Sequence record: NC_054927.1
Reading direction: 5' to 3' (one strand)
From: Escherichia phage vB_EcoM_Ozark
DNA: 64,000 bases
A program made the position numbers and the translations under genes. This document shows positions 1 to 64,000 of the stretch, one piece after another. How positions within the stretch are numbered: the first letter of the stretch is position 1; every line of letters starts with the position of its first letter. Under the pieces are notes generated by a model. That model worked only from the letters and a program-made list of their open reading frames with translations. It had not been told where the DNA came from and searched no databases.

Positions 1-35
1 ATCCTTCTGAACCAAAATTAGTCTATGCTGCTAAT

Positions 36-536
36 ATGATGACAGTTTCTACGAAATACGCTAAACGCAACAATAAAACTTTCGGTTGGATTCGTCGTAA
101 ACTCTGGGAAATAGAAAAGAACAAAGAATTCTCCCAGGAGACACGAAAGAAAATGTCTGATGCAGTAGCTAATAAAGCAAGACTAACTTGTCCTCATTGC
201 GGTAAGTCTGGATTAAGCGGAAATATGAATCGTTGGCATTTTGATAACTGCCCAAATCACCCTAATCCTAAAGTTAGACCACCAATGTCTAAAGAACACA
301 GAAATAATATCTCAAACGGGCTTAAAGCAATCGTTCTTGAAGAAACATCCTGCGAATTCTGCGGAATGATAGGCAAGAAATGCGTTATCGCAGCGCATAG
401 AAATTTCTGCAAGAAAAATCCAAATGGACGCAAGAAAACTGAAAAGACTGGTACTTGCGTCCATTGCGGTAAAGTTACCACTTTCGGAAATTTATCAAGG
501 TGGCATAATGATAACTGTAAATATAAACCTAGCTAA
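36..536 (+). CDS. Cys/His-rich zinc-ribbon repeat protein; reading frame is open back to the window edge, so it may be the C-terminal part of a longer protein
   Basis: 166-aa plus-strand ORF with three Cys-rich modules (CPHCGK..NRWHFDNC, CEFCGM..HRNFC, CVHCGK..SRWHNDNC); no in-frame stop between position 3 and the ATG at 36; no catalytic motif recognised. Confidence 0.4.
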   Translation: MMTVSTKYAKRNNKTFGWIRRKLWEIEKNKEFSQETRKKMSDAVANKARLTCPHCGKSGLSGNMNRWHFDNCPNHPNPKVRPPMSKEHRNNISNGLKAIVLEETSCEFCGMIGKKCVIAAHRNFCKKNPNGRKKTEKTGTCVHCGKVTTFGNLSRWHNDNCKYKPS

Positions 537-2217
537 TCTTAGCTAAACTAAATCTACCAACTTTTTCCATTTGAATATGCTGACCATATTCTTGTGGGTC
601 ATGGTCTTTATGTGAAATTATGAAGAAGTTGGTATCCTTCAAACCATCTAAAATTTTAGCTACATTTTTAATACCTTCAGCATCAAATGCACCGTCATAC
701 ACTTCATCAAGAAATAAACAACTTATTTTAACACCTGAAACTTTTTCAGCAATATCACGCCAAGTAAATAAAAGAGCAATATCAATTCGTGCTTTTTCAC
801 CTTGACTAAATGAAGCATAACTAAAATCTTCACGACCACGAGATTTAATTGTCTCATTAAATTCTTCATCTAATGTAAACACATAATCCGCTTCCATTAT
901 TTTAAGATAATGGTTAATTTGCTTATTAAATAATGGAATGTACTTTTTAATAATAGCACCTTTAATACCAGAATCTTTGAGCATATCAGTCAAAATTCCT
1001 CGGTGGTATTTTTCCATTACTAAATTAGTTTTTGTCTTAACAATTTTATCAAGTTCTTCTTGAAGCAGTGCTATTTCATCAGCATGGTCAATAAACTCAG
1101 AAGATGCTTTTTCTATAGCTGCTTTAACTTTTTTGGCTTTATCTACCGTCGTGATTAGAGATTGCTTTTTATTGCGAATATCATTTGCCAACGACTGCTG
1201 AGTTTTAATATTATCTCGGTATTCATCAACAAGAACTTTTAAATTATCACGGTGTGTTGAAAGCTGTTCAAACGAATGCGTACATTCAGAAACTTTATCT
1301 TTAATTTTAGAAACAACTTTATCACCGGAACTTAATTGTGACAGGCAGGTTGGACATAATCCACCTTCGTGATACATATTAATGACTTTATTGTACGAGT
1401 CAATTTTTGATTTAATTAAAACTGCTTCTTGACCGATTTTATTAAATGCATCAGTCGGGTCTTCATCTAAAACAATATTAACTAATCTTTCATTAGCTTC
1501 TTCTATTTCCGATTTTAGCGTTCTAGCTTCTTTTGCCAAATCATCATACATATTTTGTAGACGAGTAAGGTTGTCACCAGTTAATTTTTTCTGGCGTTCA
1601 ACGTTATCATTATATATTTTAATTTGTTGGATAATACTATCTTTTTTAACATCAAGCACTTGGTTTTGTGAATTTAATTCACGTATTAGTGCTTTATTAA
1701 GCTTATCCATTTCAGCTAATGTTCCTACCTCAAGCAGGTCTTCCACAAGCTTTCTTCGCGCAGGGGTCGACAAACCCATGAAAGGGGTATACCCTGCTGT
1801 ACCAAGGACAACAATCTGCTTGAAACTGGCATATGACATTCCGATAAGCTGTTCAAATTCTGCTTGGAAATCTTTACTGCTGGCAGATTCATTAAGACGT
1901 GTACCGTTAACGGTGATTTCGAAAACGTTCGGTTTTTGTCCTCTTTTGATATAGTACTTTTTCTCATCATATTCCATCCACAGTTCAACTAAAAGTTCTT
2001 TCTTATTTGTGCTGTTTATTAATTGACCTTTCTTTACATCACGAAATGGCTTTCCAAAAAGCCCAAATGTGATGGCTTCTAACATAGTAGACTTACCACC
2101 GCCATTTCGTCCAGTGATAAGAGTTTTTTGAACCTTATCTAATTGAATGTCAATAGGATTTCCACCTACTGACATTATATTTTGATACCTAACTCGGTTT
2201 AGTTTAAAATTCTTCAC
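529..2217 (-). CDS. 46: Recombination endonuclease subunit gp46 (Rad50/SbcC-like ATPase)
   Basis: 562-aa ORF; N-terminal Walker A GRNGGGKST; long coiled-coil middle; C-terminal LFLDEVYDGAFD Walker B/D-loop region; size matches T4 gp46; first codon appears to be GTG. Confidence 0.9.
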   Translation of the reverse strand: MKNFKLNRVRYQNIMSVGGNPIDIQLDKVQKTLITGRNGGGKSTMLEAITFGLFGKPFRDVKKGQLINSTNKKELLVELWMEYDEKKYYIKRGQKPNVFEITVNGTRLNESASSKDFQAEFEQLIGMSYASFKQIVVLGTAGYTPFMGLSTPARRKLVEDLLEVGTLAEMDKLNKALIRELNSQNQVLDVKKDSIIQQIKIYNDNVERQKKLTGDNLTRLQNMYDDLAKEARTLKSEIEEANERLVNIVLDEDPTDAFNKIGQEAVLIKSKIDSYNKVINMYHEGGLCPTCLSQLSSGDKVVSKIKDKVSECTHSFEQLSTHRDNLKVLVDEYRDNIKTQQSLANDIRNKKQSLITTVDKAKKVKAAIEKASSEFIDHADEIALLQEELDKIVKTKTNLVMEKYHRGILTDMLKDSGIKGAIIKKYIPLFNKQINHYLKIMEADYVFTLDEEFNETIKSRGREDFSYASFSQGEKARIDIALLFTWRDIAEKVSGVKISCLFLDEVYDGAFDAEGIKNVAKILDGLKDTNFFIISHKDHDPQEYGQHIQMEKVGRFSLAKIS

Positions 2218-2477
2218 AAAAGATTCCTTTTAATGTATCTTTTAGACCATTCTATCATATCATCATAATCTAAAAAGTATTCATCAAATTCAGCCATGCA
2301 AATAACACCTTGTGCTGCTTTTGATGTGATATAAATTATTCCAACATATCTAGAATCTTCTTCGGTATAATCAATGTTTGCTATGAATTCATCATTAATG
2401 TCAAATGTCGAAAACTTCACAGTATGCATCCTTAATACAAGATACAGCCATATCTCGCAATGATTTAGGTGTGTCAT
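2214..2477 (-). CDS. Hypothetical small protein (position of T4 46.1)
   Basis: 87-aa ORF overlapping gene 46 start by 4 nt, operon orientation. Confidence 0.4.
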   Translation of the reverse strand: MTHLNHCEIWLYLVLRMHTVKFSTFDINDEFIANIDYTEEDSRYVGIIYITSKAAQGVICMAEFDEYFLDYDDMIEWSKRYIKRNLL

Positions 2478-2664
2478 TATCTAAAATGTTGAAGTTAAAA
2501 GATACAGCCCAATCTGTACAGACCGTAACTTTTTTAATACAATTATCTTCAACTTCTAGTGGTTCAAACCAGTATTCAATAATTTCTTTATGACCAATAT
2601 CATCTTTTACTTCACATTCAAAATGCTGACTCATCATAACATTTTTAAATTCATCAAAAGTCAT
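2401..2664 (-). CDS. Hypothetical small protein (position of T4 46.2)
   Basis: 87-aa ORF; stop overlaps gp47 start; 77-nt overlap with the downstream ORF so one start is probably internal. Confidence 0.4.
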   Translation of the reverse strand: MTFDEFKNVMMSQHFECEVKDDIGHKEIIEYWFEPLEVEDNCIKKVTVCTDWAVSFNFNILDNDTPKSLRDMAVSCIKDAYCEVFDI

Positions 2665-3680
2665 TGTGTTGCCTCTACATATAACTGATTTGCATATTGA
2701 ATAAGTGCTTCACGATCAGAATCAGTGATGTCTGGAATTGCATTAATATACTCTTCCATCAATGTCTGAAGCGATTGAACTTCAACTTCTTCACTGTCAT
2801 CTGACTCGACAGAGTTATCAATCTTTGACACAACTCGTAATGAATGCACAACTTTCTCTAGTTCAGATTCGAACTTCGTCAGATTTTTGTCTACTTCAGT
2901 TACTATAACACGTACTGATAGATTTGTAAAATCTTTATAGTCAATTTTTCCTTTGAATGGATAATGAATTCTACGATGCCAGGTAGTATTGTTTGGAATA
3001 AATTCCATTCGTTCTGTTTCTGTGTCAAACATCCAGAACCCACGAGGGTCATTCTCGTCACCTGCAGTTAGTGTCCATGGTGTCCCAATATATCTGACGT
3101 TTGCAGCCTCAGAAATAGTATGGAAGTGACCAGACCACACTTCTTTATAAGTCTTAAGGAAATCAGGTTCAAGACCATGAGATTTCATTCCTTTATAAAA
3201 ATAAAATCCGTTCAGTTCCCAGTGACCAACACAAAAAGAAGCAGATGAAGTTTTAATATGTTCAAGAATTTCACCAGTATTTTCTTCGCACATCCAAGGA
3301 ATTAAATCAATCAAACATCCGTCAAAATCTACTGTAGTAGGCTTATCATATACTTTAACATTAGGATATTTAGCCAAAAGCTCAGTAGAAGCATTTGGAG
3401 TTAAAGTATTTTTAAAGTGCATATCATGGTTTCCTACAATAGTATGTAGTGTAATACCAGCATCATCAAGCATTTGAACTATTTCACGAGCGAACTCCAT
3501 AGTTTTATGCGTGATTGCTTTTCGCACATCAAAAATATCGCCGTATTGAATCCATGTAGTAATTCCATTTTTCTTAGAATATTCTATTGCTTGTTTAATT
3601 CCATCCAACTGAATGGATTGAACCCACTCATCATCAGCTTTAACGCCTAAATGCCAATCACCTAAATTTAAAATTTTCAT
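2661..3680 (-). CDS. 47: Recombination nuclease subunit gp47 (Mre11/SbcD-like phosphoesterase)
   Basis: 339-aa ORF; calcineurin-like phosphoesterase motifs (LNLGDWHLG, QYGDIFD, GNHD, GHWE, GHFH); ATG start; adjacent to gene 46. Confidence 0.9.
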   Translation of the reverse strand: MKILNLGDWHLGVKADDEWVQSIQLDGIKQAIEYSKKNGITTWIQYGDIFDVRKAITHKTMEFAREIVQMLDDAGITLHTIVGNHDMHFKNTLTPNASTELLAKYPNVKVYDKPTTVDFDGCLIDLIPWMCEENTGEILEHIKTSSASFCVGHWELNGFYFYKGMKSHGLEPDFLKTYKEVWSGHFHTISEAANVRYIGTPWTLTAGDENDPRGFWMFDTETERMEFIPNNTTWHRRIHYPFKGKIDYKDFTNLSVRVIVTEVDKNLTKFESELEKVVHSLRVVSKIDNSVESDDSEEVEVQSLQTLMEEYINAIPDITDSDREALIQYANQLYVEATQ

Positions 3681-3856
3681 ATATCAAGAACCGTCATTGA
3701 AATGCAAAATAAAATTATTGAAATAAATCCATCTGGAGTGCTAAAGAACCCAATCCAACATGCTTTAGTGAATAGATAAAATGCAAGAAAAAGTATCACA
3801 TATTCAAGAAATATCATTATATCAAACTCCGTATAAAGCTAAAGGGCCGAAGCCCT

Positions 3857-5059
3857 TTATTTTGTAATAATGTCAAACTGTTCTTTAAAGCAGAAGCTTG
3901 AATCTTGATGCTGATACAAAAATTCATAAGCTTTTTCGCGTTCGCGGTCATAAAGAGTTCGGTCAGATGACAGTTCTTTAATACGTTCAAATGTTGATTC
4001 CATGTCATTTTCATCAAACCAAATGATACCGCTATCATGCGAGGTCAAAGGAGTATTATCAACACGGAATTTTAAATTTTCGCCAGTAGATTTCCAAAAT
4101 ACCGGAATTGTTCCACATGCACCAAGCTCGAGATGAGTATATTCTAAAGAACGTTGTAGATATTTTTTATCCAACTTACTCAACTGATAACCAAAACCGG
4201 ATTTACTCATACGTTCAAGCATTTCGCTATTTACATAACGGTCAAGAATTTGCGTTGGCAAATTAGGAGCAATTTTAATTTGGTCTACTTGATGAAGACG
4301 ATAATACTCGTATGGAATTCCTTTTTCTTTAATAGGAATGAACGCTGGAGAACGTTCCAGACCTTCCATAATAGTACTTAGTCCTGCAGGTTTAAGATGT
4401 TTTTCATGAAAATCAAACATCTGATAAAAACCTTTCCATGTAGTCGTACGACCAATCCAACGGTTGATATTCATGTTAATTTCAGAAACATCTTTCCAGT
4501 AGGTTGACCGAACCTTCGCAATATCCATAGGAGGCTGAAAGTTATATACTGTCGGTGCTTCTTCAATATCATCAAACAGAGAAACTGTTTCAGGATACCA
4601 TTCTTTCATCAGAACTTTATTAAAATCACCATTATCAGAATGGCTAAAAATAACATCAGCTCGACGAACAGTTTCTTCTAATCCCAAATTTCGGCGCAAA
4701 GAAAGAGAAGAATGGTCATGTTGATAAACTACAACACGAACAGAAGGTTTAATGTTATCAATAATTTTTTTATAGTTATTAATAGTGTCTTCTTCAACTG
4801 AAGTAGCAGGAACTGAATTTATAATTAGAATATCACAATCATTTACCAGTTTAAGTGTTTTATCGTATTCTTTTGCCAATAAAACCGGAATTGAAAATGA
4901 TTTATAATCATGTGCACAGTTACGAGTAAATGATTTATCTTTAGCATAAACCAAAGTTACTTCATGACCATTTTTAATAAACCAATCACGTTGCTCAAGA
5001 GAAAATTTAGTTACACCGCAACCTTCAAGACCTCGAGCCATAAAAATACATACTTTCAT
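3857..5059 (-). CDS. a-gt: DNA alpha-glucosyltransferase (glucosylation of hydroxymethylcytosine DNA)
   Basis: 400-aa ORF starting MKVCIFMARGLEGCGVTKF; size and position (after gene 47) match T4 a-gt. Confidence 0.8.
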   Translation of the reverse strand: MKVCIFMARGLEGCGVTKFSLEQRDWFIKNGHEVTLVYAKDKSFTRNCAHDYKSFSIPVLLAKEYDKTLKLVNDCDILIINSVPATSVEEDTINNYKKIIDNIKPSVRVVVYQHDHSSLSLRRNLGLEETVRRADVIFSHSDNGDFNKVLMKEWYPETVSLFDDIEEAPTVYNFQPPMDIAKVRSTYWKDVSEINMNINRWIGRTTTWKGFYQMFDFHEKHLKPAGLSTIMEGLERSPAFIPIKEKGIPYEYYRLHQVDQIKIAPNLPTQILDRYVNSEMLERMSKSGFGYQLSKLDKKYLQRSLEYTHLELGACGTIPVFWKSTGENLKFRVDNTPLTSHDSGIIWFDENDMESTFERIKELSSDRTLYDREREKAYEFLYQHQDSSFCFKEQFDIITK

Positions 5060-5474
5060 TTAATATCCTCTTTGTTTTGGTTTATTTTACCAAAAATTTA
5101 TAAAGCAATATAGGAGCCGAAGCTCCTATCCACATAATACGCCATACAGAGGCTCATTAGAACTTTTAAATTTTATGCGCTTATATGTTATAGTTCCTTC
5201 TGCTTTAGCTTTATCATGAGACTCTTTAAAGCGTCTCATCATTTCCTCTTTAGAGGAACGAATTTTATTATAATCTATTTCAGAAGTCTGGGTGTTCATC
5301 TTTCACATTTGCCACCATTTTTTGACTTGATAAGAATCAACCCACACTTTCATATTAGGGTCTGCTCTTACAATAGGAGGATTAACTTCTTTAATTGAAC
5401 TATCATGGTATTCTTTTTCAGAAATTTTCACGCAAAGATGACCATTCAAAGATTCAGTAAATCCTGCATTAATT

Positions 5475-5792
5475 TTAAGACGCTTGAATTTTACGTGTGT
5501 AAGCATCAATCATATCCTCAATTTGCGATCTAGTAGTCTTCCAAAGAATACTGATGAGTTCATCGTTATATGGCTGTTTTAGAATATCCCGACTTTTCTT
5601 GATAGCATATTCGTATTGAGCAAAATTATTATTTTCAGCTGCGATCTGAGCGTGCTTATAAAGACGATTCAGTTCGCGTTTGTTTTTAGACAATAACTTA
5701 TTTGCTTTTCTTTCTGCTTCAAGACGGTTCTTTTCTTCAATAGAAGAAATAAGCTTTTCCACTTCATCATTAATTTCGGGTTTATCAGTCAT
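5475..5792 (-). CDS. Hypothetical coiled-coil protein
   Basis: 105-aa ORF, charged helical sequence, between a-gt and gene 55. Confidence 0.4.
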   Translation of the reverse strand: MTDKPEINDEVEKLISSIEEKNRLEAERKANKLLSKNKRELNRLYKHAQIAAENNNFAQYEYAIKKSRDILKQPYNDELISILWKTTRSQIEDMIDAYTRKIQAS

Positions 5793-5793
5793 A

Positions 5794-6012
5794 TTATTTC
5801 TCTAATATAAAATAAAAATCATCATCTGTTAAATGATACCGATAGTTTAATTCTACACCATTAGATTTAAAAGCGGTATCATACGGATTTTCTGGATCAA
5901 TATCAATGTCAAGAGCTAAAACTTCCCTGAGATACATTTTAAGTAAATAGGGAATAGCTTCAACTTCAGGTATTTCTTCCAAGAATCCGGAGAGGTTAAT
6001 CGTTAGCCTCAT
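5794..6012 (-). CDS. Hypothetical small acidic protein
   Basis: 72-aa ORF immediately downstream of gene 55. Confidence 0.35.
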
Positions 6013-6553
6013 ATAAAAAATCCAAACTAGGAGAATCGTCTACAACACTTTTCTTTTCAGCCCCCGGTGTTCTATAGGTTGATTCTTCGTAATGCGTCAT
6101 TTTATCGTAGATGTCTTGAATAAAAGTTTCATCTACTAACGCAACCATATCGTCGTCACGACTGTCATAGACATTGTGAACGAAGTAACTATATTTCTTT
6201 GCAACTTCCTTACGTTCTTTTTTAATACGTTGGACGAATGCATTAAAACAAGCTTGAGTTATATATGCATGTGGGTTTTTATATTTCGTTTCATCAAAAT
6301 TATGAAGCCCCTTAATAGAAGCTTCTATACCATCTGCAATCATTTCTTGTTTCCAAGACTGGGTGTATCCTGAAAAGTTGAAACGTTTAGATAAGCCTTC
6401 TGCAATAAGCATAATGGCTAATCCGATAGTATCATTCTGACGAACTACTTTATTTGGGTCTTTATTATTTGCTAATTCTGTTTTCCAATCAATAATAGCT
6501 TGTAAAAGCTCTTTATTGTTTACGTAATTATATTTAGGCTTAGTTTCTGACAT
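5996..6553 (-). CDS. 55: Late-transcription sigma factor gp55
   Basis: ORF track starts at a GTG (6559); the ATG two codons later gives 185 aa beginning [23 protein letters not shown], preceded by a GAGG Shine-Dalgarno; matches T4 gp55. Confidence 0.85.
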
Positions 6554-6631
6554 TTTCACCTCTTAGCTCAATTCATAGATCTATTATATCATAATATTTG
6601 AAGATCTATCTTAAAGCATAGAGGATATCAG

Positions 6632-6901
6632 TTATCTAAGTAAACAGTATGCTTGGAACACTTTCTCCATCATCTTTTTAAATTCATGAATATCTATATA
6701 ATGACTAGTTAGATCAGCATGATATAAAAAGTCTAAAAACTTTTCATGTGTACTAACATATTCACTTTCATTTAATTCAGAAACATGGCTTTCCCAATAT
6801 CCAACACCAGTCTTATTTGGGAAAAATGAAATTTTCATGTATTGGTCAACATAGAAAATGCCATAATTTTCAATAGTAATAGAAATATTAATAAATTTCA
6901 T
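6632..6901 (-). CDS. Hypothetical protein
   Basis: 89-aa ORF in operon orientation. Confidence 0.4.
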   Translation of the reverse strand: MKFINISITIENYGIFYVDQYMKISFFPNKTGVGYWESHVSELNESEYVSTHEKFLDFLYHADLTSHYIDIHEFKKMMEKVFQAYCLLR

Positions 6902-7113
6902 ACATTCATCAACTTAGCCGCTTCAAGAGCTGCATCTAGTGAATCAAATTGGTCAACGTATTCAATCAATTCGCCATAATTGGCATATAACCACCATTGG
7001 CTAAATTCATACTCAAGGATGAATCCGTTTCCTTCAATTTGAGTTAAACCAATGCCATTTGTATTTACTTCATATCCAGCAAGACGCAAATCGTTAATAA
7101 GAGCTTCGTTCAT
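6898..7113 (-). CDS. Hypothetical protein
   Basis: 71-aa ORF, 4-nt overlap with neighbour. Confidence 0.4.
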   Translation of the reverse strand: MNEALINDLRLAGYEVNTNGIGLTQIEGNGFILEYEFSQWWLYANYGELIEYVDQFDSLDAALEAAKLMNV

Positions 7114-7115
7114 AA

Positions 7116-7442
7116 TTATACCTTAGTAATTTTCAGGTCTGCAAATTTTTTCTTGCGTTGATTTTTCATGCGACGAATAGTTTTATCGGAAATTTCATGT
7201 TTTTGATAAGCTTTAGATTCTACACCAAAAGCTTTAACATCAAATTCTGACAAGATATATTGAACCAACAATTCACGGACAGTGTTGCGTCCAATCTTCT
7301 GATCATTCTGTTTCATCATCTGATGAAGCTCTTTTTCCCATTTATCCAAAATTTGAGGAGTTACAATATCGCCTTTTTCTAGCAAAGAAACTACTTTATC
7401 ATATGCGTAAGAATTAATGGCGTTTTTAATTTGAATAGTCAT
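7116..7442 (-). CDS. Hypothetical basic protein
   Basis: 108-aa ORF with Lys/Arg-rich C-terminus. Confidence 0.4.
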   Translation of the reverse strand: MTIQIKNAINSYAYDKVVSLLEKGDIVTPQILDKWEKELHQMMKQNDQKIGRNTVRELLVQYILSEFDVKAFGVESKAYQKHEISDKTIRRMKNQRKKKFADLKITKV

Positions 7443-7476
7443 ACATTATCCTCAATTACGTTAAAATTTTATTATC

Positions 7477-7496
7477 CAAAAAAGGGCCGAAGCCCT
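7477..7496 (-). terminator. Rho-independent terminator
   Basis: Minus-strand hairpin GGGCTTCGGCCC followed by TTTTTT. Confidence 0.6.
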
Positions 7497-7696
7497 TAGC
7501 TAAACTTTTTGGCACCCTTCCAGCCTTCGTACATCATTGCGGCTGATATTAATATTGCTCCTGAGCAACTTGAATATTTGTGATTCCAAAACCAGTTTAG
7601 AAAAACTTCGTCATCAATACCCTGGGCTATCATATTTTCAAAGAACTGACGACGAGCTTCGGCAATTCGCTGCGATAATTTAGATTCAGGATTCAT
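7496..7696 (-). CDS. Hypothetical protein
   Basis: 66-aa ORF; stop overlaps a strong terminator hairpin. Confidence 0.35.
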   Translation of the reverse strand: MNPESKLSQRIAEARRQFFENMIAQGIDDEVFLNWFWNHKYSSCSGAILISAAMMYEGWKGAKKFS

Positions 7697-7912
7697 TTAA
7701 ATTTCCCAATTGCCATTTTCATCAATAAATTTAATCCAGTCATTTACTGACCACTTGGTCGTATCGCCTTTTGGAGTAACATTTAAAGTGTATAGTCCTT
7801 GCTTAAAAAGCATTCGTTTGATATTCATATTTTCCTCAGCTGTAACGATAACACTCGTTTGATTTACGTTTAGCAACTCGTTGAGAAGTATTATAATCAA
7901 AATCATCGTCAA
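7697..7912 (-). CDS. Hypothetical protein
   Basis: 71-aa ORF abutting the previous one. Confidence 0.3.
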   Translation of the reverse strand: MTMILIIILLNELLNVNQTSVIVTAEENMNIKRMLFKQGLYTLNVTPKGDTTKWSVNDWIKFIDENGNWEI

Positions 7913-8174
7913 TGTAAACTGATTTTTTCAACTTTCTTACTTCACCGCGTAATTGACGATTTAACTCATCTTTAACTTCTGAATCAATACCTTTCATTCT
8001 ACGCCATTTATCTGAGCGAAAAATGTTTTCAACCATATCTTTATGACTTACACCATCAGGAGCTTTACGCTTTCCAAAATAGTCATAATCACGCACTTTT
8101 AAGTCTTTACGACGATACGTTTTACCCATGGAGTTTAATTTCCTTAGCAACTGAACTAAATACAGCACGGTCAC
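7836..8174 (-). CDS. Hypothetical basic protein
   Basis: 112-aa Lys/Arg-rich ORF; overlaps the 7697-7912 ORF, so the true start of one of them is uncertain. Confidence 0.35.
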   Translation of the reverse strand: MTVLYLVQLLRKLNSMGKTYRRKDLKVRDYDYFGKRKAPDGVSHKDMVENIFRSDKWRRMKGIDSEVKDELNRQLRGEVRKLKKSVYIDDDFDYNTSQRVAKRKSNECYRYS

Positions 8175-8304
8175 AAATCATGCGTTTATGTAACTTGAGT
8201 ATAATATAGCAAACTTCAAAACTATTTACATGAGTAACACGAACAGCATTACCATTAATGAGATAATACTGTCCCTTTTTAATTTCTTTATCAACCACAA
8301 CCAT
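8122..8304 (-). CDS. Hypothetical small protein
   Basis: 60-aa ORF downstream of an early-promoter-like element at 8332-8366. Confidence 0.3.
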   Translation of the reverse strand: MVVVDKEIKKGQYYLINGNAVRVTHVNSFEVCYIILKLHKRMICDRAVFSSVAKEIKLHG

Positions 8305-8331
8305 ATCAAATCCTCAAAGGTAATTCATATG

Positions 8332-8366
8332 TTAATAATACCACGGTTTGAACTTGTTGTAAACAA
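8332..8366 (-). promoter_or_regulatory. Early promoter
   Basis: Minus strand GTTTAC-N15-TGG-TATTAT. Confidence 0.4.
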
Positions 8367-8434
8367 CTTTGTGAAAAATATTTTAGGGAATGATAAGAAG
8401 GGAACGATAGCTTAGAATGGTAATATACAGAATG

Positions 8435-8460
8435 TAAGAAAGAAAGGCCCAGAGGGCCCG
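8435..8460 (-). terminator. Rho-independent terminator after nrdH
   Basis: Hairpin GGCCCTCTGGGCC followed by TTTCTTTCTT on the minus strand. Confidence 0.55.
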
Positions 8461-8462
8461 TC

Positions 8463-8771
8463 TTAATCTTCTATGATATCTCTATCATATCCAAGTGAAA
8501 TGAGAGTTTCTTTGAAGTGTTTAATGTTCTTTTGTCTAGAATCATTAATGAAAATGACTGGATAACGAATGTTAAGAGATGTGAATCCAGCGCGTTTAGC
8601 AAGAGATACAATCAGCGGACGATCATACTCAATCTTACCATTATTTGTAAGAACTTTATAGAAAGTAAAAGGAGCATTGAGCTCCTTTAGAAGTTTTGTA
8701 ACTGATTGACATCCAGGACAACGACCTACTTCATCTGGAATTCCATAGACTTCAATCTTATTTTGTTTCAC
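8463..8771 (-). CDS. nrdH: Glutaredoxin-like protein NrdH
   Basis: 102-aa ORF with CPGC redox motif near the N-terminus; lies upstream of nrdG/nrdD; first codon appears to be GTG. Confidence 0.6.
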   Translation of the reverse strand: MKQNKIEVYGIPDEVGRCPGCQSVTKLLKELNAPFTFYKVLTNNGKIEYDRPLIVSLAKRAGFTSLNIRYPVIFINDSRQKNIKHFKETLISLGYDRDIIED

Positions 8772-8773
8772 AA

Positions 8774-8986
8774 CTATTCCTTACTAAGAGCAGCATTCAG
8801 CTTGTTAGTAATTTTATCCAGACGCTCATTAAACTCACTAGAAGATAAGCCCTTTTCTGGAGAAATTAAACTAATCACGAAAAATATAGCAATAAAAGGA
8901 ATAAGGAAAATAGCTCCAACTGCCATAAACAGAAAGAATGTTACAGTTGTAAGAAAATCAGCTAAACCTTTACGAAATTTATACAT
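8774..8986 (-). CDS. Small membrane protein
   Basis: 70-aa ORF with one long hydrophobic segment (TVTFFLFMAVGAIFLIPFIAIFFVISLI). Confidence 0.4.
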   Translation of the reverse strand: MYKFRKGLADFLTTVTFFLFMAVGAIFLIPFIAIFFVISLISPEKGLSSSEFNERLDKITNKLNAALSKE

Positions 8987-9101
8987 ATTTTACCCTTAAT
9001 TGATTAACCAAGCATTGATAAGCACTAAACTATATTGCGAATAAAATTCTGGACCAAAATGAAAAATCATATCATTTATAGTGTCCATAATATAATTCAA
9101 T

Positions 9102-9572
9102 TTAATCATGTTTCCACACCCCATCGGTATTTGACCAAAGTCGCTGATTATCTGATCCTCGCCACAGCTTTTTAGTCGGAAGATTTTTCTCATACTTCCC
9201 ATCAATAATAACATCAACATATTTAAGCATTTCTAGTTGTTTAATATCTTCAAACTTATATCCTGTCCACAACCAAATGCTTTTATTGGGATAAAGATTT
9301 TTTACTGTTTGAACTACAGAGTGAATCACGTCTCTGTTATCAGGATAAAGAGGGTCACCTCCGGTTATAGTTAATCCTTCTATATAATCATTATTCAAAC
9401 ATTCAATCAATTGTTCTAGTGTTTCACCAGTAAATGGAATACCATTTCTAGCATTCCATGTTGATTTATTATAACACCCTTCGCATTTATGCAAACAACC
9501 TGTAACGAAAAGAACGGTCCTGCAGCCAGGACCATTAACAAAGCAGCACGGGTATATTCTGTCATAATTCAT
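9102..9572 (-). CDS. nrdG: Anaerobic ribonucleotide reductase activating protein NrdG (radical SAM)
   Basis: 156-aa ORF; Cys-rich N-terminus (CCFVNGPGCRTVLFVTGCLHKCEGC) typical of glycyl-radical activases; directly follows nrdD. Confidence 0.85.
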   Translation of the reverse strand: MNYDRIYPCCFVNGPGCRTVLFVTGCLHKCEGCYNKSTWNARNGIPFTGETLEQLIECLNNDYIEGLTITGGDPLYPDNRDVIHSVVQTVKNLYPNKSIWLWTGYKFEDIKQLEMLKYVDVIIDGKYEKNLPTKKLWRGSDNQRLWSNTDGVWKHD

Positions 9573-10401
9573 TTATATATTTCCAATTATAGCCTTCAAC
9601 ACTTTTACGTTCGCCATTTAAACATTTTAAAATATTTCCTTTGCTAGAAATATTAAAATATTTTGCTGCGTCTGGTATATAATTAAATGTTTTTAAAAGA
9701 ACACCATCTTTATATGCGCCAAATAAATTAAGAGTATATTTTTCTCGAAGACGCTGATGTTTCCTTTTCATAACCTCAGGATTTGCATACGCCAACTTCA
9801 ATGAATTTCTGTGTTTTTCTTTTACTTCAGGTTTTTGCATTGCTAACTTAGTTAGCCTGGAAATTTTATTTCTAACTTCGTCAGTTTTCATTGCATTTGA
9901 CAAATTTAATAAAGTTTTATTTCTAACTTCAGGTTTTTGCATTGCTAACTTAGTTAGTTCTCTATGTCTTTTTCTAAAATCGTCATCCTTCCATATATTT
10001 TTCGATAATTTTGACATAGAGCGGTGAAATAATTCCTTTTCACTGGAATACAATTTAAAAATTTCATCCAATTCATCCGCATTAAATCTATCGGTATTCG
10101 AGTTTATCATTCTATGAAAGGCATAACACATTTTACTATTGCTTGTTTTAGCTAAATAGTAATGAGCTAACGCATGGTCATAATATGACAAATTAACAAT
10201 ATTCCATTTATCTGTTTTATATTCAGGAAATATAGATTTGGGAAGCACGTGATGTGCTTCCGTTTTTCCTTTTATTTTAGGATTATTATAATTTTTTGTT
10301 ATCAAATCAACATATGACAATAGTAAATCATTATTTTCTTCAAATATTAAAGCTAATTTATCATTCACAAAATCGCAAGGATAAAATCTATCATAATTCA
10401 T
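9562..10401 (-). CDS. HNH-family homing endonuclease inserted between nrdD and nrdG
   Basis: 279-aa ORF; HNH core (EAHHVLPKS...NIVNLSYYDHALAH); ATG overlaps the nrdD TGA stop and the 3' end overlaps the nrdG start by 11 nt. Confidence 0.7.
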   Translation of the reverse strand: MNYDRFYPCDFVNDKLALIFEENNDLLLSYVDLITKNYNNPKIKGKTEAHHVLPKSIFPEYKTDKWNIVNLSYYDHALAHYYLAKTSNSKMCYAFHRMINSNTDRFNADELDEIFKLYSSEKELFHRSMSKLSKNIWKDDDFRKRHRELTKLAMQKPEVRNKTLLNLSNAMKTDEVRNKISRLTKLAMQKPEVKEKHRNSLKLAYANPEVMKRKHQRLREKYTLNLFGAYKDGVLLKTFNYIPDAAKYFNISSKGNILKCLNGERKSVEGYNWKYINEL

Positions 10402-12215
10402 TGGTGTTTAACCCTATGCATGATTTCTTTATTTTTACCGAGATTAAATCCGCGTTCGTTCGGATTTCCCAAATAACCACATGTTCTTCTTATGGTATTC
10501 ATCTTTTTAGGATCAGTTTCTCCACAAATAGAACAAACAAATCCGTTTTCAGTAGGAGTCATTTCATGGGTGCTTCCGCATGTAAAACATTTATCTACTG
10601 GCATATTAACACCAAAATAATCTAAATGTTGTGCAGCATAATCCCAGACGGCCTCAAGTCCCTTTAAATTGTTTTTCATATCAGGAAGTTCAACATAAGA
10701 AATGTGACCACCTGTTGCAATGAAATGATATGGGGCTTCGCGAGAAATCTTTTCAAACGGAGTGATATTTTCTTCTACTGAAACATGGAAACTGTTAGTG
10801 TACCAGCCTTTATCAGTAACATCCTTTACACTTCCATATTTTTCAGTATCAAGTTTACAGAAGCGATAGCACAGGTTTTCAGCAGGAGTAGAATACAAGC
10901 TAAAAGCAAAACCGGTTCTTTCAGTCCACTGCTTAAGACGAGCATTCATTTTAGTTAAAATTTCCTGTCCAATATCACGACCGACAAGAATATTCAATTC
11001 GTGAATACCAATGTATCCTAGGGACACTGAACTTCTACCGTTTTTAAATAACTCAATTATGTCGTCATCAGGTTTAAGACGAACCCCGAATGCACCTTCT
11101 TGGTAAAGAATAGGAGCAACAGTCGCTTTAACTCCTTTTAAGGAACTAATTCTACACATCAAAGCTTCAAAACACAAATCCATTCGTTCATTGAATAATT
11201 CAACAAATTTCTGTTCATTGAACTGTGTTCCAATATAAGAATCTAACGCGATGCGAGGAAGATTCAGTGTTACAACACCAAGATTATTACGTCCATCAAG
11301 AATTTCATTACCAGTCGAATCTTTCCATACGCTCAAGAAACTACGGCAACCCATTGGAGAAACAGGAACAGATGAACCAGTGATAGCTTTATTGTTCTTA
11401 GCTGAAATAATATCAGGATACATCCTTTTGCTTGCACACTCTAGAGCAAGCTGCTTAATATCATAGTTCGGATCGTCTTTGTAAAGATTAACGCCTTCTT
11501 CGACGAACATAACAAGCTTAGGAAAAATAGGAGTTATCCCATCACGACCGAGACCTTTAATACGATTTTTCAGAATTGCTTTCTGAATCATTCGTTCAGT
11601 CCAGTCAGTTCCCGTACCAAATGTAATTGTTACAAAAGGAGTCTGTCCGTTTGAACTAAAGAGAGTATTTACTTCATATTCATAAGCTTGGAATGCATCG
11701 TATACGTCTTTTTCTGTTTTAGATTGAGCATAATTCAACGCATCAGCGATTTGCCATTTTTCTGCGTCCTCAATATGTTTTGCATAGGTGCGTTTAACAT
11801 AAGGAGAAAGTACTTTATCTACATTAGCAAAAGTCGTTCCGCCATATTGATGGGAAGCAACTTGCGCAGTAATTTGTGCCATAATTGCAGTAGCAACTCC
11901 AATTGATTTAGGAGTTTCAATCTGCGCATTACCAAGCTTAAATCCATTCTCAAGCATTCCTTTTAAATCTACTAAACAACAATTAGTAAATGGAAGAGCA
12001 GGGGAATAATCAATATCGTGGAAATGAATAATTCCGCTTTCATGCGCTTTCATAATAAAAGACGGGACCATATTTTTGGCAATGTGTTTAGACACAATAC
12101 CAGCCATAAGGTCCCGTTGAGTTGGAAAAACACGAGAATCTTTATTAGCATTCTCGTTTAAAAGGTCTTTATTAGTTTTATGAATCAATCCTTCAATTTC
12201 TTTTTCAATTGTCAT
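10398..12215 (-). CDS. nrdD: Anaerobic ribonucleoside-triphosphate reductase NrdD (glycyl-radical enzyme), uninterrupted
   Basis: 605-aa continuous ORF; C-terminal glycyl-radical motif RRTCGYLG and CxxC zinc ribbon (CFTCGS...CSICG); no intron visible. Confidence 0.9.
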   Translation of the reverse strand: MTIEKEIEGLIHKTNKDLLNENANKDSRVFPTQRDLMAGIVSKHIAKNMVPSFIMKAHESGIIHFHDIDYSPALPFTNCCLVDLKGMLENGFKLGNAQIETPKSIGVATAIMAQITAQVASHQYGGTTFANVDKVLSPYVKRTYAKHIEDAEKWQIADALNYAQSKTEKDVYDAFQAYEYEVNTLFSSNGQTPFVTITFGTGTDWTERMIQKAILKNRIKGLGRDGITPIFPKLVMFVEEGVNLYKDDPNYDIKQLALECASKRMYPDIISAKNNKAITGSSVPVSPMGCRSFLSVWKDSTGNEILDGRNNLGVVTLNLPRIALDSYIGTQFNEQKFVELFNERMDLCFEALMCRISSLKGVKATVAPILYQEGAFGVRLKPDDDIIELFKNGRSSVSLGYIGIHELNILVGRDIGQEILTKMNARLKQWTERTGFAFSLYSTPAENLCYRFCKLDTEKYGSVKDVTDKGWYTNSFHVSVEENITPFEKISREAPYHFIATGGHISYVELPDMKNNLKGLEAVWDYAAQHLDYFGVNMPVDKCFTCGSTHEMTPTENGFVCSICGETDPKKMNTIRRTCGYLGNPNERGFNLGKNKEIMHRVKHQ

Positions 12216-12685
12216 TTTAAACTCTTTCTAAGCTGCTTCTTAAATGAAGCTATTAACTGTGTTTTGGTGTCAGATTCATTATATTCAAATCCTCTTTGAA
12301 GCATCTCGGCCATCATTTCCTCTTTTCCTAAACGAGAAAATTCCTTTGATTTATCTCCAACAAAGTTAGGGTGAATATTATTTTGGGTGTAATCGGATTT
12401 TAAATAAGTAAGTAAATTTTCTAACCATTCAAGATAATCAACACCTTGTCCCTTTAAGCCAGAACGATTAAATTTGTGCTTCATTTGACCTTCTGCAGCA
12501 TTGCAGAGATTACAAAGCAATCCACGTACCTTTCCTGCTTTTGGTCCATTTAATTCATGGTCATGATCGAGGTGATTAGCTTGAACATCAGGATTTAGTT
12601 CTCGTTGGCAAATTAAGCATTTACCGTTTTGCGCATCATAAAATTTCTGTTTTTCTTCTTTATATAATTTGCCAGTCAATAACAT
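12212..12685 (-). CDS. 49: Endonuclease VII (Holliday-junction resolvase)
   Basis: 157-aa ORF; CLICQ...HLDHDHE...CNLCN zinc-binding/catalytic signature characteristic of T4 gp49. Confidence 0.85.
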   Translation of the reverse strand: MLLTGKLYKEEKQKFYDAQNGKCLICQRELNPDVQANHLDHDHELNGPKAGKVRGLLCNLCNAAEGQMKHKFNRSGLKGQGVDYLEWLENLLTYLKSDYTQNNIHPNFVGDKSKEFSRLGKEEMMAEMLQRGFEYNESDTKTQLIASFKKQLRKSLK

Positions 12686-12726
12686 AATAAACCCTTACCT
12701 TAAATAGATAAGGGTATTTATTATTT

Positions 12727-13230
12727 TCAAGTATTGTAAAACATTTGATTCAATCGCTTATATTGCCGAATCTTTTGGTCAGAAAAAGAAATTTGGGTTT
12801 CAAGCCATTCAATATATTCTGCCGCAGCTTGCATCAAATTTCCTTCATAGCCATCGTTATTTTCTTGTGCAGCTAATTTAGCTAATGCGTATGAAATACG
12901 TTCACCTTGAAAATCGGCTTTAGGCTTCTGAACAACTTGATTAGTTCGCTCTACAACTTCTTCAATTTCGCCATTTTCAACGGATTCAGTATTCCATAAG
13001 CACCAATACGTAATTGGCTTATCATAGATATTAATAATCTTTCCGTCGGAAAGTTCAATTTCAATAATTCCAGTATCAGGCTCTATATCATCTTCGCATT
13101 CTTTTGCAAGTTCACGAACTTTAAAGACAGTACCTGCACTAAGTTCCGGCCAGTAATTACACAGCCCTGTATCAGCACGATTAATTCTAAACCACTTATC
13201 TACTGTAATCATGTCCCATCTCCATATCAA
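12727..13230 (-). CDS. Hypothetical protein (position corresponds to T4 pin region)
   Basis: 167-aa ORF downstream of gene 49; identity not verifiable without a search. Confidence 0.35.
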   Translation of the reverse strand: MIWRWDMITVDKWFRINRADTGLCNYWPELSAGTVFKVRELAKECEDDIEPDTGIIEIELSDGKIINIYDKPITYWCLWNTESVENGEIEEVVERTNQVVQKPKADFQGERISYALAKLAAQENNDGYEGNLMQAAAEYIEWLETQISFSDQKIRQYKRLNQMFYNT

Positions 13231-13335
13231 TTAAGTCATTTATCGTTGGTTCATTATATACTGTTTCTTCATCAGTGTAAACCGGTTCTTCCGGCTCTGG
13301 CTCTACAGTTTCCCATCTAGCCGCCCACCAAGGTT

Positions 13336-13656
13336 TTATAGCGTAATCCATTCTCGTACTATCTGAGTTACTACACGTTCACGGGGCTCGACTAGTTCAA
13401 CAGTCGGAACTGCATAATACCAGTCAGAATGATAAGAACCTGACCGAGATTCATTTACCGCTACATGTACATTATGTTTTGGACTAAAGTAAACACACTG
13501 ACGATATTGGCATTTACCATCTTGCACCCAGTCTTCTATTTCGATAGGTTTAAGATAATCGGAAAAATCGAAATCATAGTTTTCCGAAAATGCATCATGG
13601 TCTTCAATGATTTCGCTCAGAACTGCATCAACATCTAATTTATTTTCAATAGTCAT
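13336..13656 (-). CDS. Hypothetical acidic protein
   Basis: 106-aa ORF. Confidence 0.4.
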   Translation of the reverse strand: MTIENKLDVDAVLSEIIEDHDAFSENYDFDFSDYLKPIEIEDWVQDGKCQYRQCVYFSPKHNVHVAVNESRSGSYHSDWYYAVPTVELVEPRERVVTQIVREWITL

Positions 13657-13666
13657 TTTTCACCAA

Positions 13667-13876
13667 TTAATTTCGCAATTTATTAAGTTCTTCATCATCA
13701 ATCCAGGATTCTAGTCCTGATGGCAGGTCACATTCAATTTCCCAAAGAAGTTCTTCAATTTTATGAAGACGATCTAGTTCTTCAGCAGGAATAGTAACCA
13801 TTGACGGAGCTCTTGCTACATTAATATCGTAAATCATATTTACCCCAGTTTGACCATACAATCGCCGTATTTCCAC
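13667..13876 (-). CDS. Hypothetical protein
   Basis: 69-aa ORF. Confidence 0.35.
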   Translation of the reverse strand: MEIRRLYGQTGVNMIYDINVARAPSMVTIPAEELDRLHKIEELLWEIECDLPSGLESWIDDEELNKLRN

Positions 13877-14055
13877 TTAGAAATAGACTTTTCACCATTA
13901 GAATAATAAACTTCAAGTTTAGCACGATTATTTTTAATTTGAATAACCTTGGCTGTCATCAAAGTTCCATACCCATAATAAACTGCAACTTCATCACCTA
14001 CATATACCGCGCTTCCGCGGTAATCATGAATATAGTCAGTTCCTTCGAGCATCAT
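13840..14055 (-). CDS. Hypothetical protein
   Basis: 71-aa ORF overlapping neighbours at both ends. Confidence 0.35.
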   Translation of the reverse strand: MMLEGTDYIHDYRGSAVYVGDEVAVYYGYGTLMTAKVIQIKNNRAKLEVYYSNGEKSISKWKYGDCMVKLG

Positions 14056-14315
14056 TTAAAATATTCTCGCAGTTGGTCAAATCCACCAATATGACTTCCA
14101 TCAGGAGCAAATACCTGAGGCATTGTCAAGCCGATTTGAGTATCACGACCTAGTTTCGTCAGAAGCTCAGCAATTTTCTCATCATCAAAAACACCTTTTT
14201 CCGGCATAATGTTGATAAATTCAAACGGCTGTTTCTTCACAGTCAAAAGACGTTTTGCATTATCGCAATACACACATTTATGGATGTTGCTATCATAACC
14301 ATATACTTTAAACAT
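14052..14315 (-). CDS. nrdC: Thioredoxin/glutaredoxin NrdC
   Basis: 87-aa ORF; MFKVYGYDSNIHKCVYCDNAKRLL with CVYC active site, matching the T4 thioredoxin fold. Confidence 0.85.
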   Translation of the reverse strand: MFKVYGYDSNIHKCVYCDNAKRLLTVKKQPFEFINIMPEKGVFDDEKIAELLTKLGRDTQIGLTMPQVFAPDGSHIGGFDQLREYFK

Positions 14316-14316
14316 A

Positions 14317-14559
14317 TTATTCCTTAATTCCTAGTACTTGTTTAAAAGTCTCGTCGTAATCAAGACTTTGGCCCGTTTGTTCTTTATGTTTGTATATAAT
14401 ATCACTTACTTCTGATAGCATATTTTTGTATGAACGAGTTACAGCAGATTTAAGCACGCTGTATCTATCAGGAAATTTACCATGTTCATTATAATAAGCT
14501 ATTGCTAATTCACGGACTGCCTTTTCAGCAGTCTCCATATATTCTTTACGCTTGGTCAT
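14317..14559 (-). CDS. Hypothetical protein
   Basis: 80-aa ORF abutting nrdC. Confidence 0.4.
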
Positions 14560-14561
14560 TT

Positions 14562-14951
14562 TTAATCCAAAATATTATTAGGCATTGGTTGAACACTCAC
14601 AAGTTCTTTAAAGAACTCAGTAGAGTCAGGCAATTTAACCATTTCCGGAGCATGCTTATTAAATTTATGTTTACAATGACGGCATTTATATTCAAGCTCT
14701 GGTTTACGCCAGTTAATCAATTGAACTTGTTCAGTACCGCATTCAGGGCAATTAGGAACGTTTTTAGAAGCTCTTTCACGTCGTTCAACCATAGCCATAA
14801 TAGCATCCCATGCTGGAGGTTTAAAATCTAAATCGTCGCAGCCGTGAATCTTTCCACGCATTTCCATATCATCTTCCTCACCAGCCATAATAATTTTAAT
14901 TAAACTGGAATTACTTGAAGCTGCAATGTCTTCTAATAAACGCTTTTTCAT
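14562..14951 (-). CDS. Hypothetical zinc-ribbon protein
   Basis: 129-aa ORF with CPECG...CRHCKHK four-Cys motif. Confidence 0.4.
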
Positions 14952-15877
14952 TTCAATACCTCAATAGCATTACGTAAACCATTTGCTTTTGCATTAAGAG
15001 CTTTTAACAATTTGGTGTGTTCTGCAATTTGGGCTTCAACTTCAATCAAACGGGCATTGAGATATTCGCGTTCTTCACTCAGATTATCAACCTTTTCTAC
15101 TTTAGGCTCTTTTACAACTGTCTTATATGTATTAGGGTTCTTCAGTTTAATTAGAATGCGTGAACTGTATAACATTGAACCATTATCTTCGGTTTCGTCA
15201 TACATTTCCACTACGTCCATAATTTTTAACATCATGCGGAGTTTATAAGACAACGAACGAATAGTTTTGTTGTGCTTATTAATTTCTTTAGCTGTCATGG
15301 TGCCAAGATTACGTGAGTAATAATAAGGAACCTGGATATTAATTAATACTGATGAACCACCTGGCTTGTGTGTTACTTCATCAGCAATAACCCAGTCCTT
15401 AACATGAACTGTATTTGTACGATCATCGCCCGCGGTGAACAGTTTGCGAGCATGCTTAAAAAGCATATTCACTTGGTCATTGAATTGGCAAGCAAATTTA
15501 TCAGCAAATTTGGTTTCAGGAATGGTAGAAAACCAATTAGCCAAATGAGTCTTTTTAACATCATTAACAATAGTAAATTCAACCAAATCGGTTATAGATG
15601 TCTCAGATTTAATAAAGCTCGGCTTCATAAAGTTTTTAATGTTATCGTGAGCTACAGTAGAAGATAACATACGAGAACGTTTAAACCATTCAAGCAAATT
15701 GCCTAACGAATGAGAATAAGCGTTTTGAGTATCTTTACAGATATGATTTTCCTGGCCAACATATTGAAGGAAATCACGAAGAATATTATTGATTACTGCT
15801 CTGTGTCCTATCTGATAATTACGATGTTTAGTAATAAGACTGTCAAAATAATCAATATAATGTTTACGAGTTTTCAT
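14948..15877 (-). CDS. Hypothetical protein with C-terminal coiled-coil tail
   Basis: 309-aa ORF; last ~50 aa heptad-like ([44 protein letters not shown]). Confidence 0.45.
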   Translation of the reverse strand: MKTRKHYIDYFDSLITKHRNYQIGHRAVINNILRDFLQYVGQENHICKDTQNAYSHSLGNLLEWFKRSRMLSSTVAHDNIKNFMKPSFIKSETSITDLVEFTIVNDVKKTHLANWFSTIPETKFADKFACQFNDQVNMLFKHARKLFTAGDDRTNTVHVKDWVIADEVTHKPGGSSVLINIQVPYYYSRNLGTMTAKEINKHNKTIRSLSYKLRMMLKIMDVVEMYDETEDNGSMLYSSRILIKLKNPNTYKTVVKEPKVEKVDNLSEEREYLNARLIEVEAQIAEHTKLLKALNAKANGLRNAIEVLK

Positions 15878-15929
15878 GTTCTTCTCACTTGGTTAATGAT
15901 TTATGCTCCGAGCCATCCTTGGCTTTAAA

Positions 15930-16961
15930 TTACTTAATTAACTGTAAAGCTTGTTCAAGACGATCCAAGCGATTGACAGATTCTTCCCAAATCTTTTTAG
16001 CCTGCTCATATTCTTTCTGCGCTTTATTAGAAATTTCTAGAACTTCTTTATAAGCTTTTTCTAATGCAATAACTTCTGGACGAATTTCTGCCGGTTCAGG
16101 CGAATCATCAAGATTATCCATTAGTTCCTCAAGGGTAGTTTCTTCTTTAGAAGTATTCACAATTTCCTCACATTTTTGTTGATAAATTTCTTTATCAGTA
16201 GGTGAATAAGCACATTTCACTTCACGAAGACTAATTACAATTTTATATCCTTCCCATCCGCATATATTCTTAAAAGGATATGTATGAATATTTTCTACTG
16301 TTTCCATACAAAGTAATGCAGTCTCTAACTGACGAGTTATAGTGCTAGCAATTGAGAAAAATTTATTAATATTCTTTTGGTTAGCGTTTGGTGTAAAAAA
16401 TCCATAATTCACAAAAATAGCTACTTTATTTTCATCAAGCTCATATTCTTTTACGATAATCATATCAGAAGCCAAAGGATGAATTTGACGATAATCGCCA
16501 TAACATAATTTAGAAGCTGATTTTAGAATTTGTCCTTTGAAAAGTCTGAAATTACTAATCCAACGACGAGTAAAAATATTCTCAGGGTCTTCTTTATTAT
16601 TAAGATGATAAGAATTAACATCACCGAACCAATTATATCCTACTACATCTTTGGTTCGTTTAATTTCTTTCCCAAAATTACCAAGAATATCCCGATTAAC
16701 CAAATATGAAAGAAGACGAGACTCTTTAAAAGTTTTTTTGATAACATCTTTATCTACACGGCTAGAAATTTTACGAATTTCATGAATAAATTTAGTAGAA
16801 GAAACAATACTTGCATCAACACTATTGAGCCATTGATTGATAATAGAAAGAACGATATTTTGACCAAACATCGGTATAGCTTTATCATCAATAACGCTGT
16901 TGAACGATTTAATATATTCGTTGCGAGTCATATTAATCTCCTCAGTAGAAAGTAAGAACAT
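15930..16961 (-). CDS. Hypothetical protein with C-terminal coiled-coil tail
   Basis: 343-aa ORF; Pro-rich linker (SPEPAEIRPEV) followed by a ~50-aa helical tail. Confidence 0.45.
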   Translation of the reverse strand: MFLLSTEEINMTRNEYIKSFNSVIDDKAIPMFGQNIVLSIINQWLNSVDASIVSSTKFIHEIRKISSRVDKDVIKKTFKESRLLSYLVNRDILGNFGKEIKRTKDVVGYNWFGDVNSYHLNNKEDPENIFTRRWISNFRLFKGQILKSASKLCYGDYRQIHPLASDMIIVKEYELDENKVAIFVNYGFFTPNANQKNINKFFSIASTITRQLETALLCMETVENIHTYPFKNICGWEGYKIVISLREVKCAYSPTDKEIYQQKCEEIVNTSKEETTLEELMDNLDDSPEPAEIRPEVIALEKAYKEVLEISNKAQKEYEQAKKIWEESVNRLDRLEQALQLIK

Positions 16962-16988
16962 TATACCACATCCTTGTGGCGAAGTAAA

Positions 16989-18008
16989 CTAGTTTAGTGC
17001 ATTTAGTGCGTTGTTCAGTTTAGAACGTTGCTTCGTGAGATTTTTGACTTTTTCTTGTGCTTTTTCTAGCATCTTTTCAGCTTCTAACACTTCATTGGTC
17101 GCTTTAACGAGTTCATCATCTACTGCCTTAAGAGACTTCTCAATCGCATCCGCGTGCCATTTTTCAACAGGTTTAAGACTCGGATTTTCAATAGGAAGAA
17201 AATTCGCTTTATTAAATTTCCATGCATCTTTATTACCTGAGCTATACATCCAAAATTTAGGATCGTTTGATGAGCAATTAGATAAATTTAAGTTATCTTG
17301 CACTTCCTGCTTTTTCTCTTGCGTGACTTCGTCTTTTCTCAAAAAATCATATTTAAATGAAACGATCATATCAAGTTCATATGTTGTTGTATGTTCCCAA
17401 TTTCGCTCAAAACGAGGTAAAATCTTAGACTGAACAGCGGCAACAACATCCATATACTTAAATGCTTCTGTCAACTGTGATTTAAGGCATTCACAAATTG
17501 AAAGAGAATTTTTTGTATTAGGTTTAAAGCTAATTCGTGCAGTTCTATTATTTTCTTTTAACGGTCTTACTTCCATCTGAAGAGTATAACCATCAAATTT
17601 CAGATTCTTTAAGTTAATATCAGAGCCTTTTAATCGACTAGCAGTAGACAAAATTTGCTTTAATTGTTTACGAAATAGAGCAATAAATCTCCATTCAATA
17701 CGATAATGATTTGGATTAAAAAATCCTGTTGATAAATCAACCTTACTCTGACCAACGCCTTGAACAAATAGAGGATTTTTATAATCAATAGTTTTACAGA
17801 AATCGGTGAGCTGCTCACGAGCAGTCATTTGTGTAATATATCCCGCTTTACTAAAATGACGTAACCATTCACTGCTATTCATATACTTAAAGTGAATATC
17901 ACGATTAACTTTATCAGGGTCTAAATTATTTTGGCACAAAAATGTCATAACATTACGTGTATAGCTGGCATTACGAACCATATCTTCAATTTGAGAACGA
18001 GTTTTCAT
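16989..18008 (-). CDS. Hypothetical protein with C-terminal coiled-coil tail
   Basis: 339-aa ORF; linker (PSLKPVEKW) followed by helical tail ending ...LNNALNALN. Confidence 0.45.
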   Translation of the reverse strand: MKTRSQIEDMVRNASYTRNVMTFLCQNNLDPDKVNRDIHFKYMNSSEWLRHFSKAGYITQMTAREQLTDFCKTIDYKNPLFVQGVGQSKVDLSTGFFNPNHYRIEWRFIALFRKQLKQILSTASRLKGSDINLKNLKFDGYTLQMEVRPLKENNRTARISFKPNTKNSLSICECLKSQLTEAFKYMDVVAAVQSKILPRFERNWEHTTTYELDMIVSFKYDFLRKDEVTQEKKQEVQDNLNLSNCSSNDPKFWMYSSGNKDAWKFNKANFLPIENPSLKPVEKWHADAIEKSLKAVDDELVKATNEVLEAEKMLEKAQEKVKNLTKQRSKLNNALNALN

Positions 18009-18016
18009 GGTGTTCC

Positions 18017-18925
18017 TTAAGATTTAAGTAAATCAACAATTTTAATTAATTTTTCACGCTCAGATTTAGCTTTACTACTCAATCCAGATAGTCTGAAAAT
18101 TTCATCGTCATACTGTTGAATAGAAATATTCAGCTCTTCAATTTGCTTATTAAAATAATCAATTTGCTCAGAATGTTTTTCATTACTGCGAACTGGTACA
18201 GGTTTTGTAGGCAATTTAGTTAAACTGGATTCATCCGGGCGATAAATTAAAATACAACTTGAACCAATCGGGCATTTAGCACCAGACACATATTCTAATG
18301 TTCCGGCTTCTTTTAAAACTTCAAAAGCTAAACAGAGATGATGCCCCATATTAACATAATCTGTAGAGCGAGCTCTGACGTAATAATCATCGCCGCGAAT
18401 ACTAAATTTAAAGCATTTAAGGTCTTCTGTATTATTGGTCTTAAAAATCATTTGTTTATCTAGACCTTTAGCTAATCGAGCGCCTAATGCTAATAATCGT
18501 CGTTGATTTTCCCACAAATCCGCAATCATTTGATCGAATGATAATTTCGGCATTAGTCGACCATAAAGGTCATATCCTTTATTATAATTGCGAAGGATTT
18601 CACTCGCGTTAATACGAGACAACGCTCCAATTTTATTAAGGGCTTTCATGATGCGATTAGATAAACCCATTCCAGACCCGTTTGTTCGTTGTAAATGTTT
18701 ATCTAATCCAAACCCAATATCAACTTTAAATTTATCTAAAATTTCAGCATGAACATCTCTGTCAATAACATTCAAATCCAAAGTTGGGTTAAATCTATGA
18801 AAAAATTTATCTGGCTCTCCACGACGAAGTATAGTCCATTCATTCAATTTTTTATTAACTAAAGATTTAATTACTGCATTGACATTATTAATTACTACTG
18901 ACATATTTTCCTCACTCAATTTCAA
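18017..18925 (-). CDS. Hypothetical protein with C-terminal coiled-coil tail
   Basis: 302-aa ORF; linker (PTKPVPV) followed by helical tail. Confidence 0.45.
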   Translation of the reverse strand: MKLSEENMSVVINNVNAVIKSLVNKKLNEWTILRRGEPDKFFHRFNPTLDLNVIDRDVHAEILDKFKVDIGFGLDKHLQRTNGSGMGLSNRIMKALNKIGALSRINASEILRNYNKGYDLYGRLMPKLSFDQMIADLWENQRRLLALGARLAKGLDKQMIFKTNNTEDLKCFKFSIRGDDYYVRARSTDYVNMGHHLCLAFEVLKEAGTLEYVSGAKCPIGSSCILIYRPDESSLTKLPTKPVPVRSNEKHSEQIDYFNKQIEELNISIQQYDDEIFRLSGLSSKAKSEREKLIKIVDLLKS

Positions 18926-19319
18926 TTTTACTAAATATACAGAATAAGATGGAACAGACTATATAAGCACCACACACAGATTGAACTAATACCATTCCAA
19001 AGAACCAAACAATATTATCAAACAATGTCTGTTTTACGTCGAAAGGACGTAAACTTACAGTAATATTATCGCCTTTTTCTATTGATGAATACATCTCTGG
19101 TGAAATATATTCGCTAAATCTATAACCGTCTTTGAGTTCATATACAGCAATAAACGATAAACTAGACCCCTTTCCTTGAGTTCCTGTAAAGGTATTAACT
19201 ACAGTAACATCATAATCTTTATAATGCATATAATCATTAATTGCGTAATAACTATATGCAACTACTACGCACAAACAACATATCAATAAATTCAATCTTT
19301 TAATTATCAACTGTTTCAT
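18912..19319 (-). CDS. Membrane protein
   Basis: 135-aa ORF with N-terminal and C-terminal hydrophobic helices. Confidence 0.4.
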   Translation of the reverse strand: MKQLIIKRLNLLICCLCVVVAYSYYAINDYMHYKDYDVTVVNTFTGTQGKGSSLSFIAVYELKDGYRFSEYISPEMYSSIEKGDNITVSLRPFDVKQTLFDNIVWFFGMVLVQSVCGAYIVCSILFCIFSKIEIE

Positions 19320-19374
19320 AATAATCTCAATTAAAAGGGCTTAGAACCATTATACCATCCTTGGTATAAAGCGG

Positions 19375-19902
19375 TTATGCGAGTACCGTCTTTAACCGTT
19401 CTTCAAACTTCCGAAGAGTATTTTGGCGTTCAGCTCTTTGCTTTTTGTAAGTTTCAATACGCTCTGAAATGAGAGTGTATCGTTCATTTACTGATTCTTT
19501 CATAAAATCAGGAATTTCACGAGAAGCTTTAATCTCATCAAATTTATCAATAACAGCTTGCTCTTCAGCAATTAAGTTATCATACATCAAAATATCTTTC
19601 TTGATGAACTCAATATCTTCTTGAGTTACACGAGATAATTTAGATGCTTTATCCTTTTTGTACTGTTCGTTAGTATCACGAGACCAGTGTAATGTACGAT
19701 TTTTATTCGTATTCTTGTAAATTTCTACAATACCAATCTCATCGATAATAACGATCCAATTCCAACGAGATTTGTAAATTTGTCCTCCGTCAACCGTGAT
19801 TTCACCTCCGATTGAGATGTCATTAAAGAACTTGCTTTGTGCTTCTGATTTAAATTTACCATCGTTGTAATTTACCAGGTTGAAAATATCTTTAGCGTTC
19901 AT
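19375..19902 (-). CDS. Hypothetical protein with helical C-terminus
   Basis: 175-aa ORF directly downstream of an early-promoter element and GGAGG ribosome-binding site. Confidence 0.45.
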   Translation of the reverse strand: MNAKDIFNLVNYNDGKFKSEAQSKFFNDISIGGEITVDGGQIYKSRWNWIVIIDEIGIVEIYKNTNKNRTLHWSRDTNEQYKKDKASKLSRVTQEDIEFIKKDILMYDNLIAEEQAVIDKFDEIKASREIPDFMKESVNERYTLISERIETYKKQRAERQNTLRKFEERLKTVLA

Positions 19903-19924
19903 TTTGTGTTCCTCCGTAGTTGAT

Positions 19925-19960
19925 AGTTGTATAGTACCACAAAGGAACAGTCTTGTAAAC
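19925..19960 (-). promoter_or_regulatory. Early promoter with conserved leader
   Basis: Minus strand GTTTAC-N15-TGG-TACTAT followed by CTATCAACTAC leader and GGAGG. Confidence 0.5.
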
Positions 19961-19962
19961 CG

Positions 19963-20277
19963 CTAAAAGAAACTTCTTTCACAATTTTTTCCACTGAACC
20001 ACGCGCTCACCGCTTTCTTAGTCTCAGGAGCAGTGTTATCCATAAACCATTCAAAAGCAGCCTTTTTATGATTCTGGAGGGCTTCTCGGGCTTTAATCTG
20101 CTCACGGTCTATTAACACTAACATATGAGCCTTTCTTGTCACCATGGGCTTCTTATGATTTTTTGAATACTCCCAATCATTTGTCCATCGCATCGTTGTT
20201 GCGAACTGAAATACTGCTTCTTTAATTTTAGTTTCGTAAATCTCACGAGCCTTTGAGTATAACATCACTACCTCCAT
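19963..20277 (-). CDS. Hypothetical protein
   Basis: 104-aa ORF. Confidence 0.35.
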   Translation of the reverse strand: MEVVMLYSKAREIYETKIKEAVFQFATTMRWTNDWEYSKNHKKPMVTRKAHMLVLIDREQIKAREALQNHKKAAFEWFMDNTAPETKKAVSAWFSGKNCERSFF

Positions 20278-20366
20278 TTACCAGTTTAATTCTAATCATC
20301 TTTTTGATGGCAGTCCATATAATCTATTTCTGAACTGCCTTTTTGTCATAGAAGGCCTCTTATGAA

Positions 20367-21335
20367 TTATTTCAGAAGAGTAACCTCAGCAATTTCTTCC
20401 CAACCGTTTTTGTCGGTCATAATAAAGTCAGCAAGATAAAGTGCAGTACGCAGTGAAACATTGCGTAAACGATTAACATTGACTTTCATCCATGATAATG
20501 CTTTATAAGTTTCTTCATCAGAAAGACCGCGTTTTTGCATCATGTCAGTTGAAAGAATAACATCTTCAACCCTGACCATAATTTCTTCATTAGTGTGAAC
20601 ACCCAAATCTAAATAAACTGAGCGGGAAACTAATGCTTGTAAATGTGGAGCAAGTTTAGTACCACGATCTAATTCGCGGTCAATATCAACGTTTGTGATA
20701 AAAACAATCGTTCCTTTAAATTCAAACTCACGCTCAATGCCTTTTTCTTCTAAGTAAGAAGATGCAGTGCTCCAGCAGACTTTACGGGTCTCTCCAGTGT
20801 CCAGAGCAGCTTTTAGAAGATTAAGAATGTCCATATCAGAGAAAACATCCACATCATCAATCAAAAGGACAGAATTCTCTTCACGATTATTCCAAAGCTG
20901 TTCATAAAGACCGATACCGGAGATTTTACCGTTAATGCTTTTATATTCAATGTATCCAATATCATTTGCTTTATTTAAAGCTTTATCTAAAGAATACGTT
21001 TTACCAATACCTGCCGCACCAGAGATAATTAATGAACGAATGTTTCCGTTAATAATACCATTCGTCATCATTCCCATAACATTAAATCTTTTATTAATGC
21101 GGGTTTTCATATCTTCATACGATTCTTTAACTTCTTCAACTTTTACACCATCATATGAAATGTCTGATTTGTAAACCCAAACACCGCGACGCTTACCGTC
21201 AATTTCAACAAAAACTTTACCATCTCCTTGTGCATCTACCGGAGCATTATCTGGGAACCATTCACCTAAGAGCTCAAAAGTTCCAGAGATTTCTTTACCG
21301 AAGTAGATACCCTTATTGATAGTTACAGTTTTCAT
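20367..21335 (-). CDS. P-loop ATPase (AAA-like)
   Basis: 322-aa ORF; Walker A GAAGIGKT and Walker B-like LLIDDVD; ~100-aa N-terminal domain precedes the ATPase core. Confidence 0.5.
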   Translation of the reverse strand: MKTVTINKGIYFGKEISGTFELLGEWFPDNAPVDAQGDGKVFVEIDGKRRGVWVYKSDISYDGVKVEEVKESYEDMKTRINKRFNVMGMMTNGIINGNIRSLIISGAAGIGKTYSLDKALNKANDIGYIEYKSINGKISGIGLYEQLWNNREENSVLLIDDVDVFSDMDILNLLKAALDTGETRKVCWSTASSYLEEKGIEREFEFKGTIVFITNVDIDRELDRGTKLAPHLQALVSRSVYLDLGVHTNEEIMVRVEDVILSTDMMQKRGLSDEETYKALSWMKVNVNRLRNVSLRTALYLADFIMTDKNGWEEIAEVTLLK

Positions 21336-21392
21336 TTTATTCTCCTTTGATTTGATAGGACTACTATAACATAGTCCTATCAGTTTGTATAC

Positions 21393-21593
21393 TTATTTTG
21401 ACATTTCTTCGATGTCACGACGATACCCGTCACGAACTTCACGAAGAGCTTCAAGGCCACACATAGGCTCGATACCTGTAATGTGAACTTGATTAATCTG
21501 ATACTCTACATCTTCTAACTGAGCGAAAACATAACGACGTTCAGCTGCACAACCAGATTTAGCTTTACCGAAACGTTTATTCAAAGTAGTCAT
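21393..21593 (-). CDS. Hypothetical small protein
   Basis: 66-aa ORF preceded by an early-promoter-like element. Confidence 0.3.
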   Translation of the reverse strand: MTTLNKRFGKAKSGCAAERRYVFAQLEDVEYQINQVHITGIEPMCGLEALREVRDGYRRDIEEMSK

Positions 21594-21628
21594 TTTGTAT
21601 CTCCAATTTACTCATTTGTTTTGATAGG

Positions 21629-21663
21629 TCTATAGTATCAACAACTACAGACCATGTAAACCG
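21629..21663 (-). promoter_or_regulatory. Early promoter
   Basis: Minus strand GTTTAC-N15-TGA-TACTATA. Confidence 0.45.
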
Positions 21664-21683
21664 TTTTGTGAAAAATTTTTGAA

Positions 21684-21710
21684 ATAAAAAAAGGGAGCCC
21701 GAAGGCTCCC
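21684..21710 (-). terminator. Rho-independent terminator after the nucleotidyltransferase-like gene
   Basis: Hairpin GGGAGCCTTCGGGCTCCC followed by TTTTTTT on the minus strand. Confidence 0.65.
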
Positions 21711-21712
21711 TA

Positions 21713-22726
21713 TCATTTATAATAACTTCGGTGGTTTTCAAGATAGACCTTCTCAAGGAAGTCATCCCAGAAACTCATGTCTACTGTTTTAGGCATACCG
21801 TTCTTAGAAGCTTCAGTAGATGCTGCTTCTACTTGATCGACCACATCTTCCAAAAACTCTTGAACTGTTTTAAATGGATGTTTACCCAACTTCACGTCGA
21901 GAATAAATGGAGCATCTTGAAGTGGATAGACTAAGTCACCAGTTTTGTAAATTTCCAATAGTTGGAGTCCACCACGACAAGCATGACTCAAAGCTTTCCA
22001 GTCAATACCTTCATTGGCTTCAGCCTTACGAGCACGTTCACCGTATTCAGCATCTAATTTGTTCAGTGACTGCTTAAGCTCAATAAGAGAAAGCGTTGTC
22101 TGATATTTACGACCCAACACTGTGTAAAACGTCTGTGGGCCTGTTTTCTCATGATTATGGAACACCCATTCACAGAATTCGTTTTCTGGAAGACGATGCT
22201 TAATATCTTCAACTTTAGTACGACGCTGCTTAATGGAACCGTCTTCTTGGTAATCAACCCATTGCTCAGGGATTTGATTAACTACTTTCAATACATCGCG
22301 TAATGCAGCCAAACGAGAACCCTTGACACCGTATTTAGAAGCTTGCTTGCGGACATATCCTAAATAGGATTTCATGTTAGTCGTATAAAAACGAGAACGG
22401 TTGTCTTGAATAAACTTCCACACATCAGGCAAATCAGATTTAACCACTAGTTCAGGTGGAGTGTGAAGCATATCCAATGCTACAGTTTCACCATCTGCTG
22501 CTAATTTAAAGAAATATTTAAGACTGTATAGTTCATGGTCAATATCATCTTTAGTGTTTTTAGATGATGTATTGTTAGTGTTTTTACTCATGTGCTCTTT
22601 GACATTTCCGATAAGAATATCGCGAGCAGGAGGAACAAAGATTTCTTTAAAATCTACATCAGATTCTGGGGTAGAAGTTCCATAAAGATGACTACCAAAA
22701 TAGCTTTTCATTACTGTTTTCATCAT
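21713..22726 (-). CDS. Predicted nucleotidyltransferase-fold protein (Pol-beta-like GS...DVD motif)
   Basis: 337-aa ORF; N-terminal GSHLYGTSTPESDVDFKEIF resembles the minimal nucleotidyltransferase motif; followed by a largely helical C-terminal region; strong terminator just downstream. Confidence 0.45.
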   Translation of the reverse strand: MMKTVMKSYFGSHLYGTSTPESDVDFKEIFVPPARDILIGNVKEHMSKNTNNTSSKNTKDDIDHELYSLKYFFKLAADGETVALDMLHTPPELVVKSDLPDVWKFIQDNRSRFYTTNMKSYLGYVRKQASKYGVKGSRLAALRDVLKVVNQIPEQWVDYQEDGSIKQRRTKVEDIKHRLPENEFCEWVFHNHEKTGPQTFYTVLGRKYQTTLSLIELKQSLNKLDAEYGERARKAEANEGIDWKALSHACRGGLQLLEIYKTGDLVYPLQDAPFILDVKLGKHPFKTVQEFLEDVVDQVEAASTEASKNGMPKTVDMSFWDDFLEKVYLENHRSYYK

Positions 22727-23184
22727 TCAGCCTTATATTCAATAACAGGACATACTTTAGCTTTACGAGCTTTTAAAAATTCGACGATAATCGATTTCTT
22801 AGGTTGAATAGGAGGTAAACCTTTATACGCCCTATCAATATTTTCTACGTGTAAAGCATAATCCTTTTTCCATTTATAATCTTTATATTTTTCACGCAAA
22901 TGTGCAGGAATAACAAATGAACCGATAATAAGTAAAACAACCAAAAGCGCAAGTATAAATGCTGATGGAAGCAAAGTCCATAAACTACCAAAAATAAGCC
23001 AACGTTGTAGGCTTTCTGCACAAATAATTGTTAGCCCTACGAGTATAGCACATCCAAAAATAGAAACGAAAAATGTAGGAATGGCAATAGACCAAAAATA
23101 TGCGCATAGTGTCTTAGGTCGTTGCCATTCATCGTTAAACAATTTGAATAATTTATAGTGCCAAGAGTTTTCATTAATAATCAT
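22723..23184 (-). CDS. Membrane protein
   Basis: 153-aa ORF with two or three hydrophobic transmembrane segments. Confidence 0.4.
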   Translation of the reverse strand: MIINENSWHYKLFKLFNDEWQRPKTLCAYFWSIAIPTFFVSIFGCAILVGLTIICAESLQRWLIFGSLWTLLPSAFILALLVVLLIIGSFVIPAHLREKYKDYKWKKDYALHVENIDRAYKGLPPIQPKKSIIVEFLKARKAKVCPVIEYKAE

Positions 23185-23186
23185 AA

Positions 23187-23708
23187 TTATCCTTTCATTG
23201 AAGGCGTAACAGTTGTTAAATACTTAATCATAGCTTCAGCTTCTGATTTTGATAATGAAATTTCTCCATTGTTTTGACGAATAGAAATAAAATCCGGATG
23301 ACGGTCACCACCAGCTTTTAAAACACACATATAAGTATCAACTTCATCTTCAATATTTGAAATGATTGAAGCAGTTCCACATGAATGCGGTTTTTGATAA
23401 ATCAATGCAGCTTTTCTTCCGCCATTTGACTGTTCATAAACTTTTAATACATCAAACAAATCACTTCTTTTATCAATAGCTAAAATGTTATTTTCATCTT
23501 CAATGTTAAATCCTTCGGATACTTCATAAAGTGTCACCCATAAATCGCCAATATCAATAACAGCGTTCACTTTTCCATGACTTTCAAGAGCATGACAAAT
23601 TTTCTTGATTTCGTCATAACTCATTTTAATAATATCATCTCCTTGAATAAGAAAGATGTCATTTTTAAATTCAACACGAATTAAACCACTTCCACTTGAA
23701 ATAAACAT
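23187..23708 (-). CDS. Hypothetical protein, paralog of the adjacent gene
   Basis: 173-aa ORF; shares EGFNIE core and C-terminal ...EAEAMIKYLTTVTPSM with the 23715-24260 product (PGFNIE, ...EAIALKTYLDSVIPTM). Confidence 0.4.
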   Translation of the reverse strand: MFISSGSGLIRVEFKNDIFLIQGDDIIKMSYDEIKKICHALESHGKVNAVIDIGDLWVTLYEVSEGFNIEDENNILAIDKRSDLFDVLKVYEQSNGGRKAALIYQKPHSCGTASIISNIEDEVDTYMCVLKAGGDRHPDFISIRQNNGEISLSKSEAEAMIKYLTTVTPSMKG

Positions 23709-23714
23709 ATTTCC

Positions 23715-24260
23715 TCACTTTGAAATCATAGTTGGAATAACAGAATCAAGATAAGTCTTTAGTGCAATAGCTTCGTCTTTGGTAAATGTGACAATATGTG
23801 CTCGAAAATCATCAATTTGACGAATAGTTAAGACATCTCCATCTTCATAACATTTTGATACGTTTAAAACAGTTTCATCATTCTGATTGCAAGCGTTAGT
23901 AATAATAGCATTGCAATTTTTAAACCATTTTAAACTATGTTTTCTTTCATTAGAATAATAAAAATATTTAATCTTATCTATAAAACTATCCCAATGGATA
24001 ACTGATAAGCATATTGACTCGCTTTCAATATTAAATCCTGGGCATGAAGAATAAAAATGAATTTTATGCTCATCATTAATGCTTACAATTTTATCAGTAT
24101 AAGGATTTTCAATTTTGGTTAAATGAATGATTTCACTAGGCGTAAAATACAGCATATCGTCTTCTTGTGTCAAACGATACATATTATTTACTTTTTCTAT
24201 AGCTAATTCACCAAAAAGTGAACTAACTTCTAATACTAATCGTTTCGCCGCTACCGTCAT
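23715..24260 (-). CDS. Hypothetical protein, paralog of the adjacent gene
   Basis: 181-aa ORF; see 23187-23708. Confidence 0.4.
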   Translation of the reverse strand: MTVAAKRLVLEVSSLFGELAIEKVNNMYRLTQEDDMLYFTPSEIIHLTKIENPYTDKIVSINDEHKIHFYSSCPGFNIESESICLSVIHWDSFIDKIKYFYYSNERKHSLKWFKNCNAIITNACNQNDETVLNVSKCYEDGDVLTIRQIDDFRAHIVTFTKDEAIALKTYLDSVIPTMISK

Positions 24261-24587
24261 TACATACTCCTCTGAATCATATCAATAATGTTGTTCACCA
24301 GATTATAAGTAAACATTGGGTAATTATATTGAATCATTACATACACAACAAACAAAACTTTCATTCTCTTCTCCTTGGCAGTTGACAAGATTACTATACC
24401 ATAACCTTGCCAACTTGTAAACCATTAAATGACGTTTTCAATAAAATTCTGAAGCTTTGTGTGAGCATCAACCATGATTTTCATTTCTTCTTTTGCGAAA
24501 GCTGTACCTCTTTCCCGAGCAGAATACTCATAGTCAGAAACTGCATTAGCATATTCTTCAATTAGCTTCATTAAAAACATCTGCTTT

Positions 24588-24782
24588 TCAGTTTTCATTA
24601 TTCCACCTAATCATTTCAAGATATTGAACTAACTTAGCTTTGGATTTATCCAAATCTCTTTTAGCTGCTTCTATACCGTCGTATGAATATCCTTCACAAT
24701 GCTCAACTGCTAATTGATATGAATCTATTTCAATATCACGTGCTAATTTAATGATTTTTTCAAACTGTTCACGTGTTAGCAT
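24588..24782 (-). CDS. Hypothetical small protein
   Basis: 64-aa ORF. Confidence 0.3.
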   Translation of the reverse strand: MLTREQFEKIIKLARDIEIDSYQLAVEHCEGYSYDGIEAAKRDLDKSKAKLVQYLEMIRWNNEN

Positions 24783-24784
24783 AA

Positions 24785-25024
24785 TTAAACTCTCGTATTA
24801 TGATCGATAATTTCATCAAGAAACATATCTAACGCTTCTAAAGCATTATCAACTTTAGCTTCAAGTTCTTCAATACCTTTATTTGCAATGCCTGACGAAA
24901 ACCAAGCAAAGTCACTAAATTCCTCATCTGCTTTGCGAATTAAAGCTACCAATTCCTTAATTTTATCCGCTTGTTCGATACTAATCATTATTCCACCACA
25001 TATGAAAGAGAGAATATTGCACAC
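24785..25024 (-). CDS. Hypothetical small acidic protein
   Basis: 79-aa ORF. Confidence 0.3.
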
Positions 25025-25221
25025 GCCATGTGAGTTGCAACTTCATCACACATATTATAACGTTTCTTAAGAAGTTCTACAAGTTCTTCACTAGTAACTT
25101 CATCCATGTCGACGAAAAAATCACCATTAATGATGACGTAGATATTTCCTTCTTGATTGAGTGCTTCAATTTTCATGATGTTCTCCTCTTTATCTGATAG
25201 TTGTATAGTACCACAGCTCAA
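24988..25221 (-). CDS. Hypothetical small protein
   Basis: 77-aa ORF directly downstream of an early-promoter element. Confidence 0.35.
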
Positions 25222-25236
25222 ACGGAAAGTAAACCG
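25203..25236 (-). promoter_or_regulatory. Early promoter with conserved leader
   Basis: Minus strand GTTTAC...TGG-TACTATAC-AACTATCA, near-identical to the 19925 and 35963 copies. Confidence 0.5.
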
Positions 25237-25244
25237 GTAAAATG

Positions 25245-25266
25245 AAAAAAGTCTCCCGAAGGAGAC
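25245..25266 (-). terminator. Rho-independent terminator after the rI operon
   Basis: Hairpin GTCTCCTTCGGGAGAC followed by TTTTTT on the minus strand. Confidence 0.6.
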
Positions 25267-25271
25267 TAATG

Positions 25272-25658
25272 TTATTCGAGGGAAAGAAGATACTTACTCT
25301 GATAAAACATTCCAGTAATATCATCTATCGTGCTTTGGATGGCTGGAGGCATTTCTTTATAAATGCTGTTAGATTGGTCTAGTATGCGATCAATCATTTT
25401 AATTGTGTCGGTAGGAAGTTTACTGGCATCTGGAATTGAAGGTGTGTATTTTCTACCAGAATACCCCAAATATTGCTCACCAAATTTATCAATCAAATCT
25501 GGCAACTCGGAGAAAATAAAATCGTATGCTTTGTGTCTAGCATAATTTTTAGTTTCAAAATGTGCAGAATGAAAATAAGCTTGTGCAGCCATTAATAAAC
25601 CTAAGTATTCATCTGCCTTTGAAGGTTTTCCACTTTGTGAAAAGTCGCTGAATTTCAT
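25272..25658 (-). CDS. Hypothetical protein (rI.-1 position)
   Basis: 128-aa ORF; 4-nt overlap with rI; terminator hairpin immediately downstream. Confidence 0.45.
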
Positions 25659-25948
25659 TCAGTCTCCAATTTAATGTTCATAATTCTAGCGTATGATTGT
25701 GCCATCTCCGCGCCTCGTTCTATACATTCAAAATCAGAAGAGCACGGGTCATTTTTATAGGTCGTTCGCATAAAACTATAGAACTGTTCAGATGATTCTA
25801 CGCTTTTATTTTCAAAAAGCATATAAACATGTCTAATGCCAGATTCCATAAATTTATCAAAATGAGGATCGACATTTGCTTCAATCGGTGGAGATAAAGC
25901 AAACGCTAATCCTAGCATGGCAAATAGTGCCGTTGCTTTTAAGGCCAT
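25655..25948 (-). CDS. rI: Lysis-inhibition regulator rI (signal-anchored periplasmic protein)
   Basis: 97-aa ORF; MALKATALFAMLGLAFALSPPIEA signal anchor; two Cys (CSSDFEC); size and sequence match T4 rI. Confidence 0.85.
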   Translation of the reverse strand: MALKATALFAMLGLAFALSPPIEANVDPHFDKFMESGIRHVYMLFENKSVESSEQFYSFMRTTYKNDPCSSDFECIERGAEMAQSYARIMNIKLETE

Positions 25949-25960
25949 AAAGGCCTCCTA

Positions 25961-26173
25961 TCATTTTTGTCCTGTATTTACTTTATGCCGATGCACGGCC
26001 TTAACTTTATCAAGGTATTTTTCAAAATTTCGCAATCTAGTATAGTCTGCCGGAGATTGGTTGAGTGATACTTCTCGACGCAAAGCTGAAATGATATTTC
26101 CAACTTCCCTACGAATTTCATCTAATTGAAGAACAGTAAGATTGCGAAGTTGCTTTTCAGTTAATTGTAGCAT
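25961..26173 (-). CDS. Hypothetical protein (rI.1 position)
   Basis: 70-aa ORF. Confidence 0.4.
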
Positions 26174-26215
26174 ATATACCCCTTTAGTTAGATAAACCTA
26201 TTTATAACTTTTGCA

Positions 26216-26797
26216 CTAACCGAGCTTTTTAGTTAATCCATTCCAATGTTTTCTGCACAAAGAAACATAAATTTCATCACCAATACAGATTTGATTACCT
26301 TCTTTAACTGGTGTTCCATCTTCCATTAATCGAGCTGTCATAATAGCTTTTTTACCACAATGACAAACTGCTTTTAGTTCAATAAGTTTATCTGCAATCG
26401 CCAAAAGTTCTTTAGAACCTTCAAATAATTTTCCAGCGAAATCAGTCCTTAGCCCATAAGCCATAACAGGAACATTATATGTATCAACAATTCGGCTTAA
26501 TTGATGCACCTGTTCAGTTTTTAAAAACTGAGCTTCATCTACAAATACACAATGAATATCTTTTTGTGCTTCAGCCCATTTATAGAATTCAAAAATATCC
26601 ATATCATCCGTAATAATATTCGCTTCCTGTTTAATTCCAATGCGAGAAACGACTTCACAGACAGAATCGCGAGTATCAATAGCAGGCTTAAGAACTAATA
26701 CACCCATTCCGCGTTCTTTATAATTATGCGCAGCAGTCAAAAGAGAAGCAGATTTTCCAGCATTCATTGCTGCATAAGTAAAAATTAAACTCGCCAT
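26216..26797 (-). CDS. tk: Thymidine kinase
   Basis: 193-aa ORF; P-loop MNAGKSASLL; C-terminal Cys cluster (CHCGKKA...CRKH) typical of type II thymidine kinases. Confidence 0.9.
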   Translation of the reverse strand: MASLIFTYAAMNAGKSASLLTAAHNYKERGMGVLVLKPAIDTRDSVCEVVSRIGIKQEANIITDDMDIFEFYKWAEAQKDIHCVFVDEAQFLKTEQVHQLSRIVDTYNVPVMAYGLRTDFAGKLFEGSKELLAIADKLIELKAVCHCGKKAIMTARLMEDGTPVKEGNQICIGDEIYVSLCRKHWNGLTKKLG

Positions 26798-26806
26798 ATC
26801 ACCTTC

Positions 26807-26992
26807 TTAAAGCGTATTCACATAAGCTATTAATTCGTTTTCTTTCTTATCAAACCGATCAGCAAATTCTTCCTGTTGTTCGGGAGATAGCGGGCCGTAT
26901 TCATCATAAAAGGTGTTTGCTTCTGTATGCTCATCTAGAAGTTCATGGATAAGCTCAAACAATTTATCTTTTTGTTCTTTACTCAGACTCAT
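26807..26992 (-). CDS. Hypothetical small acidic protein
   Basis: 61-aa ORF; its ATG overlaps the stop of the next ORF (ATGA). Confidence 0.35.
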   Translation of the reverse strand: MSLSKEQKDKLFELIHELLDEHTEANTFYDEYGPLSPEQQEEFADRFDKKENELIAYVNTL

Positions 26993-27162
26993 ATATTAAT
27001 TTCCAGGAGTTTTAAAATAATTCGCTTTTGCTTAAATATTTCCATGGTTAAATGACCAGTATCTTTTTGACCGATTCCAATGGCAAAACCTTTATTGACA
27101 GCGAGTTCAATTAAATTATCAAGCTCACGTAACACTTCATATTGTAACTCAAAACTATTCAT
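26989..27162 (-). CDS. Hypothetical small protein (57 aa, below the ORF-track cutoff)
   Basis: Hand-translated ORF MNSFELQYEVLRELDNLIEL...; ATGA start/stop overlaps on both sides suggest translational coupling. Confidence 0.3.
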   Translation of the reverse strand: MNSFELQYEVLRELDNLIELAVNKGFAIGIGQKDTGHLTMEIFKQKRIILKLLEINI

Positions 27163-27386
27163 TTTGGTTTACCTTCTTTAACGAAATCAGGATAAGGATA
27201 AAATCCTGAATAAAATCCTTCACCTTTATGATTGATGCATCCTTTATTAGAACAATAGCACCAATAATCGAAATCACAAGCCATTTCATCATTACATAAA
27301 GCAAAAACAACCGGCCATTCACACTTTTCGCAGTGGGCATTTTTAAGAATACTTGTTTGGCTCATAACCATGTAACCTTTAAGCAA
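27159..27386 (-). CDS. Hypothetical Cys-rich protein
   Basis: 75-aa ORF with nine Cys (CEKCEWP...CNDEMACDFDYWCYCSNKGC). Confidence 0.35.
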   Translation of the reverse strand: MLKGYMVMSQTSILKNAHCEKCEWPVVFALCNDEMACDFDYWCYCSNKGCINHKGEGFYSGFYPYPDFVKEGKPK

Positions 27387-27574
27387 TATTCTTCTACGTG
27401 CTGTTTACGACCTTTCTTATCAATAAAGGTATATTCAACGAATGTTCCAATATAGTCTTTATCTACATCATGCGGACTATTAATTGGACATTTAGTACGG
27501 CAAATGCGTTCCCATTGACGAATAATTTCCACTTTGTTTTTAGGATCAAACGGATGCGGGTAATGTACTTTCAT
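27362..27574 (-). CDS. Hypothetical protein
   Basis: 70-aa ORF. Confidence 0.35.
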   Translation of the reverse strand: MKVHYPHPFDPKNKVEIIRQWERICRTKCPINSPHDVDKDYIGTFVEYTFIDKKGRKQHVEEYCLKVTWL

Positions 27575-28025
27575 AATCCACCACTATTAAATCAATATCA
27601 GGAGTAAACATGTCGATTAATTTAGAAACCTTATCCCAATCGCCGCCAGCAATACCGCAACCTATGCGTGGAATGTAAATTACTGGTTTAAACAAAAGGG
27701 TTTCTGCCTGTAGATTTAATTCTATCATGCAGTTTACTAAAGCACCATAATCAAGATTAGGACCCGGTTCATATTGCGTATACAGGTTATAGCATATACC
27801 AAATCCTGTAGGATTATGTTTAAAAACAATAGACATATCGCCTAATTTATCACGAGAACCGTACTCGGTAGTGGTTTTATCTATTTCCAAAATTTTAGGA
27901 TAGGCTCTTGCTAATTGACCTGCTACGCCGGAGCCCATTGTATGGAAGCAATTGCACCCGTGTGCAATAATATTACCTTGAAGAAATAGGGCGACAATAT
28001 CGCCCTTGATATATTTTACAATCAT
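27546..28025 (-). CDS. Macro-domain protein (predicted ADP-ribose binding/hydrolysing)
   Basis: 159-aa ORF; N-terminal GNIIAHGCNCFHTMGSGVAGQLA and later IPRIGCGIAGG resemble macro-domain glycine-rich motifs. Confidence 0.55.
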   Translation of the reverse strand: MIVKYIKGDIVALFLQGNIIAHGCNCFHTMGSGVAGQLARAYPKILEIDKTTTEYGSRDKLGDMSIVFKHNPTGFGICYNLYTQYEPGPNLDYGALVNCMIELNLQAETLLFKPVIYIPRIGCGIAGGDWDKVSKLIDMFTPDIDLIVVDYESTLPASV

Positions 28026-28369
28026 CTAGTACTCAATCCTCGATTATAAGAATCTACTAAACGGTCAACCATTGAATGACAAGCGGCTTTATCTTTCTCC
28101 TCCGCAACTGAACATTCTAAGGTATTCCACTTTTTAGCATATCGTTTTAACAATGTATCATTTTTGTATCTGCTTGATTTATCTCTTTCTCCGTCTTTAT
28201 ATGCATATATTAATTTCTGCGCAAATTCAGCTTGGCATGCTTTATTTTTCCCACAATAATCCGCGGCAGTACGGTTTACATACTCTCTAATTTCAGTATA
28301 TGATGTATCTGCTGATGCAGAAGCAGAAAATGAAATTAATCCTATACATAAAACCAAAATTTTAGTCAT
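28022..28369 (-). CDS. Secreted small protein with cleavable signal peptide (vs position)
   Basis: 115-aa ORF; MTKILVLCIGLISFSASASA signal peptide; four Cys in the mature part. Confidence 0.4.
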   Translation of the reverse strand: MTKILVLCIGLISFSASASADTSYTEIREYVNRTAADYCGKNKACQAEFAQKLIYAYKDGERDKSSRYKNDTLLKRYAKKWNTLECSVAEEKDKAACHSMVDRLVDSYNRGLSTR

Positions 28370-28907
28370 TTACTATTTCCAAAAGTTTATTATTTTTAAG
28401 GTAATTAGCCTTTTCTAGGACTTCAGAAGCATATTTAGAACCAGCTTTAACATTCCATCCCGAATTATAAGAGGATATTGCTTTTCTTATATCGCCCTTA
28501 TGTATATTTAACCAATAAGAAAGTTCAATGTACGCCCATGAAGCTGAATTGGATCGTTTATTCAACATTCTTTTTATTTCAGCATCGGTCATATTATAAC
28601 CAAGTTCCTTAACTCTTGCTCGCATAGTAGGCAAATAATTTTGGAACATTCCATAGGCGTGATGCTTTGGTTTAGATTTTAAATTAACTCCGCCAGAGCT
28701 TTCTTGCCATAAAATGGCTGCCATTATATGACCTAATCCGCTCTTGTGGATATTTTTATGTGTTTTATATTTTCCATCCTTAGAAAATTGTTCCCCGAAT
28801 TGATACGCGTAACGCATGTTATCGAGTTGGACATTACTGAAAGTATGCTCGGAGCTATGTGCCATCATTGAAATGGCCAATAGACCAGCGAGTAGTGCTT
28901 TTCTCAT
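28362..28907 (-). CDS. Periplasmic lytic transglycosylase-like protein
   Basis: 181-aa ORF; signal peptide MRKALLAGLLAISMMAHS; SLT-domain motifs in order: ES (ILWQESSGG), GMFQ, SYNSGWN. Confidence 0.55.
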   Translation of the reverse strand: MRKALLAGLLAISMMAHSSEHTFSNVQLDNMRYAYQFGEQFSKDGKYKTHKNIHKSGLGHIMAAILWQESSGGVNLKSKPKHHAYGMFQNYLPTMRARVKELGYNMTDAEIKRMLNKRSNSASWAYIELSYWLNIHKGDIRKAISSYNSGWNVKAGSKYASEVLEKANYLKNNKLLEIVND

Positions 28908-28914
28908 GCTTACC

Positions 28915-29376
28915 TCATTGAGTTTTAATTACTGCTTTAGAAGCCTTTCCTGGTAAACGACGACTGTTAATAATTGCCATCCTACATTGAAGTGACGGGT
29001 CTTTGAACTTCTCATTAGGTTTACAAACTGTAAATCCAAGCCAAAGATTTCCATCTGTGATTTCTAAACGTCCAGGACGATATTCAACCCCATCAATAAA
29101 ATCCTCGTCAATGTCAGGACGCGGAGGCATACTCAGGAATTCATTAACTTCTAAAACATGGTCTTTTATTTTATGGAATAATTCAAAAACATATGTCTCA
29201 TCAATCTCCCGCTGAATTGCGCGATCAAGAAGATGCTGAGAATATTTTAGATGAAACGATGAGACCCCTGCTGCTTTTGATGCCTCACGAATCTCATTGT
29301 TAATTTGACGAAACTCCGACTCAAAGTGACGACGAAGCTTATTTCGACGGATAAAAACTTCTGTATTGATAGTCAT
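28915..29376 (-). CDS. regB: Endoribonuclease RegB
   Basis: 153-aa ORF MTINTEVFIRRNKLRRHFESEF...; size/sequence match T4 RegB; early promoter GTTTAC-N18-TATAAT immediately upstream. Confidence 0.85.
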   Translation of the reverse strand: MTINTEVFIRRNKLRRHFESEFRQINNEIREASKAAGVSSFHLKYSQHLLDRAIQREIDETYVFELFHKIKDHVLEVNEFLSMPPRPDIDEDFIDGVEYRPGRLEITDGNLWLGFTVCKPNEKFKDPSLQCRMAIINSRRLPGKASKAVIKTQ

Positions 29377-29402
29377 GTTGTTCTCCTCTTAACTGATAGA
29401 AA

Positions 29403-29435
29403 AATTATACCACAGTCAAGAGGAAAAGTAAACAG
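29403..29435 (-). promoter_or_regulatory. Early promoter upstream of regB
   Basis: Minus strand reads GTTTAC-N15-TGG-TATAAT, the T4 early-promoter architecture. Confidence 0.6.
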
Positions 29436-29714
29436 TTATTCTTTAAATCTGATCAATTTATTCATAGACTTTGAAACTTCTGCACGAACCTCATGTAGAT
29501 TTTTGAGCTGTTCAAGACGCTGCGTATAGTAAGCAATTTCATCTTCTTCGAGACAGTCCTGTGAATCTTCTTTAAGATAACGTGCATAGTCCTGAAAAGC
29601 GTTACGAACTACTTCCTGAAAATCATCAAGACTTTGAATTTTCTTAGGAGCAGCAAATACACGACGAGGGGCAGTATAATACTCATAACCAAACCCTGCG
29701 CTTAATTGAGCCAT
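29436..29714 (-). CDS. Hypothetical protein (vs.3 position)
   Basis: ORF track begins at a GTG; first ATG gives a 92-aa protein [13 protein letters not shown]...; TAATG overlap with the upstream gene. Confidence 0.4.
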
Positions 29715-29980
29715 TAGTATTTTTCCTCTGGTTGGAACACTGCACGACAAGCCCACATACTGGCTTCTTTGAGTTTCGTTTTAGCAATAGTTAACTGATC
29801 GAGGCTTTCGGTGTAATTCTTCGCGAGTTCATCATCTTCACAGCTATCAAATGCTTCCCAAAATTCATCGTATAAAGCATCAAAGATAAGTCCTAAACGA
29901 ACTTCAGCGTCTTTAATAGCATTTACTTTACCGATTTTTTCGTCGGTATGTGGCTTATAACCTTTAATATCTTCAATCAT
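29714..29980 (-). CDS. Hypothetical protein (vs.4 position; candidate Acb2-like cyclic-nucleotide sponge by position only)
   Basis: ORF track begins at TTG; first ATG (29980) has a strong AGGA ribosome-binding site and gives 88 aa [15 protein letters not shown]...; assignment is positional, not verified. Confidence 0.35.
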
Positions 29981-30194
29981 ATTTGACTTCCTCACCAGTA
30001 CATAAATCGTATTCAACTAAACGAATAGGTTCATGAATGCCATATCCATGAACAGAAATTTCTGTAGTAGGATAAATTCCATTAATATCACCCATGTTCC
30101 ATGCTTCGTTAAATTGCTGTTCGCCTGAATTACTAAACCACTCGGCGAAAGCATTTAGCACATCTTCAGAACCTTCAATAATTATCTTTGCCAT
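29973..30194 (-). CDS. Hypothetical small acidic protein
   Basis: 73-aa ORF. Confidence 0.35.
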   Translation of the reverse strand: MAKIIIEGSEDVLNAFAEWFSNSGEQQFNEAWNMGDINGIYPTTEISVHGYGIHEPIRLVEYDLCTGEEVKYD

Positions 30195-30556
30195 TACAAA
30201 CTCTCGGTAAAGGTACGAGCGATAACATCGCGCTGCTGTTCCGGAGTCAGAGAGTTAAAGCGAACTGCATAACCGGATACACGGATGGTCAGCTGCGGAT
30301 ATTTTTCCGGATGCTTAACTGCATCTTCCAGAGTTTCGCGACGCAGAACGTTTACGTTCAGGTGCTGACCACCTTCAATTTTAACTGTAGGCTGTTGCTC
30401 AATTTCAATTTCACGGGCATGCAAACCGTAGAAAATTTCTGGGTCTACAAAAGAGTCCTCTTTAAAGGTTTTAGAGACAATAATTCGTGCTTGAATACCA
30501 TCTTCAAAATAAATAGTGCCTTTGTGTGTGCCTTCAAGAATTTGATATGCTTTCAT
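30194..30556 (-). CDS. Autonomous glycyl-radical cofactor (GrcA/YfiD-like; T4 Y06I-like)
   Basis: 120-aa ORF ending in the glycyl-radical signature [26 protein letters not shown] typical of pyruvate formate-lyase C-termini. Confidence 0.8.
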
Positions 30557-30563
30557 ATAAACC

Positions 30564-30893
30564 TCAATTAGAAAATAAATTTATCCAAGATTGTTCTTTA
30601 ATTAAAAATGGCTCAGAATCATATGCCATTAAACTTTGGGTAATTAATCCTTTAAAAGGTCCATCAATAAATTCCATGGTAAAATATGGAATTTTATTCA
30701 TTAGCCGCGCATTAGGAGCAGTGCACAAAACTCTGCATCCTTTGAATACGCCTTTTTGTAATTTGTATTGCTTGGGATAAAATTCGCTCAAAATGTTGTT
30801 ATTTGCCAAAATTTCAAAATGATTCACCAATTTATTTTTAATAGTTTTTGGCGAAAAATAAAGATATTCGAAAAGCTGAGTGTCTGTCATCAT
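30564..30893 (-). CDS. Hypothetical protein
   Basis: ORF track gives 126 aa from 30944; the ATG at 30893 forms an ATGA overlap with the upstream stop and gives 109 aa ([10 protein letters not shown]...). Confidence 0.35.
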
Positions 30894-31429
30894 TGCATTC
30901 CGATTACGAAAAACTGTGGACGAGTAATACCACCAATGCAACATTTAATATTACAGCAGCAGTGTACAGTGTCAATATGGACACTATAAATCTTATCCAT
31001 ATCAGGAGATTTGACAGGCTCATCAATTATATATAAAATTCGCGAAAGCTTTAAACCTCTGAACTTGCTTCCTTTATTACCGATAAAACTGCGCACAGAA
31101 TCAGTAAATAAACGAAAACGTATATCATCATTAGAATAACGCGAAAATTCCTTTTTAATGTTATTTGCAGAAATTTTAGCGTAAGCTGAAGTATTAGAAA
31201 GAACAATAACTGTTCCGCCATCATACAACCAATTAGCAGCAAAGTTAGTCACAGCAATTGATTTACCGGATTGACGTCCACCGTCTAGTCGAAGTGTGCA
31301 ATACTGTTTAAGTAATTCTTCAAATGGCGGGATATATTCGTTTTTACAAATTTCTTCTACTCTAGCATCAGAATGGTGTGTAAAAGCATTCATCAGGGAT
31401 AGATAAGGACCAGTTAAAAATGTTCTCAT
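30890..31429 (-). CDS. Small P-loop NTPase-like protein
   Basis: 179-aa ORF; Walker A GGRQSGKS and Walker B-like LYIIDEP; C-terminal Cys cluster (HCCCNIKCC). Confidence 0.45.
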   Translation of the reverse strand: MRTFLTGPYLSLMNAFTHHSDARVEEICKNEYIPPFEELLKQYCTLRLDGGRQSGKSIAVTNFAANWLYDGGTVIVLSNTSAYAKISANNIKKEFSRYSNDDIRFRLFTDSVRSFIGNKGSKFRGLKLSRILYIIDEPVKSPDMDKIYSVHIDTVHCCCNIKCCIGGITRPQFFVIGMQ

Positions 31430-31569
31430 TTCTTCTCTCTAAATTTGGGCCATTCCGTGGCGCATGAATTGTCCATTTCTGTATTTACCCATTACCGCAC
31501 TTGGGCTCGACCTTATTACAGGTTGGCGGGAATCCCTCACAGAATCATGAGGTCCAGGTTGTTCCCATA

Positions 31570-32043
31570 TTATTTGAACGATTTAACGTACTGAATAGAA
31601 CCTTTACTATTCACGAAAGCGATTTTACCATTTTTATTATACATGGTAGCAGTACGCTGATAGCCATAAGTTTGCTTACCAGATTGATAACCAACTAATG
31701 CAAAATTATCTTCACCCATTTTATTCTGTTTAGCGCGAATGCGTTCATGACCATGTGCCATAAGAACCTTAGCATCACCAGTTGCAATGGATCGACGAGT
31801 TTTTTCATCTTCAACTGTATTAACAAAGTCGTCAAATGAATCAAATTTAGCATGAGATTTATTATACAGTTTTCCATCTACTGCATAATTATATCCCTGT
31901 ACATCCATCTCAACTTCTGTACCATCATCCAATACAGCAGTGATTTTCTGTCCTTTTTTAAATTTCAAAAGATCAGTAAAAGATTCAGCAATAATTTGAG
32001 AATTAATAGCTGCTTCAGTAATAAATTCTTGATATGTTTTCAT
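31570..32043 (-). CDS. Internal-protein-like packaged protein with capsid-targeting sequence
   Basis: 157-aa ORF beginning MKTYQEFITEA, i.e. the T4 internal-protein capsid-targeting sequence with a protease-type L/I-x-E cleavage motif. Confidence 0.6.
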   Translation of the reverse strand: MKTYQEFITEAAINSQIIAESFTDLLKFKKGQKITAVLDDGTEVEMDVQGYNYAVDGKLYNKSHAKFDSFDDFVNTVEDEKTRRSIATGDAKVLMAHGHERIRAKQNKMGEDNFALVGYQSGKQTYGYQRTATMYNKNGKIAFVNSKGSIQYVKSFK

Positions 32044-32059
32044 GTGTATCCTTTAATTT

Positions 32060-32377
32060 TTATTCTTTAGGGAAGTTTTTAGAATATGCATCATAAAGCT
32101 TATTTCCAATACGGCGGAAAACTCTAGCCGCAAAACGATTTTCTGGGTTTTTAATCATGATTTGCATCATATAAGTACCCGCGTCAGAAAGAGCTTCTTC
32201 ATAGTACCCGTTAATTTCTTTAAGAGTCCTACGTTTACCACCAGGACCATCAACAGTGATTTTCCATTTACCTGTAGAAGTGCGACTTGGCGGCTCAACT
32301 TGTTCAATCCAGATATAACCGCCTTCTACACGTTGTCCTTGGGCAGATTCTGCAATAAATTCTTTAAACGTTTTCAT
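32060..32377 (-). CDS. Internal-protein-like packaged protein with capsid-targeting sequence
   Basis: 105-aa ORF beginning MKTFKEFIAES; early-promoter element immediately upstream. Confidence 0.6.
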   Translation of the reverse strand: MKTFKEFIAESAQGQRVEGGYIWIEQVEPPSRTSTGKWKITVDGPGGKRRTLKEINGYYEEALSDAGTYMMQIMIKNPENRFAARVFRRIGNKLYDAYSKNFPKE

Positions 32378-32411
32378 ATGGTTCCTTTAAATATTTTAAT
32401 TAGTAACTATG

Positions 32412-32446
32412 AATATACTATCACAGTTCTAGGAGAAAGTAAACAA
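32412..32446 (-). promoter_or_regulatory. Early promoter upstream of an internal-protein gene
   Basis: Minus strand GTTTAC-N15-TGA-TAGTAT. Confidence 0.45.
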
Positions 32447-32448
32447 CT

Positions 32449-33417
<969 letters not shown>

Positions 33418-33421
<4 letters not shown>

Positions 33422-33780
33422 TTTAATTTCCTGCAATCACTCACAAACTCTTTCATTGATTCATTTTCAATATAAGACATGTAGTTATTATATTCTTTTA
33501 ATTGTATTTTGTAATCTTTTTTTCTTTGCCAATTTATTTTAAAATTATCATAATGAAAATATAACATGGTACCAAAGAATGAAAATAATGAAATAATTTT
33601 AGTATAGTGAAGTTCACTCCAAACTTCTATTATATTTACTGTGCCGTCAATGTTTAAAATAAGACAGTCAATTAACAATCCAAAAAGACTACCCGCAAGA
33701 GCTGCAGCCAACGCCACAGCAAAAATTAAAAATGACTCAGGAAACGAATATTTGACTTTATTTAGTTTTGGCTTTTGCAT
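33418..33780 (-). CDS. Membrane protein
   Basis: 120-aa ORF with two hydrophobic segments. Confidence 0.4.
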
Positions 33781-34175
33781 CGTGATTCCTTAACAAATTT
33801 CATAATTTCATCAAATTCATACACAGCAAGTTTAAGCTGGTGTTCCTTTTTAATCTTTTTACACTGTGCTTTCCAATCACGTACGCGTTTACGATAATGC
33901 CTTCCTTGATACCAGTATCCTACCCAATTTACAGGTACTAATAAAAGTGGAACTATTAATGGAAGAATTAGCATTAACACAAGTATTTCGCCAGAATCAA
34001 TATCAGTCATAACATCTAAAACACCTCCAATAATCAATAGAATTACAAATGATATGAGTATAACAGGACCTATTAATACATCAGTAGGAATTAGCTGGCG
34101 CTTTAATTCATACTTCAAAGGTTTACTTGGAAGGTATAGTGATGGCTTTGACATATTCTCTGCATTCCTTAACAA
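33762..34175 (-). CDS. Membrane protein
   Basis: 137-aa ORF with two or three transmembrane segments. Confidence 0.4.
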   Translation of the reverse strand: MLRNAENMSKPSLYLPSKPLKYELKRQLIPTDVLIGPVILISFVILLIIGGVLDVMTDIDSGEILVLMLILPLIVPLLLVPVNWVGYWYQGRHYRKRVRDWKAQCKKIKKEHQLKLAVYEFDEIMKFVKESRCKSQN

Positions 34176-34734
34176 ATTTTTCTAGTAATAAATCACTTTC
34201 AAAATTAGGATTTTCCACTAATTTATCAAAAAGATCATCAACAATATTCAAGATATTCTTTTTACTAAGAATACGTTTATTTTCATGCTTCGTTTCAGAA
34301 TCAACTATAAGAGTAAAGAAATATTTCTTTCCCTGAAATTTTACTGTAGTATCAATATAGAATAAATTTGACTTTTGTAAGTTACGTTTAAACCATGCGT
34401 CACTTAAACTATAAACACCGAGATAATCAAAATCGTCGTTTAAATAACAAACTGTCCATTCAGGAGAAATGAAATCAGTAAATTCAACATCAAAATCACA
34501 TGTTAATGAATGAATTGATTCAATACTGTTAATAAGTATTCCAGGGCGTATTAAAGACTTTTTACCTCTAGAAAATCTTCCAGAAAGACTTTCATCAGTT
34601 TCATATGAAGAACCCCAATAATAATTACGTCCTTCTGCCATACGTTTAAGAGCATTTAATAATTGGTCTGGAACATCAACTTGTCTTTGGAATTCTTCAA
34701 ACATTGAATTGAAATCAATTTGCATTCTTCTCAT
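34123..34734 (-). CDS. Hypothetical protein
   Basis: 203-aa ORF. Confidence 0.4.
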   Translation of the reverse strand: MRRMQIDFNSMFEEFQRQVDVPDQLLNALKRMAEGRNYYWGSSYETDESLSGRFSRGKKSLIRPGILINSIESIHSLTCDFDVEFTDFISPEWTVCYLNDDFDYLGVYSLSDAWFKRNLQKSNLFYIDTTVKFQGKKYFFTLIVDSETKHENKRILSKKNILNIVDDLFDKLVENPNFESDLLLEKFVKECREYVKAITIPSK

Positions 34735-34775
34735 TCCTATTTACTCCAAGTAATAGGGGCCGAAGCCCCTTATCA

Positions 34776-35369
34776 TTATTTCAGAGAATTAATGTATTCC
34801 TGTACATCGGCAGAGGTAGTTTCAACCCCAGAAATATTACCATTAAAGGTTTCAACTCGAGCGAGAGTGTCTTCAATATCAACCTTAGTCAGTGCTGCAA
34901 TTTCAACTACATCATCGGCAGTACTAATTCCAAGTGCATTCGCCGCTCGAGTTTCACGGATATATTCCAATTTAACTGCAAGTTCTTGGCGAGCATCATC
35001 CAATTCAACTACTTTCTTGGCGATTTCAATTCGCATTTCAGCATACCCATCAGCTTTAGTAGTTAACTGTTCAGCTGTTCGACGATATAGTAAGCCGAGT
35101 TTAGCATGCATTGTTACATCTTGACCTTCGGAAAGAAGCTTGCGAATTTCACGCTCTTTTGATTCAGCCTGCTTATTCTTTTCGACAATAAGTTCACGAA
35201 TACGCTTTTCTTCATTAATAGATTTAACAGAAGCAGTTTTTAGATCTTTAATCTTATCAAGTAGTTTTGCTGCCGCAGCAGTATACTGTTCTTCAACAGA
35301 TAGATTTTTAGCCATAGCAGAACCAAGTTTAGTGCGAATAAACTCAACAATTTTCTTCAGTGTGTTCAT
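34776..35369 (-). CDS. Coiled-coil protein (weak PspA/IM30-like character)
   Basis: 197-aa ORF, almost entirely charged heptad-like helix (…[27 protein letters not shown]…); resemblance to PspA is impressionistic only. Confidence 0.4.
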
Positions 35370-35412
35370 AGTATTTCCTTAGGTTAATTAAGATTTAAAA
35401 TCCATGAGAGTA

Positions 35413-35589
35413 TTATACTCCGGATAGTTTGTAAACTATTTCAACATCGCCTTTTGCTGCTTTATAACCTTCAGCCCAAGATACAACCGAGTTTTTATCT
35501 GAAGATTCAAATTCTGGCATTGGGCTTTCGCCAATGTTCACGCAGTATGTTTCTTCATTTTCGTCGAACCAAATAATTAAAGTAGTCAT
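35413..35589 (-). CDS. Hypothetical small protein (58 aa, below the ORF-track cutoff)
   Basis: Hand-translated MTTLIIWFDENEETYCVNIGESP...; GGAG ribosome-binding site 7 nt upstream; promoter-like element at ~35600-35640. Confidence 0.3.
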   Translation of the reverse strand: MTTLIIWFDENEETYCVNIGESPMPEFESSDKNSVVSWAEGYKAAKGDVEIVYKLSGV

Positions 35590-35657
35590 TTATTTCTCCG
35601 TTTCTGTATTTGTTTTGATAAGTCTATAATAACACCGTCCTTGGTGTTTGTACACAA

Positions 35658-35984
35658 TTATTTCATATTATTGAAATGTTCTTCTGCAATTTCGTCGTTA
35701 TCATGGTAAACTTTAGAAGACAGTTTAACATAACCTTCAGCAGTGAACATGTTAATCACAACCTTTACAGTATACCACTGACCATCTTCATTACCCATTA
35801 CTGCATAGGTTTCAAACATCGGATGATCAGGACCGATAACTTTAATATCATTCACTGTACGACCAAAATCTTCTGAAACACATTTCATAAAGAAGTTGAA
35901 CAGTTCGCCGTAATTATCCATTTCATTCTCCAAGTTGTTTTCTGTATCAGTAGTTGATAGTTGTATAGTACCATGGAAGGACAA
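35658..35984 (-). CDS. Hypothetical acidic protein
   Basis: 108-aa ORF directly downstream of an early promoter and conserved leader. Confidence 0.4.
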   Translation of the reverse strand: MSFHGTIQLSTTDTENNLENEMDNYGELFNFFMKCVSEDFGRTVNDIKVIGPDHPMFETYAVMGNEDGQWYTVKVVINMFTAEGYVKLSSKVYHDNDEIAEEHFNNMK

Positions 35985-35996
35985 GGATGTAAACAG
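35963..35996 (-). promoter_or_regulatory. Early promoter with conserved leader
   Basis: Minus strand GTTTAC...TGG-TACTATAC-AACTATCAACTAC. Confidence 0.5.
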
Positions 35997-36125
35997 TTTT
36001 GTGAAAAAATTTTTAAAAAGTTTTAGGGAATTCTAGGGTCAGGAGGGGCAATTAAAAGGTAGGATAATATATTATAAAGGGTATAAACTAAATGATGCCT
36101 AGAGAGGCCCGGAAAGGCCTAGATA

Positions 36126-36155
36126 CCAAAAAGCCCCAACCTTTCGGTCGGGGCT
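36126..36155 (-). terminator. Terminator hairpin downstream of the 36163-36636 gene
   Basis: GCCCCGACCGAAAGGTTGGGGC hairpin with G-U pair followed by a short T-run; near-identical to the 36685 copy. Confidence 0.5.
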
Positions 36156-36162
36156 AAGAATG

Positions 36163-36636
36163 TTATTTGATTTGTTTAGCAGACCAAATGCGGTCTTTAA
36201 TAATTTTTTGGATGTCTTCAACATACTCAAGAGAGTGAGCATGTGGGTTATCTTTAAAACTATAAGCACGAGCTAACTTTTGACCTTCAGTTTTGATTAC
36301 TAAAAGCTCTTTAAGGATAGCTTCATATCTGGAGATAATTCCTTTAACAATATTTTTTTCTTGTGTAGCTTTAGGATCTGCTTTAGGAGCAGGTTTACCC
36401 GAAGCCTTTGCAAAAGCAGCGCCAGTAGCAACTAAACTTTTCCAGGCCATACTAACTGCATTCCCTGTAAATCCTTCGGCTTTCATATCACGAGCAAATT
36501 GGAATCGTGATTCATCGGAAGCATCTTTATAGGAATATTTACCCGCGGCAATGGCTGCTTTTGCGACAGCTTGAATTTCGGTGCTAGACGCTTCATTTAA
36601 CACCGCTTCATTTAAAAATTGAGTATATGATTTCAT
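36163..36636 (-). CDS. Putative packaged protein with capsid-targeting-like N-terminus
   Basis: 157-aa ORF beginning MKSYTQFLNEA (compare MKTYQEFIAEA); Ala/Lys-rich; flanked on both sides by near-identical terminator hairpins. Confidence 0.45.
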   Translation of the reverse strand: MKSYTQFLNEAVLNEASSTEIQAVAKAAIAAGKYSYKDASDESRFQFARDMKAEGFTGNAVSMAWKSLVATGAAFAKASGKPAPKADPKATQEKNIVKGIISRYEAILKELLVIKTEGQKLARAYSFKDNPHAHSLEYVEDIQKIIKDRIWSAKQIK

Positions 36637-36684
36637 CTTATTTCCTGTTTTAATTCGTGAATTTAATATACTAATATTTATACT

Positions 36685-36712
36685 AAAAAAGCCCCAACCT
36701 TTTGGCTGGGGC
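36685..36712 (-). terminator. Terminator hairpin at the distal end of the tRNA/stable-RNA operon
   Basis: GCCCCAGCCAAAAGGTTGGGGC hairpin followed by TTTTTT on the minus strand. Confidence 0.55.
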
Positions 36713-36764
36713 TAAGCCTTGCGGCAACCTTGTCGGGGTTCCACCTGCTAAGGCAAGTGTTTGT

Positions 36765-36856
36765 ACGAAACGCCGGGATTCGAACCCGGTTATTAAGTAG
36801 TTGACGCTACTCAATATTTTTAAAAGGCCATATCTCAACCATATCCGAACGTTCCG
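36765..36856 (-). ncRNA. tRNA-like stable RNA (acceptor and T-arm present, no canonical anticodon arm found)
   Basis: T-arm CCGGG-TTCGAAT-CCCGG and a 7-bp acceptor pairing found by hand; ~92 nt; anticodon stem-loop could not be folded canonically; position corresponds to where T4 carries small stable RNAs downstream of tRNA-Arg. Confidence 0.3.
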
Positions 36857-37029
36857 TCAAAAACGCTACTCGGCTTACGGCAAAGATATTTCCTCGAATC
36901 GATAATTCGGTGCGCCGTTTCTGCTGTGATATAAGGGGGCATTAACAAAACATAAAGATTTATTAATGCCAGTCCTTAAACAGGGAACATCAGTCCGACG
37001 ACTTGCCGGTAGCGACCCGGCTTCTTGTC

Positions 37030-37105
37030 TGGTCGAGGCAGTAGGGATCGAACCTACGACCCAGGACTTAGAAGGTCCTTGCTCTTCCTTCTGAGCTATG
37101 CCCCG
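37030..37105 (-). tRNA. tRNA-Arg (anticodon UCU)
   Basis: Hand-folded cloverleaf: acceptor CGGGGCA/TGCCTCG, D-stem GCTC, anticodon loop CTTCTAA, T-loop TTCGATC, CCA encoded. Confidence 0.8.
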
Positions 37106-37109
37106 TAAT

Positions 37110-37185
37110 TGGGGTGACCGATGGGAGTCGAACCCATGACTACGAGAATCACAATCTCGAGTTCTACCAACTGAACTACGGCCAC
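37110..37185 (-). tRNA. tRNA-His (anticodon GUG)
   Basis: Hand-folded: acceptor 7 bp, anticodon stem CGAGA/TCTCG with loop TTGTGAT, T-loop TTCGACT, discriminator C, CCA encoded. Confidence 0.7.
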
Positions 37186-37299
37186 ATTAATACCTACTCC
37201 AATAATCAAGATGTCTTCACACGAAATTAAGAGAAGAGTGATCAGTTCAACCCCTATAATCGCGTCAAGTAGATATTAATGTGACAGTTGTCACAAATT

Positions 37300-37374
37300 T
37301 GGCGGACGTGATAGGATTCGAACCTATAACCAATCGCTTAACAGGCGATCGCTCTGCCATTGAGCTACACATCC
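37300..37374 (-). tRNA. tRNA-Asn (anticodon GUU)
   Basis: Hand-folded: anticodon stem ATCGC/GCGAT, loop CTGTTAA, T-loop TTCGAAT, CCA encoded. Confidence 0.75.
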
Positions 37375-37378
37375 AAAT

Positions 37379-37465
37379 TGGTGGGGAGTGGTGGAGTCGA
37401 ACCACCCGAGTCGCAATGACAATGGATTTACAGTCCACACCGCTACCTCTACGGGATAACTCCCC
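37379..37465 (-). tRNA. tRNA-Tyr (anticodon GUA), long variable arm
   Basis: Hand-folded: exact 7-bp acceptor GGGGAGT/ACTCCCC, anticodon loop CTGTAAA, ~15-nt variable arm, T-loop TTCGACT, CCA encoded. Confidence 0.7.
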
Positions 37466-37478
37466 TTAATTCTTAATT

Positions 37479-37553
37479 TGGTGGCCCTGGGTGGAATTGA
37501 ACCACCATCTGGCGATTATGAGTCGCTTGCTTGAACCTTCCAGCTACAGGGCC
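37479..37553 (-). tRNA. tRNA with anticodon CAU (elongator Met or Ile with modified C34)
   Basis: Hand-folded: exact acceptor GGCCCTG/CAGGGCC, anticodon loop CTCATAA, T-loop TTCAATT, CCA encoded. Confidence 0.7.
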
Positions 37554-37554
37554 T

Positions 37555-37630
37555 TGGTGCTGATTGACGGAATCGAACCGCCGACCTTCTCATTACAAGT
37601 GAGTTGCTCTACCTACTGAGCTAAATCAGC
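37555..37630 (-). tRNA. tRNA-Thr (anticodon UGU)
   Basis: Hand-folded: exact acceptor GCTGATT/AATCAGC, anticodon loop CTTGTAA, T-loop TTCGATT, CCA encoded. Confidence 0.75.
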
Positions 37631-37635
37631 AAAAC

Positions 37636-37725
37636 TGGCGGAGGCGATAGGATTTGAACCTATGAGTCGCCGGAGCGACTGCCGGTTTTCAAGACCGGTG
37701 CATTAAACCACTCTGCCACGCCTCC
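37636..37725 (-). tRNA. tRNA-Ser (anticodon UGA), long variable arm
   Basis: Hand-folded: exact acceptor GGAGGCG/CGCCTCC, anticodon stem CCGGT/ACCGG with loop CTTGAAA, variable-arm hairpin GTCGC/GCGAC, CCA encoded. Confidence 0.8.
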
Positions 37726-37727
37726 AG

Positions 37728-37801
37728 TCTCCATACAAGGATTTGAACCTTGGACCTCCTGATCCCAAATCAGGCGCTCTACCAAACTGAGCTACACGGA
37801 G
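37728..37801 (-). tRNA. tRNA-Pro (anticodon UGG)
   Basis: Hand-folded: anticodon stem CCTGA/TCAGG, loop TTTGGGA, T-loop TTCAAAT; CCA not encoded. Confidence 0.75.
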
Positions 37802-37811
37802 TAAATTAAAT

Positions 37812-37885
<74 letters not shown>

Positions 37886-37890
37886 AAATT

Positions 37891-37977
37891 TGGTGCGAGA
37901 AGTGGGACTCGAACCCACAAGGAAATCATTCCGCAGCATTTTAAGTGCTGTGCCTTTACCAATTTGACCATTCTCGC
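37891..37977 (-). tRNA. tRNA-Leu (anticodon UAA), long variable arm
   Basis: Hand-folded: exact acceptor GCGAGAA/TTCTCGC, anticodon stem CAGCA/TGCTG with loop CTTAAAA, T-loop TTCGAGT, CCA encoded. Confidence 0.8.
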
Positions 37978-37983
37978 GTTATA

Positions 37984-38592
37984 TTATTTATTACGTGAAA
38001 AAGACTGTTCTATCAATTCTGGACACTTTCGTTCTATCCATTTTCTAGCTTTTTGTGGGCTTATACCTATTATTTTAGCAGCTTTACTAACCCATCCAAA
38101 TTTAGAATAATCGATTTTAACTAATTCTTCGTAAATTTCATCAGTTAAAATCTTTTCATTAATATTTACCAGTAAATGATATAATTTGTTATCATTAGCA
38201 ATTTTAATGAATCTTTTATAGTTTCCGCCTTTACTTAAACCTAATGAAGTAATTGCAGATGATATAGTAGCCGAATTTAATAATGCGTTTAAAATTTCTT
38301 CATCACTAACATTATAACGCTTTTTATTATTTTTAATATTTTTACCAGCAAAAGTATCAGTTTGCGAATGACAGTTTGGACATAATAATCTTAAATTTGA
38401 TTTAAGATGATTTTTGTTATTTCCATCAATATGGTCTAATTGCAGAACAATATGCTTATTTTGCCATTTTGAAATTTTACAAATTGCACACTCATATGGA
38501 AAAATATTTTCTTTTATTATTTTGTCTTTCAGCTTTCCTGTACTAAAATTTGGATGTTTTCCTTCAAAAATTTCAGCTAATTTAGTATCCAT
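37984..38592 (-). CDS. HNH-family homing endonuclease abutting the tRNA cluster
   Basis: HNH/zinc motif LQLDHIDGNNKNHLKSNLRLLCPNCH plus CAIC; ORF track begins at TTG (38616), first ATG at 38592 gives 202 aa; stop lies 6 nt from the tRNA-Leu 5' end. Confidence 0.65.
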   Translation of the reverse strand: MDTKLAEIFEGKHPNFSTGKLKDKIIKENIFPYECAICKISKWQNKHIVLQLDHIDGNNKNHLKSNLRLLCPNCHSQTDTFAGKNIKNNKKRYNVSDEEILNALLNSATISSAITSLGLSKGGNYKRFIKIANDNKLYHLLVNINEKILTDEIYEELVKIDYSKFGWVSKAAKIIGISPQKARKWIERKCPELIEQSFSRNK

Positions 38593-38702
38593 AATATGAT
38601 TCCCAATTATTAACAAAGGCTCTCAAGCAAGAACCCTTGATGATAGAGGGTATTAATCAGTGCGATATGAGTTAATAATAACAAATAATTCTTAAAGCAT
38701 AT

Positions 38703-38990
38703 TTACCATTTATGATAATACATATTTACGATGCATTCAAGACCCAAAGGATTCTTGAAAATATCATATTCAAGAGGACCTTTTTCCGTTTCAATAAAGA
38801 AATCAAAATTTACTGTATTAAATTTACGGTCTTCCTTCACTAATTTAACCTGAGAAGATGAACGGTCAATGTAAACCTTTTCAACTTCAAAACATGTTAA
38901 AATGCCATAATCATCAATCAAGGCTTTAGCTGCTTCTTGATCATATTTATATCCATTTTCAACGGATGATACTTTCGCATAAAGAATCAT
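38703..38990 (-). CDS. Hypothetical protein
   Basis: 95-aa ORF. Confidence 0.4.
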   Translation of the reverse strand: MILYAKVSSVENGYKYDQEAAKALIDDYGILTCFEVEKVYIDRSSSQVKLVKEDRKFNTVNFDFFIETEKGPLEYDIFKNPLGLECIVNMYYHKW

Positions 38991-38992
38991 TA

Positions 38993-39415
38993 TCAGCCTT
39001 CATCAACAATAGTATGAGTATGGGCATTTACGATTTGCCACCAATCAAAGCGATTAGAACCATACATCGGTTTGTTTTCATTTTCTTTGATAATATCACG
39101 GAGTTCATCTTCGGTAGCGGCTTTCGCGATTAAATCAGCATATCCACCACGAGGATAATAATTATCACCTGCAAAAAGTAAAAAATTTGGTGTAATATTA
39201 TTGAACTCTTCAAGAGTAATAACTGTTCCTGATGGTAATTGAACAATCTCTACATAGTTATATCCTAATTTTTGAGCAGCATCTACTGCTTCAAGCAGAG
39301 TATCATGAGCCCGTCCTATTTGGCAATTTGGCTTTTTAGATGGATTAGCCTGATAATCCGCGTACACTTTATACATTCTATTCACCTTTAGAAATTTTAT
39401 CCATAACGATAGCAA
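38993..39415 (-). CDS. Hypothetical protein
   Basis: 140-aa ORF; true start may be the internal Met (MYKVYADYQ...). Confidence 0.4.
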   Translation of the reverse strand: MLSLWIKFLKVNRMYKVYADYQANPSKKPNCQIGRAHDTLLEAVDAAQKLGYNYVEIVQLPSGTVITLEEFNNITPNFLLFAGDNYYPRGGYADLIAKAATEDELRDIIKENENKPMYGSNRFDWWQIVNAHTHTIVDEG

Positions 39416-39563
39416 TTAAACCAATTACAAATGCTACTACAAGTGAAAACACATTTTCTGCTGTAGTTAATAATCCGCATATAAATCCAACAAACATTGA
39501 AAAACTAAAAGCGGAAGCAGAAATTGCAATAGCAACATTTCGAATTAATTCACAGCGTTTCAT
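39378..39563 (-). CDS. Small membrane protein
   Basis: 61-aa ORF, two hydrophobic helices; directly downstream of a promoter/stem-loop cassette. Confidence 0.3.
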   Translation of the reverse strand: MKRCELIRNVAIAISASAFSFSMFVGFICGLLTTAENVFSLVVAFVIGLIAIVMDKISKGE

Positions 39564-39580
39564 TTTATTCTCCTCAGTAG

Positions 39581-39623
39581 TTGATAGGGTAATAGTATCA
39601 CTACCCTATCTAAAAGTAAACTT
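39581..39623 (-). promoter_or_regulatory. Early promoter / stem-loop cassette
   Basis: -10 element TGATACTAT embedded in the loop of a gataggg/ccctatc inverted repeat; GTTTAC -35 at 39616-39621. Confidence 0.45.
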
Positions 39624-39855
39624 ATTTTTTACGAAAAATTGATTTATTTTCTGCTGCCCATTTTTCAATAACTGCAGCAGGACCAGTAACAACAATTTTA
39701 TCACCGTAATCTTCTGCAGCGAGTTGACCGAAATTATCTAATGCATCACGAAGAACTCCATGAGGCATTTCGCCCATTTTATCCTTCTTGCCAATGTAAA
39801 TAAACTCAACTTTTACATCAACAGCTTCAGCAATAAATTCTTGATATGTTTTCAT
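39622..39855 (-). CDS. Internal-protein-like packaged protein with capsid-targeting sequence
   Basis: ORF track begins at GTG (39873); the ATG at 39855 gives a 77-aa protein starting MKTYQEFIAEA, the canonical internal-protein capsid-targeting sequence; early promoter upstream. Confidence 0.55.
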   Translation of the reverse strand: MKTYQEFIAEAVDVKVEFIYIGKKDKMGEMPHGVLRDALDNFGQLAAEDYGDKIVVTGPAAVIEKWAAENKSIFRKK

Positions 39856-39888
39856 TTTATTCTCCAATTTCACATTTGTTTTGATAGG

Positions 39889-39923
39889 GTAATAGTATCA
39901 CTACTAAAACCCCGTGTAAACAA
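39889..39923 (-). promoter_or_regulatory. Early promoter upstream of the MKTYQEFIAEA internal-protein gene
   Basis: Minus strand GTTTAC-N15-TGA-TACTAT; shares extended flank (ttgatagggtaatagtatcactac) with the 39581 copy. Confidence 0.5.
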
Positions 39924-39940
39924 CTTTGTGAAATTGTTTA

Positions 39941-40231
39941 TTACAAAAGATTTTTAGCAATAATCTTGAGATGTGCTGCAGAAATGTGTTTAGCTTTAAA
40001 CAACGCAGTTTCTTCGGCAGGAGAGATAACGATTGTAGCACCATCCTTTTTAGCAGACCACCCATCACCTAGGTAAACAGTACCTTTGATTTCTTCGCCA
40101 TCAACCAGACTAATCATTGGTTTACCTTCTCGTCCTTTATTTGCTTTAATAACTTCAGAAGTAAGAGTAGCTTCGGTAATGGTAGAAACCGGGGTAGTTG
40201 TAGTAGAAGTAAATTCTTTAAATGTTTTCAT
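39941..40231 (-). CDS. Putative packaged protein with capsid-targeting-like N-terminus
   Basis: 96-aa ORF starting MKTFKEF followed by a Thr-rich segment and ITE-A protease-type site; promoter/stem-loop cassette upstream. Confidence 0.45.
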   Translation of the reverse strand: MKTFKEFTSTTTTPVSTITEATLTSEVIKANKGREGKPMISLVDGEEIKGTVYLGDGWSAKKDGATIVISPAEETALFKAKHISAAHLKIIAKNLL

Positions 40232-40251
40232 TTTTATTTTCCTAATTAATT

Positions 40252-40294
40252 TTGATGAGGTAATAGTATCACTACCTCATCAGTATGTAAACAA
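40252..40294 (-). promoter_or_regulatory. Early promoter / stem-loop cassette
   Basis: -10 element within the gatgagg/cctcatc inverted repeat; GTTTAC -35 at 40287-40292. Confidence 0.45.
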
Positions 40295-40304
40295 CTTTGT
40301 GAAA

Positions 40305-41001
<697 letters not shown>

Positions 41002-41002
<1 letters not shown>

Positions 41003-41715
41003 TATAGTACCTTTAGTGTATTTTTTAATTTTAGAAAAAGTTCTTCAAGAGAACCATCGTTTGTAATTACTAAATCGCCATCACGAATTGGCAATCCAGC
41101 TTCTGTAATATGTGTATCATTGGATTTTTGACCAGGACGAACTACATGAATTACTGTAGCACCCATCGCCCTAGCCGCATCCATTTCATGATCTTGACGA
41201 GTATCAGGAACGATATAATAATCATAACCTGAGTTAAATTTATCAAGATAATCTAAAGCAAATAATTTTACCCAATACATGCGGTCGAAGTTATTAACAA
41301 TCAAATCCGTACCTAGGGCTTGCATCAGACGACGGACTGACCATTGATCTTCAATATTATTTATAACGTCAGCAATCTTGTTAAATGCTACGAAATTAAC
41401 TGCGTCATCAAAAACAAACACGCCTTTAATTGGGCTTTTACTATTAAGATAGCAAAATGCTTGTTCCATAATCGTAATTACTTCTAATTTAGTCAGATTT
41501 AAATTAGTCTCGCGATCATAGTCAATTCCTTCAAACTCTTTACGAGTTAAACAAGGATAGTCAGTGTTTGCTGCAAATACGCCCCATGCATAAGCCAATG
41601 CATCTTTAATAGGACCAGCAAGTTGATATTTAACTGCAGAATAATTATTCATAATAAAATCTGCAGTAGTATCTTTTCCACTACGCTTTACACCGCTTAA
41701 AAAGATTAGTTTCAT
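41002..41715 (-). CDS. 1: Deoxynucleoside monophosphate kinase gp1
   Basis: ORF track begins at TTG (41754); the ATG at 41715 with GGAG ribosome-binding site gives a 237-aa protein MKLIFLSGVKRSGKDT (P-loop). Confidence 0.85.
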
Positions 41716-41764
41716 ATGTTTCTCCTCAAATTTAGTTAAGATTATAACACACAAAACTGAAGCA

Positions 41765-42295
41765 TTAAACTTCTGCTATAATTTTTCCATCTTTTTCTAC
41801 TTGAAAATACGTATAAGGAATCGTTGCTGTGCATACTAAAGCTGGGTCTGAATCTTCCGTGTAGCTAAATTCTACTTCAGACAGGTCAGAAACCCAAGGC
41901 TTATAAAAATTTATTGACATCACGATTTCAGTTTTACTATTATCTAAAATGTAAAGCGTAATGTATTCAGGACCTGTTTTTTGGGCAGTATTTTCGCCTG
42001 TAAGATAGTTACTAGTTCCTAGCATCCATTCATACATTCCTATCCACGACTTAAGTTCTTCATCAACTATAAATCTCACAATGAGTGGATCATACTCAAA
42101 TGTAACACCTGGACGTTGTGCTCGGCCCAGTCCAAACGGCCCAGTCACGGTATCAGTAACAGGTATTCTAATTCCTGGAATAGGAACTGACTGAGCATTT
42201 AAAGTAAAAGCAGATGTAGTATTACTATGTGGTATTGATACTACAAAGTTAGTTGTATTTGCTTGGTTAAAAATTTGTTGCAGAGCTTGCGACAT
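41765..42295 (-). CDS. 3: Tail completion / sheath stabiliser gp3
   Basis: ORF track begins at TTG (42376); the ATG at 42295 with GAGGA ribosome-binding site gives 176 aa (MSQALQQIFNQ...), the T4 gp3 size. Confidence 0.8.
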   Translation of the reverse strand: MSQALQQIFNQANTTNFVVSIPHSNTTSAFTLNAQSVPIPGIRIPVTDTVTGPFGLGRAQRPGVTFEYDPLIVRFIVDEELKSWIGMYEWMLGTSNYLTGENTAQKTGPEYITLYILDNSKTEIVMSINFYKPWVSDLSEVEFSYTEDSDPALVCTATIPYTYFQVEKDGKIIAEV

Positions 42296-42401
42296 ATATT
42301 CCTCATAATGCTTTATAACTGTTGGTGGTATAATGGGTCTAAGTCCCTTCCATTCAATTCCATTTAGAACAAACAACAGAAAAGAATGGAAGATAATAGA
42401 A

Positions 42402-43226
42402 TTAAATATTTGACCAGACTTTGTTTGCAGAGAAACGTTTTCCTTTTGAAACGAACTGCTGAAGTGGCATTAACACAACGTTCGCCCAGTCTTTCGGGGC
42501 GATTTCAACAAGGCTACCCATAATATTACCGGGTATATATGCCTTAATCATTTGGTCTGCACCCCTAAATCCTTTCACTTGACTCCAATCAATTTTTAAT
42601 TTCGTTTTATTAGTAATAGTAGGTGTATTTGCATATTGCTTTAAAAGCTCTTCTAGAAATTGCTGACGAGCTTTAGGTGGAATATAGTGCAAGTTCAATC
42701 CGTACATTAAATTATGCTTACCTAAACCAAGGTAAATTATCAAAGGAAATTTATCCCAGTAAGGAAGAGTTTCCTTGTGTTTAGCATCATAAGCAAAAGC
42801 ATATATTCGTCCCGGCTGCGGGCGAACAACTTTATGTCCTTTTACTTGCTTAATAGTTTCAGCAAACCACTTTCTGGTTTTATTATTAATTGCTGCACCT
42901 TCATTACGAATTTTATCACGCAATGTTTGTCTGAATGAATTTATCATAAGCAGTTGTCTTTCTTGCTTATTGAGTTTATTCATTGGTTTTGATTCAAGCT
43001 TTTGAATCTTTTCAGCTGTTTTAATTCCTGAAGCATATTTTGACATTGCTGAAGTAAACGTAGAGTATTTGATTCCTCTTTCTTCAGCAAATTGCTTTCC
43101 TGTCATTCCTTTTGCTTTGGCCTTTTTATATTCAAGACCTATTTGAATCCATTTCTTTTCGTTTAATGATTGCTTAACCTTTGGAACTTGGGGAGTGCTT
43201 TCATTAATTATTTGAAAAATAGCCAT
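42402..43226 (-). CDS. 2: DNA end-protector protein gp2
   Basis: 274-aa ORF, size and order (between gp3 and gp4) as in T4. Confidence 0.85.
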
Positions 43227-43678
43227 TATGCCCCCTTAAAGCCAAGAGCTCGTAATCCATCTTCTGTTAGAATTCTAAATTTTATTCCACGCTTTTCAGC
43301 TAAAGCTTGCGCTGCTTTCCATTTGTCGGTATTAACAGAATATGTATAAATTTCATTCATAAATCTTTTCTTCGCTGCGGTTGTTAGATGTGCTGGTTTA
43401 ACTGGTGGTTGTGTTTCTTTTTTAGGTTTTATTTCAATAAAAAATTCTTGTCCAGAAGAATCTTTCATCCAAATATCCATGAAGTATCTACGTTTTTTCC
43501 CTTCTGCATTACAAAAATAAGGAATTACTGCTGTTTCACTACCCCATGCAATAATTTCTGGATTTTTATCTAACCATTCAAAAAAGAATTTTTCCCAATT
43601 TGATCTATACGTAATTTTTTTAGGGTCACCTCTATACTTTGATATATTTTTAGGAACCCATTTTCCAGAATATGCCAT
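43226..43678 (-). CDS. 4: Head completion protein gp4
   Basis: 150-aa ORF; 1-nt overlap with gp2 start; late promoter TATAAATA on the minus strand just upstream. Confidence 0.85.
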
Positions 43679-43689
43679 TGGATTCTCCT

Positions 43690-43697
43690 TATAAATA
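43690..43697 (+). promoter_or_regulatory. Late promoter (TATAAATA) for gene 53
   Basis: Exact TATAAATA ~28 nt upstream of the gp53 ATG. Confidence 0.6.
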
Positions 43698-43704
43698 GAT
43701 AATA

Positions 43705-43712
43705 TATTTATA
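43705..43712 (-). promoter_or_regulatory. Late promoter (TATAAATA on minus strand) for genes 4-2-3
   Basis: Exact TATAAATA on the minus strand ~27 nt upstream of the gp4 ATG; divergent from the gp53 promoter. Confidence 0.55.
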
Positions 43713-43725
43713 AACAGGAGGGCCC

Positions 43726-44316
43726 ATGCTCTTTACATTTTTTGATCCGATTGAATATGCGGCCAAAACGGTGAATAAAAACGCGCCGACTATTCCTATG
43801 ACAGATATTTTTAGAAACTATAAAGACTATTTTAAACGCGCTCTTGCGGGATACCGCTTACGTACTTACTATATTAAAGGTTCACCACGCCCGGAAGAAT
43901 TAGCAAATGCTATATATGGAAATCCGCAGTTGTATTGGGTTTTATTGATGTGTAATGATAATTATGATCCGTATTATGGATGGATTACTTCGCAAGAAGC
44001 TGCTTATCAAGCATCTATACAAAAATACAAAAATGTGGGTGGAGACCAAATAGTATATCATGTGAATGAGAATGGTGAAAAATTTTATAATTTAATATCA
44101 TACGATGATGATCCATATGTTTGGTATGACAAAGGCGATAAAGCTAGAAAATATCCTCAATATGAAGGAGCACTTGCTGCGGTCGATACGTATGAAGCGG
44201 CTGTTCTTGAAAATGAAAAACTTCGTCAAATAAAAATAATAGCAAAATCAGACATCAATTCATTTATGAACGACCTTATACGTATAATGGAGAAATCTTA
44301 TGGAAATGATAAGTAA
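43726..44316 (+). CDS. 53: Baseplate wedge protein gp53
   Basis: 196-aa ORF, first gene after the strand switch; late promoter TATAAATA at 43690-43697. Confidence 0.85.
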   Translation: MLFTFFDPIEYAAKTVNKNAPTIPMTDIFRNYKDYFKRALAGYRLRTYYIKGSPRPEELANAIYGNPQLYWVLLMCNDNYDPYYGWITSQEAAYQASIQKYKNVGGDQIVYHVNENGEKFYNLISYDDDPYVWYDKGDKARKYPQYEGALAAVDTYEAAVLENEKLRQIKIIAKSDINSFMNDLIRIMEKSYGNDK

Positions 44317-46027
44317 TAACCTTAATTGGTTTGTTGGTGTTGTTGAAGATAGAATGGACCCATTAAAATTAGGTCGTGTTCGTGTTCGTGTGGTTGGTTT
44401 GCATCCACCCCAAAGAGCACAAGGTGATGTAATGGGTATTCCAACTGAAAAATTACCATGGATGTCAGTTATTCAACCTATAACTTCTGCAGCGATGTCA
44501 GGAATTGGAGGTTCTGTTACAGGGCCAGTAGAAGGAACTAGAGTTTATGGTCATTTTTTAGACAAATGGAAAACTAACGGAATTGTCCTTGGCACATATG
44601 GTGGAATAGTTCGCGAAAAACCGAATAGACTTGAAGGATTTTCTGACCCAACTGGGCAGTATCCTAGACGTTTAGGAAATGATACGAACGTACTAAACCA
44701 AGGCGGAGAAGTAGGATATGATTCGTCTTCTAACATTATCCAAGATAGTAACTTAGACACCGCAATAAATCCCGATGATAGACCACTATCAGAAATTCCA
44801 ACCGATGATAATCCAAATATGTCAATGGCTGAAATGCTTCGCCGTGATGAAGGATTAAGACTAAAAGTTTATTGGGATACCGAAGGATATCCGACAATTG
44901 GTATTGGTCATCTTATCATGAAGCAGCCAGTTCGTGATATGGCTCAAATTAATAAAGTTTTATCAAAACAAGTTGGTCGTGAAATTACAGGAAATCCAGG
45001 TTCTATTACAATGGAAGAAGCGACAGCTTTATTTGAGCGTGATTTGGCTGATATGCAACGTGACATTAAATCACATTCTAAAGTAGGACCAGTCTGGCAA
45101 GCTGTCAACCGTTCTCGTCAAATGGCATTAGAAAATATGGCATTTCAGATGGGTGTTGGTGGTGTAGCTAAATTTAACACAATGTTAACTGCTATGTTAG
45201 CCGGAGATTGGGAAAAAGCATATAAAGCTGGTCGTGATTCATTGTGGTATCAACAAACAAAAGGCCGTGCATCCCGTGTTACCATGATTATTCTTACGGG
45301 GAATTTGGAATCATATGGCGTTGAAGTGAAAACCCCAGCTAGGTCTCTATCAGCAATGGCTGCTACTGTAGCTAAATCTTCTGACCCTGCTGACCCTCCT
45401 ATTCCAAATGACTCGAGAATTTTATTCAAAGAACCAGTTTCTTCATATAAAGGTGAATATCCTTATGTGCATACGATGGAAACTGAAAGCGGACATATTC
45501 AGGAATTTGATGATACCCCTGGGCAAGAACGATATAGATTAGTTCATCCAACTGGAACTTATGAAGAAGTATCACCGTCAGGAAGAAGAACAAGAAAAAC
45601 TGTTGATAATTTGTATGATATAACCAACGCTGATGGTAATTTTTTGGTAGCCGGTGATAAAAAGACTAACGTCGGTGGATCAGAAATTTATTACAACATG
45701 GATAATCGTCTTCACCAGATAGATGGAAGCAATACAATATTTGTGCGTGGAGATGAAACTAAGACGGTTGAAGGTAATGGAACTATCCTAGTCAAAGGTA
45801 ATGTTACTATTGTAGTTGAAGGCAATGCTGACATTACAGTTAAAGGAGATGCTACCACTTTAGTTGAAGGTAATCAAACTAATACAGTAAATGGAAATCT
45901 TTCTTGGAAAGTTGCTGGGACAGTTGATTGGGACGTTGGCGGTGATTGGACAGAAAAAATGGCATCTATGAGTTCTATTTCATCTGGTCAATACACAATT
46001 GATGGATCGAGGATTGACATTGGCTAA
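44300..46027 (+). CDS. 5: Baseplate hub / cell-puncturing protein gp5 with lysozyme domain
   Basis: 575-aa ORF; internal lysozyme domain (MAEMLRRDEGLRLKVYWDTEGYPTIGIGHLI, paralogous to gene e); C-terminal VxGxxxxx beta-helix repeats. Confidence 0.9.
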   Translation: MEMISNNLNWFVGVVEDRMDPLKLGRVRVRVVGLHPPQRAQGDVMGIPTEKLPWMSVIQPITSAAMSGIGGSVTGPVEGTRVYGHFLDKWKTNGIVLGTYGGIVREKPNRLEGFSDPTGQYPRRLGNDTNVLNQGGEVGYDSSSNIIQDSNLDTAINPDDRPLSEIPTDDNPNMSMAEMLRRDEGLRLKVYWDTEGYPTIGIGHLIMKQPVRDMAQINKVLSKQVGREITGNPGSITMEEATALFERDLADMQRDIKSHSKVGPVWQAVNRSRQMALENMAFQMGVGGVAKFNTMLTAMLAGDWEKAYKAGRDSLWYQQTKGRASRVTMIILTGNLESYGVEVKTPARSLSAMAATVAKSSDPADPPIPNDSRILFKEPVSSYKGEYPYVHTMETESGHIQEFDDTPGQERYRLVHPTGTYEEVSPSGRRTRKTVDNLYDITNADGNFLVAGDKKTNVGGSEIYYNMDNRLHQIDGSNTIFVRGDETKTVEGNGTILVKGNVTIVVEGNADITVKGDATTLVEGNQTNTVNGNLSWKVAGTVDWDVGGDWTEKMASMSSISSGQYTIDGSRIDIG

Positions 46028-46037
46028 TATACTTCCA

Positions 46038-46556
46038 ATGAGCGCTGATTTAGGAGAATCCATGGAAGGTTCTTCTATCGACGTCACCTTTACCGCTCAA
46101 TTAGAAACAGGTGAAACGTTAGTATCTATAAATATAACTAGTTACGAAGAAACTCCTGGGGTTTTAGTAGAAGAAAATCGCTTATATGGAACATATGAAT
46201 CTGTGTTTGGATTTGGAAATGACGCGTTGAAATATCGTTTAGGCGATGAATTTAAAACTGCTGCTTCATGGGAAGAACTTCCTACTGATTCTGATACTCA
46301 GTTGTATTTGTGGAAAGCTCCTCAAAACCTCCAGAAGACCTTCACTTACGAAGTAACATTAATATATGACTACCAAGAACAAAGTGAATCTGGAGGTTCT
46401 GGCAGTAATTCTAGGTCATCTTCTGATACTACTGAACCGACAGATCCTCCTGCTCCAGTAAGAAAAACTCTCGTTAAAAATTACACAAAAACTATAGTTG
46501 GAAATTGGAGTCGTTGGGCTAATAAACTGAGAAGCTATGTATATGAGAGGTCATAA
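46038..46556 (+). CDS. 5.1: gp5.1-like protein
   Basis: ORF track gives 45999-46556; the ATG at 46038 lies just after the gp5 stop; start is uncertain. Confidence 0.5.
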
Positions 46557-46850
46557 ATGTCAGGATTAAGTTATGATAAGTGTGTTACTGCTGGCCATGA
46601 AGCGTGGCCTCCAACAGTTGTGAATGCTACGCAAAGTAAAGTATTCACTGGAGGAATTGCTGTTCTCGTAGCAGGCGATCCAATTACAGAACATACAGAA
46701 ATTAAAAAGCCATATGAAACACATGGCGGAGTGACACAACCTAGAACTTCTAAGGTATATGTCACTGGAAAGAAAGCTGTTCAAATGGCTGATCCAATAT
46801 CATGCGGTGATACTGTGGCTCAGGCATCATCTAAAGTATTCATTAAATAG
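46557..46850 (+). CDS. 5.4: PAAR-repeat spike-tip protein gp5.4
   Basis: 97-aa ORF between gp5.1 and gp6, size as in T4 gp5.4. Confidence 0.75.
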
Positions 46851-46858
46851 GATTTAAA

Positions 46859-48841
46859 ATGGCAAATACCCCTGTAAATTATCAATTAACAAGAACAGCA
46901 AATGCTATTCCCGAGATATTCGTCGGGGGTACGTTTGCTGAAATAAAACAAAACCTCATTGAATGGCTTAATGGCCAAAATGAATTTTTGGATTATGATT
47001 TTGAAGGCTCAAGATTAAACGTTCTGTGTGACCTTTTGGCTTATAATACGCTGTACATTCAACAGTTTGGTAATGCTGCTGTGTATGAAAGCTTTATGCG
47101 TACTGCTAACTTACGAAGTTCAGTTGTTCAAGCTGCACAAGATAACGGATATTTACCTACTTCAAAATCCGCTGCACAGACCGAAATTATGTTAACATGC
47201 ACCGACGCATTGAATAGGAATTACATTACAATTCCTCGCGGAACTCGCTTTTTAGCATATGCAAAAGATACTTCTGTTAATCCATATAACTTCGTTTCTA
47301 CCGAAGACGTTATTGCTATTCGTGATAAAAATAACCAATATTTTCCGCGTTTAAAATTGGCCCAGGGACGTATAGTAAGAACTGAAATCATTTATGATAA
47401 ATTAACACCTATTATCATTTATGATAAAAATATTGATAGAAACCAGGTTAAATTATATGTTGATGGAGCGGAATGGATTAACTGGACGAGAAAGTCAATG
47501 GTTCATGCTGGTTCAACATCAACGATTTACTATATGCGTGAAACTATTGATGGAAACACTGAATTCTATTTTGGCGAAGGTGAAATTTCTGTTAATGCTT
47601 CTGAAGGAGCTTTGACCGCTAATTATATCGGAGGTCTTAAACCTACCCAGAACTCTACGATTGTTATTGAGTACATCAGTACTAACGGTGCAGATGCGAA
47701 TGGCGCAGTCGGATTTTCATATGCAGATACATTAACAAATATAACTGTCATCAATATTAATGAAAATCCAAACGACGACCCAGATTTTGTCGGAGCAGAT
47801 GGCGGCGGTGATCCAGAAGATATTGAACGTATTCGTGAATTGGGTACTATTAAGCGTGAAACTCAGCAGCGATGTGTAACTGCGACAGATTATGATACAT
47901 TTGTCTCAGAAAGATTTGGTTCTATTATTCAAGCCGTTCAGACTTTCACTGATTCTACTAAACCTGGTTATGCATTTATTGCTGCTAAACCTAAATCAGG
48001 ATTGTATTTAACTACTGTGCAGCGTGAAGATATTAAAAATTATCTCAAAGATTATAATTTAGCACCTATTACGCCATCAATTATTTCTCCTAATTATCTT
48101 TTCATTAAGACTAATTTAAAAGTCACATATGCTTTAAATAAACTGCAAGAATCCGAGCAGTGGCTTGAAGGTCAAATAATTGATAAAATTGATCGCTATT
48201 ATACCGAAGATGTAGAAATTTTTAACTCATCTTTCGCTAAATCTAAGATGTTGACATATGTAGATGATGCAGATCATTCTGTCATCGGTTCATCAGCGAC
48301 TATTCAAATGGTTCGTGAAGTACAAAACTTCTATAAAACGCCTGAAGCGGGTATTAAATACAATAATCAAATAAAAGATCGTTCTATGGAATCTAATACG
48401 TTTTCATTTAATTCTGGACGAAAGGTTGTAAATCCTGATACTGGTTTAGAAGAAGATGTATTATATGACGTTCGTATAGTATCAACAGACCGAGATTCTA
48501 AAGGAATTGGTAAAGTTATTATTGGTCCATTTGCTTCTGGCGATGTTACAGAAAATGAAAACATTCAGCCGTATACAGGCAACGATTTTAACAAATTAGC
48601 AAATTCTGATGGACGCGACAAATACTATGTTATCGGTGAAATAAATTATCCGGCTGACATGATTTATTGGAATATCGCTAAAATTAATTTAACATCTGAA
48701 AAATTTGAAGTTCAGACTATTGAATTATATTCTGACCCAACCGATGATGTTATCTTTACTCGCGATGGTTCACTGATTGTATTTGAAAATGACTTACGTC
48801 CACAATACTTAACTATCGATTTGGAGCCTATATCACAATGA
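46859..48841 (+). CDS. 6: Baseplate wedge protein gp6
   Basis: 660-aa ORF, size and order as T4. Confidence 0.9.
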   Translation: MANTPVNYQLTRTANAIPEIFVGGTFAEIKQNLIEWLNGQNEFLDYDFEGSRLNVLCDLLAYNTLYIQQFGNAAVYESFMRTANLRSSVVQAAQDNGYLPTSKSAAQTEIMLTCTDALNRNYITIPRGTRFLAYAKDTSVNPYNFVSTEDVIAIRDKNNQYFPRLKLAQGRIVRTEIIYDKLTPIIIYDKNIDRNQVKLYVDGAEWINWTRKSMVHAGSTSTIYYMRETIDGNTEFYFGEGEISVNASEGALTANYIGGLKPTQNSTIVIEYISTNGADANGAVGFSYADTLTNITVININENPNDDPDFVGADGGGDPEDIERIRELGTIKRETQQRCVTATDYDTFVSERFGSIIQAVQTFTDSTKPGYAFIAAKPKSGLYLTTVQREDIKNYLKDYNLAPITPSIISPNYLFIKTNLKVTYALNKLQESEQWLEGQIIDKIDRYYTEDVEIFNSSFAKSKMLTYVDDADHSVIGSSATIQMVREVQNFYKTPEAGIKYNNQIKDRSMESNTFSFNSGRKVVNPDTGLEEDVLYDVRIVSTDRDSKGIGKVIIGPFASGDVTENENIQPYTGNDFNKLANSDGRDKYYVIGEINYPADMIYWNIAKINLTSEKFEVQTIELYSDPTDDVIFTRDGSLIVFENDLRPQYLTIDLEPISQ

Positions 48842-51800
48842 CAGTAAAAGCACCTTCAGTCACTAGTCTCAGAATTTCCAAGTTATCCGCAAATCAGGTG
48901 CAAGTACGCTGGGATGACGTTGGTGCTAATTTCTACTATTTTGTAGAAATCGCTGAGACAAAAACAAACTCGGGGGAAAATCTCCCGAGTAATCAATACA
49001 GATGGATTAACTTAGGATATACATCAAATAATAGTTTCTTTTTTGATGATGCTGATCCATTAACAACATACATTATTAGAGTAGCTACAGCTGCGCAAGA
49101 TTTTGAGCAGTCTGATTGGATTTATACCGAAGAGTTTGAAACTTTTGCTACAAATGCTTATACATTTCAAAACATGATTGAAATGCAATTAGCCAATAAA
49201 TTCATTCAGGAAAAATTTACTCTTAATAATTCTGATTATGTTAATTTTAATAATGATACTATAATGGCTGCATTGATGAATGAATCGTTCCAATTCAGCC
49301 CATCATATGTTGATGTTTCATCAATAAGTAATTTTATTATTGGTGAAAATGAGTATCATGAAATACAAGGTTCCATTCAGCAAGTATGTAAGGATATTAA
49401 TCGAGTTTATTTGATGGAATCAGAAGGGATTCTATATCTTTTTGAGCGCTATCAGCCTGTAGTTAAAGTATCCAATGATAAAGGACAAACCTGGAAAGCT
49501 GTAAAGCTCTTCAATGATCGTGTAGGATATCCTTTATCTAAGACAGTATATTACCAATCTGCGAACACAACATACGTTCTAGGATACGACAAGATTTTCT
49601 ACGGCCGTAAATCTACTGATGTTAGATGGTCAGCTGATGATGTCAGATTTAGTTCGCAGGATATAACATTTGCTAAACTTGGTGACCAATTGCATCTAGG
49701 ATTTGATGTAGAAATTTTTGCCACTTATGCGACTTTACCAGCGAATGTATACCGCATTGCAGAAGCTATTACTTGTACAGATGATTACATTTACGTTGTC
49801 GCCAGAGACAAAGTTAGATACATAAAAACGAGTAATGCACCTATAGATTCTGATCCATTATCTCCAACATATTCGGAAAGACTTTTTGAACCTGATACTA
49901 TGACTATAACTGGAAATCCTAAAGCAGTATGTTATAAAATGGATTCTATCGGTGATAAAGTTTTTGCTCTTATTATTGGTGAAGTTGAAACATTAAATGC
50001 CAATCCGAGGACTTCAAAAATAATTGATTCCGCTGATAAAGGAATATATGTTTTAAATCATGACGAAAAGACATGGAAAAGAGTTTTCGGTAATACCGAA
50101 GAAGAAAGAAGACGTATTCAACCAGGATATGCGAATATGTCAACTGACGGTAAATTAGTTTCTCTGTCTTCGAGTAATTTTAAATTTTTAAGTGATAATG
50201 TTGTTAATGACCCTGAAACTGCAGCAAAATATCAGTTAATTGGTGCTGTCAAATATGAATTTCCTCGTGAATGGTTAGCTGATAAACATTATCATATGAT
50301 GGCATTTATAGCAGATGAAAAATCTGATTGGGAGACTTTTACTCCTCAACCAATGAAATACTACGCAGAACCATTCTTTAACTGGTCTAAAAAATCTAAC
50401 ACACGTTGTTGGATAAACAACTCCGATAGGGTTGTAGTAGTTTATGCTGATTTAAAATACACCAAAGTTATAGAAAATATTCCGGAAACATCACCAGATA
50501 GATTAGTTCATGAATACTGGGATGATGGTGATTGCACGATAGTAATGCCAAATGTTAAATTCACGGGATTTAAAAAATATGCGTCTGGGATGCTTTTTTA
50601 TAAATCTTCTGGTGAAATAATTTCTTACTATGATTTTAACTATCGAGTGAGAGACACAGTTGAAATAATTTGGAAGCCAACTGAAGTATTTTTAAAAGCA
50701 TTTTTACAAAACCAAGAGCATGAAACTCCTTGGTCACCAGAAGAAGAGCGTGGACTAGCTGACCCCGATTTAACACCATTAATTGGCACAATGATGCCTG
50801 ATTCTTATTTGTTACAGGATTCGAATTTTGAGGCATTTTGCGAAGCATATATTCAATATCTTTCTGATGGATATGGAACTCAGTATAACAATTTACGAAA
50901 TTTAATTCGTAACAAATATCCACGAGAAGAGCATGCATGGGAATATTTGTGGTCAGAGATATATAAAAGAAACATCTATTTAAATGCTGACAAACGTGAC
51001 GCTGTTGCAAGATTTTTCGAATCACGTAGCTATGATTTTTATTCTACTAAAGGAATTGAAGCATCATACAAGTTTCTTTTTAAAGTTCTTTATAATGAAG
51101 AAGTTGAAATTGAAATTGAATCTGGGGCTGGTACTGAATATGATATAATCGTTCAATCTGATTCTTTGACTGAAGACTTAGTAGGACAAACGATTTATAC
51201 GGCAACAGGAAGATGTAATGTTACTTATATAGAAAGAAGCTATTCTAACGGTAAATTGCAATGGACCGTAACTATTCATAATCTTTTAGGACGATTAATT
51301 GCTGGTCAAGAAGTTAAAGCAGAAAGACTCCCTAGTTTTGAAGGCGAAATTATTCGTGGGGTTAAAGGAAAGGATTTGCTTCAAAACAATATAGACTATA
51401 TTAATAGAAGTAGATCATACTATGTAATGAAAATTAAATCCAATTTACCTTCTTCTCGTTGGAAATCTGACGTTATTCGTTTTGTTCATCCAGTAGGATT
51501 TGGATTTATAGCAATTACCCTTTTAACAATGTTTATTAATGTTGGTTTAACTCTTAAACATACAGAGACTATAATTAATAAATACAAAAACTATAAATGG
51601 GATTCTGGATTGCCTACTGAATATGCCGATAGAATAGCTAAATTAACTCCAACCGGTGAAATTGAGCATGATTCAGTAACAGGCGAAGCAATTTATGAAC
51701 CTGGCCCAATGGCTGGCGTAAAATATCCTCTTCCTGATGACTATAATGCTGAAAATAATAATTCAATATTTCAAGGTCAATTGCCGTCTGAACGACGTAA

Positions 51801-51936
51801 ATTAATGAGTCCTTTATTTGATGCATCTGGAACAACATTTGCACAATTTAGGGATTTAGTTAATAAACGTCTAAAAGACAATATAGGAAATCCAAGAGAC
51901 CCTGAAAATCCAACACAGGTTAAAATAGATGAATGA
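48838..51936 (+). CDS. 7: Baseplate wedge protein gp7
   Basis: 1032-aa ORF, size and order as T4. Confidence 0.9.
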   Translation: MTVKAPSVTSLRISKLSANQVQVRWDDVGANFYYFVEIAETKTNSGENLPSNQYRWINLGYTSNNSFFFDDADPLTTYIIRVATAAQDFEQSDWIYTEEFETFATNAYTFQNMIEMQLANKFIQEKFTLNNSDYVNFNNDTIMAALMNESFQFSPSYVDVSSISNFIIGENEYHEIQGSIQQVCKDINRVYLMESEGILYLFERYQPVVKVSNDKGQTWKAVKLFNDRVGYPLSKTVYYQSANTTYVLGYDKIFYGRKSTDVRWSADDVRFSSQDITFAKLGDQLHLGFDVEIFATYATLPANVYRIAEAITCTDDYIYVVARDKVRYIKTSNAPIDSDPLSPTYSERLFEPDTMTITGNPKAVCYKMDSIGDKVFALIIGEVETLNANPRTSKIIDSADKGIYVLNHDEKTWKRVFGNTEEERRRIQPGYANMSTDGKLVSLSSSNFKFLSDNVVNDPETAAKYQLIGAVKYEFPREWLADKHYHMMAFIADEKSDWETFTPQPMKYYAEPFFNWSKKSNTRCWINNSDRVVVVYADLKYTKVIENIPETSPDRLVHEYWDDGDCTIVMPNVKFTGFKKYASGMLFYKSSGEIISYYDFNYRVRDTVEIIWKPTEVFLKAFLQNQEHETPWSPEEERGLADPDLTPLIGTMMPDSYLLQDSNFEAFCEAYIQYLSDGYGTQYNNLRNLIRNKYPREEHAWEYLWSEIYKRNIYLNADKRDAVARFFESRSYDFYSTKGIEASYKFLFKVLYNEEVEIEIESGAGTEYDIIVQSDSLTEDLVGQTIYTATGRCNVTYIERSYSNGKLQWTVTIHNLLGRLIAGQEVKAERLPSFEGEIIRGVKGKDLLQNNIDYINRSRSYYVMKIKSNLPSSRWKSDVIRFVHPVGFGFIAITLLTMFINVGLTLKHTETIINKYKNYKWDSGLPTEYADRIAKLTPTGEIEHDSVTGEAIYEPGPMAGVKYPLPDDYNAENNNSIFQGQLPSERRKLMSPLFDASGTTFAQFRDLVNKRLKDNIGNPRDPENPTQVKIDE

Positions 51937-52933
51937 TTCAAGTGTTATCTATCGTGCGATAGTTACTTCAAAATTTAGAACAGAAAAAATGTTGAATTTT
52001 TATAATTCAATTGGAAGTGGTCCGGATAAAAACACTATCTTTATCACATTTGGAAGATCAGAACCGTGGTCATCAAATGAAAATGAGGTGGGCTTTGCCC
52101 CACCTTATCCAACCGATTCTGTATTAGGCGTAACTGACATGTGGACTCATATGATGGGAACTGTAAAGGTTCTTCCATCTATGCTTGATGCAGTTATTCC
52201 TCGTAGAGATTGGGGAGATACTAGATATCCGGATCCATACACATTTAGAATTAACGATATTGTAGTATGTAACTCAGCTCCTTACAATGCTACCGAATCA
52301 GGCGCAGGCTGGTTAGTATATCGTTGTTTAGATGTTCCTGATACCGGAATGTGTTCAATAGCATCTTTAACTGATAAAGATGAATGCCTTAAGTTAGGTG
52401 GAAAATGGACTCCTTCTGCTAGGTCAATGACTCCTCCTGAAGGTCGAGGAGATGCGGAAGGAACAATCGAACCTGGAGACGGATATGTTTGGGAATATCT
52501 TTTTGAGATTCCGCCTGATGTATCTATAAATAGATGCACGAATGAATATATCGTGGTTCCTTGGCCTGAGGAATTAAAAGAAGACCCGACTAGATGGGGA
52601 TATGAAGATAATCTCACATGGCAACAAGATGATTTTGGATTAATTTATCGGGTTAAGGCAAATACTATCCGTTTTAAAGCATATTTAGATTCAGTTTATT
52701 TTCCTGAAGCTGCATTGCCGGGAAATAAAGGATTTAGACAAATATCAATAATCACGAATCCTCTTGAAGCTAAAGCTCATCCAAATGACCCAAACGTTAA
52801 AGCTGAAAAGGATTATTATGATCCGGAAGATTTAATGAGGCATTCGGGCGAAATGATTTATATGGAAAATAGGCCACCTATTATCATGGCAATGGATCAA
52901 ACAGAAGAAATCAATATTCTGTTTACATTTTAA
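51929..52933 (+). CDS. 8: Baseplate wedge protein gp8
   Basis: 334-aa ORF; terminator hairpin follows. Confidence 0.9.
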   Translation: MNDSSVIYRAIVTSKFRTEKMLNFYNSIGSGPDKNTIFITFGRSEPWSSNENEVGFAPPYPTDSVLGVTDMWTHMMGTVKVLPSMLDAVIPRRDWGDTRYPDPYTFRINDIVVCNSAPYNATESGAGWLVYRCLDVPDTGMCSIASLTDKDECLKLGGKWTPSARSMTPPEGRGDAEGTIEPGDGYVWEYLFEIPPDVSINRCTNEYIVVPWPEELKEDPTRWGYEDNLTWQQDDFGLIYRVKANTIRFKAYLDSVYFPEAALPGNKGFRQISIITNPLEAKAHPNDPNVKAEKDYYDPEDLMRHSGEMIYMENRPPIIMAMDQTEEINILFTF

Positions 52934-52938
52934 CTTAA

Positions 52939-52965
52939 GGGAGCCCATGGGCTCCCTTTTTCTTT
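52939..52965 (+). terminator. Rho-independent terminator after gene 8
   Basis: GGGAGCCCATGGGCTCCC hairpin followed by TTTTTCTTT. Confidence 0.65.
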
Positions 52966-52972
52966 ATAAATA
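52965..52972 (+). promoter_or_regulatory. Late promoter (TATAAATA) for gene 9
   Basis: Exact TATAAATA ~25 nt upstream of the gp9 ATG, directly after the gp8 terminator. Confidence 0.6.
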
Positions 52973-52996
52973 CTATAAACTCATAAGGAAACCGCT

Positions 52997-53863
52997 ATGT
53001 TCATTCAAGAACCAAAGAAATTGATTGATACCGGCGAAATTGGTAACGCTTCTACTGGTGATATCTTATTCGACGGTGGTAATAAAATTAATAGTGATTT
53101 TAACGCAATTTATAATGCGTTTGGCGATCAACGTAAAATGGCAGTAGCAAATGGCACTGGAGCAGATGGTCAAATTATCCATGCTACTGGATATTATCAA
53201 AAACACTCTATCGCAGAGTACGCAACTCCAGTAAAAGTTGGCACTAGGCATGATATTGATACCTCTACTGTAGGTGTTAAAGTTATCATTGAAAGAGGCG
53301 AACTCGGCGACTGCGTTGAATTTATTAACTCAAATGGATCAATATCAGTTACTAATCCTTTAACAATTCAAGCCATTGATTCAATTAAAGGTGTTTCAGG
53401 TAATTTAGTAGTAACTAGCCCATATAGTAAAGTAACTTTACGTTGTATTTCATCTGATAATTCTACATCGGTGTGGAATTATTCTATTGAAAGTATGTTT
53501 GGTCAAAAGGAATCACCAGCTGAAGGTACATGGAATATTTCTACATCCGGATCAGTTGATATTCCACTATTTCATCGTACTGAATATAACATGGCTAAAT
53601 TGTTAGTTACATGCCAATCAGTAGATGGAAGAAAAATTAAAACGGCAGAAATAAATATTCTTGTGGATACTGTTAATTCAGCGGTCATTTCTTCTGAATA
53701 TGCTGTCATGCGAGTTGGGAATGAAACCGAAGAAGACGAAATCGCTAATATTGCATTTAGTATTAAAGAAAATTATGTAACGGCGACTATAAGTTCTCCA
53801 ACTGTCGGTATGAGAGCAGCAGTTAAAGTTATCGCTACGCAGAAAATCGGGGTGGCTCAATAA
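52997..53863 (+). CDS. 9: Baseplate wedge / long-tail-fibre socket protein gp9
   Basis: 288-aa ORF; late promoter TATAAATA at 52965-52972. Confidence 0.9.
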   Translation: MFIQEPKKLIDTGEIGNASTGDILFDGGNKINSDFNAIYNAFGDQRKMAVANGTGADGQIIHATGYYQKHSIAEYATPVKVGTRHDIDTSTVGVKVIIERGELGDCVEFINSNGSISVTNPLTIQAIDSIKGVSGNLVVTSPYSKVTLRCISSDNSTSVWNYSIESMFGQKESPAEGTWNISTSGSVDIPLFHRTEYNMAKLLVTCQSVDGRKIKTAEINILVDTVNSAVISSEYAVMRVGNETEEDEIANIAFSIKENYVTATISSPTVGMRAAVKVIATQKIGVAQ

Positions 53864-55671
53864 TGAAACAAAATATTAATATCGGTAATGTTGTTGATGA
53901 TGGTACCGGTGACTACCTGCGTAAAGGTGGTATAAAAATAAATGAAAACTTTGATGAGCTTTATTATGAGCTTGGTGATGGAGATGTTCCATATTCAGCC
54001 GGTGCCTGGAAAACTTATGATGCTTCATCTGGCCAAACACTAAAAGCTGAGTGGGGAAAATCATACGCTATTAATACATCTTCTGGAAGAGTAACTATAA
54101 ATCTTCCAAAAGGAACTGTCAATGATTACAACAAGGTAATTAGAGCTAGAGACGTATTTGCTACATGGAACGTCAACCCAGTTACATTAGTAGCTGCTTC
54201 CGGCGATACGATTAAAGGGTCTGCAGTACCAGTTGAAATTAATGTTCAATTCAGCGATTTGGAATTAGTGTATTGCGCCCCAGGACGTTGGGAATATGTC
54301 AAAAATAAGCAAATTGACAAAATTACCAGTTCAGACATCAGTAATGTAGCTCGTAAAGAATTTTTAGTCGAAGTCCAAGGGCAAACAGACTTTTTAGATG
54401 TTTTCCGTGGAACTAGTTATAATGTAAATAACATCAGAGTAAAACATCGTGGTAACGAATTGTATTACGGCGATGTGTTTAGCGAAAACAGCGATTTTGG
54501 CTCTCCGGGCGAAAATGAAGGAGAACTAGTTCCTCTTGATGGATTTAATATTCGATTAAGACAGCCTTGTAATATTGGTGACACCGTTCAAATTGAAACA
54601 TTTATGGATGGTGTATCGCAGTGGAGAAGTTCATATACAAGACGTCAAATTAGATTGTTAGATTCAAAATTAACGTCAAAAACTTCTTTAGAAGGAAGTA
54701 TTTACGTTACTGATTTATCAACAATGAAATCAATTCCATTTTCTGCTTTTGGATTAATTCCAGGAGAACCTATTAATCCTAACTCTCTTGAGGTTCGTTT
54801 TAACGGGATTTTGCAGGAATTGGCTGGCACAGTTGGAATGCCATTATTTCATTGTGTTGGTGCCGATTCAGACGATGAAGTAGAATGCTCTGTTTTAGGT
54901 GGAACTTGGGAACAATCTCATACCGATTATTCAATTGAAACTGATGAAAACGGCATACCGGAAATTTTACATTTCGATAGAGTATTTGAGCATGGTGACA
55001 TTATCAATATCACCTGGTTTAATAATGATTTGGGTACATTATTAACAAAAGACGAGATTATTGATGAAACTGATAATCTCTATGTATCGCAAGGACCAGG
55101 GGTAGATATTTCCGGTGATGTAAATTTAACAGACTTCGATAAAATTGGTTGGCCAAATGTAGAAGCAGTTCAATCTTATCAACGCGAATTTAATGCTGTT
55201 TCAAATATCTTTGATACGATTTATCCTATTGGAACTATATATGAAAACGCTGTTAATCCAAATAACCCTGTTACATATATGGGATTCGGCTCATGGAAAT
55301 TATTCGGGCAAGGAAAAGTTTTAGTTGGATGGAATGAAGATATTTCGGACCCTAACTTTGCTCTAAATAACAACGATTTAGATTCGGGTGGAAATCCTTC
55401 GCATACTGCAGGTGGAACAGGTGGTTCTACTTCTGTTACATTGGAAAATGCTAATCTTCCTGCAACTGAGACAGATGAAGAAGTTCTAATAGTTGATGAA
55501 AATGGATCAGTCATTGTTGGTGGGTGTCAATACGATCCAGATGAGTCTGGTCCGGTTTACACGAAATACCGTGAAGCTAAAGCATCTACTAACTCTACTC
55601 ACACTCCGCCAACATCAATAACTAACATTCAACCATATATTACAGTTTATCGTTGGATAAGGATTGCATAA
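53863..55671 (+). CDS. 10: Baseplate wedge protein gp10
   Basis: 602-aa ORF, size and order as T4. Confidence 0.9.
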
Positions 55672-56330
55672 TGAGTTTACTTAATAATAAAGCGGGAGTT
55701 ATTTCCCGCTTAGCCGATTTTCTTGGTTTTAGACCTAAAGCTGGTAATATAGATGTAATGAATCGTCAATCAGTTGGGTCAGTGACAATTTCTCAATTAG
55801 CGAAAGGATTTTATGAACCAAACGTAGAATCAGCTATTAATGACGTTCATAATTTTTCTATAAAAGACGTTGGTACAATTATTACTAATAAAACTGGTGT
55901 TTCTCCTGAGGGTGTTTCTCAAACTGATTATTGGGCATTTTCTGGAACTGTAACAGACGATTCTCTTCCTCCGGGTTCTCCTGTTACAGTATTAGTATTC
56001 GGTCTTCCAGTTTCAGCAACAACCGGAATGACAGCTATTGAGTTTGTCGCCAAAGTTCGTGTTGCTCTACAAGAAGCTATTGCGTCATTTACTGCTATCA
56101 ATTCATATAAAGACCATCCAACTGACGGTAGTAAATTAGAAGTTACTTATTTAGATAATCAAAAACATGTATTAAGCACATATTCTACATATGGAATAAC
56201 TATTTCCCAAGAAATTATTTCCGAATCTAAGCCTGGATATGGCACATGGAATTTGCTTGGTGCACAAACTGTAACTTTAGATAATCAGCAAACTCCAATA
56301 GTACTTTATCATTTTGAGAGAACAGCATGA
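55671..56330 (+). CDS. 11: Baseplate wedge / short-fibre attachment protein gp11
   Basis: ORF track begins at TTG (55653); the ATG at 55671 (TAATG overlap with gp10) gives 219 aa, the T4 gp11 size. Confidence 0.85.
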
Positions 56331-57910
56331 GTAATAATACATACCAACACGTTTCTAATGAATCTCGTTATGTAAAATTTGATCCTACCGATACGAATTT
56401 TCCACCAGAGATTACTGATGTTCAGGCTGCTATAGCAGCCATTTCTCCTGCTGGTGTAAATGGAGTTCCTGATGCATCATCAACAACAAAAGGAATTTTA
56501 TTTCTTGCCACTGAACAGGAAGTTATCGACGGAACTGATAATACCAAAGCAGTTACACCAGCAACGTTGGCAACAAGATTATCATATCCAAACGCAACTG
56601 AAACTGTTTACGGATTAACAAGATATTCAACCAATGATGAAGCCATTGCCGGAGTTAATAATGAATCTTCTATAACTCCAGCTAAATTTACTGTTGCCCT
56701 TAATAATGCCTTTGAAACACGAGTTTCAACTGAATCCTCGAATGGTGTTATTAAAATTTCATCTCTACCACAAGCATTAGCTGGTGCAGATGATACTACT
56801 GCAATGACTCCATTAAAAACACAACAGTTAGCTATTAAATTAATTGCGCAAATTGCTCCTTCTGAAACCACAGCTACAGAGTCTGACCAGGGTGTTGTTC
56901 AATTAGCAACAGTAGCTCAAGTTCGTCAGGGAACTTTAAGAGAAGGCTATGCAATTTCTCCTTATACGTTTATGAATTCTACTGCTACTGAAGAGTATAA
57001 AGGTGTAATTAAATTAGGAACACAGTCAGAAGTTAACTCGAATAATGCTTCAGTAGCAGTTACTGGCGCAACTCTTAATGGTCGTGGTTCTACAACGTCA
57101 ATGAGAGGCGTAGTTAGATTAACAACAACCGCTGGTTCACAAAGCGGAGGTGATGCTTCATCAGCATTAGCTTGGAATGCTGACGTTATCCACCAAAGAG
57201 GTGGTCAAACGATTAATGGAACACTCCGCATTAATAACACGCTCACGATAGCTTCAGGCGGAGCAAATATTACCGGCACAGTTAACATGACCGGTGGTTA
57301 TATTCAAGGTAAGCGTGTCGTAACACAAAATGAAATTGATAGAACTATTCCTGTCGGAGCTATTATGATGTGGGCCGCTGATAGTCTTCCTAGTGATGCT
57401 TGGCGTTTTTGCCACGGTGGAACTGTTTCAGCTTCAGATTGTCCATTATATGCTTCTAGAATTGGAACAAGATATGGCGGAAGCTCATCAAATCCTGGAT
57501 TGCCTGACATGCGTGGTCTTTTTGTTCGTGGCTCTGGACGTGGCTCTCACTTAACGAATCCAAATGTTAATGGTAATGACCAATTTGGTAAGCCTAGATT
57601 AGGTGTAGGTTGTACCGGTGGATATGTCGGTGAAGTACAAAAACAACAGATGTCTTATCATAAACATGCGGGCGGATTTGGTGAATGGGATGATTCTGGG
57701 GCATTCGGTAATACCCGTAGATCAAATTTTGTTGGTACACGTAAAGGACTTGACTGGGATAACCGTTCATACTTCACCAATGATGGATATGAAATTGACC
57801 CAGCATCACAACGAAATTCCAGATATACATTAAATCGTCCCGAATTAATTGGAAATGAAACACGTCCATGGAACATTTCTTTAAACTACATAATTAAGGT
57901 AAAAGAATGA
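56327..57910 (+). CDS. 12: Short tail fibre protein gp12
   Basis: 527-aa ORF with repetitive N-terminal region; size and order as T4. Confidence 0.9.
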
Positions 57911-59370
57911 CAGATATTGTACTGAATGACTTACCATTCGTTGACGGCCCTCCTGCAGAGGGCCAGAGCCGCATTTCCTGGATTAAAAACGGCGAAGAAA
58001 TATTAGGAGCTGACACACAATATGGAAGTGAAGGCTCAATGAATAGGCCCACAGTTTCTGTATTAAGAAATGTTGAAGTTCTCGATAAAAACATCGGAAT
58101 ACTTAAAACATCTTTAGAAACCGCAAATAGTGATATTAAAACAATTCAGGGCATCTTAGATGTATCTGGTGATATTGAAGCTTTGGCCCAAATAGGTATC
58201 AATAAAAAGGATATTTCTGACCTCAAAACGCTAACCAGTGAACACACAGAAATATTAAATGGAACTAATAGTACGGTTGACAGCATTCTTGCAGATATTG
58301 GTCCATTTAACTCCGAGGCCAACTCTGTATACAGAACAATCAGAAATGATTTACTGTGGATAAAGCGTGAACTTGGACAATACACAGGTCAAGATATTAA
58401 TGGTCTTCCTGTTGTAGGAAATCCTAGTAGTGGAATGAAGCATCGCATTATTAATAATACTGATGTCATTACTTCACAGGGAATACGTTTAAGCGAATTA
58501 GAAACAAAATTTATTGAATCTGATGTAGGTTCTTTGACTATTGAAGTTGGCAATCTTCGTGAAGAGCTTGGACCGAAACCGCCGTCATTTTCCCAAACTG
58601 TTTATAGTCGTTTAAATGAAATTGACACTAAACAGACAACAGTTGAGTCTGACATTAGTGCTATTAAGACCTCAATAGGATATCCGGGAAATAATTCGAT
58701 TATTACGAGTGTTAATACAAACACTGATAATATTGCATCTATTAATTTAGAGCTAAATCAAAGTGGAGGTATTAAACAGCGTTTAACCGCTATAGAAACT
58801 TCTATCGGTTCAGATGATATTCCTTCGAGTATTAAAGGACAAATTAAAGATAATACAACTTCAATCGAAGCTCTAAACGGAATTGTAGGTGAAAACACTT
58901 CATCTGGTTTAAGAGCGAATGTTTCATGGTTAAACCAAATTGTTGGAACTGATTCTAGCGGTGGACAACCGTCTCCTCCTGGGTCTCTTTTAAACCGAGT
59001 TTCTACAATTGAAACTTCTGTTTCAGGCTTGAATAACGATGTTCAAAACCTACAAGTAGAGATTGGGAATAACAGCACAGGAATTAAAGGGCAAGTTGTA
59101 GCGTTAAATACTTTAGTAAATGGAACTAATCCAAATGGTTCAACTGTCGAAGAACGCGGATTAACCAATTCAATAAAAGCTAACGAAACCAACATTGCAT
59201 CAGTTACACAAGAAGTGAATACAGCTAAAGGCAATATATCTTCTTTACAAGACGATGTTCAAGCTCTTCAAGAAGCAGGTTATATTCCTGAAGCTCCAAA
59301 AGATGGCCAAGCTTACGTTCGTAAAGACGGCGAATGGGTATTACTTTCTACCTTTTTATCACCAGCATAA
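57907..59370 (+). CDS. wac: Fibritin (whisker) Wac
   Basis: 487-aa coiled-coil ORF ending in a foldon-like C-terminus ([27 protein letters not shown]). Confidence 0.9.
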
Positions 59371-59373
59371 CAT

Positions 59374-59400
59374 GGGGCCGCAAGGCCCCAAAGGATTTTT
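59374..59400 (+). terminator. Hairpin after wac (weak terminator or RNA-stabilising element)
   Basis: GGGGCCGCAAGGCCCC hairpin; T-run is displaced (aaaggattttt), so termination efficiency is uncertain. Confidence 0.4.
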
Positions 59401-59402
59401 AA

Positions 59403-61104
<1,702 letters not shown>

Positions 61105-61145
61105 TAAATATTATAAACTAATTAAAGCCCAGATTAGGAGAAATC

Positions 61146-64000
<2,855 letters not shown>

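Follow-up and report, generated by a model that had tools for sequence, protein, structure and literature searches.

The 64,000-nucleotide stretch of Escherichia phage vB_EcoM_Ozark analysed here (NC_054927.1; hereafter the window) is part of a T4-like (Tequatrovirus) genome and is oriented as in the T4 GenBank record. At its left edge lies a plus-strand reading frame that an earlier note, made from the letters alone, described as a Cys-rich protein with three zinc-ribbon-like modules, possibly the DNA-binding C-terminus of something longer, for example a free-standing endonuclease. What is this gene, how far does it extend, and what would it do where it lies? We conclude that window 1-536 is very probably the 3' part of a free-standing Mob-type HNH homing endonuclease gene (HEG) located between genes 45.2 and 46 and antiparallel to these neighbours (Table 1). 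It is the only credible plus-strand gene ahead of the late genes at ~43.7 kb, as the note had seen for the first 43 kb: before that point, any further plus-strand ORF of 100 aa or more is TTG-started and lies inside or across a longer minus-strand ORF, and the sole other plus-strand CDS in the equivalent 44 kb of the RB32 RefSeq record encodes a 30-aa hypothetical protein.

Table 1. Features at the left edge of the window. Positions are those of the window; residue numbers are those of the 238-aa protein; ligands are given in brackets.
Feature	Position	Strand	Sequence or residues	Remarks
HEG, 3' three quarters	1..536	+	codons 62-238 plus stop	RB32ORF054w family
End of HEG codon 61	1-2	+
NUMOD3-like helix 1	129..173	+	FSQETRKKMSDAVANK, residues 104-118	precedes finger 1; model helix 106-117
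Finger 1	189..251	+	CPHCGKSGLSGNMNRWHFDNC	C-x2-C-x12-H-x3-C (C124, C127, H140, C144)
NUMOD3-like helix 2	285..326	+	MSKEHRNNISNGLK, residues 156-169	precedes finger 2; model helix 158-169
Finger 2	351..410	+	CEFCGMIGKKCVIAAHRNFC	C-x2-C-x11-H-x3-C (C178, C181, H193, C197); divergent copy
Finger 3	456..518	+	CVHCGKVTTFGNLSRWHNDNC	C-x2-C-x12-H-x3-C (C213, C216, H229, C233); aligns with I-TevIII finger 2
Convergent overlap, HEG 3' end and gene 46 3' end	529..536			8 nt; gene 46 stop is the complement of 529-531
Right-flank segment distinguishing carriers from non-carriers	529..610			counterpart of the T4-type spacer and last ~25 codons of gene 46
Gene 46 (SbcC/Rad50-like recombination nuclease subunit)	529-2217	-		right-hand neighbour of the HEG
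Gene 46 3' block linked to the HEG	537..~747			15-36 bases per 100 nt different from HEG-less phages
Gene 47	2661-3680	-
a-gt	3857-5059	-

The reading frame continues to the left of the window

Frame 3 of the plus strand is free of stops from base 3 to the TAA at 534-536, giving 177 codons in the window translation, in agreement with the earlier observation that it stays open to the window start; the mechanically listed ORF (36-536, plus strand) has 166 aa counted from the ATG at 36. In 300 shuffles of window 1-5000 the longest stop-free run averaged 95 codons and reached a maximum of 177. The length of the frame by itself is thus only marginally beyond chance, and the case for a real gene rests on homology, namely the PHROG 655 match given below and the copies in public phage genomes, of which 57 are near-identical and many more are diverged.

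A megablast search with window 1-2300 matched 714 T4-like records, 57 of which span the whole query at 97.7-98.9% identity. Across these near-identical phages (RB32, RB33, RB51, 310Ecol104PP and others) the gene has 237-238 codons, the RB51 copy encoding 237 aa and the RB32-type copies 238 aa. In RB32 (NC_008515) and 310Ecol104PP (OR062946) the coding sequence spans 717 nt (238 aa), its start lying 181 nt to the left of window base 1. In relatives that are 98.9% identical at the DNA level, the frame continues a further 61 codons upstream to this ATG, and no in-frame stop is met just outside the window. The 310Ecol104PP protein is 100% identical to the window translation over residues 62-238, so that the ATG at 36 corresponds to an internal Met-Met (residues 73-74) and not to a start; this MM pair is conserved in the family alignment. 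From these comparisons the true start of the gene lies left of the window, together with its HNH domain and a late promoter, the latter two being predicted for Ozark itself from relatives at 98.9% identity. No interruption of the frame is seen in the RB32, 310Ecol104PP, RB51 and Ac3 copies or in the window's own fragment, the other natural copies having been checked solely as near-full-length DNA matches.

These data refute a stand-alone 166-aa zinc-ribbon protein that begins at ATG 36 and has no nuclease domain, and we give this idea next to no chance. The listed ORF does open at that ATG, and several Pfam zinc-ribbon families have matches, sub-threshold only, in family members. However, the frame is open upstream of this codon, and every relative examined extends to the ATG 181 nt left of the window, complete with an AAGGA site and a late promoter. 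In the annotation of this window edge, ORF 36-536 should accordingly stand as a truncated HNH HEG rather than as a 166-aa 'zinc-ribbon protein'.

The N-terminal domain is of the Mob HNH type

As the earlier note had suspected in proposing a longer endonuclease, the 61 residues that lie outside the window hold a nuclease motif, namely the HNH motif ESHHIIPR...SNLVDLTPEEHYVAH, also written ...YTESHHIIPRCLNGSDDASNLVDLTPEEHYVAHQ... in the relatives. Residues H26, H27, N41, H50 and H54 are invariant among 13 full-length relatives (47-64% identity to the first member), and these residues sit at or very near the positions of the I-TevIII catalytic residues H26, H27, N39 and H48, which were assigned by mutagenesis (PMC1865063). 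The His...Asn...His signature of HNH (His-Me finger) nucleases is thus present in the full-length relatives, in the part outside the window. An AlphaFold model shows the HNH core as a beta-beta-alpha unit, with strands 24-27 and 42-45 and helix 47-60.

Sequence searches place the protein in the Mob HNH family (MobA-E, PHROG 655). The window fragment matched PHROG 655 ('homing endonuclease') at 4.5e-24, and by BLASTP the full protein matched T4 MobB (4e-30, 44% over the N-terminal 126 aa) and, in a full-length alignment, T4 MobE (8e-34, 34% identity). The Pfam HNH model (PF01844) scored 16.9 bits, under its cut-off of 21.4, with nine of the 13 members matching at E<=0.01. PDB profile matches to a group II intron maturase, McrA and Cas8f-HNH (E 0.02-0.9) all fell on the HNH motif, and a Foldseek search with the model returned no match at E<=0.001. 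Furthermore, a profile search of 1.84 billion cluster representatives retrieved 23,102 proteins at E<=1e-3, mostly via residues 1-120. The N-terminus is Mob-type as judged by sequence, and we predict by homology that the protein is a nuclease with a target site.

Three CCHC fingers in a basic C-terminal string

We then examined the Cys/His modules of the C-terminal part. All 12 of their Cys/His ligands are invariant among the 13 family members at 47-64% identity. They follow the CX2CX12-13HX3C pattern of the fingers of I-TevIII both in spacing, with x11 in finger 2, and in homology. Fingers 1 and 3 have 13 of 21 residues in common; finger 2 aligns with I-TevIII finger 1 (CDFCGHIGKGPGFYLKHNDRC) and is followed by a common KxNPN linker. 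Over 66 aa that include this linker, fingers 2-3 match the I-TevIII finger pair at 36% identity (E 5e-8). In the AlphaFold (AF2) model (mean pLDDT 79; pTM 0.36, a low value being expected for beads on a string), each of the three modules is built as two short strands and a helix bearing the H-x3-C ligands, finger 1 for example having strands 121-123 and 130-132 and helix 133-143. The sequence and the model together identify the three modules as CCHC beta-beta-alpha zinc fingers of the I-TevIII type.

The number of modules given in the earlier note therefore stood, and their assignment to zinc ribbons did not. We rejected the ribbon because the ligands are C, C, H and C, the last two of them on an alpha-helix, with no second CxxC knuckle, a point that also tells against the stand-alone ribbon protein. 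Weak Foldseek matches were to C2H2/C2HC (classical or C2HC) finger arrays and HNH domains and included no ribbon. The CCHC finger reached the gathering score of no Pfam model, and it was the published work on I-TevIII that settled the identification.

The fingers are interspersed with two NUMOD3-like helices. Pfam NUMOD3 (PF07460) matched residues 104-116 at E 0.012 and 16.0 bits, under the cut-off of 20.4, and a precomputed PF07460 annotation is present on more distant homologues. The second helix, which has no Pfam match of its own, is similar to the first and to the NUMOD3-like repeats of MobE. The protein as a whole carries a net charge of +22, +16 of which falls in residues 101-238.

Each I-TevIII finger binds approximately one zinc ion, and disruption of either finger weakens DNA binding and cleavage (PMC1865063). 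By analogy, we infer that each finger of the HEG protein would bind one zinc and that the protein would bind DNA, in line with the DNA-binding role proposed in the earlier note; the invariant ligands and the basic charge lend this support.

Mob-type homing endonucleases and some of the GIY-YIG type commonly carry the finger, and yet a Pfam model for it is missing. The 184 proteins that we retrieved carry from 0 to 8 copies of the motif, and in two of them, one annotated with PF01541, the motif stands behind a GIY-YIG domain. A bolder reading, which we offer tentatively and think unlikely, is that the CPHC-x12-[WY]HFDNC finger is a DNA-reading module that no curated model yet describes and that has been shuffled widely among phage homing endonucleases. 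It would stand in 1 to 8 tandem copies behind HNH or GIY-YIG domains, and its copy number and order might determine target specificity module by module, like beads on a string and loosely comparable to eukaryotic C2H2 arrays. If this were true, the three-finger HEG and the one-finger MobE would represent a change of specificity by finger gain or loss, and the finger could be a compact building block for engineered nickases.

Insertion site, distribution and linked flank

Compared with T4, 786 bp stand in place of 72 bp at the junction of genes 45.2 and 46, where the T4 spacer measures 55 bp. The T4 segment that is replaced runs from the start codon of 45.2 across the spacer into the final codons of gene 46. 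In consequence, 45.2 gains a GTG start, gp46 ends in ...RFSLAKIS as opposed to ...RFTVMV in T4, and the two convergent genes overlap at window 529-536. Similar 3' overlaps with gene 46 are found in Klebsiella and Enterobacter relatives.

The gene is present, as a single copy, in 58 of the 714 records, and the site is empty and uninterrupted in 580. It is thus inserted between conserved genes and present or absent among close relatives, as expected for a Mob-type HEG. We also considered an intron- or intein-encoded element and rejected it, since the insertion lies between genes and leaves both 45.2 and 46 intact; scanning it against Rfam revealed no group I or II intron, the only two matches lying far below their gathering scores.

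To the left of the junction, carriers and non-carriers match at ~99-100% identity. On the right, the 3' block of gene 46 is diverged (Table 1), and beyond ~747 the divergence between carriers and non-carriers drops to ~1%, as measured against five sampled non-carriers. At >=95% identity this block occurs in exactly 58 records, namely the 57 natural carriers and vB-Eco-KMB22, and no record has it at 90-95%. KMB22 is a recombinant without the HEG: its empty spacer and the ~25 codons that end gene 46 are of the T4 type, and the carrier haplotype takes over within a conserved island encoding ISHKDHDPQEYGQH. Most of the linked block is therefore kept in KMB22 and is separable from the HEG, and only the spacer with the final ~25 codons of gene 46 sets every carrier apart from every non-carrier examined. 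We regard window 529-610 as our leading candidate for the target site in its self-immune form. The 45.2/46 site occurs in nature as empty, as occupied and as the KMB22 recombinant, and these three states could serve to locate the target of a Mob-type enzyme that is so far uncharacterised.

Relatives with 42-64% identity are found at this same position, likewise antiparallel, in Dhakavirus FB, Pseudotevenvirus EBPL and two Klebsiella phages. The copy in Roth67 is split into two ORFs. Among the natural variants synonymous codon changes outnumber non-synonymous ones (12 versus 6 between RB51 and 310Ecol104PP), which, together with the uninterrupted frame, fits a functional protein.

These observations bear on a different view of the gene, in which it is a resident relic, no longer mobile and inactive or barely active, that persists because its deletion would damage genes 46 and 45.2. 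The architecture of the junction lends this some appeal: the HEG overlaps gene 46 by 8 nt, its 3' end holds the gene 46 stop and the remodelled gp46 C-terminus, its 5' edge adjoins the GTG start that 45.2 has acquired, and host signals embedded inside HEGs favour their retention (PMC2988022). Occupation of one slot in one orientation in distant genera would likewise suggest a long, perhaps vertical, residence rather than active homing, and the split Roth67 copy and the MobB-type enzymes without demonstrated activity (that of MobB is entered as 'ND'; PMC2988022) point the same way. Nevertheless, the 57 natural copies are near-full-length DNA matches with open frames in RB32, 310Ecol104PP, RB51 and the window fragment, the catalytic and metal-binding residues are all invariant across 47-64% identity, and synonymous changes outnumber non-synonymous ones in the natural variants. 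In addition, the distribution is patchy within one genus, the linked block has the sharp limits that recent gene conversion typically leaves, and KMB22 demonstrates that the HEG can be absent with normal T4-type termini. We therefore think it improbable that the gene is a relic, and judge this less likely than a homing HEG.

Expression signals

A late-promoter box of the T4 type, TATAAATA, precedes the HEG ATG by 41-44 nt in the RB32-type phages, FB and Roth67. The leader is conserved, with an AAGGA-type ribosome-binding site before the ATG; the two most distant members, EBPL and CP-p-KP-21068, keep just the TAAATA core of the promoter. A small hairpin around the ribosome-binding site recurs, with a stability no greater than that of shuffled sequences.

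A late promoter and leader kept across diverged members, together with the conserved location across genera, could also indicate that the protein has been co-opted, for instance as a late DNA-binding regulator or autorepressor, as an excluder of co-infecting relatives, or through its gene as a source of late antisense RNA across gene 46, into which HEG transcription runs. In that case the fingers might be used more for contacts between proteins than for reading sequence; I-TevI is also an autorepressor (PMC2988022), and the finger region of I-TevIII also dimerises (PMC1865063). Against this, ~92% of close relatives do without the HEG, which is thus not needed, the leader showed no operator-like repeat and no significant structure (z from -0.7 to +0.9), and marker exclusion would be the population-level face of homing and no separate function. 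Co-option thus seems to us a very slim prospect, and less likely than the homing HEG.

Proposed mechanism and comparison with known systems

RB32 annotates the gene as RB32ORF054w (YP_802996.1; 'homing endonuclease, similar to mobB'). This gene and its orthologues in RB33, RB51, RB68, slur07, 310Ecol104PP and others are the same gene in the same slot and orientation, with 98-100% protein identity over the window part, and nothing substantive differs in the window copy other than that it is cut at codon 62. The HEG itself is therefore already known, having been in RefSeq since the RB32 genome, and its finger type was characterised in I-TevIII in 2007; our literature search found no paper on the RB32ORF054w-family protein specifically. 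Petrov et al. 2010 counted two 'mob-like HNH' HEGs in RB32 (PMC2993671), a pair that fits RB32ORF054w and RB32ORF146c, the two annotated mobB-like genes of that phage.

A functional parallel is T4 MobE, which is encoded by a free-standing gene between nrdA and nrdB and, like the HEG protein, combines an N-terminal HNH domain with NUMOD3-like repeats and a C-terminal CCHC finger, CPHCGKKVNKGNALRWHYDKC. MobE has a single finger, homologous to finger 3, against three in the HEG protein; mobE points the same way as its neighbours and shares a transcript with nrdA, whereas the HEG is antiparallel and has its own late promoter; and the insertion sites and presumed targets differ, being the end of gene 46 for the HEG and nrdB for MobE. 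MobE nicks a conserved gene beside its own insertion site, with polymorphisms protecting the carrier (PMC2790892), and we have adopted this as the model for the HEG.

I-TevIII, an HNH endonuclease encoded in the group I intron of RB3 nrdB, carries two 'CX2CX12-13HX3C' fingers, and its C-terminal ~75 aa, the finger region, form a dimer interface that enables a double-strand break (PMC1865063). In contrast to the HEG, it is intron-encoded and has two fingers rather than three, and outside the HNH motif and the fingers the two proteins are unalignable. The N-terminal similarity to T4 MobB noted above is the basis of the 'similar to mobB' annotation. MobB is a free-standing HNH HEG located between a-gt and a-gt.2 in T4, and it differs from the window gene in lacking CCHC fingers, in its place elsewhere in the genome and in being co-oriented with its neighbours; the ORF listing of this window contains no mobB beside a-gt.

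Although the reversed orientation is unusual, as the earlier note remarked, it is conserved across the RB32ORF054w family, and T4 segD offers an earlier example of a T-even HEG whose transcription opposes that of the adjacent genes (PMC2988022). The gene segD is also free-standing, between genes 23 and 24, but it is of the GIY-YIG family and no dedicated promoter has been found for it, whereas the HEG is of the HNH type and has a conserved late promoter.

Taking these systems as guides, we propose that the homing HEG would be transcribed late in infection from its own promoter. The very basic C-terminal string, consisting of a NUMOD3-like helix, a finger, a second helix and two further fingers, would wrap a long asymmetric DNA site, with each finger presumably carrying one zinc ion as in I-TevIII. 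The N-terminal HNH domain would nick the DNA as MobE does, and both strands could be cut if the finger region dimerises like that of I-TevIII. The probable target is the allele without the HEG, at or beside the 45.2/46 junction in a co-infecting phage, where recombinational repair from HEG-bearing genomes would copy in the HEG and the adjoining end of gene 46, whose diverged sequence may shield the carrier from self-cleavage.

The Ac3 record

Finally, the record of phage Ac3 (OK040907.1) contains the same HEG at 79% identity in nucleotides and yet 98% in protein. Of its 222 degenerate codons, 139 differ synonymously, and gene 46 shows the same pattern. All gene coordinates are common to Ac3 and RB51, and over 30 kb the differences comprise one stray SNP and two sharply bounded blocks, one beginning in the third codon of the HEG and the other in a small gene annotated as an antitoxin. 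Within the blocks the changes are biased to G/C-ending codons that are apparently preferred in E. coli, and the GC content rises from 0.338 to 0.373. These segments look like synthetic, codon-optimised recoding rather than evolution, and we therefore left Ac3 out of the selection arguments. The record is unsuitable for evolutionary rate estimates in the region of the HEG and gene 46.

A recombinant at the 45.2/46 junction and polymorphism at the end of gene 46

The phage vB-Eco-KMB22 is a natural recombinant at the 45.2/46 junction, in which an empty 45.2/46 spacer and the last ~25 codons of gene 46, both T4-type, are followed by the gene 46 haplotype otherwise linked to the homing endonuclease gene (HEG). 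The crossover lies within the conserved island GCTGACCATATTCTT.... This allele represents either a precise loss of the HEG or an allele that pre-dates its invasion, and experiments to map the HEG target could make good use of it.

We compared window positions 537-747 with the corresponding region of five HEG-less phages (L003, which is T4, and L009-L012). Among Tequatroviruses that are otherwise ~99% identical, the final ~70 codons of gene 46, from the Walker B/D-loop to the C-terminus, fall into at least three distinct haplotypes (T4-type, KarlGJung-type and HEG-linked). Many of the differences between these haplotypes are non-synonymous, and this end of the gene is therefore a local polymorphism hot spot adjoining the HEG slot. 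At the other end of gene 46, between it and 46.1, RB51, Ac3, Aplg8 and LF73P1 carry ~866 extra bp, which are left without annotation in the RB51 RefSeq record and may be the source of the second 'homing endonuclease' annotated in Aplg8. The window lacks this segment, and 46.1 there overlaps the start of gene 46 at 2214-2217.

Orthologues of the HEG and their leader

In Klebsiella phage Roth67 the annotation divides the orthologue (64% identity) into two ORFs; the gene is apparently disrupted, which suggests a copy decaying within the homing cycle. The leader running from the late promoter to the HEG ATG (compared at 3790-3834 in L002, an RB32-type copy, and at 2471-2515 in loci L006 and L007, the latter from Roth67) is conserved as TTTATC..TCGC.GTATCA among members sharing 60-64% protein identity. 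This leader can fold into a small hairpin that places the Shine-Dalgarno sequence within its loop or close by; the arm sequences vary from member to member, and the hairpin energies were no better than those of shuffles.

Other homing endonuclease genes and the tRNA cluster

Between nrdG and nrdD the window carries a second gene for an HNH homing endonuclease of the Mob type. This slot is filled by mobC in T4 and left empty in RB32 and RB51, where nrdG and nrdD abut. A six-frame motif scan found no CCHC zinc finger in this gene. Next to tRNA-Leu the window has a further HNH endonuclease gene where RB32 has tRNA-Gln, and ARAGORN found no tRNA-Gln at 35-41 kb of the window. The tRNA cluster also lacks the segB that both T4 and RB32 carry between tRNA-Arg and the CAU tRNA. 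Likewise, the window has no counterpart of T4 mobB beside a-gt (3857-5800), of the RB32 seg-like gene between nrdC.9 and nrdC.10 (19900-20400) or, at 41700-42400, of the mob-like gene that separates gene 3 from gene 2 in RB32. The HEG set of the window is unlike those of both T4 and RB32, and illustrates the patchy distribution of HEGs in close relatives.

Coordinates of features in the window and in related phages
Feature	Record	Position	Details
Second Mob-type HNH gene	window	9562-10401 (-)	279 aa; PHROG 655 at 2.3e-36
HNH endonuclease gene	window	37984-38616 (-)	PHROG 14736 at 6e-124; abuts tRNA-Leu
tRNA cluster (n=10)	window	37030-37977	Arg, His, Asn, Tyr, Met/Ile-CAU, Thr, Ser, Pro, Gly, Leu
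Recombinant junction	vB-Eco-KMB22 (L017, OR539217.1)	1425-1800	
HEG orthologue	Roth67 (L007)	2501-3235	ORFs 2501-2770 and 2834-3235
Extra 46/46.1 segment	RB51 (L016)	locus 14360-15226	
Extra 46/46.1 segment	Ac3 (L015)	14603-15432	misc_features
Extra 46/46.1 segment	Aplg8		hit H28
Ac3 block 1	Ac3	record 31966 to ~35230	from HEG third codon across gene 46 and the ORFs after it
Ac3 block 2	Ac3	record ~46150-46314	inside small CDS labelled 'antitoxin'

Apparently recoded blocks in the Ac3 record

Over 30 kb, Ac3 (OK040907.1 20000-50000) and RB51 (NC_012635.1 20000-50000) are identical except for one stray SNP and two blocks, both of which have sharp edges and contain changes that are almost all synonymous. 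These changes are biased towards G/C-ending codons (CTA/TTA to CTG, ATT to ATC), raising GC from 0.338 to 0.373, and the favoured codons appear to be those preferred by E. coli. The blocks look like codon-optimised synthetic recoding within what is presented as a 'natural phage' sequence, and dN/dS estimates that included them would be corrupted.

Follow-up and report, generated by a model that had tools for sequence, protein, structure and literature searches.

Phage T4 carries mobC at the nrdD/nrdG locus, a gene for a protein of 210 amino acids that overlaps its neighbours by 4 and 11 nt. Table 1 of a 2010 review gives the activity of T4 mobC as 'ND' and its target as unknown (PMC2988022). 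The same review describes mobE, whose start overlaps the upstream stop and for which translational coupling has been proposed, and records that the cleavage sites of free-standing T4 endonucleases are commonly hundreds of bases away from the endonuclease gene (PMC2988022). In T6, LZ2, RB6 and other phages mobC is replaced by SegH, which belongs to the unrelated GIY-YIG family. An nrdG-like start of mobC is not described in the mobC and nrdG passages of the papers on mobC that were examined; Sandegren 2005 might mention one.

We analysed a stretch of 64,000 nucleotides (the window) from Escherichia phage vB_EcoM_Ozark (NC_054927.1). The nrdD gene is uninterrupted in Ozark and lacks a group I intron, and Rfam models, including the intron models, have no match in 8500-12800. 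The features of the locus are as follows.

10398..12215 (-): nrdD, anaerobic ribonucleotide reductase large subunit, 605 aa (ORF list; Pfam NRDD, E=1e-171)
10398..10401 (-): ATGA overlap of the nrdD stop (TGA) with the ATG of the endonuclease ORF
9562..10401 (-): endonuclease ORF, 279 aa, Mob-family, HNH-type (ORF list; phrog_655, phrog_12434)
10362..10401 (-): upstream copy of nrdG nt 1-40, resident allele (40/40 against HEG-free Tequatrovirus, L007-L010)
9533..10361 (-): mobile cassette, 829 nt (flanks resume HEG-free alleles once the cassette is removed)
10162..10254 (-): HNH motif region, residues 50-80, HHVLPKSIFPEY...WNIVNLSYYDHALAH
9814..9957 (-): pair of 42-nt direct repeats at 9814-9855 and 9916-9957, spaced by 102 nt (repeat search)
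9586..9699 (-): candidate C-terminal NUMOD1 / I-HmuI-like DNA-binding module, residues 235-272 (sub-cut-off Pfam matches)
9562..9572 (-): 11-nt overlap ATGAATTATGA, nrdG start codon and endonuclease stop (TGA at 9562-9564)
9533..9572 (-): downstream copy of nrdG nt 1-40 (nrdG*), cassette-borne, which completes nrdG
9543..9561 (-): re-coded patch, nrdG nt 12-30 (differs from the upstream copy at 8 positions)
9102..9572 (-): nrdG, anaerobic ribonucleotide reductase activase, 156 aa (Pfam Fer4_12, E=1.4e-48)
9513..9536 (-): G+C-rich inverted repeat or hairpin AATGGTCCTGGCTGCAGGACCGTT, nrdG nt 37-60 (terminator-like scan)

These coordinates bear out a preliminary description of the locus in three respects: a 279-aa ORF lies between nrdD and nrdG, its ATG overlaps the nrdD stop, and its 3' end overlaps the nrdG start by 11 nt, with the stop codon inside nrdG. 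The upstream copy supplies codons 1-13 of the endonuclease ORF and the first base of codon 14. The cassette contains codons 14-279 and the re-coded copy of nrdG nt 1-40.

By sequence and position, the 279-aa gene is the known mobC-locus element. It resembles T4 mobC in locus, strand, the ATGA overlap with nrdD, the 11-nt overlap with nrdG and the PHROG family, both proteins belonging to phrog_655. Like the Ozark gene, T4-type mobC opens with codons taken from the resident nrdG: its product starts MNYDRIY in T4 and MNFDRIY in a Jiaodavirus phage of Klebsiella. The Ozark protein and T4 MobC share the C-terminus ...GY.WKY..EL*. In phage PST the Ozark-type gene is annotated as mobC. The proteins differ in length (210 and 279 aa), and BLASTP aligns them at 38% identity over the 60-aa HNH core only. 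The T4 mobC junction lies at about nt 21 of nrdG, that of the Ozark cassette at nt 40. Orthology to T4 MobC was rejected, as full-length similarity and junction both differ; the two are of the same family and of different lineages. A tblastn search with T4 MobC (E<=1e-20) returned records of either at least 95% or less than 60% identity. T4 nrdG contains about 120 nt of cassette-specific sequence and a Jiaodavirus-like tract to nt 300, as if it had arisen by co-conversion with a donor resembling a Klebsiella phage. MNYxxIY is the native start of other Mob proteins too (MobB, MNYLNIY; the MobC homologue of KP27, MNYQKIY), so the T4 mobC-nrdG fusion could stem from chance homology. The YPCDFVN of the Ozark nuclease can come from nrdG only.

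The starts of the nuclease ORF and of nrdG form an imperfect 40-nt direct repeat (31/40 nt identical) with copies 829 nt apart. An independent repeat search reports it as a 41-nt direct repeat at 9533-9573 and 10362-10402, with a spacing of 829 and 78% identity. When the nrdG 40-mer was compared with every position of the 64-kb window on either strand, the nuclease start was the sole other match of at least 25/40; the next-best match is 24/40, and the repeat is far above the chance level. The first 11 nt of the copies are identical, and 9 differences follow in the remaining 29 nt. The encoded N-termini, MNYDRFYPCDFVN for the nuclease and MNYDRIYPCCFVN for NrdG, are identical at 11 of 13 amino acids. 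The first 13 or so codons had been described as near-identical at the DNA level, which overstates the match.

HEG-free relatives have a single nrdG start, fused with the nrdD stop as ATGA, and the ATG equivalent to that at 10398..10401 is their nrdG start. The contiguous HEG-free junction is present in 558 records, and a single nrdG start is also the rule in every distant T4-like genus that was sampled. A scan of IMG/VR for nrdG relatives recovered HEG-free loci only, which served as empty sites; the exact 21-mer of the cassette end matched only the unrelated contig L036 there. Alignment of junctions with and without the insert defines the insertion point. The cassette lies exactly after nrdG nt 40 (between ...GTGAATG and ATAA...), in frame, at the 5' edge of the nt 37-60 hairpin, which forms in every fold containing those nucleotides. 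The same AATG/ATAA junction occurs in 11/11 HEG+ genomes. The cassette is 829 nt long, or 826 nt in Klebsiella phages. When it is removed the flanks match HEG-free alleles at 95-100% identity up to the junction, and this flank comparison finds no co-conversion tract on either side. In the Klebsiella phages the cassette occupies the same nrdG position, but the upstream gene is a 77-aa ORF and not nrdD. The proposal of an insertion that captured the nrdG translation start is supported by the single start of HEG-free relatives. The nrdD/nrdG junction, put forward as the homing site, is not the insertion site: the actual point is 40 nt inside nrdG, also where nrdD is not adjacent. The nuclease gene is sporadic, being found in 20 Tequatrovirus and 10 Klebsiella-phage records of about 845 with the locus. 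Among close relatives it is present or absent at one fixed site, always nrdG nt 40, outside any intron or intein.

The upstream copy tracks the resident lineage across the 11 HEG+ genomes. Four Klebsiella phages have, as upstream copy, the Jiaodavirus-like allele of HEG-free phages, MNFDRIYPSDFVN, or a form one synonymous base away from it; in Roth04 and SmallBear the copy is identical to that allele at 40/40 positions. Cassette and junction are common to the two phage genera and the upstream copy fits the local nrdG allele in each, whereas the downstream copy differs from the resident allele at 8-12 positions. Read from these alleles, the upstream copy is the resident one, and downstream stands a different allele, re-coded and travelling with the cassette. 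The insert is thus not a simple duplication. A transposon-type target-site duplication was rejected since in two genera the cassette brings its own allele as the downstream copy. An intein or group I intron was also rejected: TGA ends the ORF and nrdG restarts at its own ATG in another frame, and an intein is excluded because a stop codon and a frame change precede nrdG.

The cassette does not bring a start codon. Its ORF starts at the resident nrdG ATG and reads 13 resident nrdG codons first; another usable start is absent, as the frame is closed by a TAA 3 codons upstream and Met does not recur before residue 91. The second copy of nrdG nt 1-40 at the cassette end rebuilds the nrdG reading frame. 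As nrdD and nrdG overlap, there is no intergenic room.

The 279-aa protein matches phrog_655 (E=7e-37) and phrog_12434 'HNH endonuclease' (E=7e-15). An HH...N...H...H motif (H50, H51, N67, H76, H80) is invariant in an alignment of 9 homologues. With the Pfam HNH model this protein scores under the threshold, which T4 MobC, MobB and the KP27 homologue exceed. The HNH identity given in the preliminary description is supported by the motif, the PHROG families and the BLASTP match to the T4 MobC core, but not by Pfam. Residues 235-272 match PF22083 (E=2.4e-4) and PF07453 (E=5.7e-3), both under the curated cut-off; matches to this C-terminal module occur in 5/9 family members, with a best E of 1.9e-7. 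The 42-nt repeats encode repeated LTKLAMQKPEV(R/K) helical modules of a NUMOD3-like linker, and residues 108-222 are helical in the predicted structure. The full-length predicted model gave no convincing nuclease match in fold searches, and sequence searches of solved structures, with the single protein and with a profile, found nothing.

The nuclease ORF is under strong purifying selection, with a dN/dS of 0.08 between genera (dS 0.85) and a dN/dS of 0.11-0.13 within Tequatrovirus. It is intact in 10/10 full-length copies examined. A paralogue in T6, between genes 46 and 47, has no nrdG-like start and begins VKNFKLDIND; the idea that an nrdG-like start is native to this nuclease family was therefore rejected for this cassette, although it holds in part for T4-type MobC, given the MNYxxIY starts of MobB and the KP27 homologue. 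In UTI-K1 the nuclease is annotated as a second NrdG activase, a call that some pipelines make because the N-terminus is borrowed.

Opening the start region takes 9.4 kcal/mol in native nrdG, 9.3 kcal/mol at the nuclease start and 2.3 kcal/mol in rebuilt nrdG. A sigma-70 promoter scan found sites no more numerous than in shuffled sequence. Because the inherited start is buried in an RNA hairpin, translation of the nuclease would be coupled to that of nrdD. The rebuilt nrdG begins 8 nt ahead of the nuclease stop codon and would be translated by re-initiation past that stop. There was little to support re-coding as a means of making the nrdG start accessible: the opening energy is 2.3 kcal/mol with nrdG* and 3.0 kcal/mol when the native 40 nt take its place.

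We compared 7 HEG+ with 9 HEG- genomes over 2.3 kb. The sole fixed polymorphisms are 6 sites within nrdG nt 12-30 of the downstream copy (nt 12, 18, 24, 28, 29 and 30, or 6 of the 8 differences in the patch), and 0/348 variable sites in nrdD are linked to the HEG. Codon 10 is re-coded from GAT to TGC (D10C, 9543-9545). D10 of NrdG is invariant in 117/119 cluster representatives, and both exceptions start MNYDRIYPCC; the rebuilt nrdG of T4 retains D10, where Ozark nrdG* has D10C. The nrdG* allele is found in 11/11 HEG+ genomes examined versus 2/558 HEG-free junctions. U5 and ESh24 carry nrdG* without the HEG and resemble the product of precise loss via the 11-nt identical repeat. As nrdG* also stands beside SegH genes, T4-type mobC genes (at least 4) and at HEG-free junctions, it may be SegH-linked or a founder polymorphism and not the HNH enzyme's own immunity.

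We consider it probable that the gene is a free-standing Mob-family HNH-type HEG, carried by a start-less 829-nt cassette at nrdG nt 40, with coupled translation, homing and immunity. In a mixed infection the enzyme would cut an nrdG that lacks the cassette, near nt 40, and the break would be repaired with the occupied genome as template, so that the cassette is copied, with nrdD plus nrdG 1-40 as one homology arm and nrdG 41 onward as the other. Both homing and cleavage at this site are inferred. The occupied genome would be spared for two reasons: the upstream copy would lack the right half of the site, and the rebuilt copy would have a re-coded left half, including D10C. Immunity need not be obligatory, since in the work of Sandegren from 2005 SegH and Hef reportedly cut their own genomes too. 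A wider reading, to which we give somewhat less than even weight, is that a start-less cassette homes into a gene of an essential pathway and uses the host start and coupling; its re-coded 5' end would rebuild the gene and block cutting at the cost of D10C, and the patch, which recurs with three nuclease cassettes that are unrelated or only distantly related, would mark a contested common target.

Alternatively, nrdG* may be a flank polymorphism tied to SegH, having arisen with it or protecting against it, and not an HNH immunity; the HNH cassette would have formed once by an AATGA microhomology join at a break in nrdG, with nrdG* a frozen passenger since. We regard this as less likely, though as the most probable of the alternatives. 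Downstream of SegH in phage 132 nrdG* is identical at 40/40 positions, and it flanks about 62/71 SegH genes. At SegH loci the 3' end of nrdD is re-coded as well, which means that the native junction is altered on both sides, and SHFML-11 combines a SegH-type nrdD tail, a T4-type MobC and nrdG*, which demonstrates cassette turnover with flanks left behind. The sequence TTGGA(A)ATAT...ATG just upstream of nrdG is common to the three cassettes. However, about 9 SegH+ records (LZ2, moha and others) have a native nrdG start, so the linkage of nrdG* is looser to SegH than to the HNH cassette (11/11). No SegH of at least 90% identity was found in Jiaodavirus phages, yet nrdG* arrives there with the HNH cassette. 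SegH is also said, in the 2005 Sandegren work, to cut near the nrdD intron insertion site, about 1.3 kb away.

The HNH enzyme could also have its target elsewhere, for example at that intron site, as MobE targets nrdB, with the nrdG repeat a landing scar only. Distant cutting is common in free-standing T4 endonucleases, according to the 2010 review (PMC2988022), and PST and 235Ecol030PP carry the cassette along with the nrdD intron and I-TevII. This is improbable against the 0/348 HEG-linked sites in nrdD, the confinement of linked polymorphism in the 2.3-kb flank to nrdG nt 12-30, the absence of co-conversion on both sides, the identical junction in a genus where nrdD is not adjacent, and the lack of the intron in Ozark and three further HEG+ phages. 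More doubtful still is a decaying or domesticated, immobile remnant, kept since imprecise deletion would destroy nrdG. The 'ND' entry for MobC (PMC2988022), the sub-threshold Pfam score and the rarity of the gene (30/~845 records) would fit a remnant; the low dN/dS both between and within genera, the intact ORFs and invariant catalytic residues, and the clean junctions in two genera speak against it, and precise loss should be easy via the 11-nt repeat, U5 and ESh24 looking like its product. That an nrdG-nuclease fusion or tandem nrdG duplication is ancestral, and HEG-free phages are deletions, has next to no probability. In its favour, the two copies lie in tandem, and the upstream one shares the reading frame of the nuclease. 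An ancestral fused gene, which had been named as a finding that would speak against an insertion, nevertheless fails because HEG-free relatives have a single nrdG start, in the 558 records as in the distant genera; the upstream copy follows the local allele in each genus and the downstream copy does not, and nuclease paralogues elsewhere (T6, genes 46/47) lack the nrdG-like start.

The comparison of genomes places the insertion of this mobC-locus enzyme to the base, at nrdG nt 40, and singles out a patch of 19 nt as its candidate recognition sequence; for T4 MobC it yields a junction at about nt 21. The arrangement is also an unusual answer to the lack of space: the cassette enters the gene, takes the displaced start and brings a spare. 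Ozark-type cassettes and T4-type mobC both occur in E. coli and Klebsiella phages, which suggests movement between genera; convincing evidence for such movement was lacking according to the portion of a 2012 paper that bears on it (PMC3468402). A practical consequence for annotation is that the borrowed N-terminus can pass the nuclease off as an NrdG activase.

Among known systems, SegH shares the nrdD/nrdG junction, the overlap with the nrdG ATG (ATGA) and usually nrdG* downstream. Unlike the Ozark nuclease it has its own start, which overlaps the re-coded nrdD 3' end, is inserted at the junction itself and not within nrdG, and lacks an nrdG-derived N-terminus. The mobE genes of T4 (between nrdA and nrdB) and Aeh1 (splitting nrdA) are likewise promoter-less HNH cassettes in ribonucleotide reductase operons, and in Aeh1 insertion within a coding region is tolerated as well. 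In contrast, mobE has its own start codon, and the Aeh1 host gene is left in two pieces with no carried spare end to rebuild it. Integrative elements, for example those whose attP restores the 3' end of a tRNA gene, likewise insert in a gene and supply the displaced end, and the outcome is likewise an imperfect direct repeat of one resident and one element-borne copy. These elements use site-specific recombination by an integrase, whereas the Ozark cassette presumably relies on break repair. They replace the 3' end of their gene; the Ozark cassette replaces the 5' end and uses the displaced one for its own protein.

The nuclease ORF lies between nrdD and nrdG in a window that belongs to Tequatrovirus (best matches 98% identity), and every gene in this part of the window is on the minus strand:

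12212-12685, minus strand: gene 49 (endonuclease VII)
10398-12215, minus strand: nrdD, 605 aa, uninterrupted
9562-10401, minus strand: nuclease ORF, 279 aa
9102-9572, minus strand: nrdG

The nrdD stop and the ORF ATG overlap as ATGA, and the ORF ends with a TGA 8 nt past the nrdG ATG, giving an 11-nt overlap; the coordinates bear out both overlaps as the preliminary description had them. The ORF N-terminus is MNYDRFYPCDFVN and that of nrdG is MNYDRIYPCCFVN. The two starts had been called near-identical at the DNA level, which is overstated, as 31 of the 40 positions match and only the first 11 nt are identical. A direct-repeat search of the window also reports the pair (spacing 829 nt, 78% identity), and the next best match to the nrdG 40-mer on either strand of the 64-kb window is 24/40. 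The nuclease cassette has no start of its own: an in-frame TAA precedes the ATG by three codons, and no further methionine occurs before residue 91, which falls past the HNH motif.

In 558 phage records the 3' end of nrdD is directly continuous with nrdG. In nine close IMG/VR relatives the stop of nrdD and the ATG of nrdG share bases as ATGA, so there is no intergenic space between the two genes. The first 40 nt of the window ORF are identical (40/40) to the nrdG start of four phages with an empty site, that is, without the nuclease gene (L007-L010). Past ...GTGAATG the ORF departs (ATAAATTAG...), where the empty nrdG reads GCCCTGG. It follows that the upstream copy is where nrdG originally started and that the insertion lies after nrdG nt 40. 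This alignment with insert-free relatives upholds the earlier proposal that an insertion captured the nrdG start, but the site is within nrdG and not at the nrdD/nrdG junction. A G+C-rich inverted repeat, a 10-pair hairpin followed by a T-rich run (9513-9536, minus strand), starts at the insertion point; it lies inside nrdG nt 37-60, encodes GPGCRT and was flagged as terminator-like in a scan.

The gene occupies the locus in seven Tequatrovirus and four Klebsiella (Jiaodavirus) genomes, with 86% amino acid identity of the nuclease across the two genera. Upstream of nrdG the Klebsiella phages have a 77-aa ORF and not nrdD. Here nrdG starts MNFDRIYPSDFVNG in empty relatives (L018, L029), the nuclease of occupied genomes starts MNFDRIYPSDFVN, and the nrdG behind it starts MNYDRIYPCCFVN. 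The upstream 40 nt equal the local empty allele in Roth04 and SmallBear (40/40) and are one synonymous base off it in UTI-K1 and KP01. The junction AATG/ATAA is present in every occupied genome examined, so the same precise junction is repeated in two genera, and when 829 nt (826 nt in the Klebsiella phages) are removed the flanks match empty alleles at 95-100% up to the cut. Since the junction is invariant and the flanks are continuous after removal, the mobile element consists of nuclease codons 14-279 and a copy of nrdG nt 1-40 that is private to it.

Several of these loci have further peculiarities. The borrowed N-terminus has led to the UTI-K1 nuclease (L033, 2877-3713) being annotated as a second NrdG activase. 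In KP01 (L034, 2620-2640) a 2-nt insertion (atatatataa) makes the nuclease end ...WKYI and removes the overlap with nrdG, and in G3F7 (L046, 2924-3395) the nrdG annotation is split in two pieces. In TadeuszReichstein (L037, 6207-7028) a further gene annotated as a homing endonuclease, which the window lacks, sits between gene 49 and nrdD; nrdD starts MSLEKDVLNF in this phage and in L004, as against MTIEKEIEGL, so this insertion is accompanied by a divergent 5' end of nrdD. The window nrdD is without a group I intron, whereas in PST and 235Ecol030PP the same HNH cassette is found alongside the nrdD intron and I-TevII, so cassette and intron assort independently.

The private copy departs from resident alleles solely within nt 12-30. 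Between seven occupied and nine empty Tequatrovirus genomes the only fixed differences over 2.3 kb are at nt 12, 18, 24, 28, 29 and 30 of this copy, and nrdD, with 348 variable sites, has none that is fixed. Codon 10 is changed from GAT to TGC; Asp10 is invariant in 117/119 representatives of NrdG clusters, phage and bacterial, and the other two share the start MNYDRIYPCC.

By RNA folding, the native nrdG start is sequestered in a hairpin formed with the 3' end of nrdD (opening energy 9.4 kcal/mol), the nuclease start inherits this state (9.3) and the rebuilt nrdG start is open (2.3). These predictions fit a nuclease translated at a low level through coupling to nrdD. The enzyme would cut near nt 40 of an empty nrdG, and the cassette would be copied when the break is repaired from an occupied genome. 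The occupied genome would escape cutting: in its upstream copy the right half of the site is missing, and in its rebuilt copy the left half is re-coded.

The re-coded start is not private to the window-type nuclease. SegH, a GIY-YIG homing endonuclease scored where a sequence is 100% identical to the gene annotated in LZ2, is present at the nrdD/nrdG junction in 71 records, and in roughly 62 of these the re-coded start follows it; LZ2, moha and a few other SegH phages have the native start. At least four phages with T4-type mobC also have the re-coded start. Among the 558 empty junctions its sole carriers are U5 (L043, 2526-2565) and ESh24 (L051, 2539-2578), in which it is joined, with C10, to the native nrdD end, and most occupied loci have it; it is thus strongly associated with the occupied locus. 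The re-coding may protect against the window-type HNH, SegH or both, or it could be a hitch-hiking founder polymorphism. The U5 and ESh24 junction is a candidate for the product expected if recombination between the two identical 11-nt stretches removed the cassette, an alternative candidate being a free-living resistant allele.

At SegH loci (L044 2050-2110, L050 1440-1500, L053 380-440) the nrdD 3' end is re-coded, ending ...KMKEMVKRVKHA as against ...KNKEIMHRVKHQ. The SegH start ATGCATAGG is a 9-mer also found in the native nrdD tail, and may be the counterpart, at nrdD, of the nrdG capture. Shigella phage SHFML-11 (L052, 520-1300) has, in order, an nrdD tail re-coded as at SegH loci, a 12-nt piece of the native tail, T4-type mobC and a hybrid re-coded nrdG start, with nrdG annotated from an internal start only. 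This mosaic order reads as a clear trace of one endonuclease gene replacing another.

Whether T4 carries a gene here had been left unconfirmed; T4 has mobC (210 aa) at exactly this position, and its overlaps with the neighbouring genes are likewise 4 nt and 11 nt. The Klebsiella Jiaodavirus phages Wolf_ER13 (L049, 1501-2133) and Boboto (H199) have a MobC 99.5% identical to that of T4. In Wolf_ER13 it starts MNFDRIY/SNLVNS, which is the local nrdG allele to about nt 20, and the nrdG behind it has a T4-like start. The near-identity to T4 MobC and the fusion to the local MNF... start are evidence for recent transfer between genera. MobB and the MobC homologues of KP27 and leB also start natively with MNYxxIY, so a chance likeness to the nrdG start may have guided the fusion. 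T4 nrdG (NC_000866, 6447-6917) is a three-part mosaic when compared with L049, L018 and L008: nt 1-120 match Wolf_ER13 exactly, the stretch at nt 120-300 resembles Jiaodavirus (27-30/30 per 30-nt block) and the remainder from nt 300 is Tequatrovirus-like. It looks like a co-conversion tract from mobC entering the T4 lineage from a Klebsiella-phage-like donor. In Slopekvirus/Pseudotevenvirus (KP27 L047, leB L048, 2139-2180) a 44%-identical MobC homologue with its own start lies directly upstream of nrdG, whose start is also re-coded (nt 9-24, D4I) relative to empty relatives (L026, L031).

The window protein and T4 MobC both belong to phrog_655, and the 279-aa gene is annotated as mobC in Yersinia phage PST. 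The two proteins are nonetheless only distantly related: BLASTP aligns them over no more than 60 residues around the HNH motif (38% identity); T4 MobC passes the Pfam HNH threshold, whereas the window protein falls below it. H50, H51, N67, H76 and H80 are kept in the window protein and invariant among its eight database homologues, and NUMOD1 / I-HmuI-like matches at its C-terminus are sub-threshold. In the AlphaFold model (pLDDT 73.5) a strand-strand-helix unit at the N-terminus is followed by a long helical linker and, at the C-terminus, by a hairpin and helices. Whole-chain fold searches with it gave nothing informative except a weak match to a phage HNH. From codon 14 to the end dN/dS is 0.08 when the two genera are compared (dS 0.85) and 0.11-0.13 among the Tequatrovirus copies, so purifying selection maintains the protein. 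A 42-nt direct repeat in the gene (9814-9855 and 9916-9957, 90% identity, 102 nt apart) encodes LTKLAMQKPEV modules, and P0002, a 242-aa metagenomic variant, is without exactly the stretch between them, which suggests in-frame deletion via the repeats in the DNA-binding linker.

The nuclease gene and its locus are already known and annotated. In-frame capture of the nrdG start, an element-borne re-coded spare and the cross-genus evidence were not found described in the literature examined, a set that does not take in Sandegren et al. 2005. T4 is described as holding its endonucleases at low levels in several ways, and translational coupling has been proposed for mobE (PMC2988022). The main value of the comparison is that finding the target of the mobC-locus nucleases becomes a simple bench experiment.

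Follow-up and report, generated by a model that had tools for sequence, protein, structure and literature searches.

Why does a T4-like phage carry, side by side on one strand, a run of genes whose products end in a heptad-like helix, and what might such proteins do during infection? The question is raised by the stretch from nrdC.3 to nrdC.8 of Escherichia phage vB_EcoM_Ozark, a Tequatrovirus, which lies in the window that we analysed (64,000 nucleotides of NC_054927.1). Over this region Tequatrovirus genomes share 99.7% identity with the phage, and its gene order and gene sizes agree with the T4 and Bas37 gene tables. An initial annotation, made from the letters and translations, had seen here a diversified family, with variable N-terminal domains on a tail that could dock on a shared partner; it listed four adjacent proteins with a linker and heptad-like helix, and a fifth, of 175 aa, that also ends in a charged helix.

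Organisation of the locus

All of the genes from nrdC.3 to nrdC.8 are encoded on the minus strand. Four of them are members of the family described below: nrdC.3 (14948-15877; 309 aa), which matches PHROG 1435 over its full length (E 2e-116); nrdC.4 (15930-16961), whose 343-aa ORF matches the same PHROG from residue 11 (E 6e-169); nrdC.5 (16989-18008; 339 aa), which belongs to PHROG 2351 and matches Pfam DUF7235 over its full length (E 1e-124); and nrdC.6 (18017-18925; ORF of 302 aa, PHROG 2257), the most divergent of the four. The interposed nrdC.7 (18912-19319; 135 aa, PHROG 2547) is not a member, its product having hydrophobic segments at the N- and C-terminus and matching neither the tail HMM nor the family HMM, and nrdC.8 (19375-19902; 175 aa, PHROG 2274) represents a separate family.

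Two of these ORFs probably begin upstream of the true start. For nrdC.4 this is probably Met11, at 16931, giving a protein of 333 aa, as in the homologues and in the Bas39 and T4 annotations; for nrdC.6 it is probably Met8, at 18904, giving 295 aa, a start that the homologues and the Bas39 annotation support. A consensus scan placed a candidate sigma-70-like promoter (TTTACT-17-TATAAT with TG, 10 of 12 matches and a consensus match only; 16960-16988, minus strand) immediately 5' of the nrdC.4 Met11 start, a position that fits both the shorter start and early transcription.

Four proteins end in a coiled-coil tail

In NrdC.3, NrdC.4, NrdC.5 and NrdC.6 alike, a Pro-bearing linker is followed by a Pro-free heptad stretch of about 50 residues (seven heptads), and on this point sequence, heptad scores and AlphaFold2 (AF2) helices all agree with the initial annotation, which had also proposed the coiled-coil prediction that proved positive here. 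On a crude heptad score, the four tails lie 2.5-4.9 standard deviations above shuffles of the same protein. The tail of NrdC.3 (approximately residues 258-309; 14951-15106, minus strand as are the other three) has a score of z=3.0 and is part of the tail alignment that carries the terminal motif, and that of NrdC.4 (residues 294-343 of the 343-aa ORF; 15933-16082) matches the tail HMM with an E-value of 4e-11. In NrdC.5 (residues 283-339; 16992-17162; z=4.9), which also gives weak Pfam matches to coiled-coil families, AF2 predicts a single helix at 283-338 (pLDDT 62-93), and in NrdC.6 (residues 249-302 of the 302-aa ORF; 18020-18181; z=3.9) it predicts helices at 249-278 and 284-301. When the 61 non-overlapping ORFs of at least 120 aa in the window were ranked by C-terminal heptad score, NrdC.5 and NrdC.6, in that order, took the first two places, NrdC.8 and NrdC.3 the next two, and NrdC.4 the sixth. 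Because five of the six best scores thus fall within the nrdC.3-nrdC.8 run, the clustering is not a matter of chance.

Across 33 sequences, the tail shows canonical coiled-coil spacing (14 a/d columns, 3-4 spacing), and the Pro column of the otherwise poorly conserved linker holds Pro in 30 of them. Position a is Ile, Val or Leu, with one polar a position, and position d is Leu. Published a/d packing rules link such a residue pattern to a dimeric zipper, and from it we infer that the tail probably forms a parallel dimer.

The tail might instead bind one host or phage hub, chiefly through its end motif, while the bodies vary in activity or target, which is the docking on a common partner that the initial annotation had envisaged. 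The end motif, K-L-x-x-A-L-E-x-L-K, is indeed kept across very divergent families with its polar positions included (K in 15/32, E in 16/33 and the final K in 25/27), and the tail is the best conserved region inside each family; in the NrdC.4 family alignment, column entropy is lowest there, at 0.40-0.48 bits versus about 1.2 in the body. Between families, however, the a/d core positions are the only ones conserved apart from the last 10-15 residues, which is the pattern expected of a coiled coil that self-associates, and the neighbourhood shows no co-variation with the tail. Single-copy phages retain the tail, and its a/d pattern resembles a dimeric zipper, so that self-association fits at least as well. 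We regard docking as unlikely. Docking is compatible with the explanation that we prefer below, and both may hold.

The N-terminal bodies belong to one superfamily

Coiled coils look alike by composition alone, and direct tail-to-tail profile comparisons give modest E-values (best 1e-3), as might be expected of four unrelated proteins that each happened to acquire a generic charged C-terminal helix. This idea is contradicted by the bodies, which match one another after removal of the tails. Tail-less hhalign joins NrdC.3 to NrdC.4 (98% probability, E 3e-14), NrdC.4 to NrdC.5 (91%, E 1e-6), NrdC.3 to NrdC.5 (E 2.5e-4) and the N-domains of NrdC.4 and NrdC.6 (E 5e-4), so that NrdC.4 is the central family, connecting the other three. 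All 18 pairs with E<1e-3 join tail-bearing clusters, whereas the best pair with any of seven control clusters has an E-value of 0.0096. NrdC.3 and NrdC.4 are detectably similar even by blastp (E 9e-7), and leave-family-out HMMs retrieve each of the four proteins, among them NrdC.3 with a superfamily HMM made without NrdC.3/4 sequences (E 1e-16) and NrdC.6 (E 2e-4). The body also contains three collinear motifs shared in the 33-sequence alignment, in which no polar residue is invariant. Finally, the tail alignments are C-terminally anchored and exceed reversed-sequence controls (p=1e-6); with full-length structural matches and a syntenic slot in addition, we consider chance or convergence very improbable.

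The structural match concerns NrdC.6, whose AF2 model (pLDDT 77) is matched by Foldseek, with probability 1.0, to family members at the syntenic position in the Acinetobacter phages Acj9 and Acj61, over the full length of the latter proteins. The link of NrdC.6 to the superfamily is nevertheless a weak one, resting on the sequence E-values of 2e-4 to 5e-4 and partly on this one predicted model. The AF2 model of NrdC.5 is poor overall (pLDDT 45), and a common fold is therefore not directly seen for every member.

The comparison of N-domains by profile and by Foldseek, which the initial annotation had proposed, thus showed homology in tail-less hhalign, in leave-out HMMs and, for NrdC.6, in Foldseek. 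Because the N-domains are homologous, the four genes nrdC.3 to nrdC.6 are tandem paralogues, all derived from a single gene specific to the Straboviridae, and do not represent a common tail attached to domains of separate origin. The kinship is thus closer than the initial annotation had suggested: its picture of variable N-domains was right as to their fast divergence and wrong if taken to mean unrelated bodies. The same superfamily takes in single-copy genes of T4-like phages of Acinetobacter, Klebsiella, Erwinia and Pectobacterium.

Domain and PDB searches returned neither an enzyme signature nor a relative of solved structure for the array proteins, and the N-domains likewise gave no match to unrelated enzymes, the finding that the initial annotation had named as telling against a family. 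Many GenBank records annotate all seven genes as 'thioredoxin', a label evidently derived from the gene names. The sole such protein here is the true nrdC product (14052-14315); the domain searches (Pfam, NCBIfam and PHROGs) returned no thioredoxin or glutaredoxin match for the labelled genes and so refute the label, and we see practically no prospect that the array encodes thioredoxin-like or nucleotide-metabolism proteins. An N-terminal SAM-like domain of tyrosine recombinases was rejected as well, being seen below threshold in NrdC.3 alone (Pfam 13.4 bits versus 22.3, NCBIfam 16.9 versus 279) and in 0 of 32 other family members. Among known defence proteins, PADLOC gave a single match, between the tail of NrdC.4 and the coiled-coil portion of BrxC (16 bits), which was also set aside.

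NrdC.8 is a neighbour and not a member

The shared architecture had been extended to the 175-aa NrdC.8, and its charged C-terminal helix is real to the extent that its heptad score ranks among the top four of the 61 ORFs. This helix has no similarity to the other four tails: neither the family HMM nor the tail HMM matches NrdC.8 even at E-values up to 10, its best tail hhalign reaches an E-value of just 0.016, and the N-domain motifs are absent. The family thus holds for NrdC.3, NrdC.4, NrdC.5 and NrdC.6, but not for NrdC.8. NrdC.8 and bas37_0203 of phage KarlGJung share 99.4% identity. The Bas37 gene table has 0203 at the nrdC.8 position, and Bas37_0203 inhibits Druantia III (HIDEN-SEQ preprint, 10.1101/2025.11.20.689424). 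As judged from these comparisons, NrdC.8 is best explained as an anti-defence protein that is unrelated to the array and lies beside it by coincidence.

Distribution and rapid divergence

Straboviridae genomes carry the superfamily in a fixed slot flanked by nrdC.10 and nrdC.2, where one to four copies are present. In the 37 loci compared, every match to the family HMM is downstream of nrdC.10, and at least one intact member stands in the slot in 35 of the 37, from Escherichia to Acinetobacter phages, with pseudogenised or deleted copies in some genomes. Within the slot the genes change quickly: family identity is 12-20%, as against 61-79% for the adjacent nrdC.10, and the NrdC.4 profile finds just seven matches among 1.84 billion cluster representatives. 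Two nrdC.3 alleles are 80-90% identical in the tail, with the middle of the protein down to 40-57%, and a natural NrdC.5::NrdC.3 chimera exists. The dN/dS of nrdC.3-5 is 0.13-0.35, compared with 0-0.1 for most neighbours; the short nrdC.1, nrdC.2 and nrdC.7 reach 0.23-0.49 in single comparisons, and gene-wide values are below 1 throughout. The variable copy number, the chimera, the allele divergence, the raised dN/dS of nrdC.3-5 and the scarcity of profile matches are features of an arms race and favour the anti-defence explanation given below; the gene-wide values speak against it.

A probable role in immune evasion

The initial annotation had called the function unknown, a verdict now outdated for two of these genes. 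In addition to the anti-Druantia III activity of the NrdC.8 orthologue, T4 nrdC.5 restores plating on cells carrying Dsr1, a sirtuin defence that T4 NrdC.5 overcomes (Srikant, Guegler and Laub, eLife 2022, PMC9391042). The window NrdC.5 scores 416 bits against DUF7235 (PF23882; cut-off 30) over residues 1-339 and is 83-97% identical to all full-length homologues retrieved except one; it is the orthologue of the T4 protein, and its activity against Dsr1 is assumed from T4. Of the neighbours, nrdC.1 and 49.2 are published as anti-Septu and anti-OLD, respectively, and the array members and neighbouring anti-defence genes are non-essential on E. coli K-12 (T4 and Bas37 gene tables). A published phenotype exists for one of the four paralogues, nrdC.5, the text of the HIDEN-SEQ preprint giving none for nrdC.3, nrdC.4 or nrdC.6 (10.1101/2025.11.20.689424).

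We consider it most likely that the array proteins serve immune evasion, as the published anti-Dsr1 gene nrdC.5 does. More specifically, we propose, as an explanation on balance probable, that nrdC.3-6 form an anti-defence paralogue array in which a variable target-binding body is joined to a probably dimerising tail; for NrdC.3, NrdC.4 and NrdC.6 and for the tail we infer such roles. The array would lie within an early-transcribed accessory region that serves as an anti-defence island of the T4-like phage. Each protein consists of three parts. The body, about 230 aa of alpha/beta structure, has three conserved structural motifs and is hypervariable in its middle; a disordered linker follows, which contains Pro and is poorly conserved; and a canonical seven-heptad coiled-coil helix closes with the terminal motif. 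The variable body may be the module that binds, and thereby neutralises, a particular immune protein of the host, and parallel dimerisation of the tail, predicted from its a/d pattern, would yield a bivalent inhibitor. Duplication and divergence could then have produced several specificities, in which case the targets of NrdC.3, NrdC.4 and NrdC.6 would be further systems or different variants of Dsr1.

That nearly every sampled T4-like phage keeps a member could also mean that the role is a core one and not strain-specific. These proteins might then perform a general task in host takeover or phage physiology, with the anti-Dsr1 effect of NrdC.5 arising indirectly, for example by removal of the trigger, and four paralogues could mask each other in single-gene transposon screens. 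The low identity within the family relative to nrdC.10, the pseudogenised and deleted copies, the dispensability of all members on K-12 and the growth on MG1655 of T4 clones in which a deletion had removed nrdC.5 (PMC9391042) all speak against such a function, which we think rather improbable.

The anti-defence explanation may extend further, to a modular immune-evasion platform found throughout the Straboviridae, in which the conserved tail, with its signature end motif, dimerises or docks, and in which the choice of host immune sensor to be neutralised depends on a hypervariable body middle that can be swapped. We put this forward tentatively, as possible rather than probable. If it were true, NrdC.3, NrdC.4 and NrdC.6 would be anti-defence proteins still to be discovered, each with a target of its own. 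The same would hold for the single-copy members of Acinetobacter, Klebsiella and Erwinia phages, and duplication, allele replacement and recombination between paralogues would be the source of new specificities.

Comparison with known systems

For nrdC.5 itself the window offers no difference from T4, the gene having the same position, size and full-length DUF7235; the paralogy of NrdC.3, NrdC.4 and NrdC.6 and the body-linker-coiled-coil architecture are not described in the T4 study (PMC9391042). Likewise, NrdC.8 corresponds to Bas37_0203 in sequence and position, which places it in a family other than that of the array. Pfam keeps PF26897 (NrdC.3/4), PF23882 (NrdC.5) and PF26899 (NrdC.6) separate, as domains of unknown function; the present evidence joins these three families, and PHROGs 1435, 2351 and 2257, into one superfamily. 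DSAD1 of an SPbeta-like phage inhibits by binding the sirtuin defence DSR2, a SIR2-type NAD+-depleting protein. A functional analogy between DSAD1 and NrdC.5 is possible and offers a lead as to mechanism, with no membership in the superfamily implied, and a variable body on a conserved dimerising tail supplies a structural hypothesis for Dsr1 inhibition.

Anti-defence proteins of T4-like phages have mostly been found gene by gene. The array offers three candidates in NrdC.3, NrdC.4 and NrdC.6, and the occurrence of the superfamily in almost all sampled T4-like phages adds many further candidates for counter-defence. Because the genes have long been known and one function has been published, we regard this as an organising insight and not as a new kind of system. 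The anti-defence islands and paralogue sets of T-even phages (the dmd-tifA-adfA locus, the internal proteins IPI-IPIII and the 49.1-nrdC.1 locus) are likewise clusters of early, non-essential, fast-evolving accessory genes, in which single genes each counter one defence system and which vary by deletion and amplification. The nrdC.3-nrdC.6 array differs in consisting of four adjacent, detectable paralogues with a common coiled-coil tail, an arrangement unreported for those other loci.

Results

The minus-strand genes nrdC.3 (14948-15877), nrdC.4 (15930-16961), nrdC.5 (16989-18008) and nrdC.6 (18017-18925) form an array whose products, of 309, 343, 339 and 302 aa as the initial annotation had stated, each consist of a body of ~230 aa, a proline-containing linker and a C-terminal coiled-coil tail. 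Homologues and existing annotations place the start of NrdC.4 at Met11, giving 333 aa, and that of NrdC.6 at Met8, giving 295 aa; a promoter-like site at 16960-16988 is consistent with the shorter NrdC.4 start. Every gene of the region lies on the minus strand, in the order nrdD, endonuclease VII, pin, nrdC and then the T4-named nrdC.1 to nrdC.11. Over 4,955 bp the region shares 99.7% identity with Citrobacter phage PhiZZ23, and it has matches in 741 phage records, nearly all from Tequatrovirus (T4-like). Gene spacing and sizes are in line with those of the T4 and Bas37 gene tables (supplement, preprint 10.1101/2025.11.20.689424) and of the GenBank annotation of phage Bas39.

Upstream of the array lie nrdC.7 (18912-19319, minus strand; 135 aa), which has hydrophobic segments at both ends, resembles a small membrane protein and is found elsewhere in the locus in phages with a reduced array, and nrdC.8 (19375-19902, minus strand). 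The features at 20367-21335 and 21713-22726 are nrdC.10, a P-loop protein that is AAA/STAND-like on weak Pfam matches, and nrdC.11, which matches the RlaP 'RNA repair pathway' nucleotidyltransferase family (E 3e-11) and is followed immediately by a strong bidirectional hairpin terminator (21692-21711); these two genes may form a functional pair. Farther away, ten minus-strand tRNA genes (Arg, His, Asn, Tyr, Met, Thr, Ser, Pro, Gly and Leu) are clustered at 37030-37977 and account for the G+C peak at 36-38 kb; T4 carries a different set.

The N-terminal domains of NrdC.3-6 are related by descent, NrdC.6 being the weakest link, though sequence, synteny and structure agree. PHROG 1435 holds both NrdC.3 and NrdC.4, which also match each other by blastp (E 9e-7). 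For the deeper links, homologues of NrdC.5, NrdC.4 and NrdC.6 were combined with 37 nrdC.10-centred loci from diverse T4-like phages, the ORFs of 200-420 aa in this slot were clustered, and the cluster profiles were compared without their last 70 residues. These tail-less profiles linked NrdC.3 to NrdC.4 (98% probability, E 3e-14), NrdC.4 to NrdC.5 (91%, E 1e-6, 175 collinear columns) and NrdC.4 to NrdC.6 (E 5e-4, 117 collinear columns). hhalign at first joined NrdC.3 and NrdC.5 at 97%, a spurious result caused by a chimeric protein, P0056, in the NrdC.3 cluster; after its removal the tail-less alignment is collinear at 43% probability (E 2.5e-4). All 18 pairs with E<1e-3 fell between tail-bearing clusters, and the best pair that included one of the seven control clusters, drawn from these loci as well, had an E-value of 0.0096. 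When HMMs were rebuilt without the family under test and searched against a background of 1,860 ORFs, they found NrdC.3 (E 1e-16; tail-less 1e-8), NrdC.5 (3e-13) and, in tail-less form, NrdC.4 (2e-6) and NrdC.6 (2e-4). At whole-library E-values, an exhaustive search with the NrdC.4 profile recovered neither NrdC.5 nor NrdC.6, so that the deep links rest on small-database and profile-profile statistics.

Alignment of 33 members revealed three collinear motifs, F-[KR]-x-S-x-h ... A-x-x-x-L-x-x-F, L-L-x-x-[AG]-x-[RK]-L-x-x-G-x-D and L-x-x-A-L-x-x-M-x-x-V, with the linker proline present in 30 of the 33 sequences and the tail also aligned. The model of NrdC.6 (pLDDT 77, pTM 0.65) gave full-length Foldseek matches of probability 1.0 to 300-370-aa proteins of numerous T4-like phages, including those of Acj61 (304 aa) and Acj9 (325 aa), which are the syntenic tail-bearing ORFs of two sampled loci, L028 and L033. 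The AlphaFold2 model of NrdC.5, built from a shallow alignment (pLDDT 45), was excluded from the fold search, only its tail helix being usable.

The 333-aa NrdC.4 (15930-16931) and the 339-aa NrdC.5 share one 90%-identity cluster (1462 members; exact-sequence look-up) despite having no similarity by blastp, possibly because of a bridging chimeric member or a clustering quirk. A NrdC.6 homologue from Shigella phage Sf25 (P0122; BFVD A0A2K9VMF6, 378 aa) carries ~80 extra N-terminal residues in its annotation, perhaps through a mis-called start or through fusion to the end of nrdC.7.

The proline linker and heptad-like C-terminal helix that the initial annotation had described in the four proteins proved real rather than a chance pattern, as judged by heptad scores, AlphaFold2 helices and ranking within the window. 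In NrdC.3-6 the proline-bearing linker is followed by a proline-free stretch with 3-4 hydrophobic spacing, and by a simple heptad score the tails exceed shuffled versions of their own proteins by 2.5-4.9 sd. When all 61 non-overlapping ORFs of the window with 120 aa or more were ranked by C-terminal heptad score, NrdC.5 came first, NrdC.6 second, NrdC.8 third, NrdC.3 fourth and NrdC.4 sixth. The fifth-best score (12.0) belongs to a 197-aa ORF at 34776-35378 (minus strand), the sole high scorer outside the nrdC run, which matched neither the family nor the tail HMMs. Residues 283-338 of NrdC.5 are predicted to form a single helix (pLDDT 62-93, the remainder of the model being poor), and helices are predicted at 249-278 and 284-301 of NrdC.6.

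Within every family, conservation of the tail equals or exceeds that of the body, and in NrdC.4 conservation is highest over the final 40 residues. Tail profiles compared between families outscored reversed-sequence controls, which preserve composition and periodicity (Mann-Whitney p=1e-6), and the alignments clustered at zero offset from the C-terminus; for single pairs the tail-only comparison is weak (best E 1e-3) and is meaningful only in aggregate against the reversed controls. Across the 33 divergent members, fourteen a/d columns are hydrophobic in an unbroken 3-4 pattern, with mostly I, V or L at a, mostly L at d, and one a position that is often R. Under published a/d packing rules a pattern of this type points to a parallel dimer, and the residue pattern suggests this arrangement for the tail. 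The tail ends in K-L-x-x-A-[LI]-E-x-L-K, a motif in which polar positions are conserved and the sole point in favour of the proposal in the initial annotation that the tails dock on a common partner, which we consider unlikely.

NrdC.8, a 175-aa protein with a helical C-terminus that had been grouped with the four, is not a member of the family. It belongs to PHROG 2274, neither the family HMM nor the tail HMM matched it with the cut-off relaxed to E 10, and its best tail-profile match had an E-value of 0.016. It is 99.4% identical to bas37_0203, which occupies the nrdC.8 position. One UniRef entry names it 'tail sheath protein', a label that no domain search backs. The 'thioredoxin' label carried by many GenBank and UniRef records from nrdC.2 to nrdC.8 (14562-19902) likewise has no domain-search support; both labels seem to have spread from gene names.

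Family copies lie invariably downstream of nrdC.10, and the family HMM counted one copy in 21 loci, two in 2, three in 9 and four in 3 to 4, the largest array being that of Tequatrovirus, the genus of the window. Apparent pseudogenes, in which a member is split, occur at L003:14382-15411 (193+158 aa) and L021:14102-15072 (149+118 aa). The chimera P0056, a natural 299-aa NrdC.5::NrdC.3 protein on a 167-kb phage contig, fuses NrdC.5 residues ~145-266 to NrdC.3 residues ~137-309 through a short FN..N microhomology, with nrdC.4 deleted; it corresponds to 14948-17576 of the window and documents natural recombination or deletion between paralogues. Two alleles of nrdC.3, 61% identical, are found among otherwise near-identical Tequatrovirus genomes, with identities of 87-100% in the first 60 residues, 40-57% in the middle and 80-90% in the tail. 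Between close relatives, dN/dS of nrdC.3-5 was 0.13-0.35, as against 0-0.1 for most neighbours; the short nrdC.1, nrdC.2 and nrdC.7 reached 0.23-0.49 in single comparisons. Searched exhaustively against 1.84 billion cluster representatives, the NrdC.4 family profile recovered only 7 proteins. By these sequence comparisons, the family is restricted to T4-like phages and fast-evolving.

A separate conserved ORF of ~260 aa, probably beta-rich and ending in ...RLENG.TVYGSLP....YRG.I.F.ATF...DD.THAF.KRPS, occurs at L007:12826-13614, L017:13025-13807, L019:13209-13985 and in 11 more loci. In all of these loci except two it lies just upstream of a family member, either next to it or separated from it by one short ORF; it is not present in the window.

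Discussion

Pfam, NCBIfam and PADLOC offered no applicable family besides DUF7235, and no PDB relatives were found by sequence or fold. A tyrosine-recombinase SAM-like match at residues 30-86 of NrdC.3 was sub-threshold and missing from the other 32 members, and was rejected. The 33-sequence alignment contains no invariant polar residue, which argues for a binding protein over an enzyme.

Published work places one proven counter-defence gene in the array: a T4 clone without nrdC.5 does not plate on ECOR17 or on MG1655 carrying dsr1, which encodes a sirtuin defence protein, and expression of this early gene restores plating on Dsr1 cells (Srikant et al., PMC9391042). The HIDEN-SEQ preprint (10.1101/2025.11.20.689424) describes inhibition of Septu by nrdC.1 and of Druantia III by bas37_0203, and its T4 and Bas37 gene tables give every nrdC.x gene as non-essential on K-12; gp49.2 is reported to inhibit OLD (PMC13096335). 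Taken together, these activities and the dispensability on K-12 mark the region as an anti-defence island, which extends past nrdC.3-nrdC.8, since orthologues of T4 49.2 and nrdC.1, assigned by position and size, lie at 13336-13656 and 14317-14559. A core, non-immune role of the family is a serious rival to an anti-defence function, one copy being kept by nearly every T4-like phage.

The analysis shows the paralogy of the four genes, their architecture, their pattern of conservation and their changing copy number, and published work shows the anti-Dsr1 activity of NrdC.5. For the array we favour an anti-defence mechanism in which the tail would dimerise the protein, the variable body would bind one particular host immune protein, and the paralogues would have diverged toward different targets. 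The genes and one function, that of nrdC.5, were already known, and a full-text literature search found no paper naming the Pfam families concerned or treating NrdC.3-6 as one family; what is new relative to the known anti-Dsr1 gene is its grouping with nrdC.3, nrdC.4 and nrdC.6 in a single family.

Follow-up and report, generated by a model that had tools for sequence, protein, structure and literature searches.

T4-type early-promoter modules, their -10-enclosing stems and probable cassette shuffling in Escherichia phage vB_EcoM_Ozark

The 64,000-nucleotide stretch of Escherichia phage vB_EcoM_Ozark analyzed here (sequence record NC_054927.1; hereinafter the window) carries on its minus strand recurrent promoter–leader units, which are very probably T4-type early-promoter (Pe) modules that act in part as recombination linkers and bear selected stems with a likely role in read-through RNA. 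The feature is genuine and already known, as the model of shuffling via promoter-early stem-loop (PeSL) modules and at internal-protein (IP) loci has been published (Arbiol 2010; Comeau 2014; Repoila 1994). The window is a segment of a Tequatrovirus (T4-like) genome and shows about 97% identity to numerous phages already sequenced; 282 records match at least 80% of its length, mostly at identities between 95% and 99%. Its region 19918–40294, on which we concentrate, corresponds to T4 nrdC.8 to 57B and is collinear with it in gene order. All features described below lie on the minus strand.

Promoter modules and their leaders

Searched for across the window, the promoter motif is real and confined to the minus strand, with practically no copies expected by chance: GTTTAC-N15-TGR-TAYTAT has eight exact matches (shuffles expect 0.00), seven of them within 19918–40294, while the relaxed form GTTTAC-N14-16-TGNTANNNT has 12, all with a 15-nt spacer (0.11 expected). 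The first-pass annotation had counted at least ten copies, which holds for the relaxed -10 but not for the exact motif. A PWM scan recovers 13 sites, all of them on the minus strand, that score 14–47, while shuffled sequences reach 8.6 at most; to these the site at 21392 (GTATAC...TATAGT) adds a fourteenth, weaker promoter. Two sites, 8364 and 16989, lie outside 19918–40294, with cores at 8335..8364 and 16960..16989, the latter having TATAAT as its -10 and, when its coordinates are mapped onto T4, falling upstream of the orthologue of nrdC.4. At every site a Shine-Dalgarno (SD) sequence and an ATG follow 55–75 nt downstream of the motif.

The window consensus agrees with the published features of T4 Pe, namely GTTTAC at -36 to -31, an UP element at -40 to -44 and TGn (PMC1524935; PMC2988021). 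It shares with them the UP element, the GTTTAC -35, the 15-nt spacer to TGn, a -10 of the form TAnnnT, the early-gene strand and a location upstream of early genes. The intergenic sites at nrdC.8, mobD.5, regB, e.8, trna.4 and ipI are near-identical to their T4 counterparts, several window sites being base-for-base orthologues of T4 intergenic sequences. The differences touch nothing essential: the window prefers TACTAT or TATTAT over TATAAT as its -10 and has degenerate -35 elements at 21392 (GTATAC) and 35655 (GTGTAC). Judged by these correspondences, the sites are classical T4 early promoters orthologous to those of T4, which bears out their earlier description as early promoter/leader cassettes; their activity and transcription start positions we infer from sequence and T4 orthology.

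Each module begins with an A/T-rich UP element (TTTCACAAA..) and the -35 GTTTAC; a spacer of 15 nt separates the latter from the extended -10 TGn and the -10 TAYTAT. Next come a leader of about 25–45 nt, a GGAG-type SD and the start codon ATG of a small early gene. The modules would be read by the host sigma-70 RNA polymerase immediately after infection. GGAG is also the motif cleaved by RegB. The leader CTATCAACTAC occurs exactly at 19916, 35950 and 39577, three of four sites previously thought to share it; the fourth, 25195, reads CTATCAGATAA instead. A second leader family, TATCAAAACAAAT, missed by the first-pass annotation, follows the promoters at 21661, 35655 and 39921.

The module upstream of orf66 (21591..21711) has the canonical PeSL order of a predicted terminator stem-loop (21692–21711, plus a T-run), UP element, promoter (-35 at 21656–21661), the leader TATCAAAACAAAT and ATG. 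Other modules are found at mobD.5 (25174..25267, with a predicted terminator at 25250–25267), at e.8 (35919..36019, with the leader CTATCAACTAC and a predicted terminator 138 nt upstream) and at orf58 (35587..35680), a weaker promoter (GTGTAC...TATTAT) whose gene occupies the position of e.7 in T4.

Stems around the -10 element

Three inverted repeats had been reported to embed the -10 in stems of 7–9 bp. All three are real, but as perfect stems they measure 11 bp (TGATAGGACTA, at 21392), 9 bp (GATAGGGTA, at 39621) and 10 bp (TGATGAGGTA, at 40292), as compared to 4.2 bp on average and 9 bp at most when the spacer of one promoter (i) is cross-paired with the downstream sequence of another (j). 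They correspond to hairpins in the nrdC.10 promoter (21333..21392, GTATAC-N15-TGT-TATAGT; 12-bp hairpin at 21353–21382), the trna.4 promoter (39561..39646; hairpin at 39583–39610, arms GATAGGGTA/TACCCTATC) and the ipI promoter (40229..40317, identical to the T4 site; hairpin at 40253–40282, arms TGATGAGGTA/TACCTCATCA), with RNA folds of -17.7, -16.4 and -17.4 kcal/mol and z-scores of -4.4, -3.5 and -4.7, respectively. Three was also too low a count: hairpins enclose the -10 of six more promoters (19960, 21661, 24422, 29433, 32444 and 39921; z-scores -2.2 to -5.5), and five of the 14 promoters have no stem, including mobD.5 (fold z -1.2) and e.8 (z +0.5).

Among the additional cases, the mobD.2 promoter (24362..24447) has a 15-bp hairpin with two G.U pairs (24380–24415; -19.0 kcal/mol, z -4.2), which is a perfect 14-bp stem in T4 and displays an A-U, G.U, G-C series across T4, the window and Pu-Krd-SF1. 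Hairpins are also present in the orf105 promoter (32375..32469; hairpin at 32401–32431 with a G.U pair, z -2.2) and in the promoter of the Ip6-like gene (39856..39946, with the leader TATCAAAACAAAT; z -2.3). At two sites the hairpin reaches the SD. In the nrdC.8 module (19900..19985, with an UP element, -35 at 19955–19960, TGG-TACTAT at 19931–19939, the leader CTATCAACTAC, SD GGAGG and ATG at 19900–19902) the spacer pairs with the SD (19907–19949; -17.5 kcal/mol, z -4.7), a pairing kept in Mosigvirus-like contigs with different sequence; in the regB promoter (29374..29458) the 3′ arm of a 15–18-bp hairpin (29381–29427; -22.4 kcal/mol, z -5.5) is the SD, AAGAGGAG.

Of 124 promoter modules, 35% contain a perfect inverted repeat 7 bp or more in length, as compared to 4% of cross-paired controls. 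After de-duplication at 80% identity the enrichment holds against cross-pair and chimera controls, with stems in 38 of 65 non-redundant clusters versus 17% of chimeras and a mean MFE of -8.1 versus -4.5 kcal/mol (p=8e-5). The fixed-register covariation score is 0.244 versus 0.174±0.016, a value reached by none of 500 shuffles and lying above every slid register. More than 20 unrelated stem sequences are represented, and orthologues can differ in register (i+j is 49 in T4 ipI but 47 in wV7 ip5). The -10-enclosing inverted repeats are a covarying and family-wide trait of T4-type early promoters, and very probably a selected one.

The same observations bear on whether the stems are functionless, having arisen through the common descent of paralogous promoters or because templated (quasipalindrome) mutation acted on an AT-rich spacer. 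Modules are often mosaics of each other, five of 14 promoters are stemless and a broken hybrid persists; T4 is a classical system for quasipalindrome-templated mutation. We nonetheless consider this origin quite unlikely: the enrichment survives the de-duplication and both controls, inheritance is hard to reconcile with the unrelated sequences and shifted registers, the nrdC.8 spacer–SD pairing is made by different sequences in two genera, and templated correction would not give a sense-strand G:T bias. A role as operators for a dimeric DNA-binding regulator, such as a factor shutting off early promoters, is very unlikely. The palindromes do overlap the -10, a typical repressor position, and how early promoters are shut off is reported to be incompletely understood (PMC3014915). 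Against this, half-sites are unconserved; the arms vary yet stay complementary and the register is not fixed among orthologues, a pattern that fits a nucleic-acid structure rather than a sequence-specific protein site.

Further features favor RNA as the form in which the stems probably act. Mismatches on the sense strand are mostly G:T (12 of 18 independent events, with A:C in 2), although the 12:2 ratio is not significantly above the 3:1 of random chimeric stems, and the sense RNA folds better than the antisense (p=0.024). Since the spacer that contains the 5′ arm is not itself transcribed from the promoter, the stem can fold only in read-through transcripts that start at an upstream promoter. 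The stems have no U-tract and therefore are not intrinsic terminators. Most likely, they would insulate or attenuate on read-through RNA and, at nrdC.8 and regB, also occlude the ribosome-binding site. Such occlusion occurs in 29 of 65 cases, no more often than in chimeric controls (30.4±3.2), and thus cannot be the general function of the stems.

The closest analogy is the T4 "promoter inside a hairpin" control of e, soc, 25, 26, I-TevI/II/III and segB, in which the long read-through RNA folds and hides the ribosome-binding site, while transcripts from the internal promoter do not (PMC2988022). The 5′ arm likewise lies upstream of an internal promoter, the geometry seen at nrdC.8 and regB. 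According to the same review (PMC2988022), every known case concerns a late gene whose promoter is late (or middle), whereas the internal promoter in the window is early, most of its stems end before the SD and occlusion is unenriched overall.

Probable cassette shuffling among relatives

We compared the window structurally with T4, T2, T6, wV7, Pu-Krd-SF1 and JK45; gene-variability counts use five relatives, presence being scored where the fetched locus covers the gene (that of wV7 starts inside nrdC.10). The modules are mosaics with exact-identity blocks of 12–24 bp, which general homologous recombination can therefore use as portable linkers: a crossover between two modules would delete, insert or exchange the intervening gene or genes and leave one hybrid promoter. 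Both ends lie in promoter modules in five of 27 structural differences (p=0.015), and 13 of 54 breakpoints fall inside modules, which make up 7.7% of bases (p=2e-4). Of the junctions with a promoter 9 of 12 are variable, of those without one 16 of 39 (Fisher one-sided p=0.04; five relatives). Nineteen of the 27 differences are unrelated to promoters; they concern homing-endonuclease genes, the tk.1/2 region, e.2, trna.3 and the cluster of tRNA genes. Shuffling explains the smaller share of structural variation in the region, chiefly IP genes and small ORFans.

At the level of genes, orf66, orf105, orf58, the Ip6-like gene and ipI are variable among the five relatives (5 of 12 promoter-led genes), a fraction similar to that among genes lacking one (about 16 of 39), while nrdC.8, nrdC.10, mobD.2, mobD.5, regB, e.8 and trna.4 (7 of 12) occur in every relative covering them. 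The proposal that the genes just downstream are mobile cargo is over-general. Comparison with the relatives backs cassette shuffling only in part, the association showing at junctions and breakpoints but not in the fraction of variable genes.

For three of the five events with both ends in modules, the sequence at single-base resolution leads back to a hybrid promoter or to the edges of a module: the loss of Ip6, a 3-kb deletion in T6 and the relocation of orf66 in JK45. The Ip6-like internal virion protein gene (39622..39858; phrog_8111), a cargo gene with a promoter on each side, is absent in T4 and wV7 and has other genes in its place in T2 and Pu-Krd-SF1. The promoters at trna.4 and 39921 have a 24-bp exact block in common, and the wV7 trna.4 promoter joins the upstream half of the 39921 promoter to the leader of the 39621 promoter, with the crossover within the shared block GTGATACTATTACCCTATCAA. 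In T6, the e-to-regB junction joins the UP/-35 of the orf105 promoter (32444) to the spacer of the regB promoter (29433), the two endpoints of the deletion, with the crossover in TGTTTACTTT and 3.0 kb removed; the orf105 product is IP-like (N-terminus MKTFKEFIAES).

The cargo gene orf66 (21393..21593; phrog_6200) has a promoter on each side, that of nrdC.10 forming the downstream edge of its cassette. It is absent in T4, T2, T6, wV7 and Pu-Krd-SF1, and of 658 phage records with a match, 53 match over the whole of the 701-bp stretch in which it lies. JK45 carries it at a different locus, the e.x region, with homology from TTTCACAAAAC-GTTTAC of the upstream promoter to the SD-ATG past the downstream promoter. 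The nrdC.11|nrdC.10 slot holding orf66 in the window is empty in T4 and in T2 contains an ADP-ribosylase-like gene between two terminator-plus-promoter modules. Likewise, ipI (39941..40231; PF11634, IPI_T4 nuclease inhibitor) is cargo with flanking promoters; T6, T2, wV7 and Pu-Krd-SF1 have Ip5 or a different IP gene in its place.

Might the stems themselves drive this mobility as DNA, with a structure-specific factor (endonuclease VII, for example) binding or cleaving the cruciforms or hairpins they form and making those promoters recombination hot spots? The most variable slots do have stem promoters (the IP loci and nrdC.11|nrdC.10 in the window; ipI, ipII (13 bp), ipIII and e.7 in T4), and a protein targeting the stem-loop was speculated upon by Arbiol 2010 (PMC2839356). 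We regard it as unlikely, since crossovers are scattered over the module (-35 in T6, -10/3′ arm in wV7, UP and SD-ATG in the JK45 cassette), a stem has no predictive value for variability (with a hairpin 7 of 9 junctions are variable, without one 2 of 3), nrdC.8 and mobD.2 are invariant despite strong stems, the Pu-Krd-SF1 recombinant has non-complementary arms, and the G:T mismatches and sense-over-antisense asymmetry favor RNA.

Use of the modules as homology for general recombination also matches the PeSL cassettes of RB49/phi1, PST/T4 and nt-1/KVP40 (PMC2839356; PMC4122927). The earlier likening to PeSL modules was apt: PeSL stem-loops lie most commonly between -35 and -10 or overlap the -10 (Arbiol 2010, PMC2839356), -10-overlapping stems as in the window forming a named subclass, and the window sites fit the consensus TTTACW-N17-TAYWAT given when PeSLs were extended to T4/PST (Comeau 2014, PMC4122927). 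In both systems a conserved unit of about 100 bp, running from an AT-rich region through the early promoter and stem-loop to the SD and ATG, occupies intergenic positions flanking ORFans or IP genes that differ between close relatives, and hybrid modules occur at deletion junctions. The window differs in that its stems are AT-rich and variable in sequence, not GGGG...CCCC, a PST-type upstream terminator-type stem-loop is predicted in only two modules (21661 and 25234), and most promoter-led genes are conserved. According to the account in PMC2839356, PeSL-like elements at T-even IP loci were noted by Repoila 1994 (EMBO J), the loci being 57B-ipI-trna.4 and e-ipIII-ipII, where AT-rich stem-loop T4 early promoters bound IP genes and IP content varies among T-evens, as here.

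Single-gene cassettes between imperfect inverted repeats, with different cargo in the same slot, also recall integron-type elements with a folded recombination site and a site-specific recombinase. Such a system is extremely improbable here: the cassettes contain no integrase or recombinase gene, their cargo being 58–105 aa ORFs and IP genes, the junctions fall in ordinary 9–24 bp homology blocks at varying positions, and Arbiol 2010 leaves general recombination as sufficient (PMC2839356). What morons and integron gene cassettes share with the window cassettes is the placement between conserved genes of single genes with their own expression signals or foldable repeats; the window cassettes differ from integron cassettes in having no integrase or attC, and from morons in that the regulatory module itself provides the homology for exchange.

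Early promoter modules of the window

The region is collinear with T4 from nrdC.7 to gene 57A (T4 53-75 kb), with every gene between about 1 and 43 kb of the window on the minus strand and a flip in GC skew at about 44 kb marking the onset of the late baseplate genes. A megablast search with positions 19000-41000 matched 1197 phage records, 282 of which, all Tequatrovirus, cover at least 80% of the query in a single place, the best matches, among them Shigella phage JK38 and Escherichia phage AV122, being about 97% identical. The pattern GTTTAC-N15-TGR-TAYTAT has eight exact matches in the window as compared to none across 100 shuffles, and its relaxed form, GTTTAC-N14-16-TGNTANNNT, has 12, all with N15, against 0.11 expected. 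Thus, the count of at least ten sites in the first-pass annotation holds for the relaxed -10 element but not for the exact pattern. The motif search that it had proposed for the whole genome, run here on the window, returns matches on the minus strand only and far above the shuffled background. A PWM scan likewise recovers 13 sites on the minus strand and zero on the plus strand, with a weaker fourteenth at 21392 (GTATAC..TATAGT); the two sites beyond the 12 relaxed matches are degenerate. All of them lie within the early-gene block; the plus strand has no such site, and neither has the late-gene block from about 44 kb onward. Most are directly preceded by an UP element, either TTTCACAAA(G/A)(T/C)(T/G) or A-runs, and each is followed after 25-45 nt by a Shine-Dalgarno (SD) sequence and an ATG. 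The feature is real and strongly non-random, and the first-pass annotation recognized it correctly. Three 2-mismatch matches under the PWM threshold were not counted: a sigma-70-like GTTAAC-N15-TGG-TATAAT at 32524-32553 (minus strand), which lies within the coding sequence of gene e, at its 3' end, with the internal protein (IP) promoter at 32444 following about 80 nt downstream; a plus-strand match at 33927; and one at 35436, with TATAAT just 13 nt past GTTTAC.

The T4 intergenic regions at nrdC.8, mobD.5, regB, e.8, trna.4 and ipI are near-identical to the window sites, and Miller and co-workers are said to have treated those T4 sites in 2003 as experimentally mapped promoters. Promoter features are absent from the T4 RefSeq and GenBank records, and a literature search for T4 transcription-start maps returned nothing usable. 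T4 early promoters have GTTTAC at -36 to -31, an A-rich UP element at -40 to -44, TGn and a -10 element (PMC1524935), and were named ‘uber UP/-35/TGn/-10 promoters’ by Hinton (PMC2988021). The window sites share this layout, with GTTTAC, an A/T-rich UP element around -40 to -60, TGn, TAnnnT and a fixed spacing; they are the textbook T4 early promoter, with promoter activity itself being what we infer from sequence.

An extended leader had been described at four of the sites (19918, 25195, 35950 and 39570): three carry CTATCAACTAC exactly, while that at 25195 has CTATCAGATAA instead. Three other promoters are followed by a leader of a second family, TATCAAAACAAAT. GGAG, the RegB cleavage motif (PMC3014915), is present in 10 of 12 leaders. 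The two leaders lacking it, those of orf105 (32375-32400) and ipI (40229-40255), are both of the IP type with AGGAA as the SD, and would be predicted to escape RegB cleavage, which fits their being virion proteins.

The promoter early stem-loop (PeSL) was defined by an AT-rich region, early promoter, stem-loop, SD and ATG, with five subclasses distinguished by stem position, of which the commonest have the stem between the -35 and -10 elements or overlapping the latter (Arbiol et al. 2010, PMC2839356). The consensus of PeSLs in PST/T4, TTTACW-N17-TAYWAT (Comeau et al. 2014, PMC4122927), is fitted by every window site, and nine of the 14 modules display the composite layout with a stem-loop around the -10 element, one of the positions described by Arbiol et al.; an upstream terminator-type stem-loop is found in two modules. 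Hence, the comparison to PeSLs in the first-pass annotation is apt, and already in print. As recounted in PMC2839356, Repoila et al. 1994 described ‘PeSL-like’ elements at the two IP loci of T-even phages, in which a T4 early promoter is combined with a weaker, AT-rich stem. Publications already cover the promoters, their consensus and their use as portable recombination linkers, as well as the proposed cassette-shuffling role for this phage group and these loci. The genome is itself about 97% identical to many sequenced T-even phages. New biology is scant; the modest lead is the function of the stems enclosing the -10 element.

Stems enclosing the -10 element

The three inverted repeats noticed earlier (21355-21392, 39581-39610 and 40252-40285) are perfect stems of 11, 9 and 10 bp, as compared to a mean of 4.2 bp in cross-paired controls. 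The original observation thus stands, with two small corrections of count. RNA folding places a hairpin around the -10 element in nine of 14 promoter regions, which we name by the minus-strand coordinate of the -35 element: P19960 of nrdC.8 (MFE -17.5 kcal/mol, z -4.7), P21392 of nrdC.10 (-17.7, z -4.4), P21661 of orf66 (-15.5, z -2.75), P24422 of mobD.2 (-19.0, z -4.2), P29433 of regB (-22.4, z -5.5), P32444 of orf105 (-10.3, z -2.2), P39621 of trna.4 (-16.4, z -3.5), P39921 of the Ip6-like gene (-14.6, z -2.3) and P40292 of ipI (-17.4, z -4.7), with the SD in the 3' arm in P19960 and P29433. T4 too has such stems at ipI, ipII (13 bp), ipIII, e.7 and trna.4.

We surveyed 124 unique modules (65 clusters at 80% identity) from the window, its relatives and T4-like IMG/VR contigs. 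Perfect inverted repeats of at least 7 bp occur in 35% of the 124 modules versus 4% of cross-paired controls, a stem is found in 38 of the 65 clusters versus 17% of chimeras, and the mean MFE is -8.1 versus -4.5 kcal/mol (p=8e-5). The score for covariation in a fixed register centered on the -12/-11 step, 0.244 versus 0.174±0.016, is attained by 0 of 500 shuffles and exceeds that of every slid register; as the stem register differs among orthologues, such fixed-column tests understate the signal. IMG/VR yields two contigs with regB orthologues and 12 with nrdC.8 orthologues, numbers too small for a column-wise covariation analysis of individual promoters. The stem sequences include more than 20 unrelated ones (e.g., AGGGCTA/TAGCCCT, GGTATGAG/CTCATACC and GTGTAGGAGC/GCTCCTACAC), and in orthologous slots the stem is kept with both sequence and register changed, as in T4 ipI (TGATGAGGTA/TACCTCATCA) versus wV7 ip5 (TGATGGAGA/TCTCCATCA). 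The enrichment, covariation and slot-wise retention together indicate that the stems are not peculiar to three sites but a trait, whether selected or simply maintained, of this class of promoters.

The stems enclosing the -10 element are not followed by a U-tract, and on this ground were not classed as intrinsic terminators. Separate intrinsic-terminator stem-loops, with a GC-rich stem and a U-tract, are present on the minus strand at 21692-21711, 25250-25267, 36132-36155 and 36690-36713. Two of five stem-less promoters have a terminator versus one of nine stem-bearing ones, a sample too small to call the two alternatives.

Since the spacer that holds the 5' arm precedes the inferred start, the stems could be folded only by read-through transcripts. 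Several observations favor a role in such RNA: among 18 independent mismatch events on the sense strand, G:T accounts for 12 and A:C for two; the mobD.2 stem has A-U in T4 and G.U in the window, with one pair back to G-C in Pu-Krd-SF1; folding is more stable for sense than for antisense RNA in the unselected set (p=0.024), the only version of this comparison that we used, since the ‘structured’ subset is biased by its own selection; and the nrdC.8 spacer-SD pairing is found in Tequatrovirus and Mosigvirus-like contigs with differing sequences. Against this, SD occlusion shows no overall enrichment, U-tracts are missing at the -10 stems, and the ratio of G:T to A:C does not significantly exceed the one seen in random chimeric stems. 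A DNA-level role is less likely, in that crossovers show no focus on the stems, the stems do not predict variability, and the half-sites are without conservation. Weighing this evidence and its limits, we tentatively rate a role at the RNA level as the likeliest reading, short of being established.

At two promoters the spacer is complementary to the SD region of the gene that the promoter leads, over 15-18 bp at regB (29381-29427; -22.4 kcal/mol) and 14 bp at nrdC.8 (19907-19949; -17.5 kcal/mol). Judging by these pairings, read-through RNA would hide the ribosome-binding site and GGAG, whereas transcripts from the gene's own promoter would not. This geometry corresponds to that of ‘promoter inside a hairpin’ control in T4, which the Edgell/Belfort review (PMC2988022) gives as restricted, among known cases, to late genes. 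Occlusion of the SD is not enriched across the survey (29 of 65 modules versus 30.4±3.2 in chimeras), which rules it out as the general role of the stems. A more specific version of the RNA-level role, which we regard as somewhat doubtful, is that the stems are selected hairpins discriminating transcripts by origin, with upstream-started RNA alone folding. Folding of the read-through RNA would then insulate each early gene against transcription arriving from upstream, with the ribosome-binding site either hidden (nrdC.8 and regB) or immediately preceded by a stable hairpin; the stems might in addition shield GGAG from RegB. If true, early promoters across Tevenvirinae would come under ‘promoter inside a hairpin’ control as well. 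As a covarying family-wide trait, probably acting on read-through RNA, the stems bear on insulation among densely packed early genes.

Gene content and recombination junctions

We compared the window with T4, T6, T2, wV7 and Pu-Krd-SF1, and also with JK45. Five of 12 promoter-led genes vary (orf66, orf105, orf58, the Ip6-like gene and ipI), whereas no relative lacks any of the other seven within the extent of its fetched locus (that of wV7 starts inside nrdC.10); the proposal that the genes downstream of the promoters are mobile cargo was thus too broad. Mapping cassette positions against gene presence or absence, as the first-pass annotation suggested, gives no enrichment at the gene level (5/12 promoter-led genes variable versus about 16/39 without a promoter), but breakpoints are enriched in modules (13 of 54, with modules forming 7.7% of bases; p=2e-4), as are variable junctions at promoters (9/12 versus 16/39 for others; p=0.04). 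Among 27 distinct structural differences, both ends lie within modules in five cases (expected fraction 0.055; p=0.015), one end in three and neither in 19. Quantified in this manner for a T-even region, the PeSL idea can explain the turnover of IP genes and small ORFans, including the anti-restriction gene ipI; it leaves most structural variation unexplained and does not render every promoter-led gene mobile.

The most informative evidence comes from the junctions themselves. The wV7 trna.4 promoter combines the upstream half of P39921 (Ip6) with the leader of P39621 (trna.4), switching inside a 24-bp block common to both; such a hybrid is the product expected from excision of the Ip6 cassette between its flanking promoters. 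In T6, regB directly follows gene e with the loss of 3.0 kb (vs.3-vs.8 and two IP genes), and the promoter between them is a fusion, within TGTTTACTTT, of the P32444 UP/-35 and the P29433 spacer. In both cases, two modules have recombined into one chimeric module. Cassette borders in JK45 also support module-to-module recombination: a 355-bp unit ‘promoter-orf66-promoter’ recurs in its e.x region, with homology running from just 5' of the first -35 element to the SD-ATG past the second promoter. The nrdC.11|nrdC.10 slot, occupied by orf66 in the window, is empty in T4 and most relatives, and the full 701-bp orf66-containing stretch is matched in 53 of 658 records. T2 has different cargo in this slot (T2 20170-20960), a gene annotated as RNA polymerase ADP-ribosylase and a small ORF, flanked on both sides by terminator, UP and promoter modules. 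The exact order trna.4-Ip6-ipI is found in 19 of 589 records. The cargo, comprising ipI (a PF11634 nuclease inhibitor), Ip6-like and Ip4-like internal proteins and ORFans of unknown function, agrees with the prediction in the literature. These clean junctions in wV7, T6, JK45 and T2 can serve as guides for annotation.

Crossovers are not confined to one point but occur all over the module, in keeping with general homologous recombination acting on short stretches of identity and not with a site-specific system. An integron-type cassette was rejected, given the varying crossover points and the lack of a recombinase in a scan of ten of the variable genes. Pu-Krd-SF1 has, at about 20603 on the minus strand, a hybrid promoter with a trna.4-type spacer (AAATAGGGT) and an ipI-type leader (TATCTCATC), the arms of which no longer pair; thus, a crossover within the -10 loop can break the stem.

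The promoter-unrelated events are mostly gains or losses of homing-endonuclease genes (mobD, segB, the T6 seg-like gene and an HNH gene at 37984-38616), with the remainder affecting the tk.1/2 region, e.2, the tRNA cluster and trna.3. In place of the T4 mobD homing-endonuclease gene, the window has at 22723-23708, as in T6, T2 and wV7, ORFs of 153 and 173 aa, the latter with y05I-like domains (PF24449/PF24448). Rfam covariance models over 19000-41000 score only the ten tRNAs (37030-37977). Compared to T4, this region (37030-38616) has added His, Asn, Tyr and Met tRNAs and is missing Ile, Gln and segB; the HNH endonuclease gene (phrog_14736) adjoins tRNA-Leu at the position of tRNA-Gln in T4. 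Finally, orf157b (36163-36636; 157 aa, phrog_2280), absent from T4, T6, T2 and Pu-Krd-SF1, is bracketed by two intrinsic terminators of nearly the same sequence, AGCCCCGACCGAAAGGTTGGGGCT and AGCCCCAGCCAAAAGGTTGGGGCT, both leading into a T-run (36132-36155 and 36690-36713). T4 has a single copy, with a 30-bp overlap at the junction. This cassette has repeated terminators at its borders instead of promoters.
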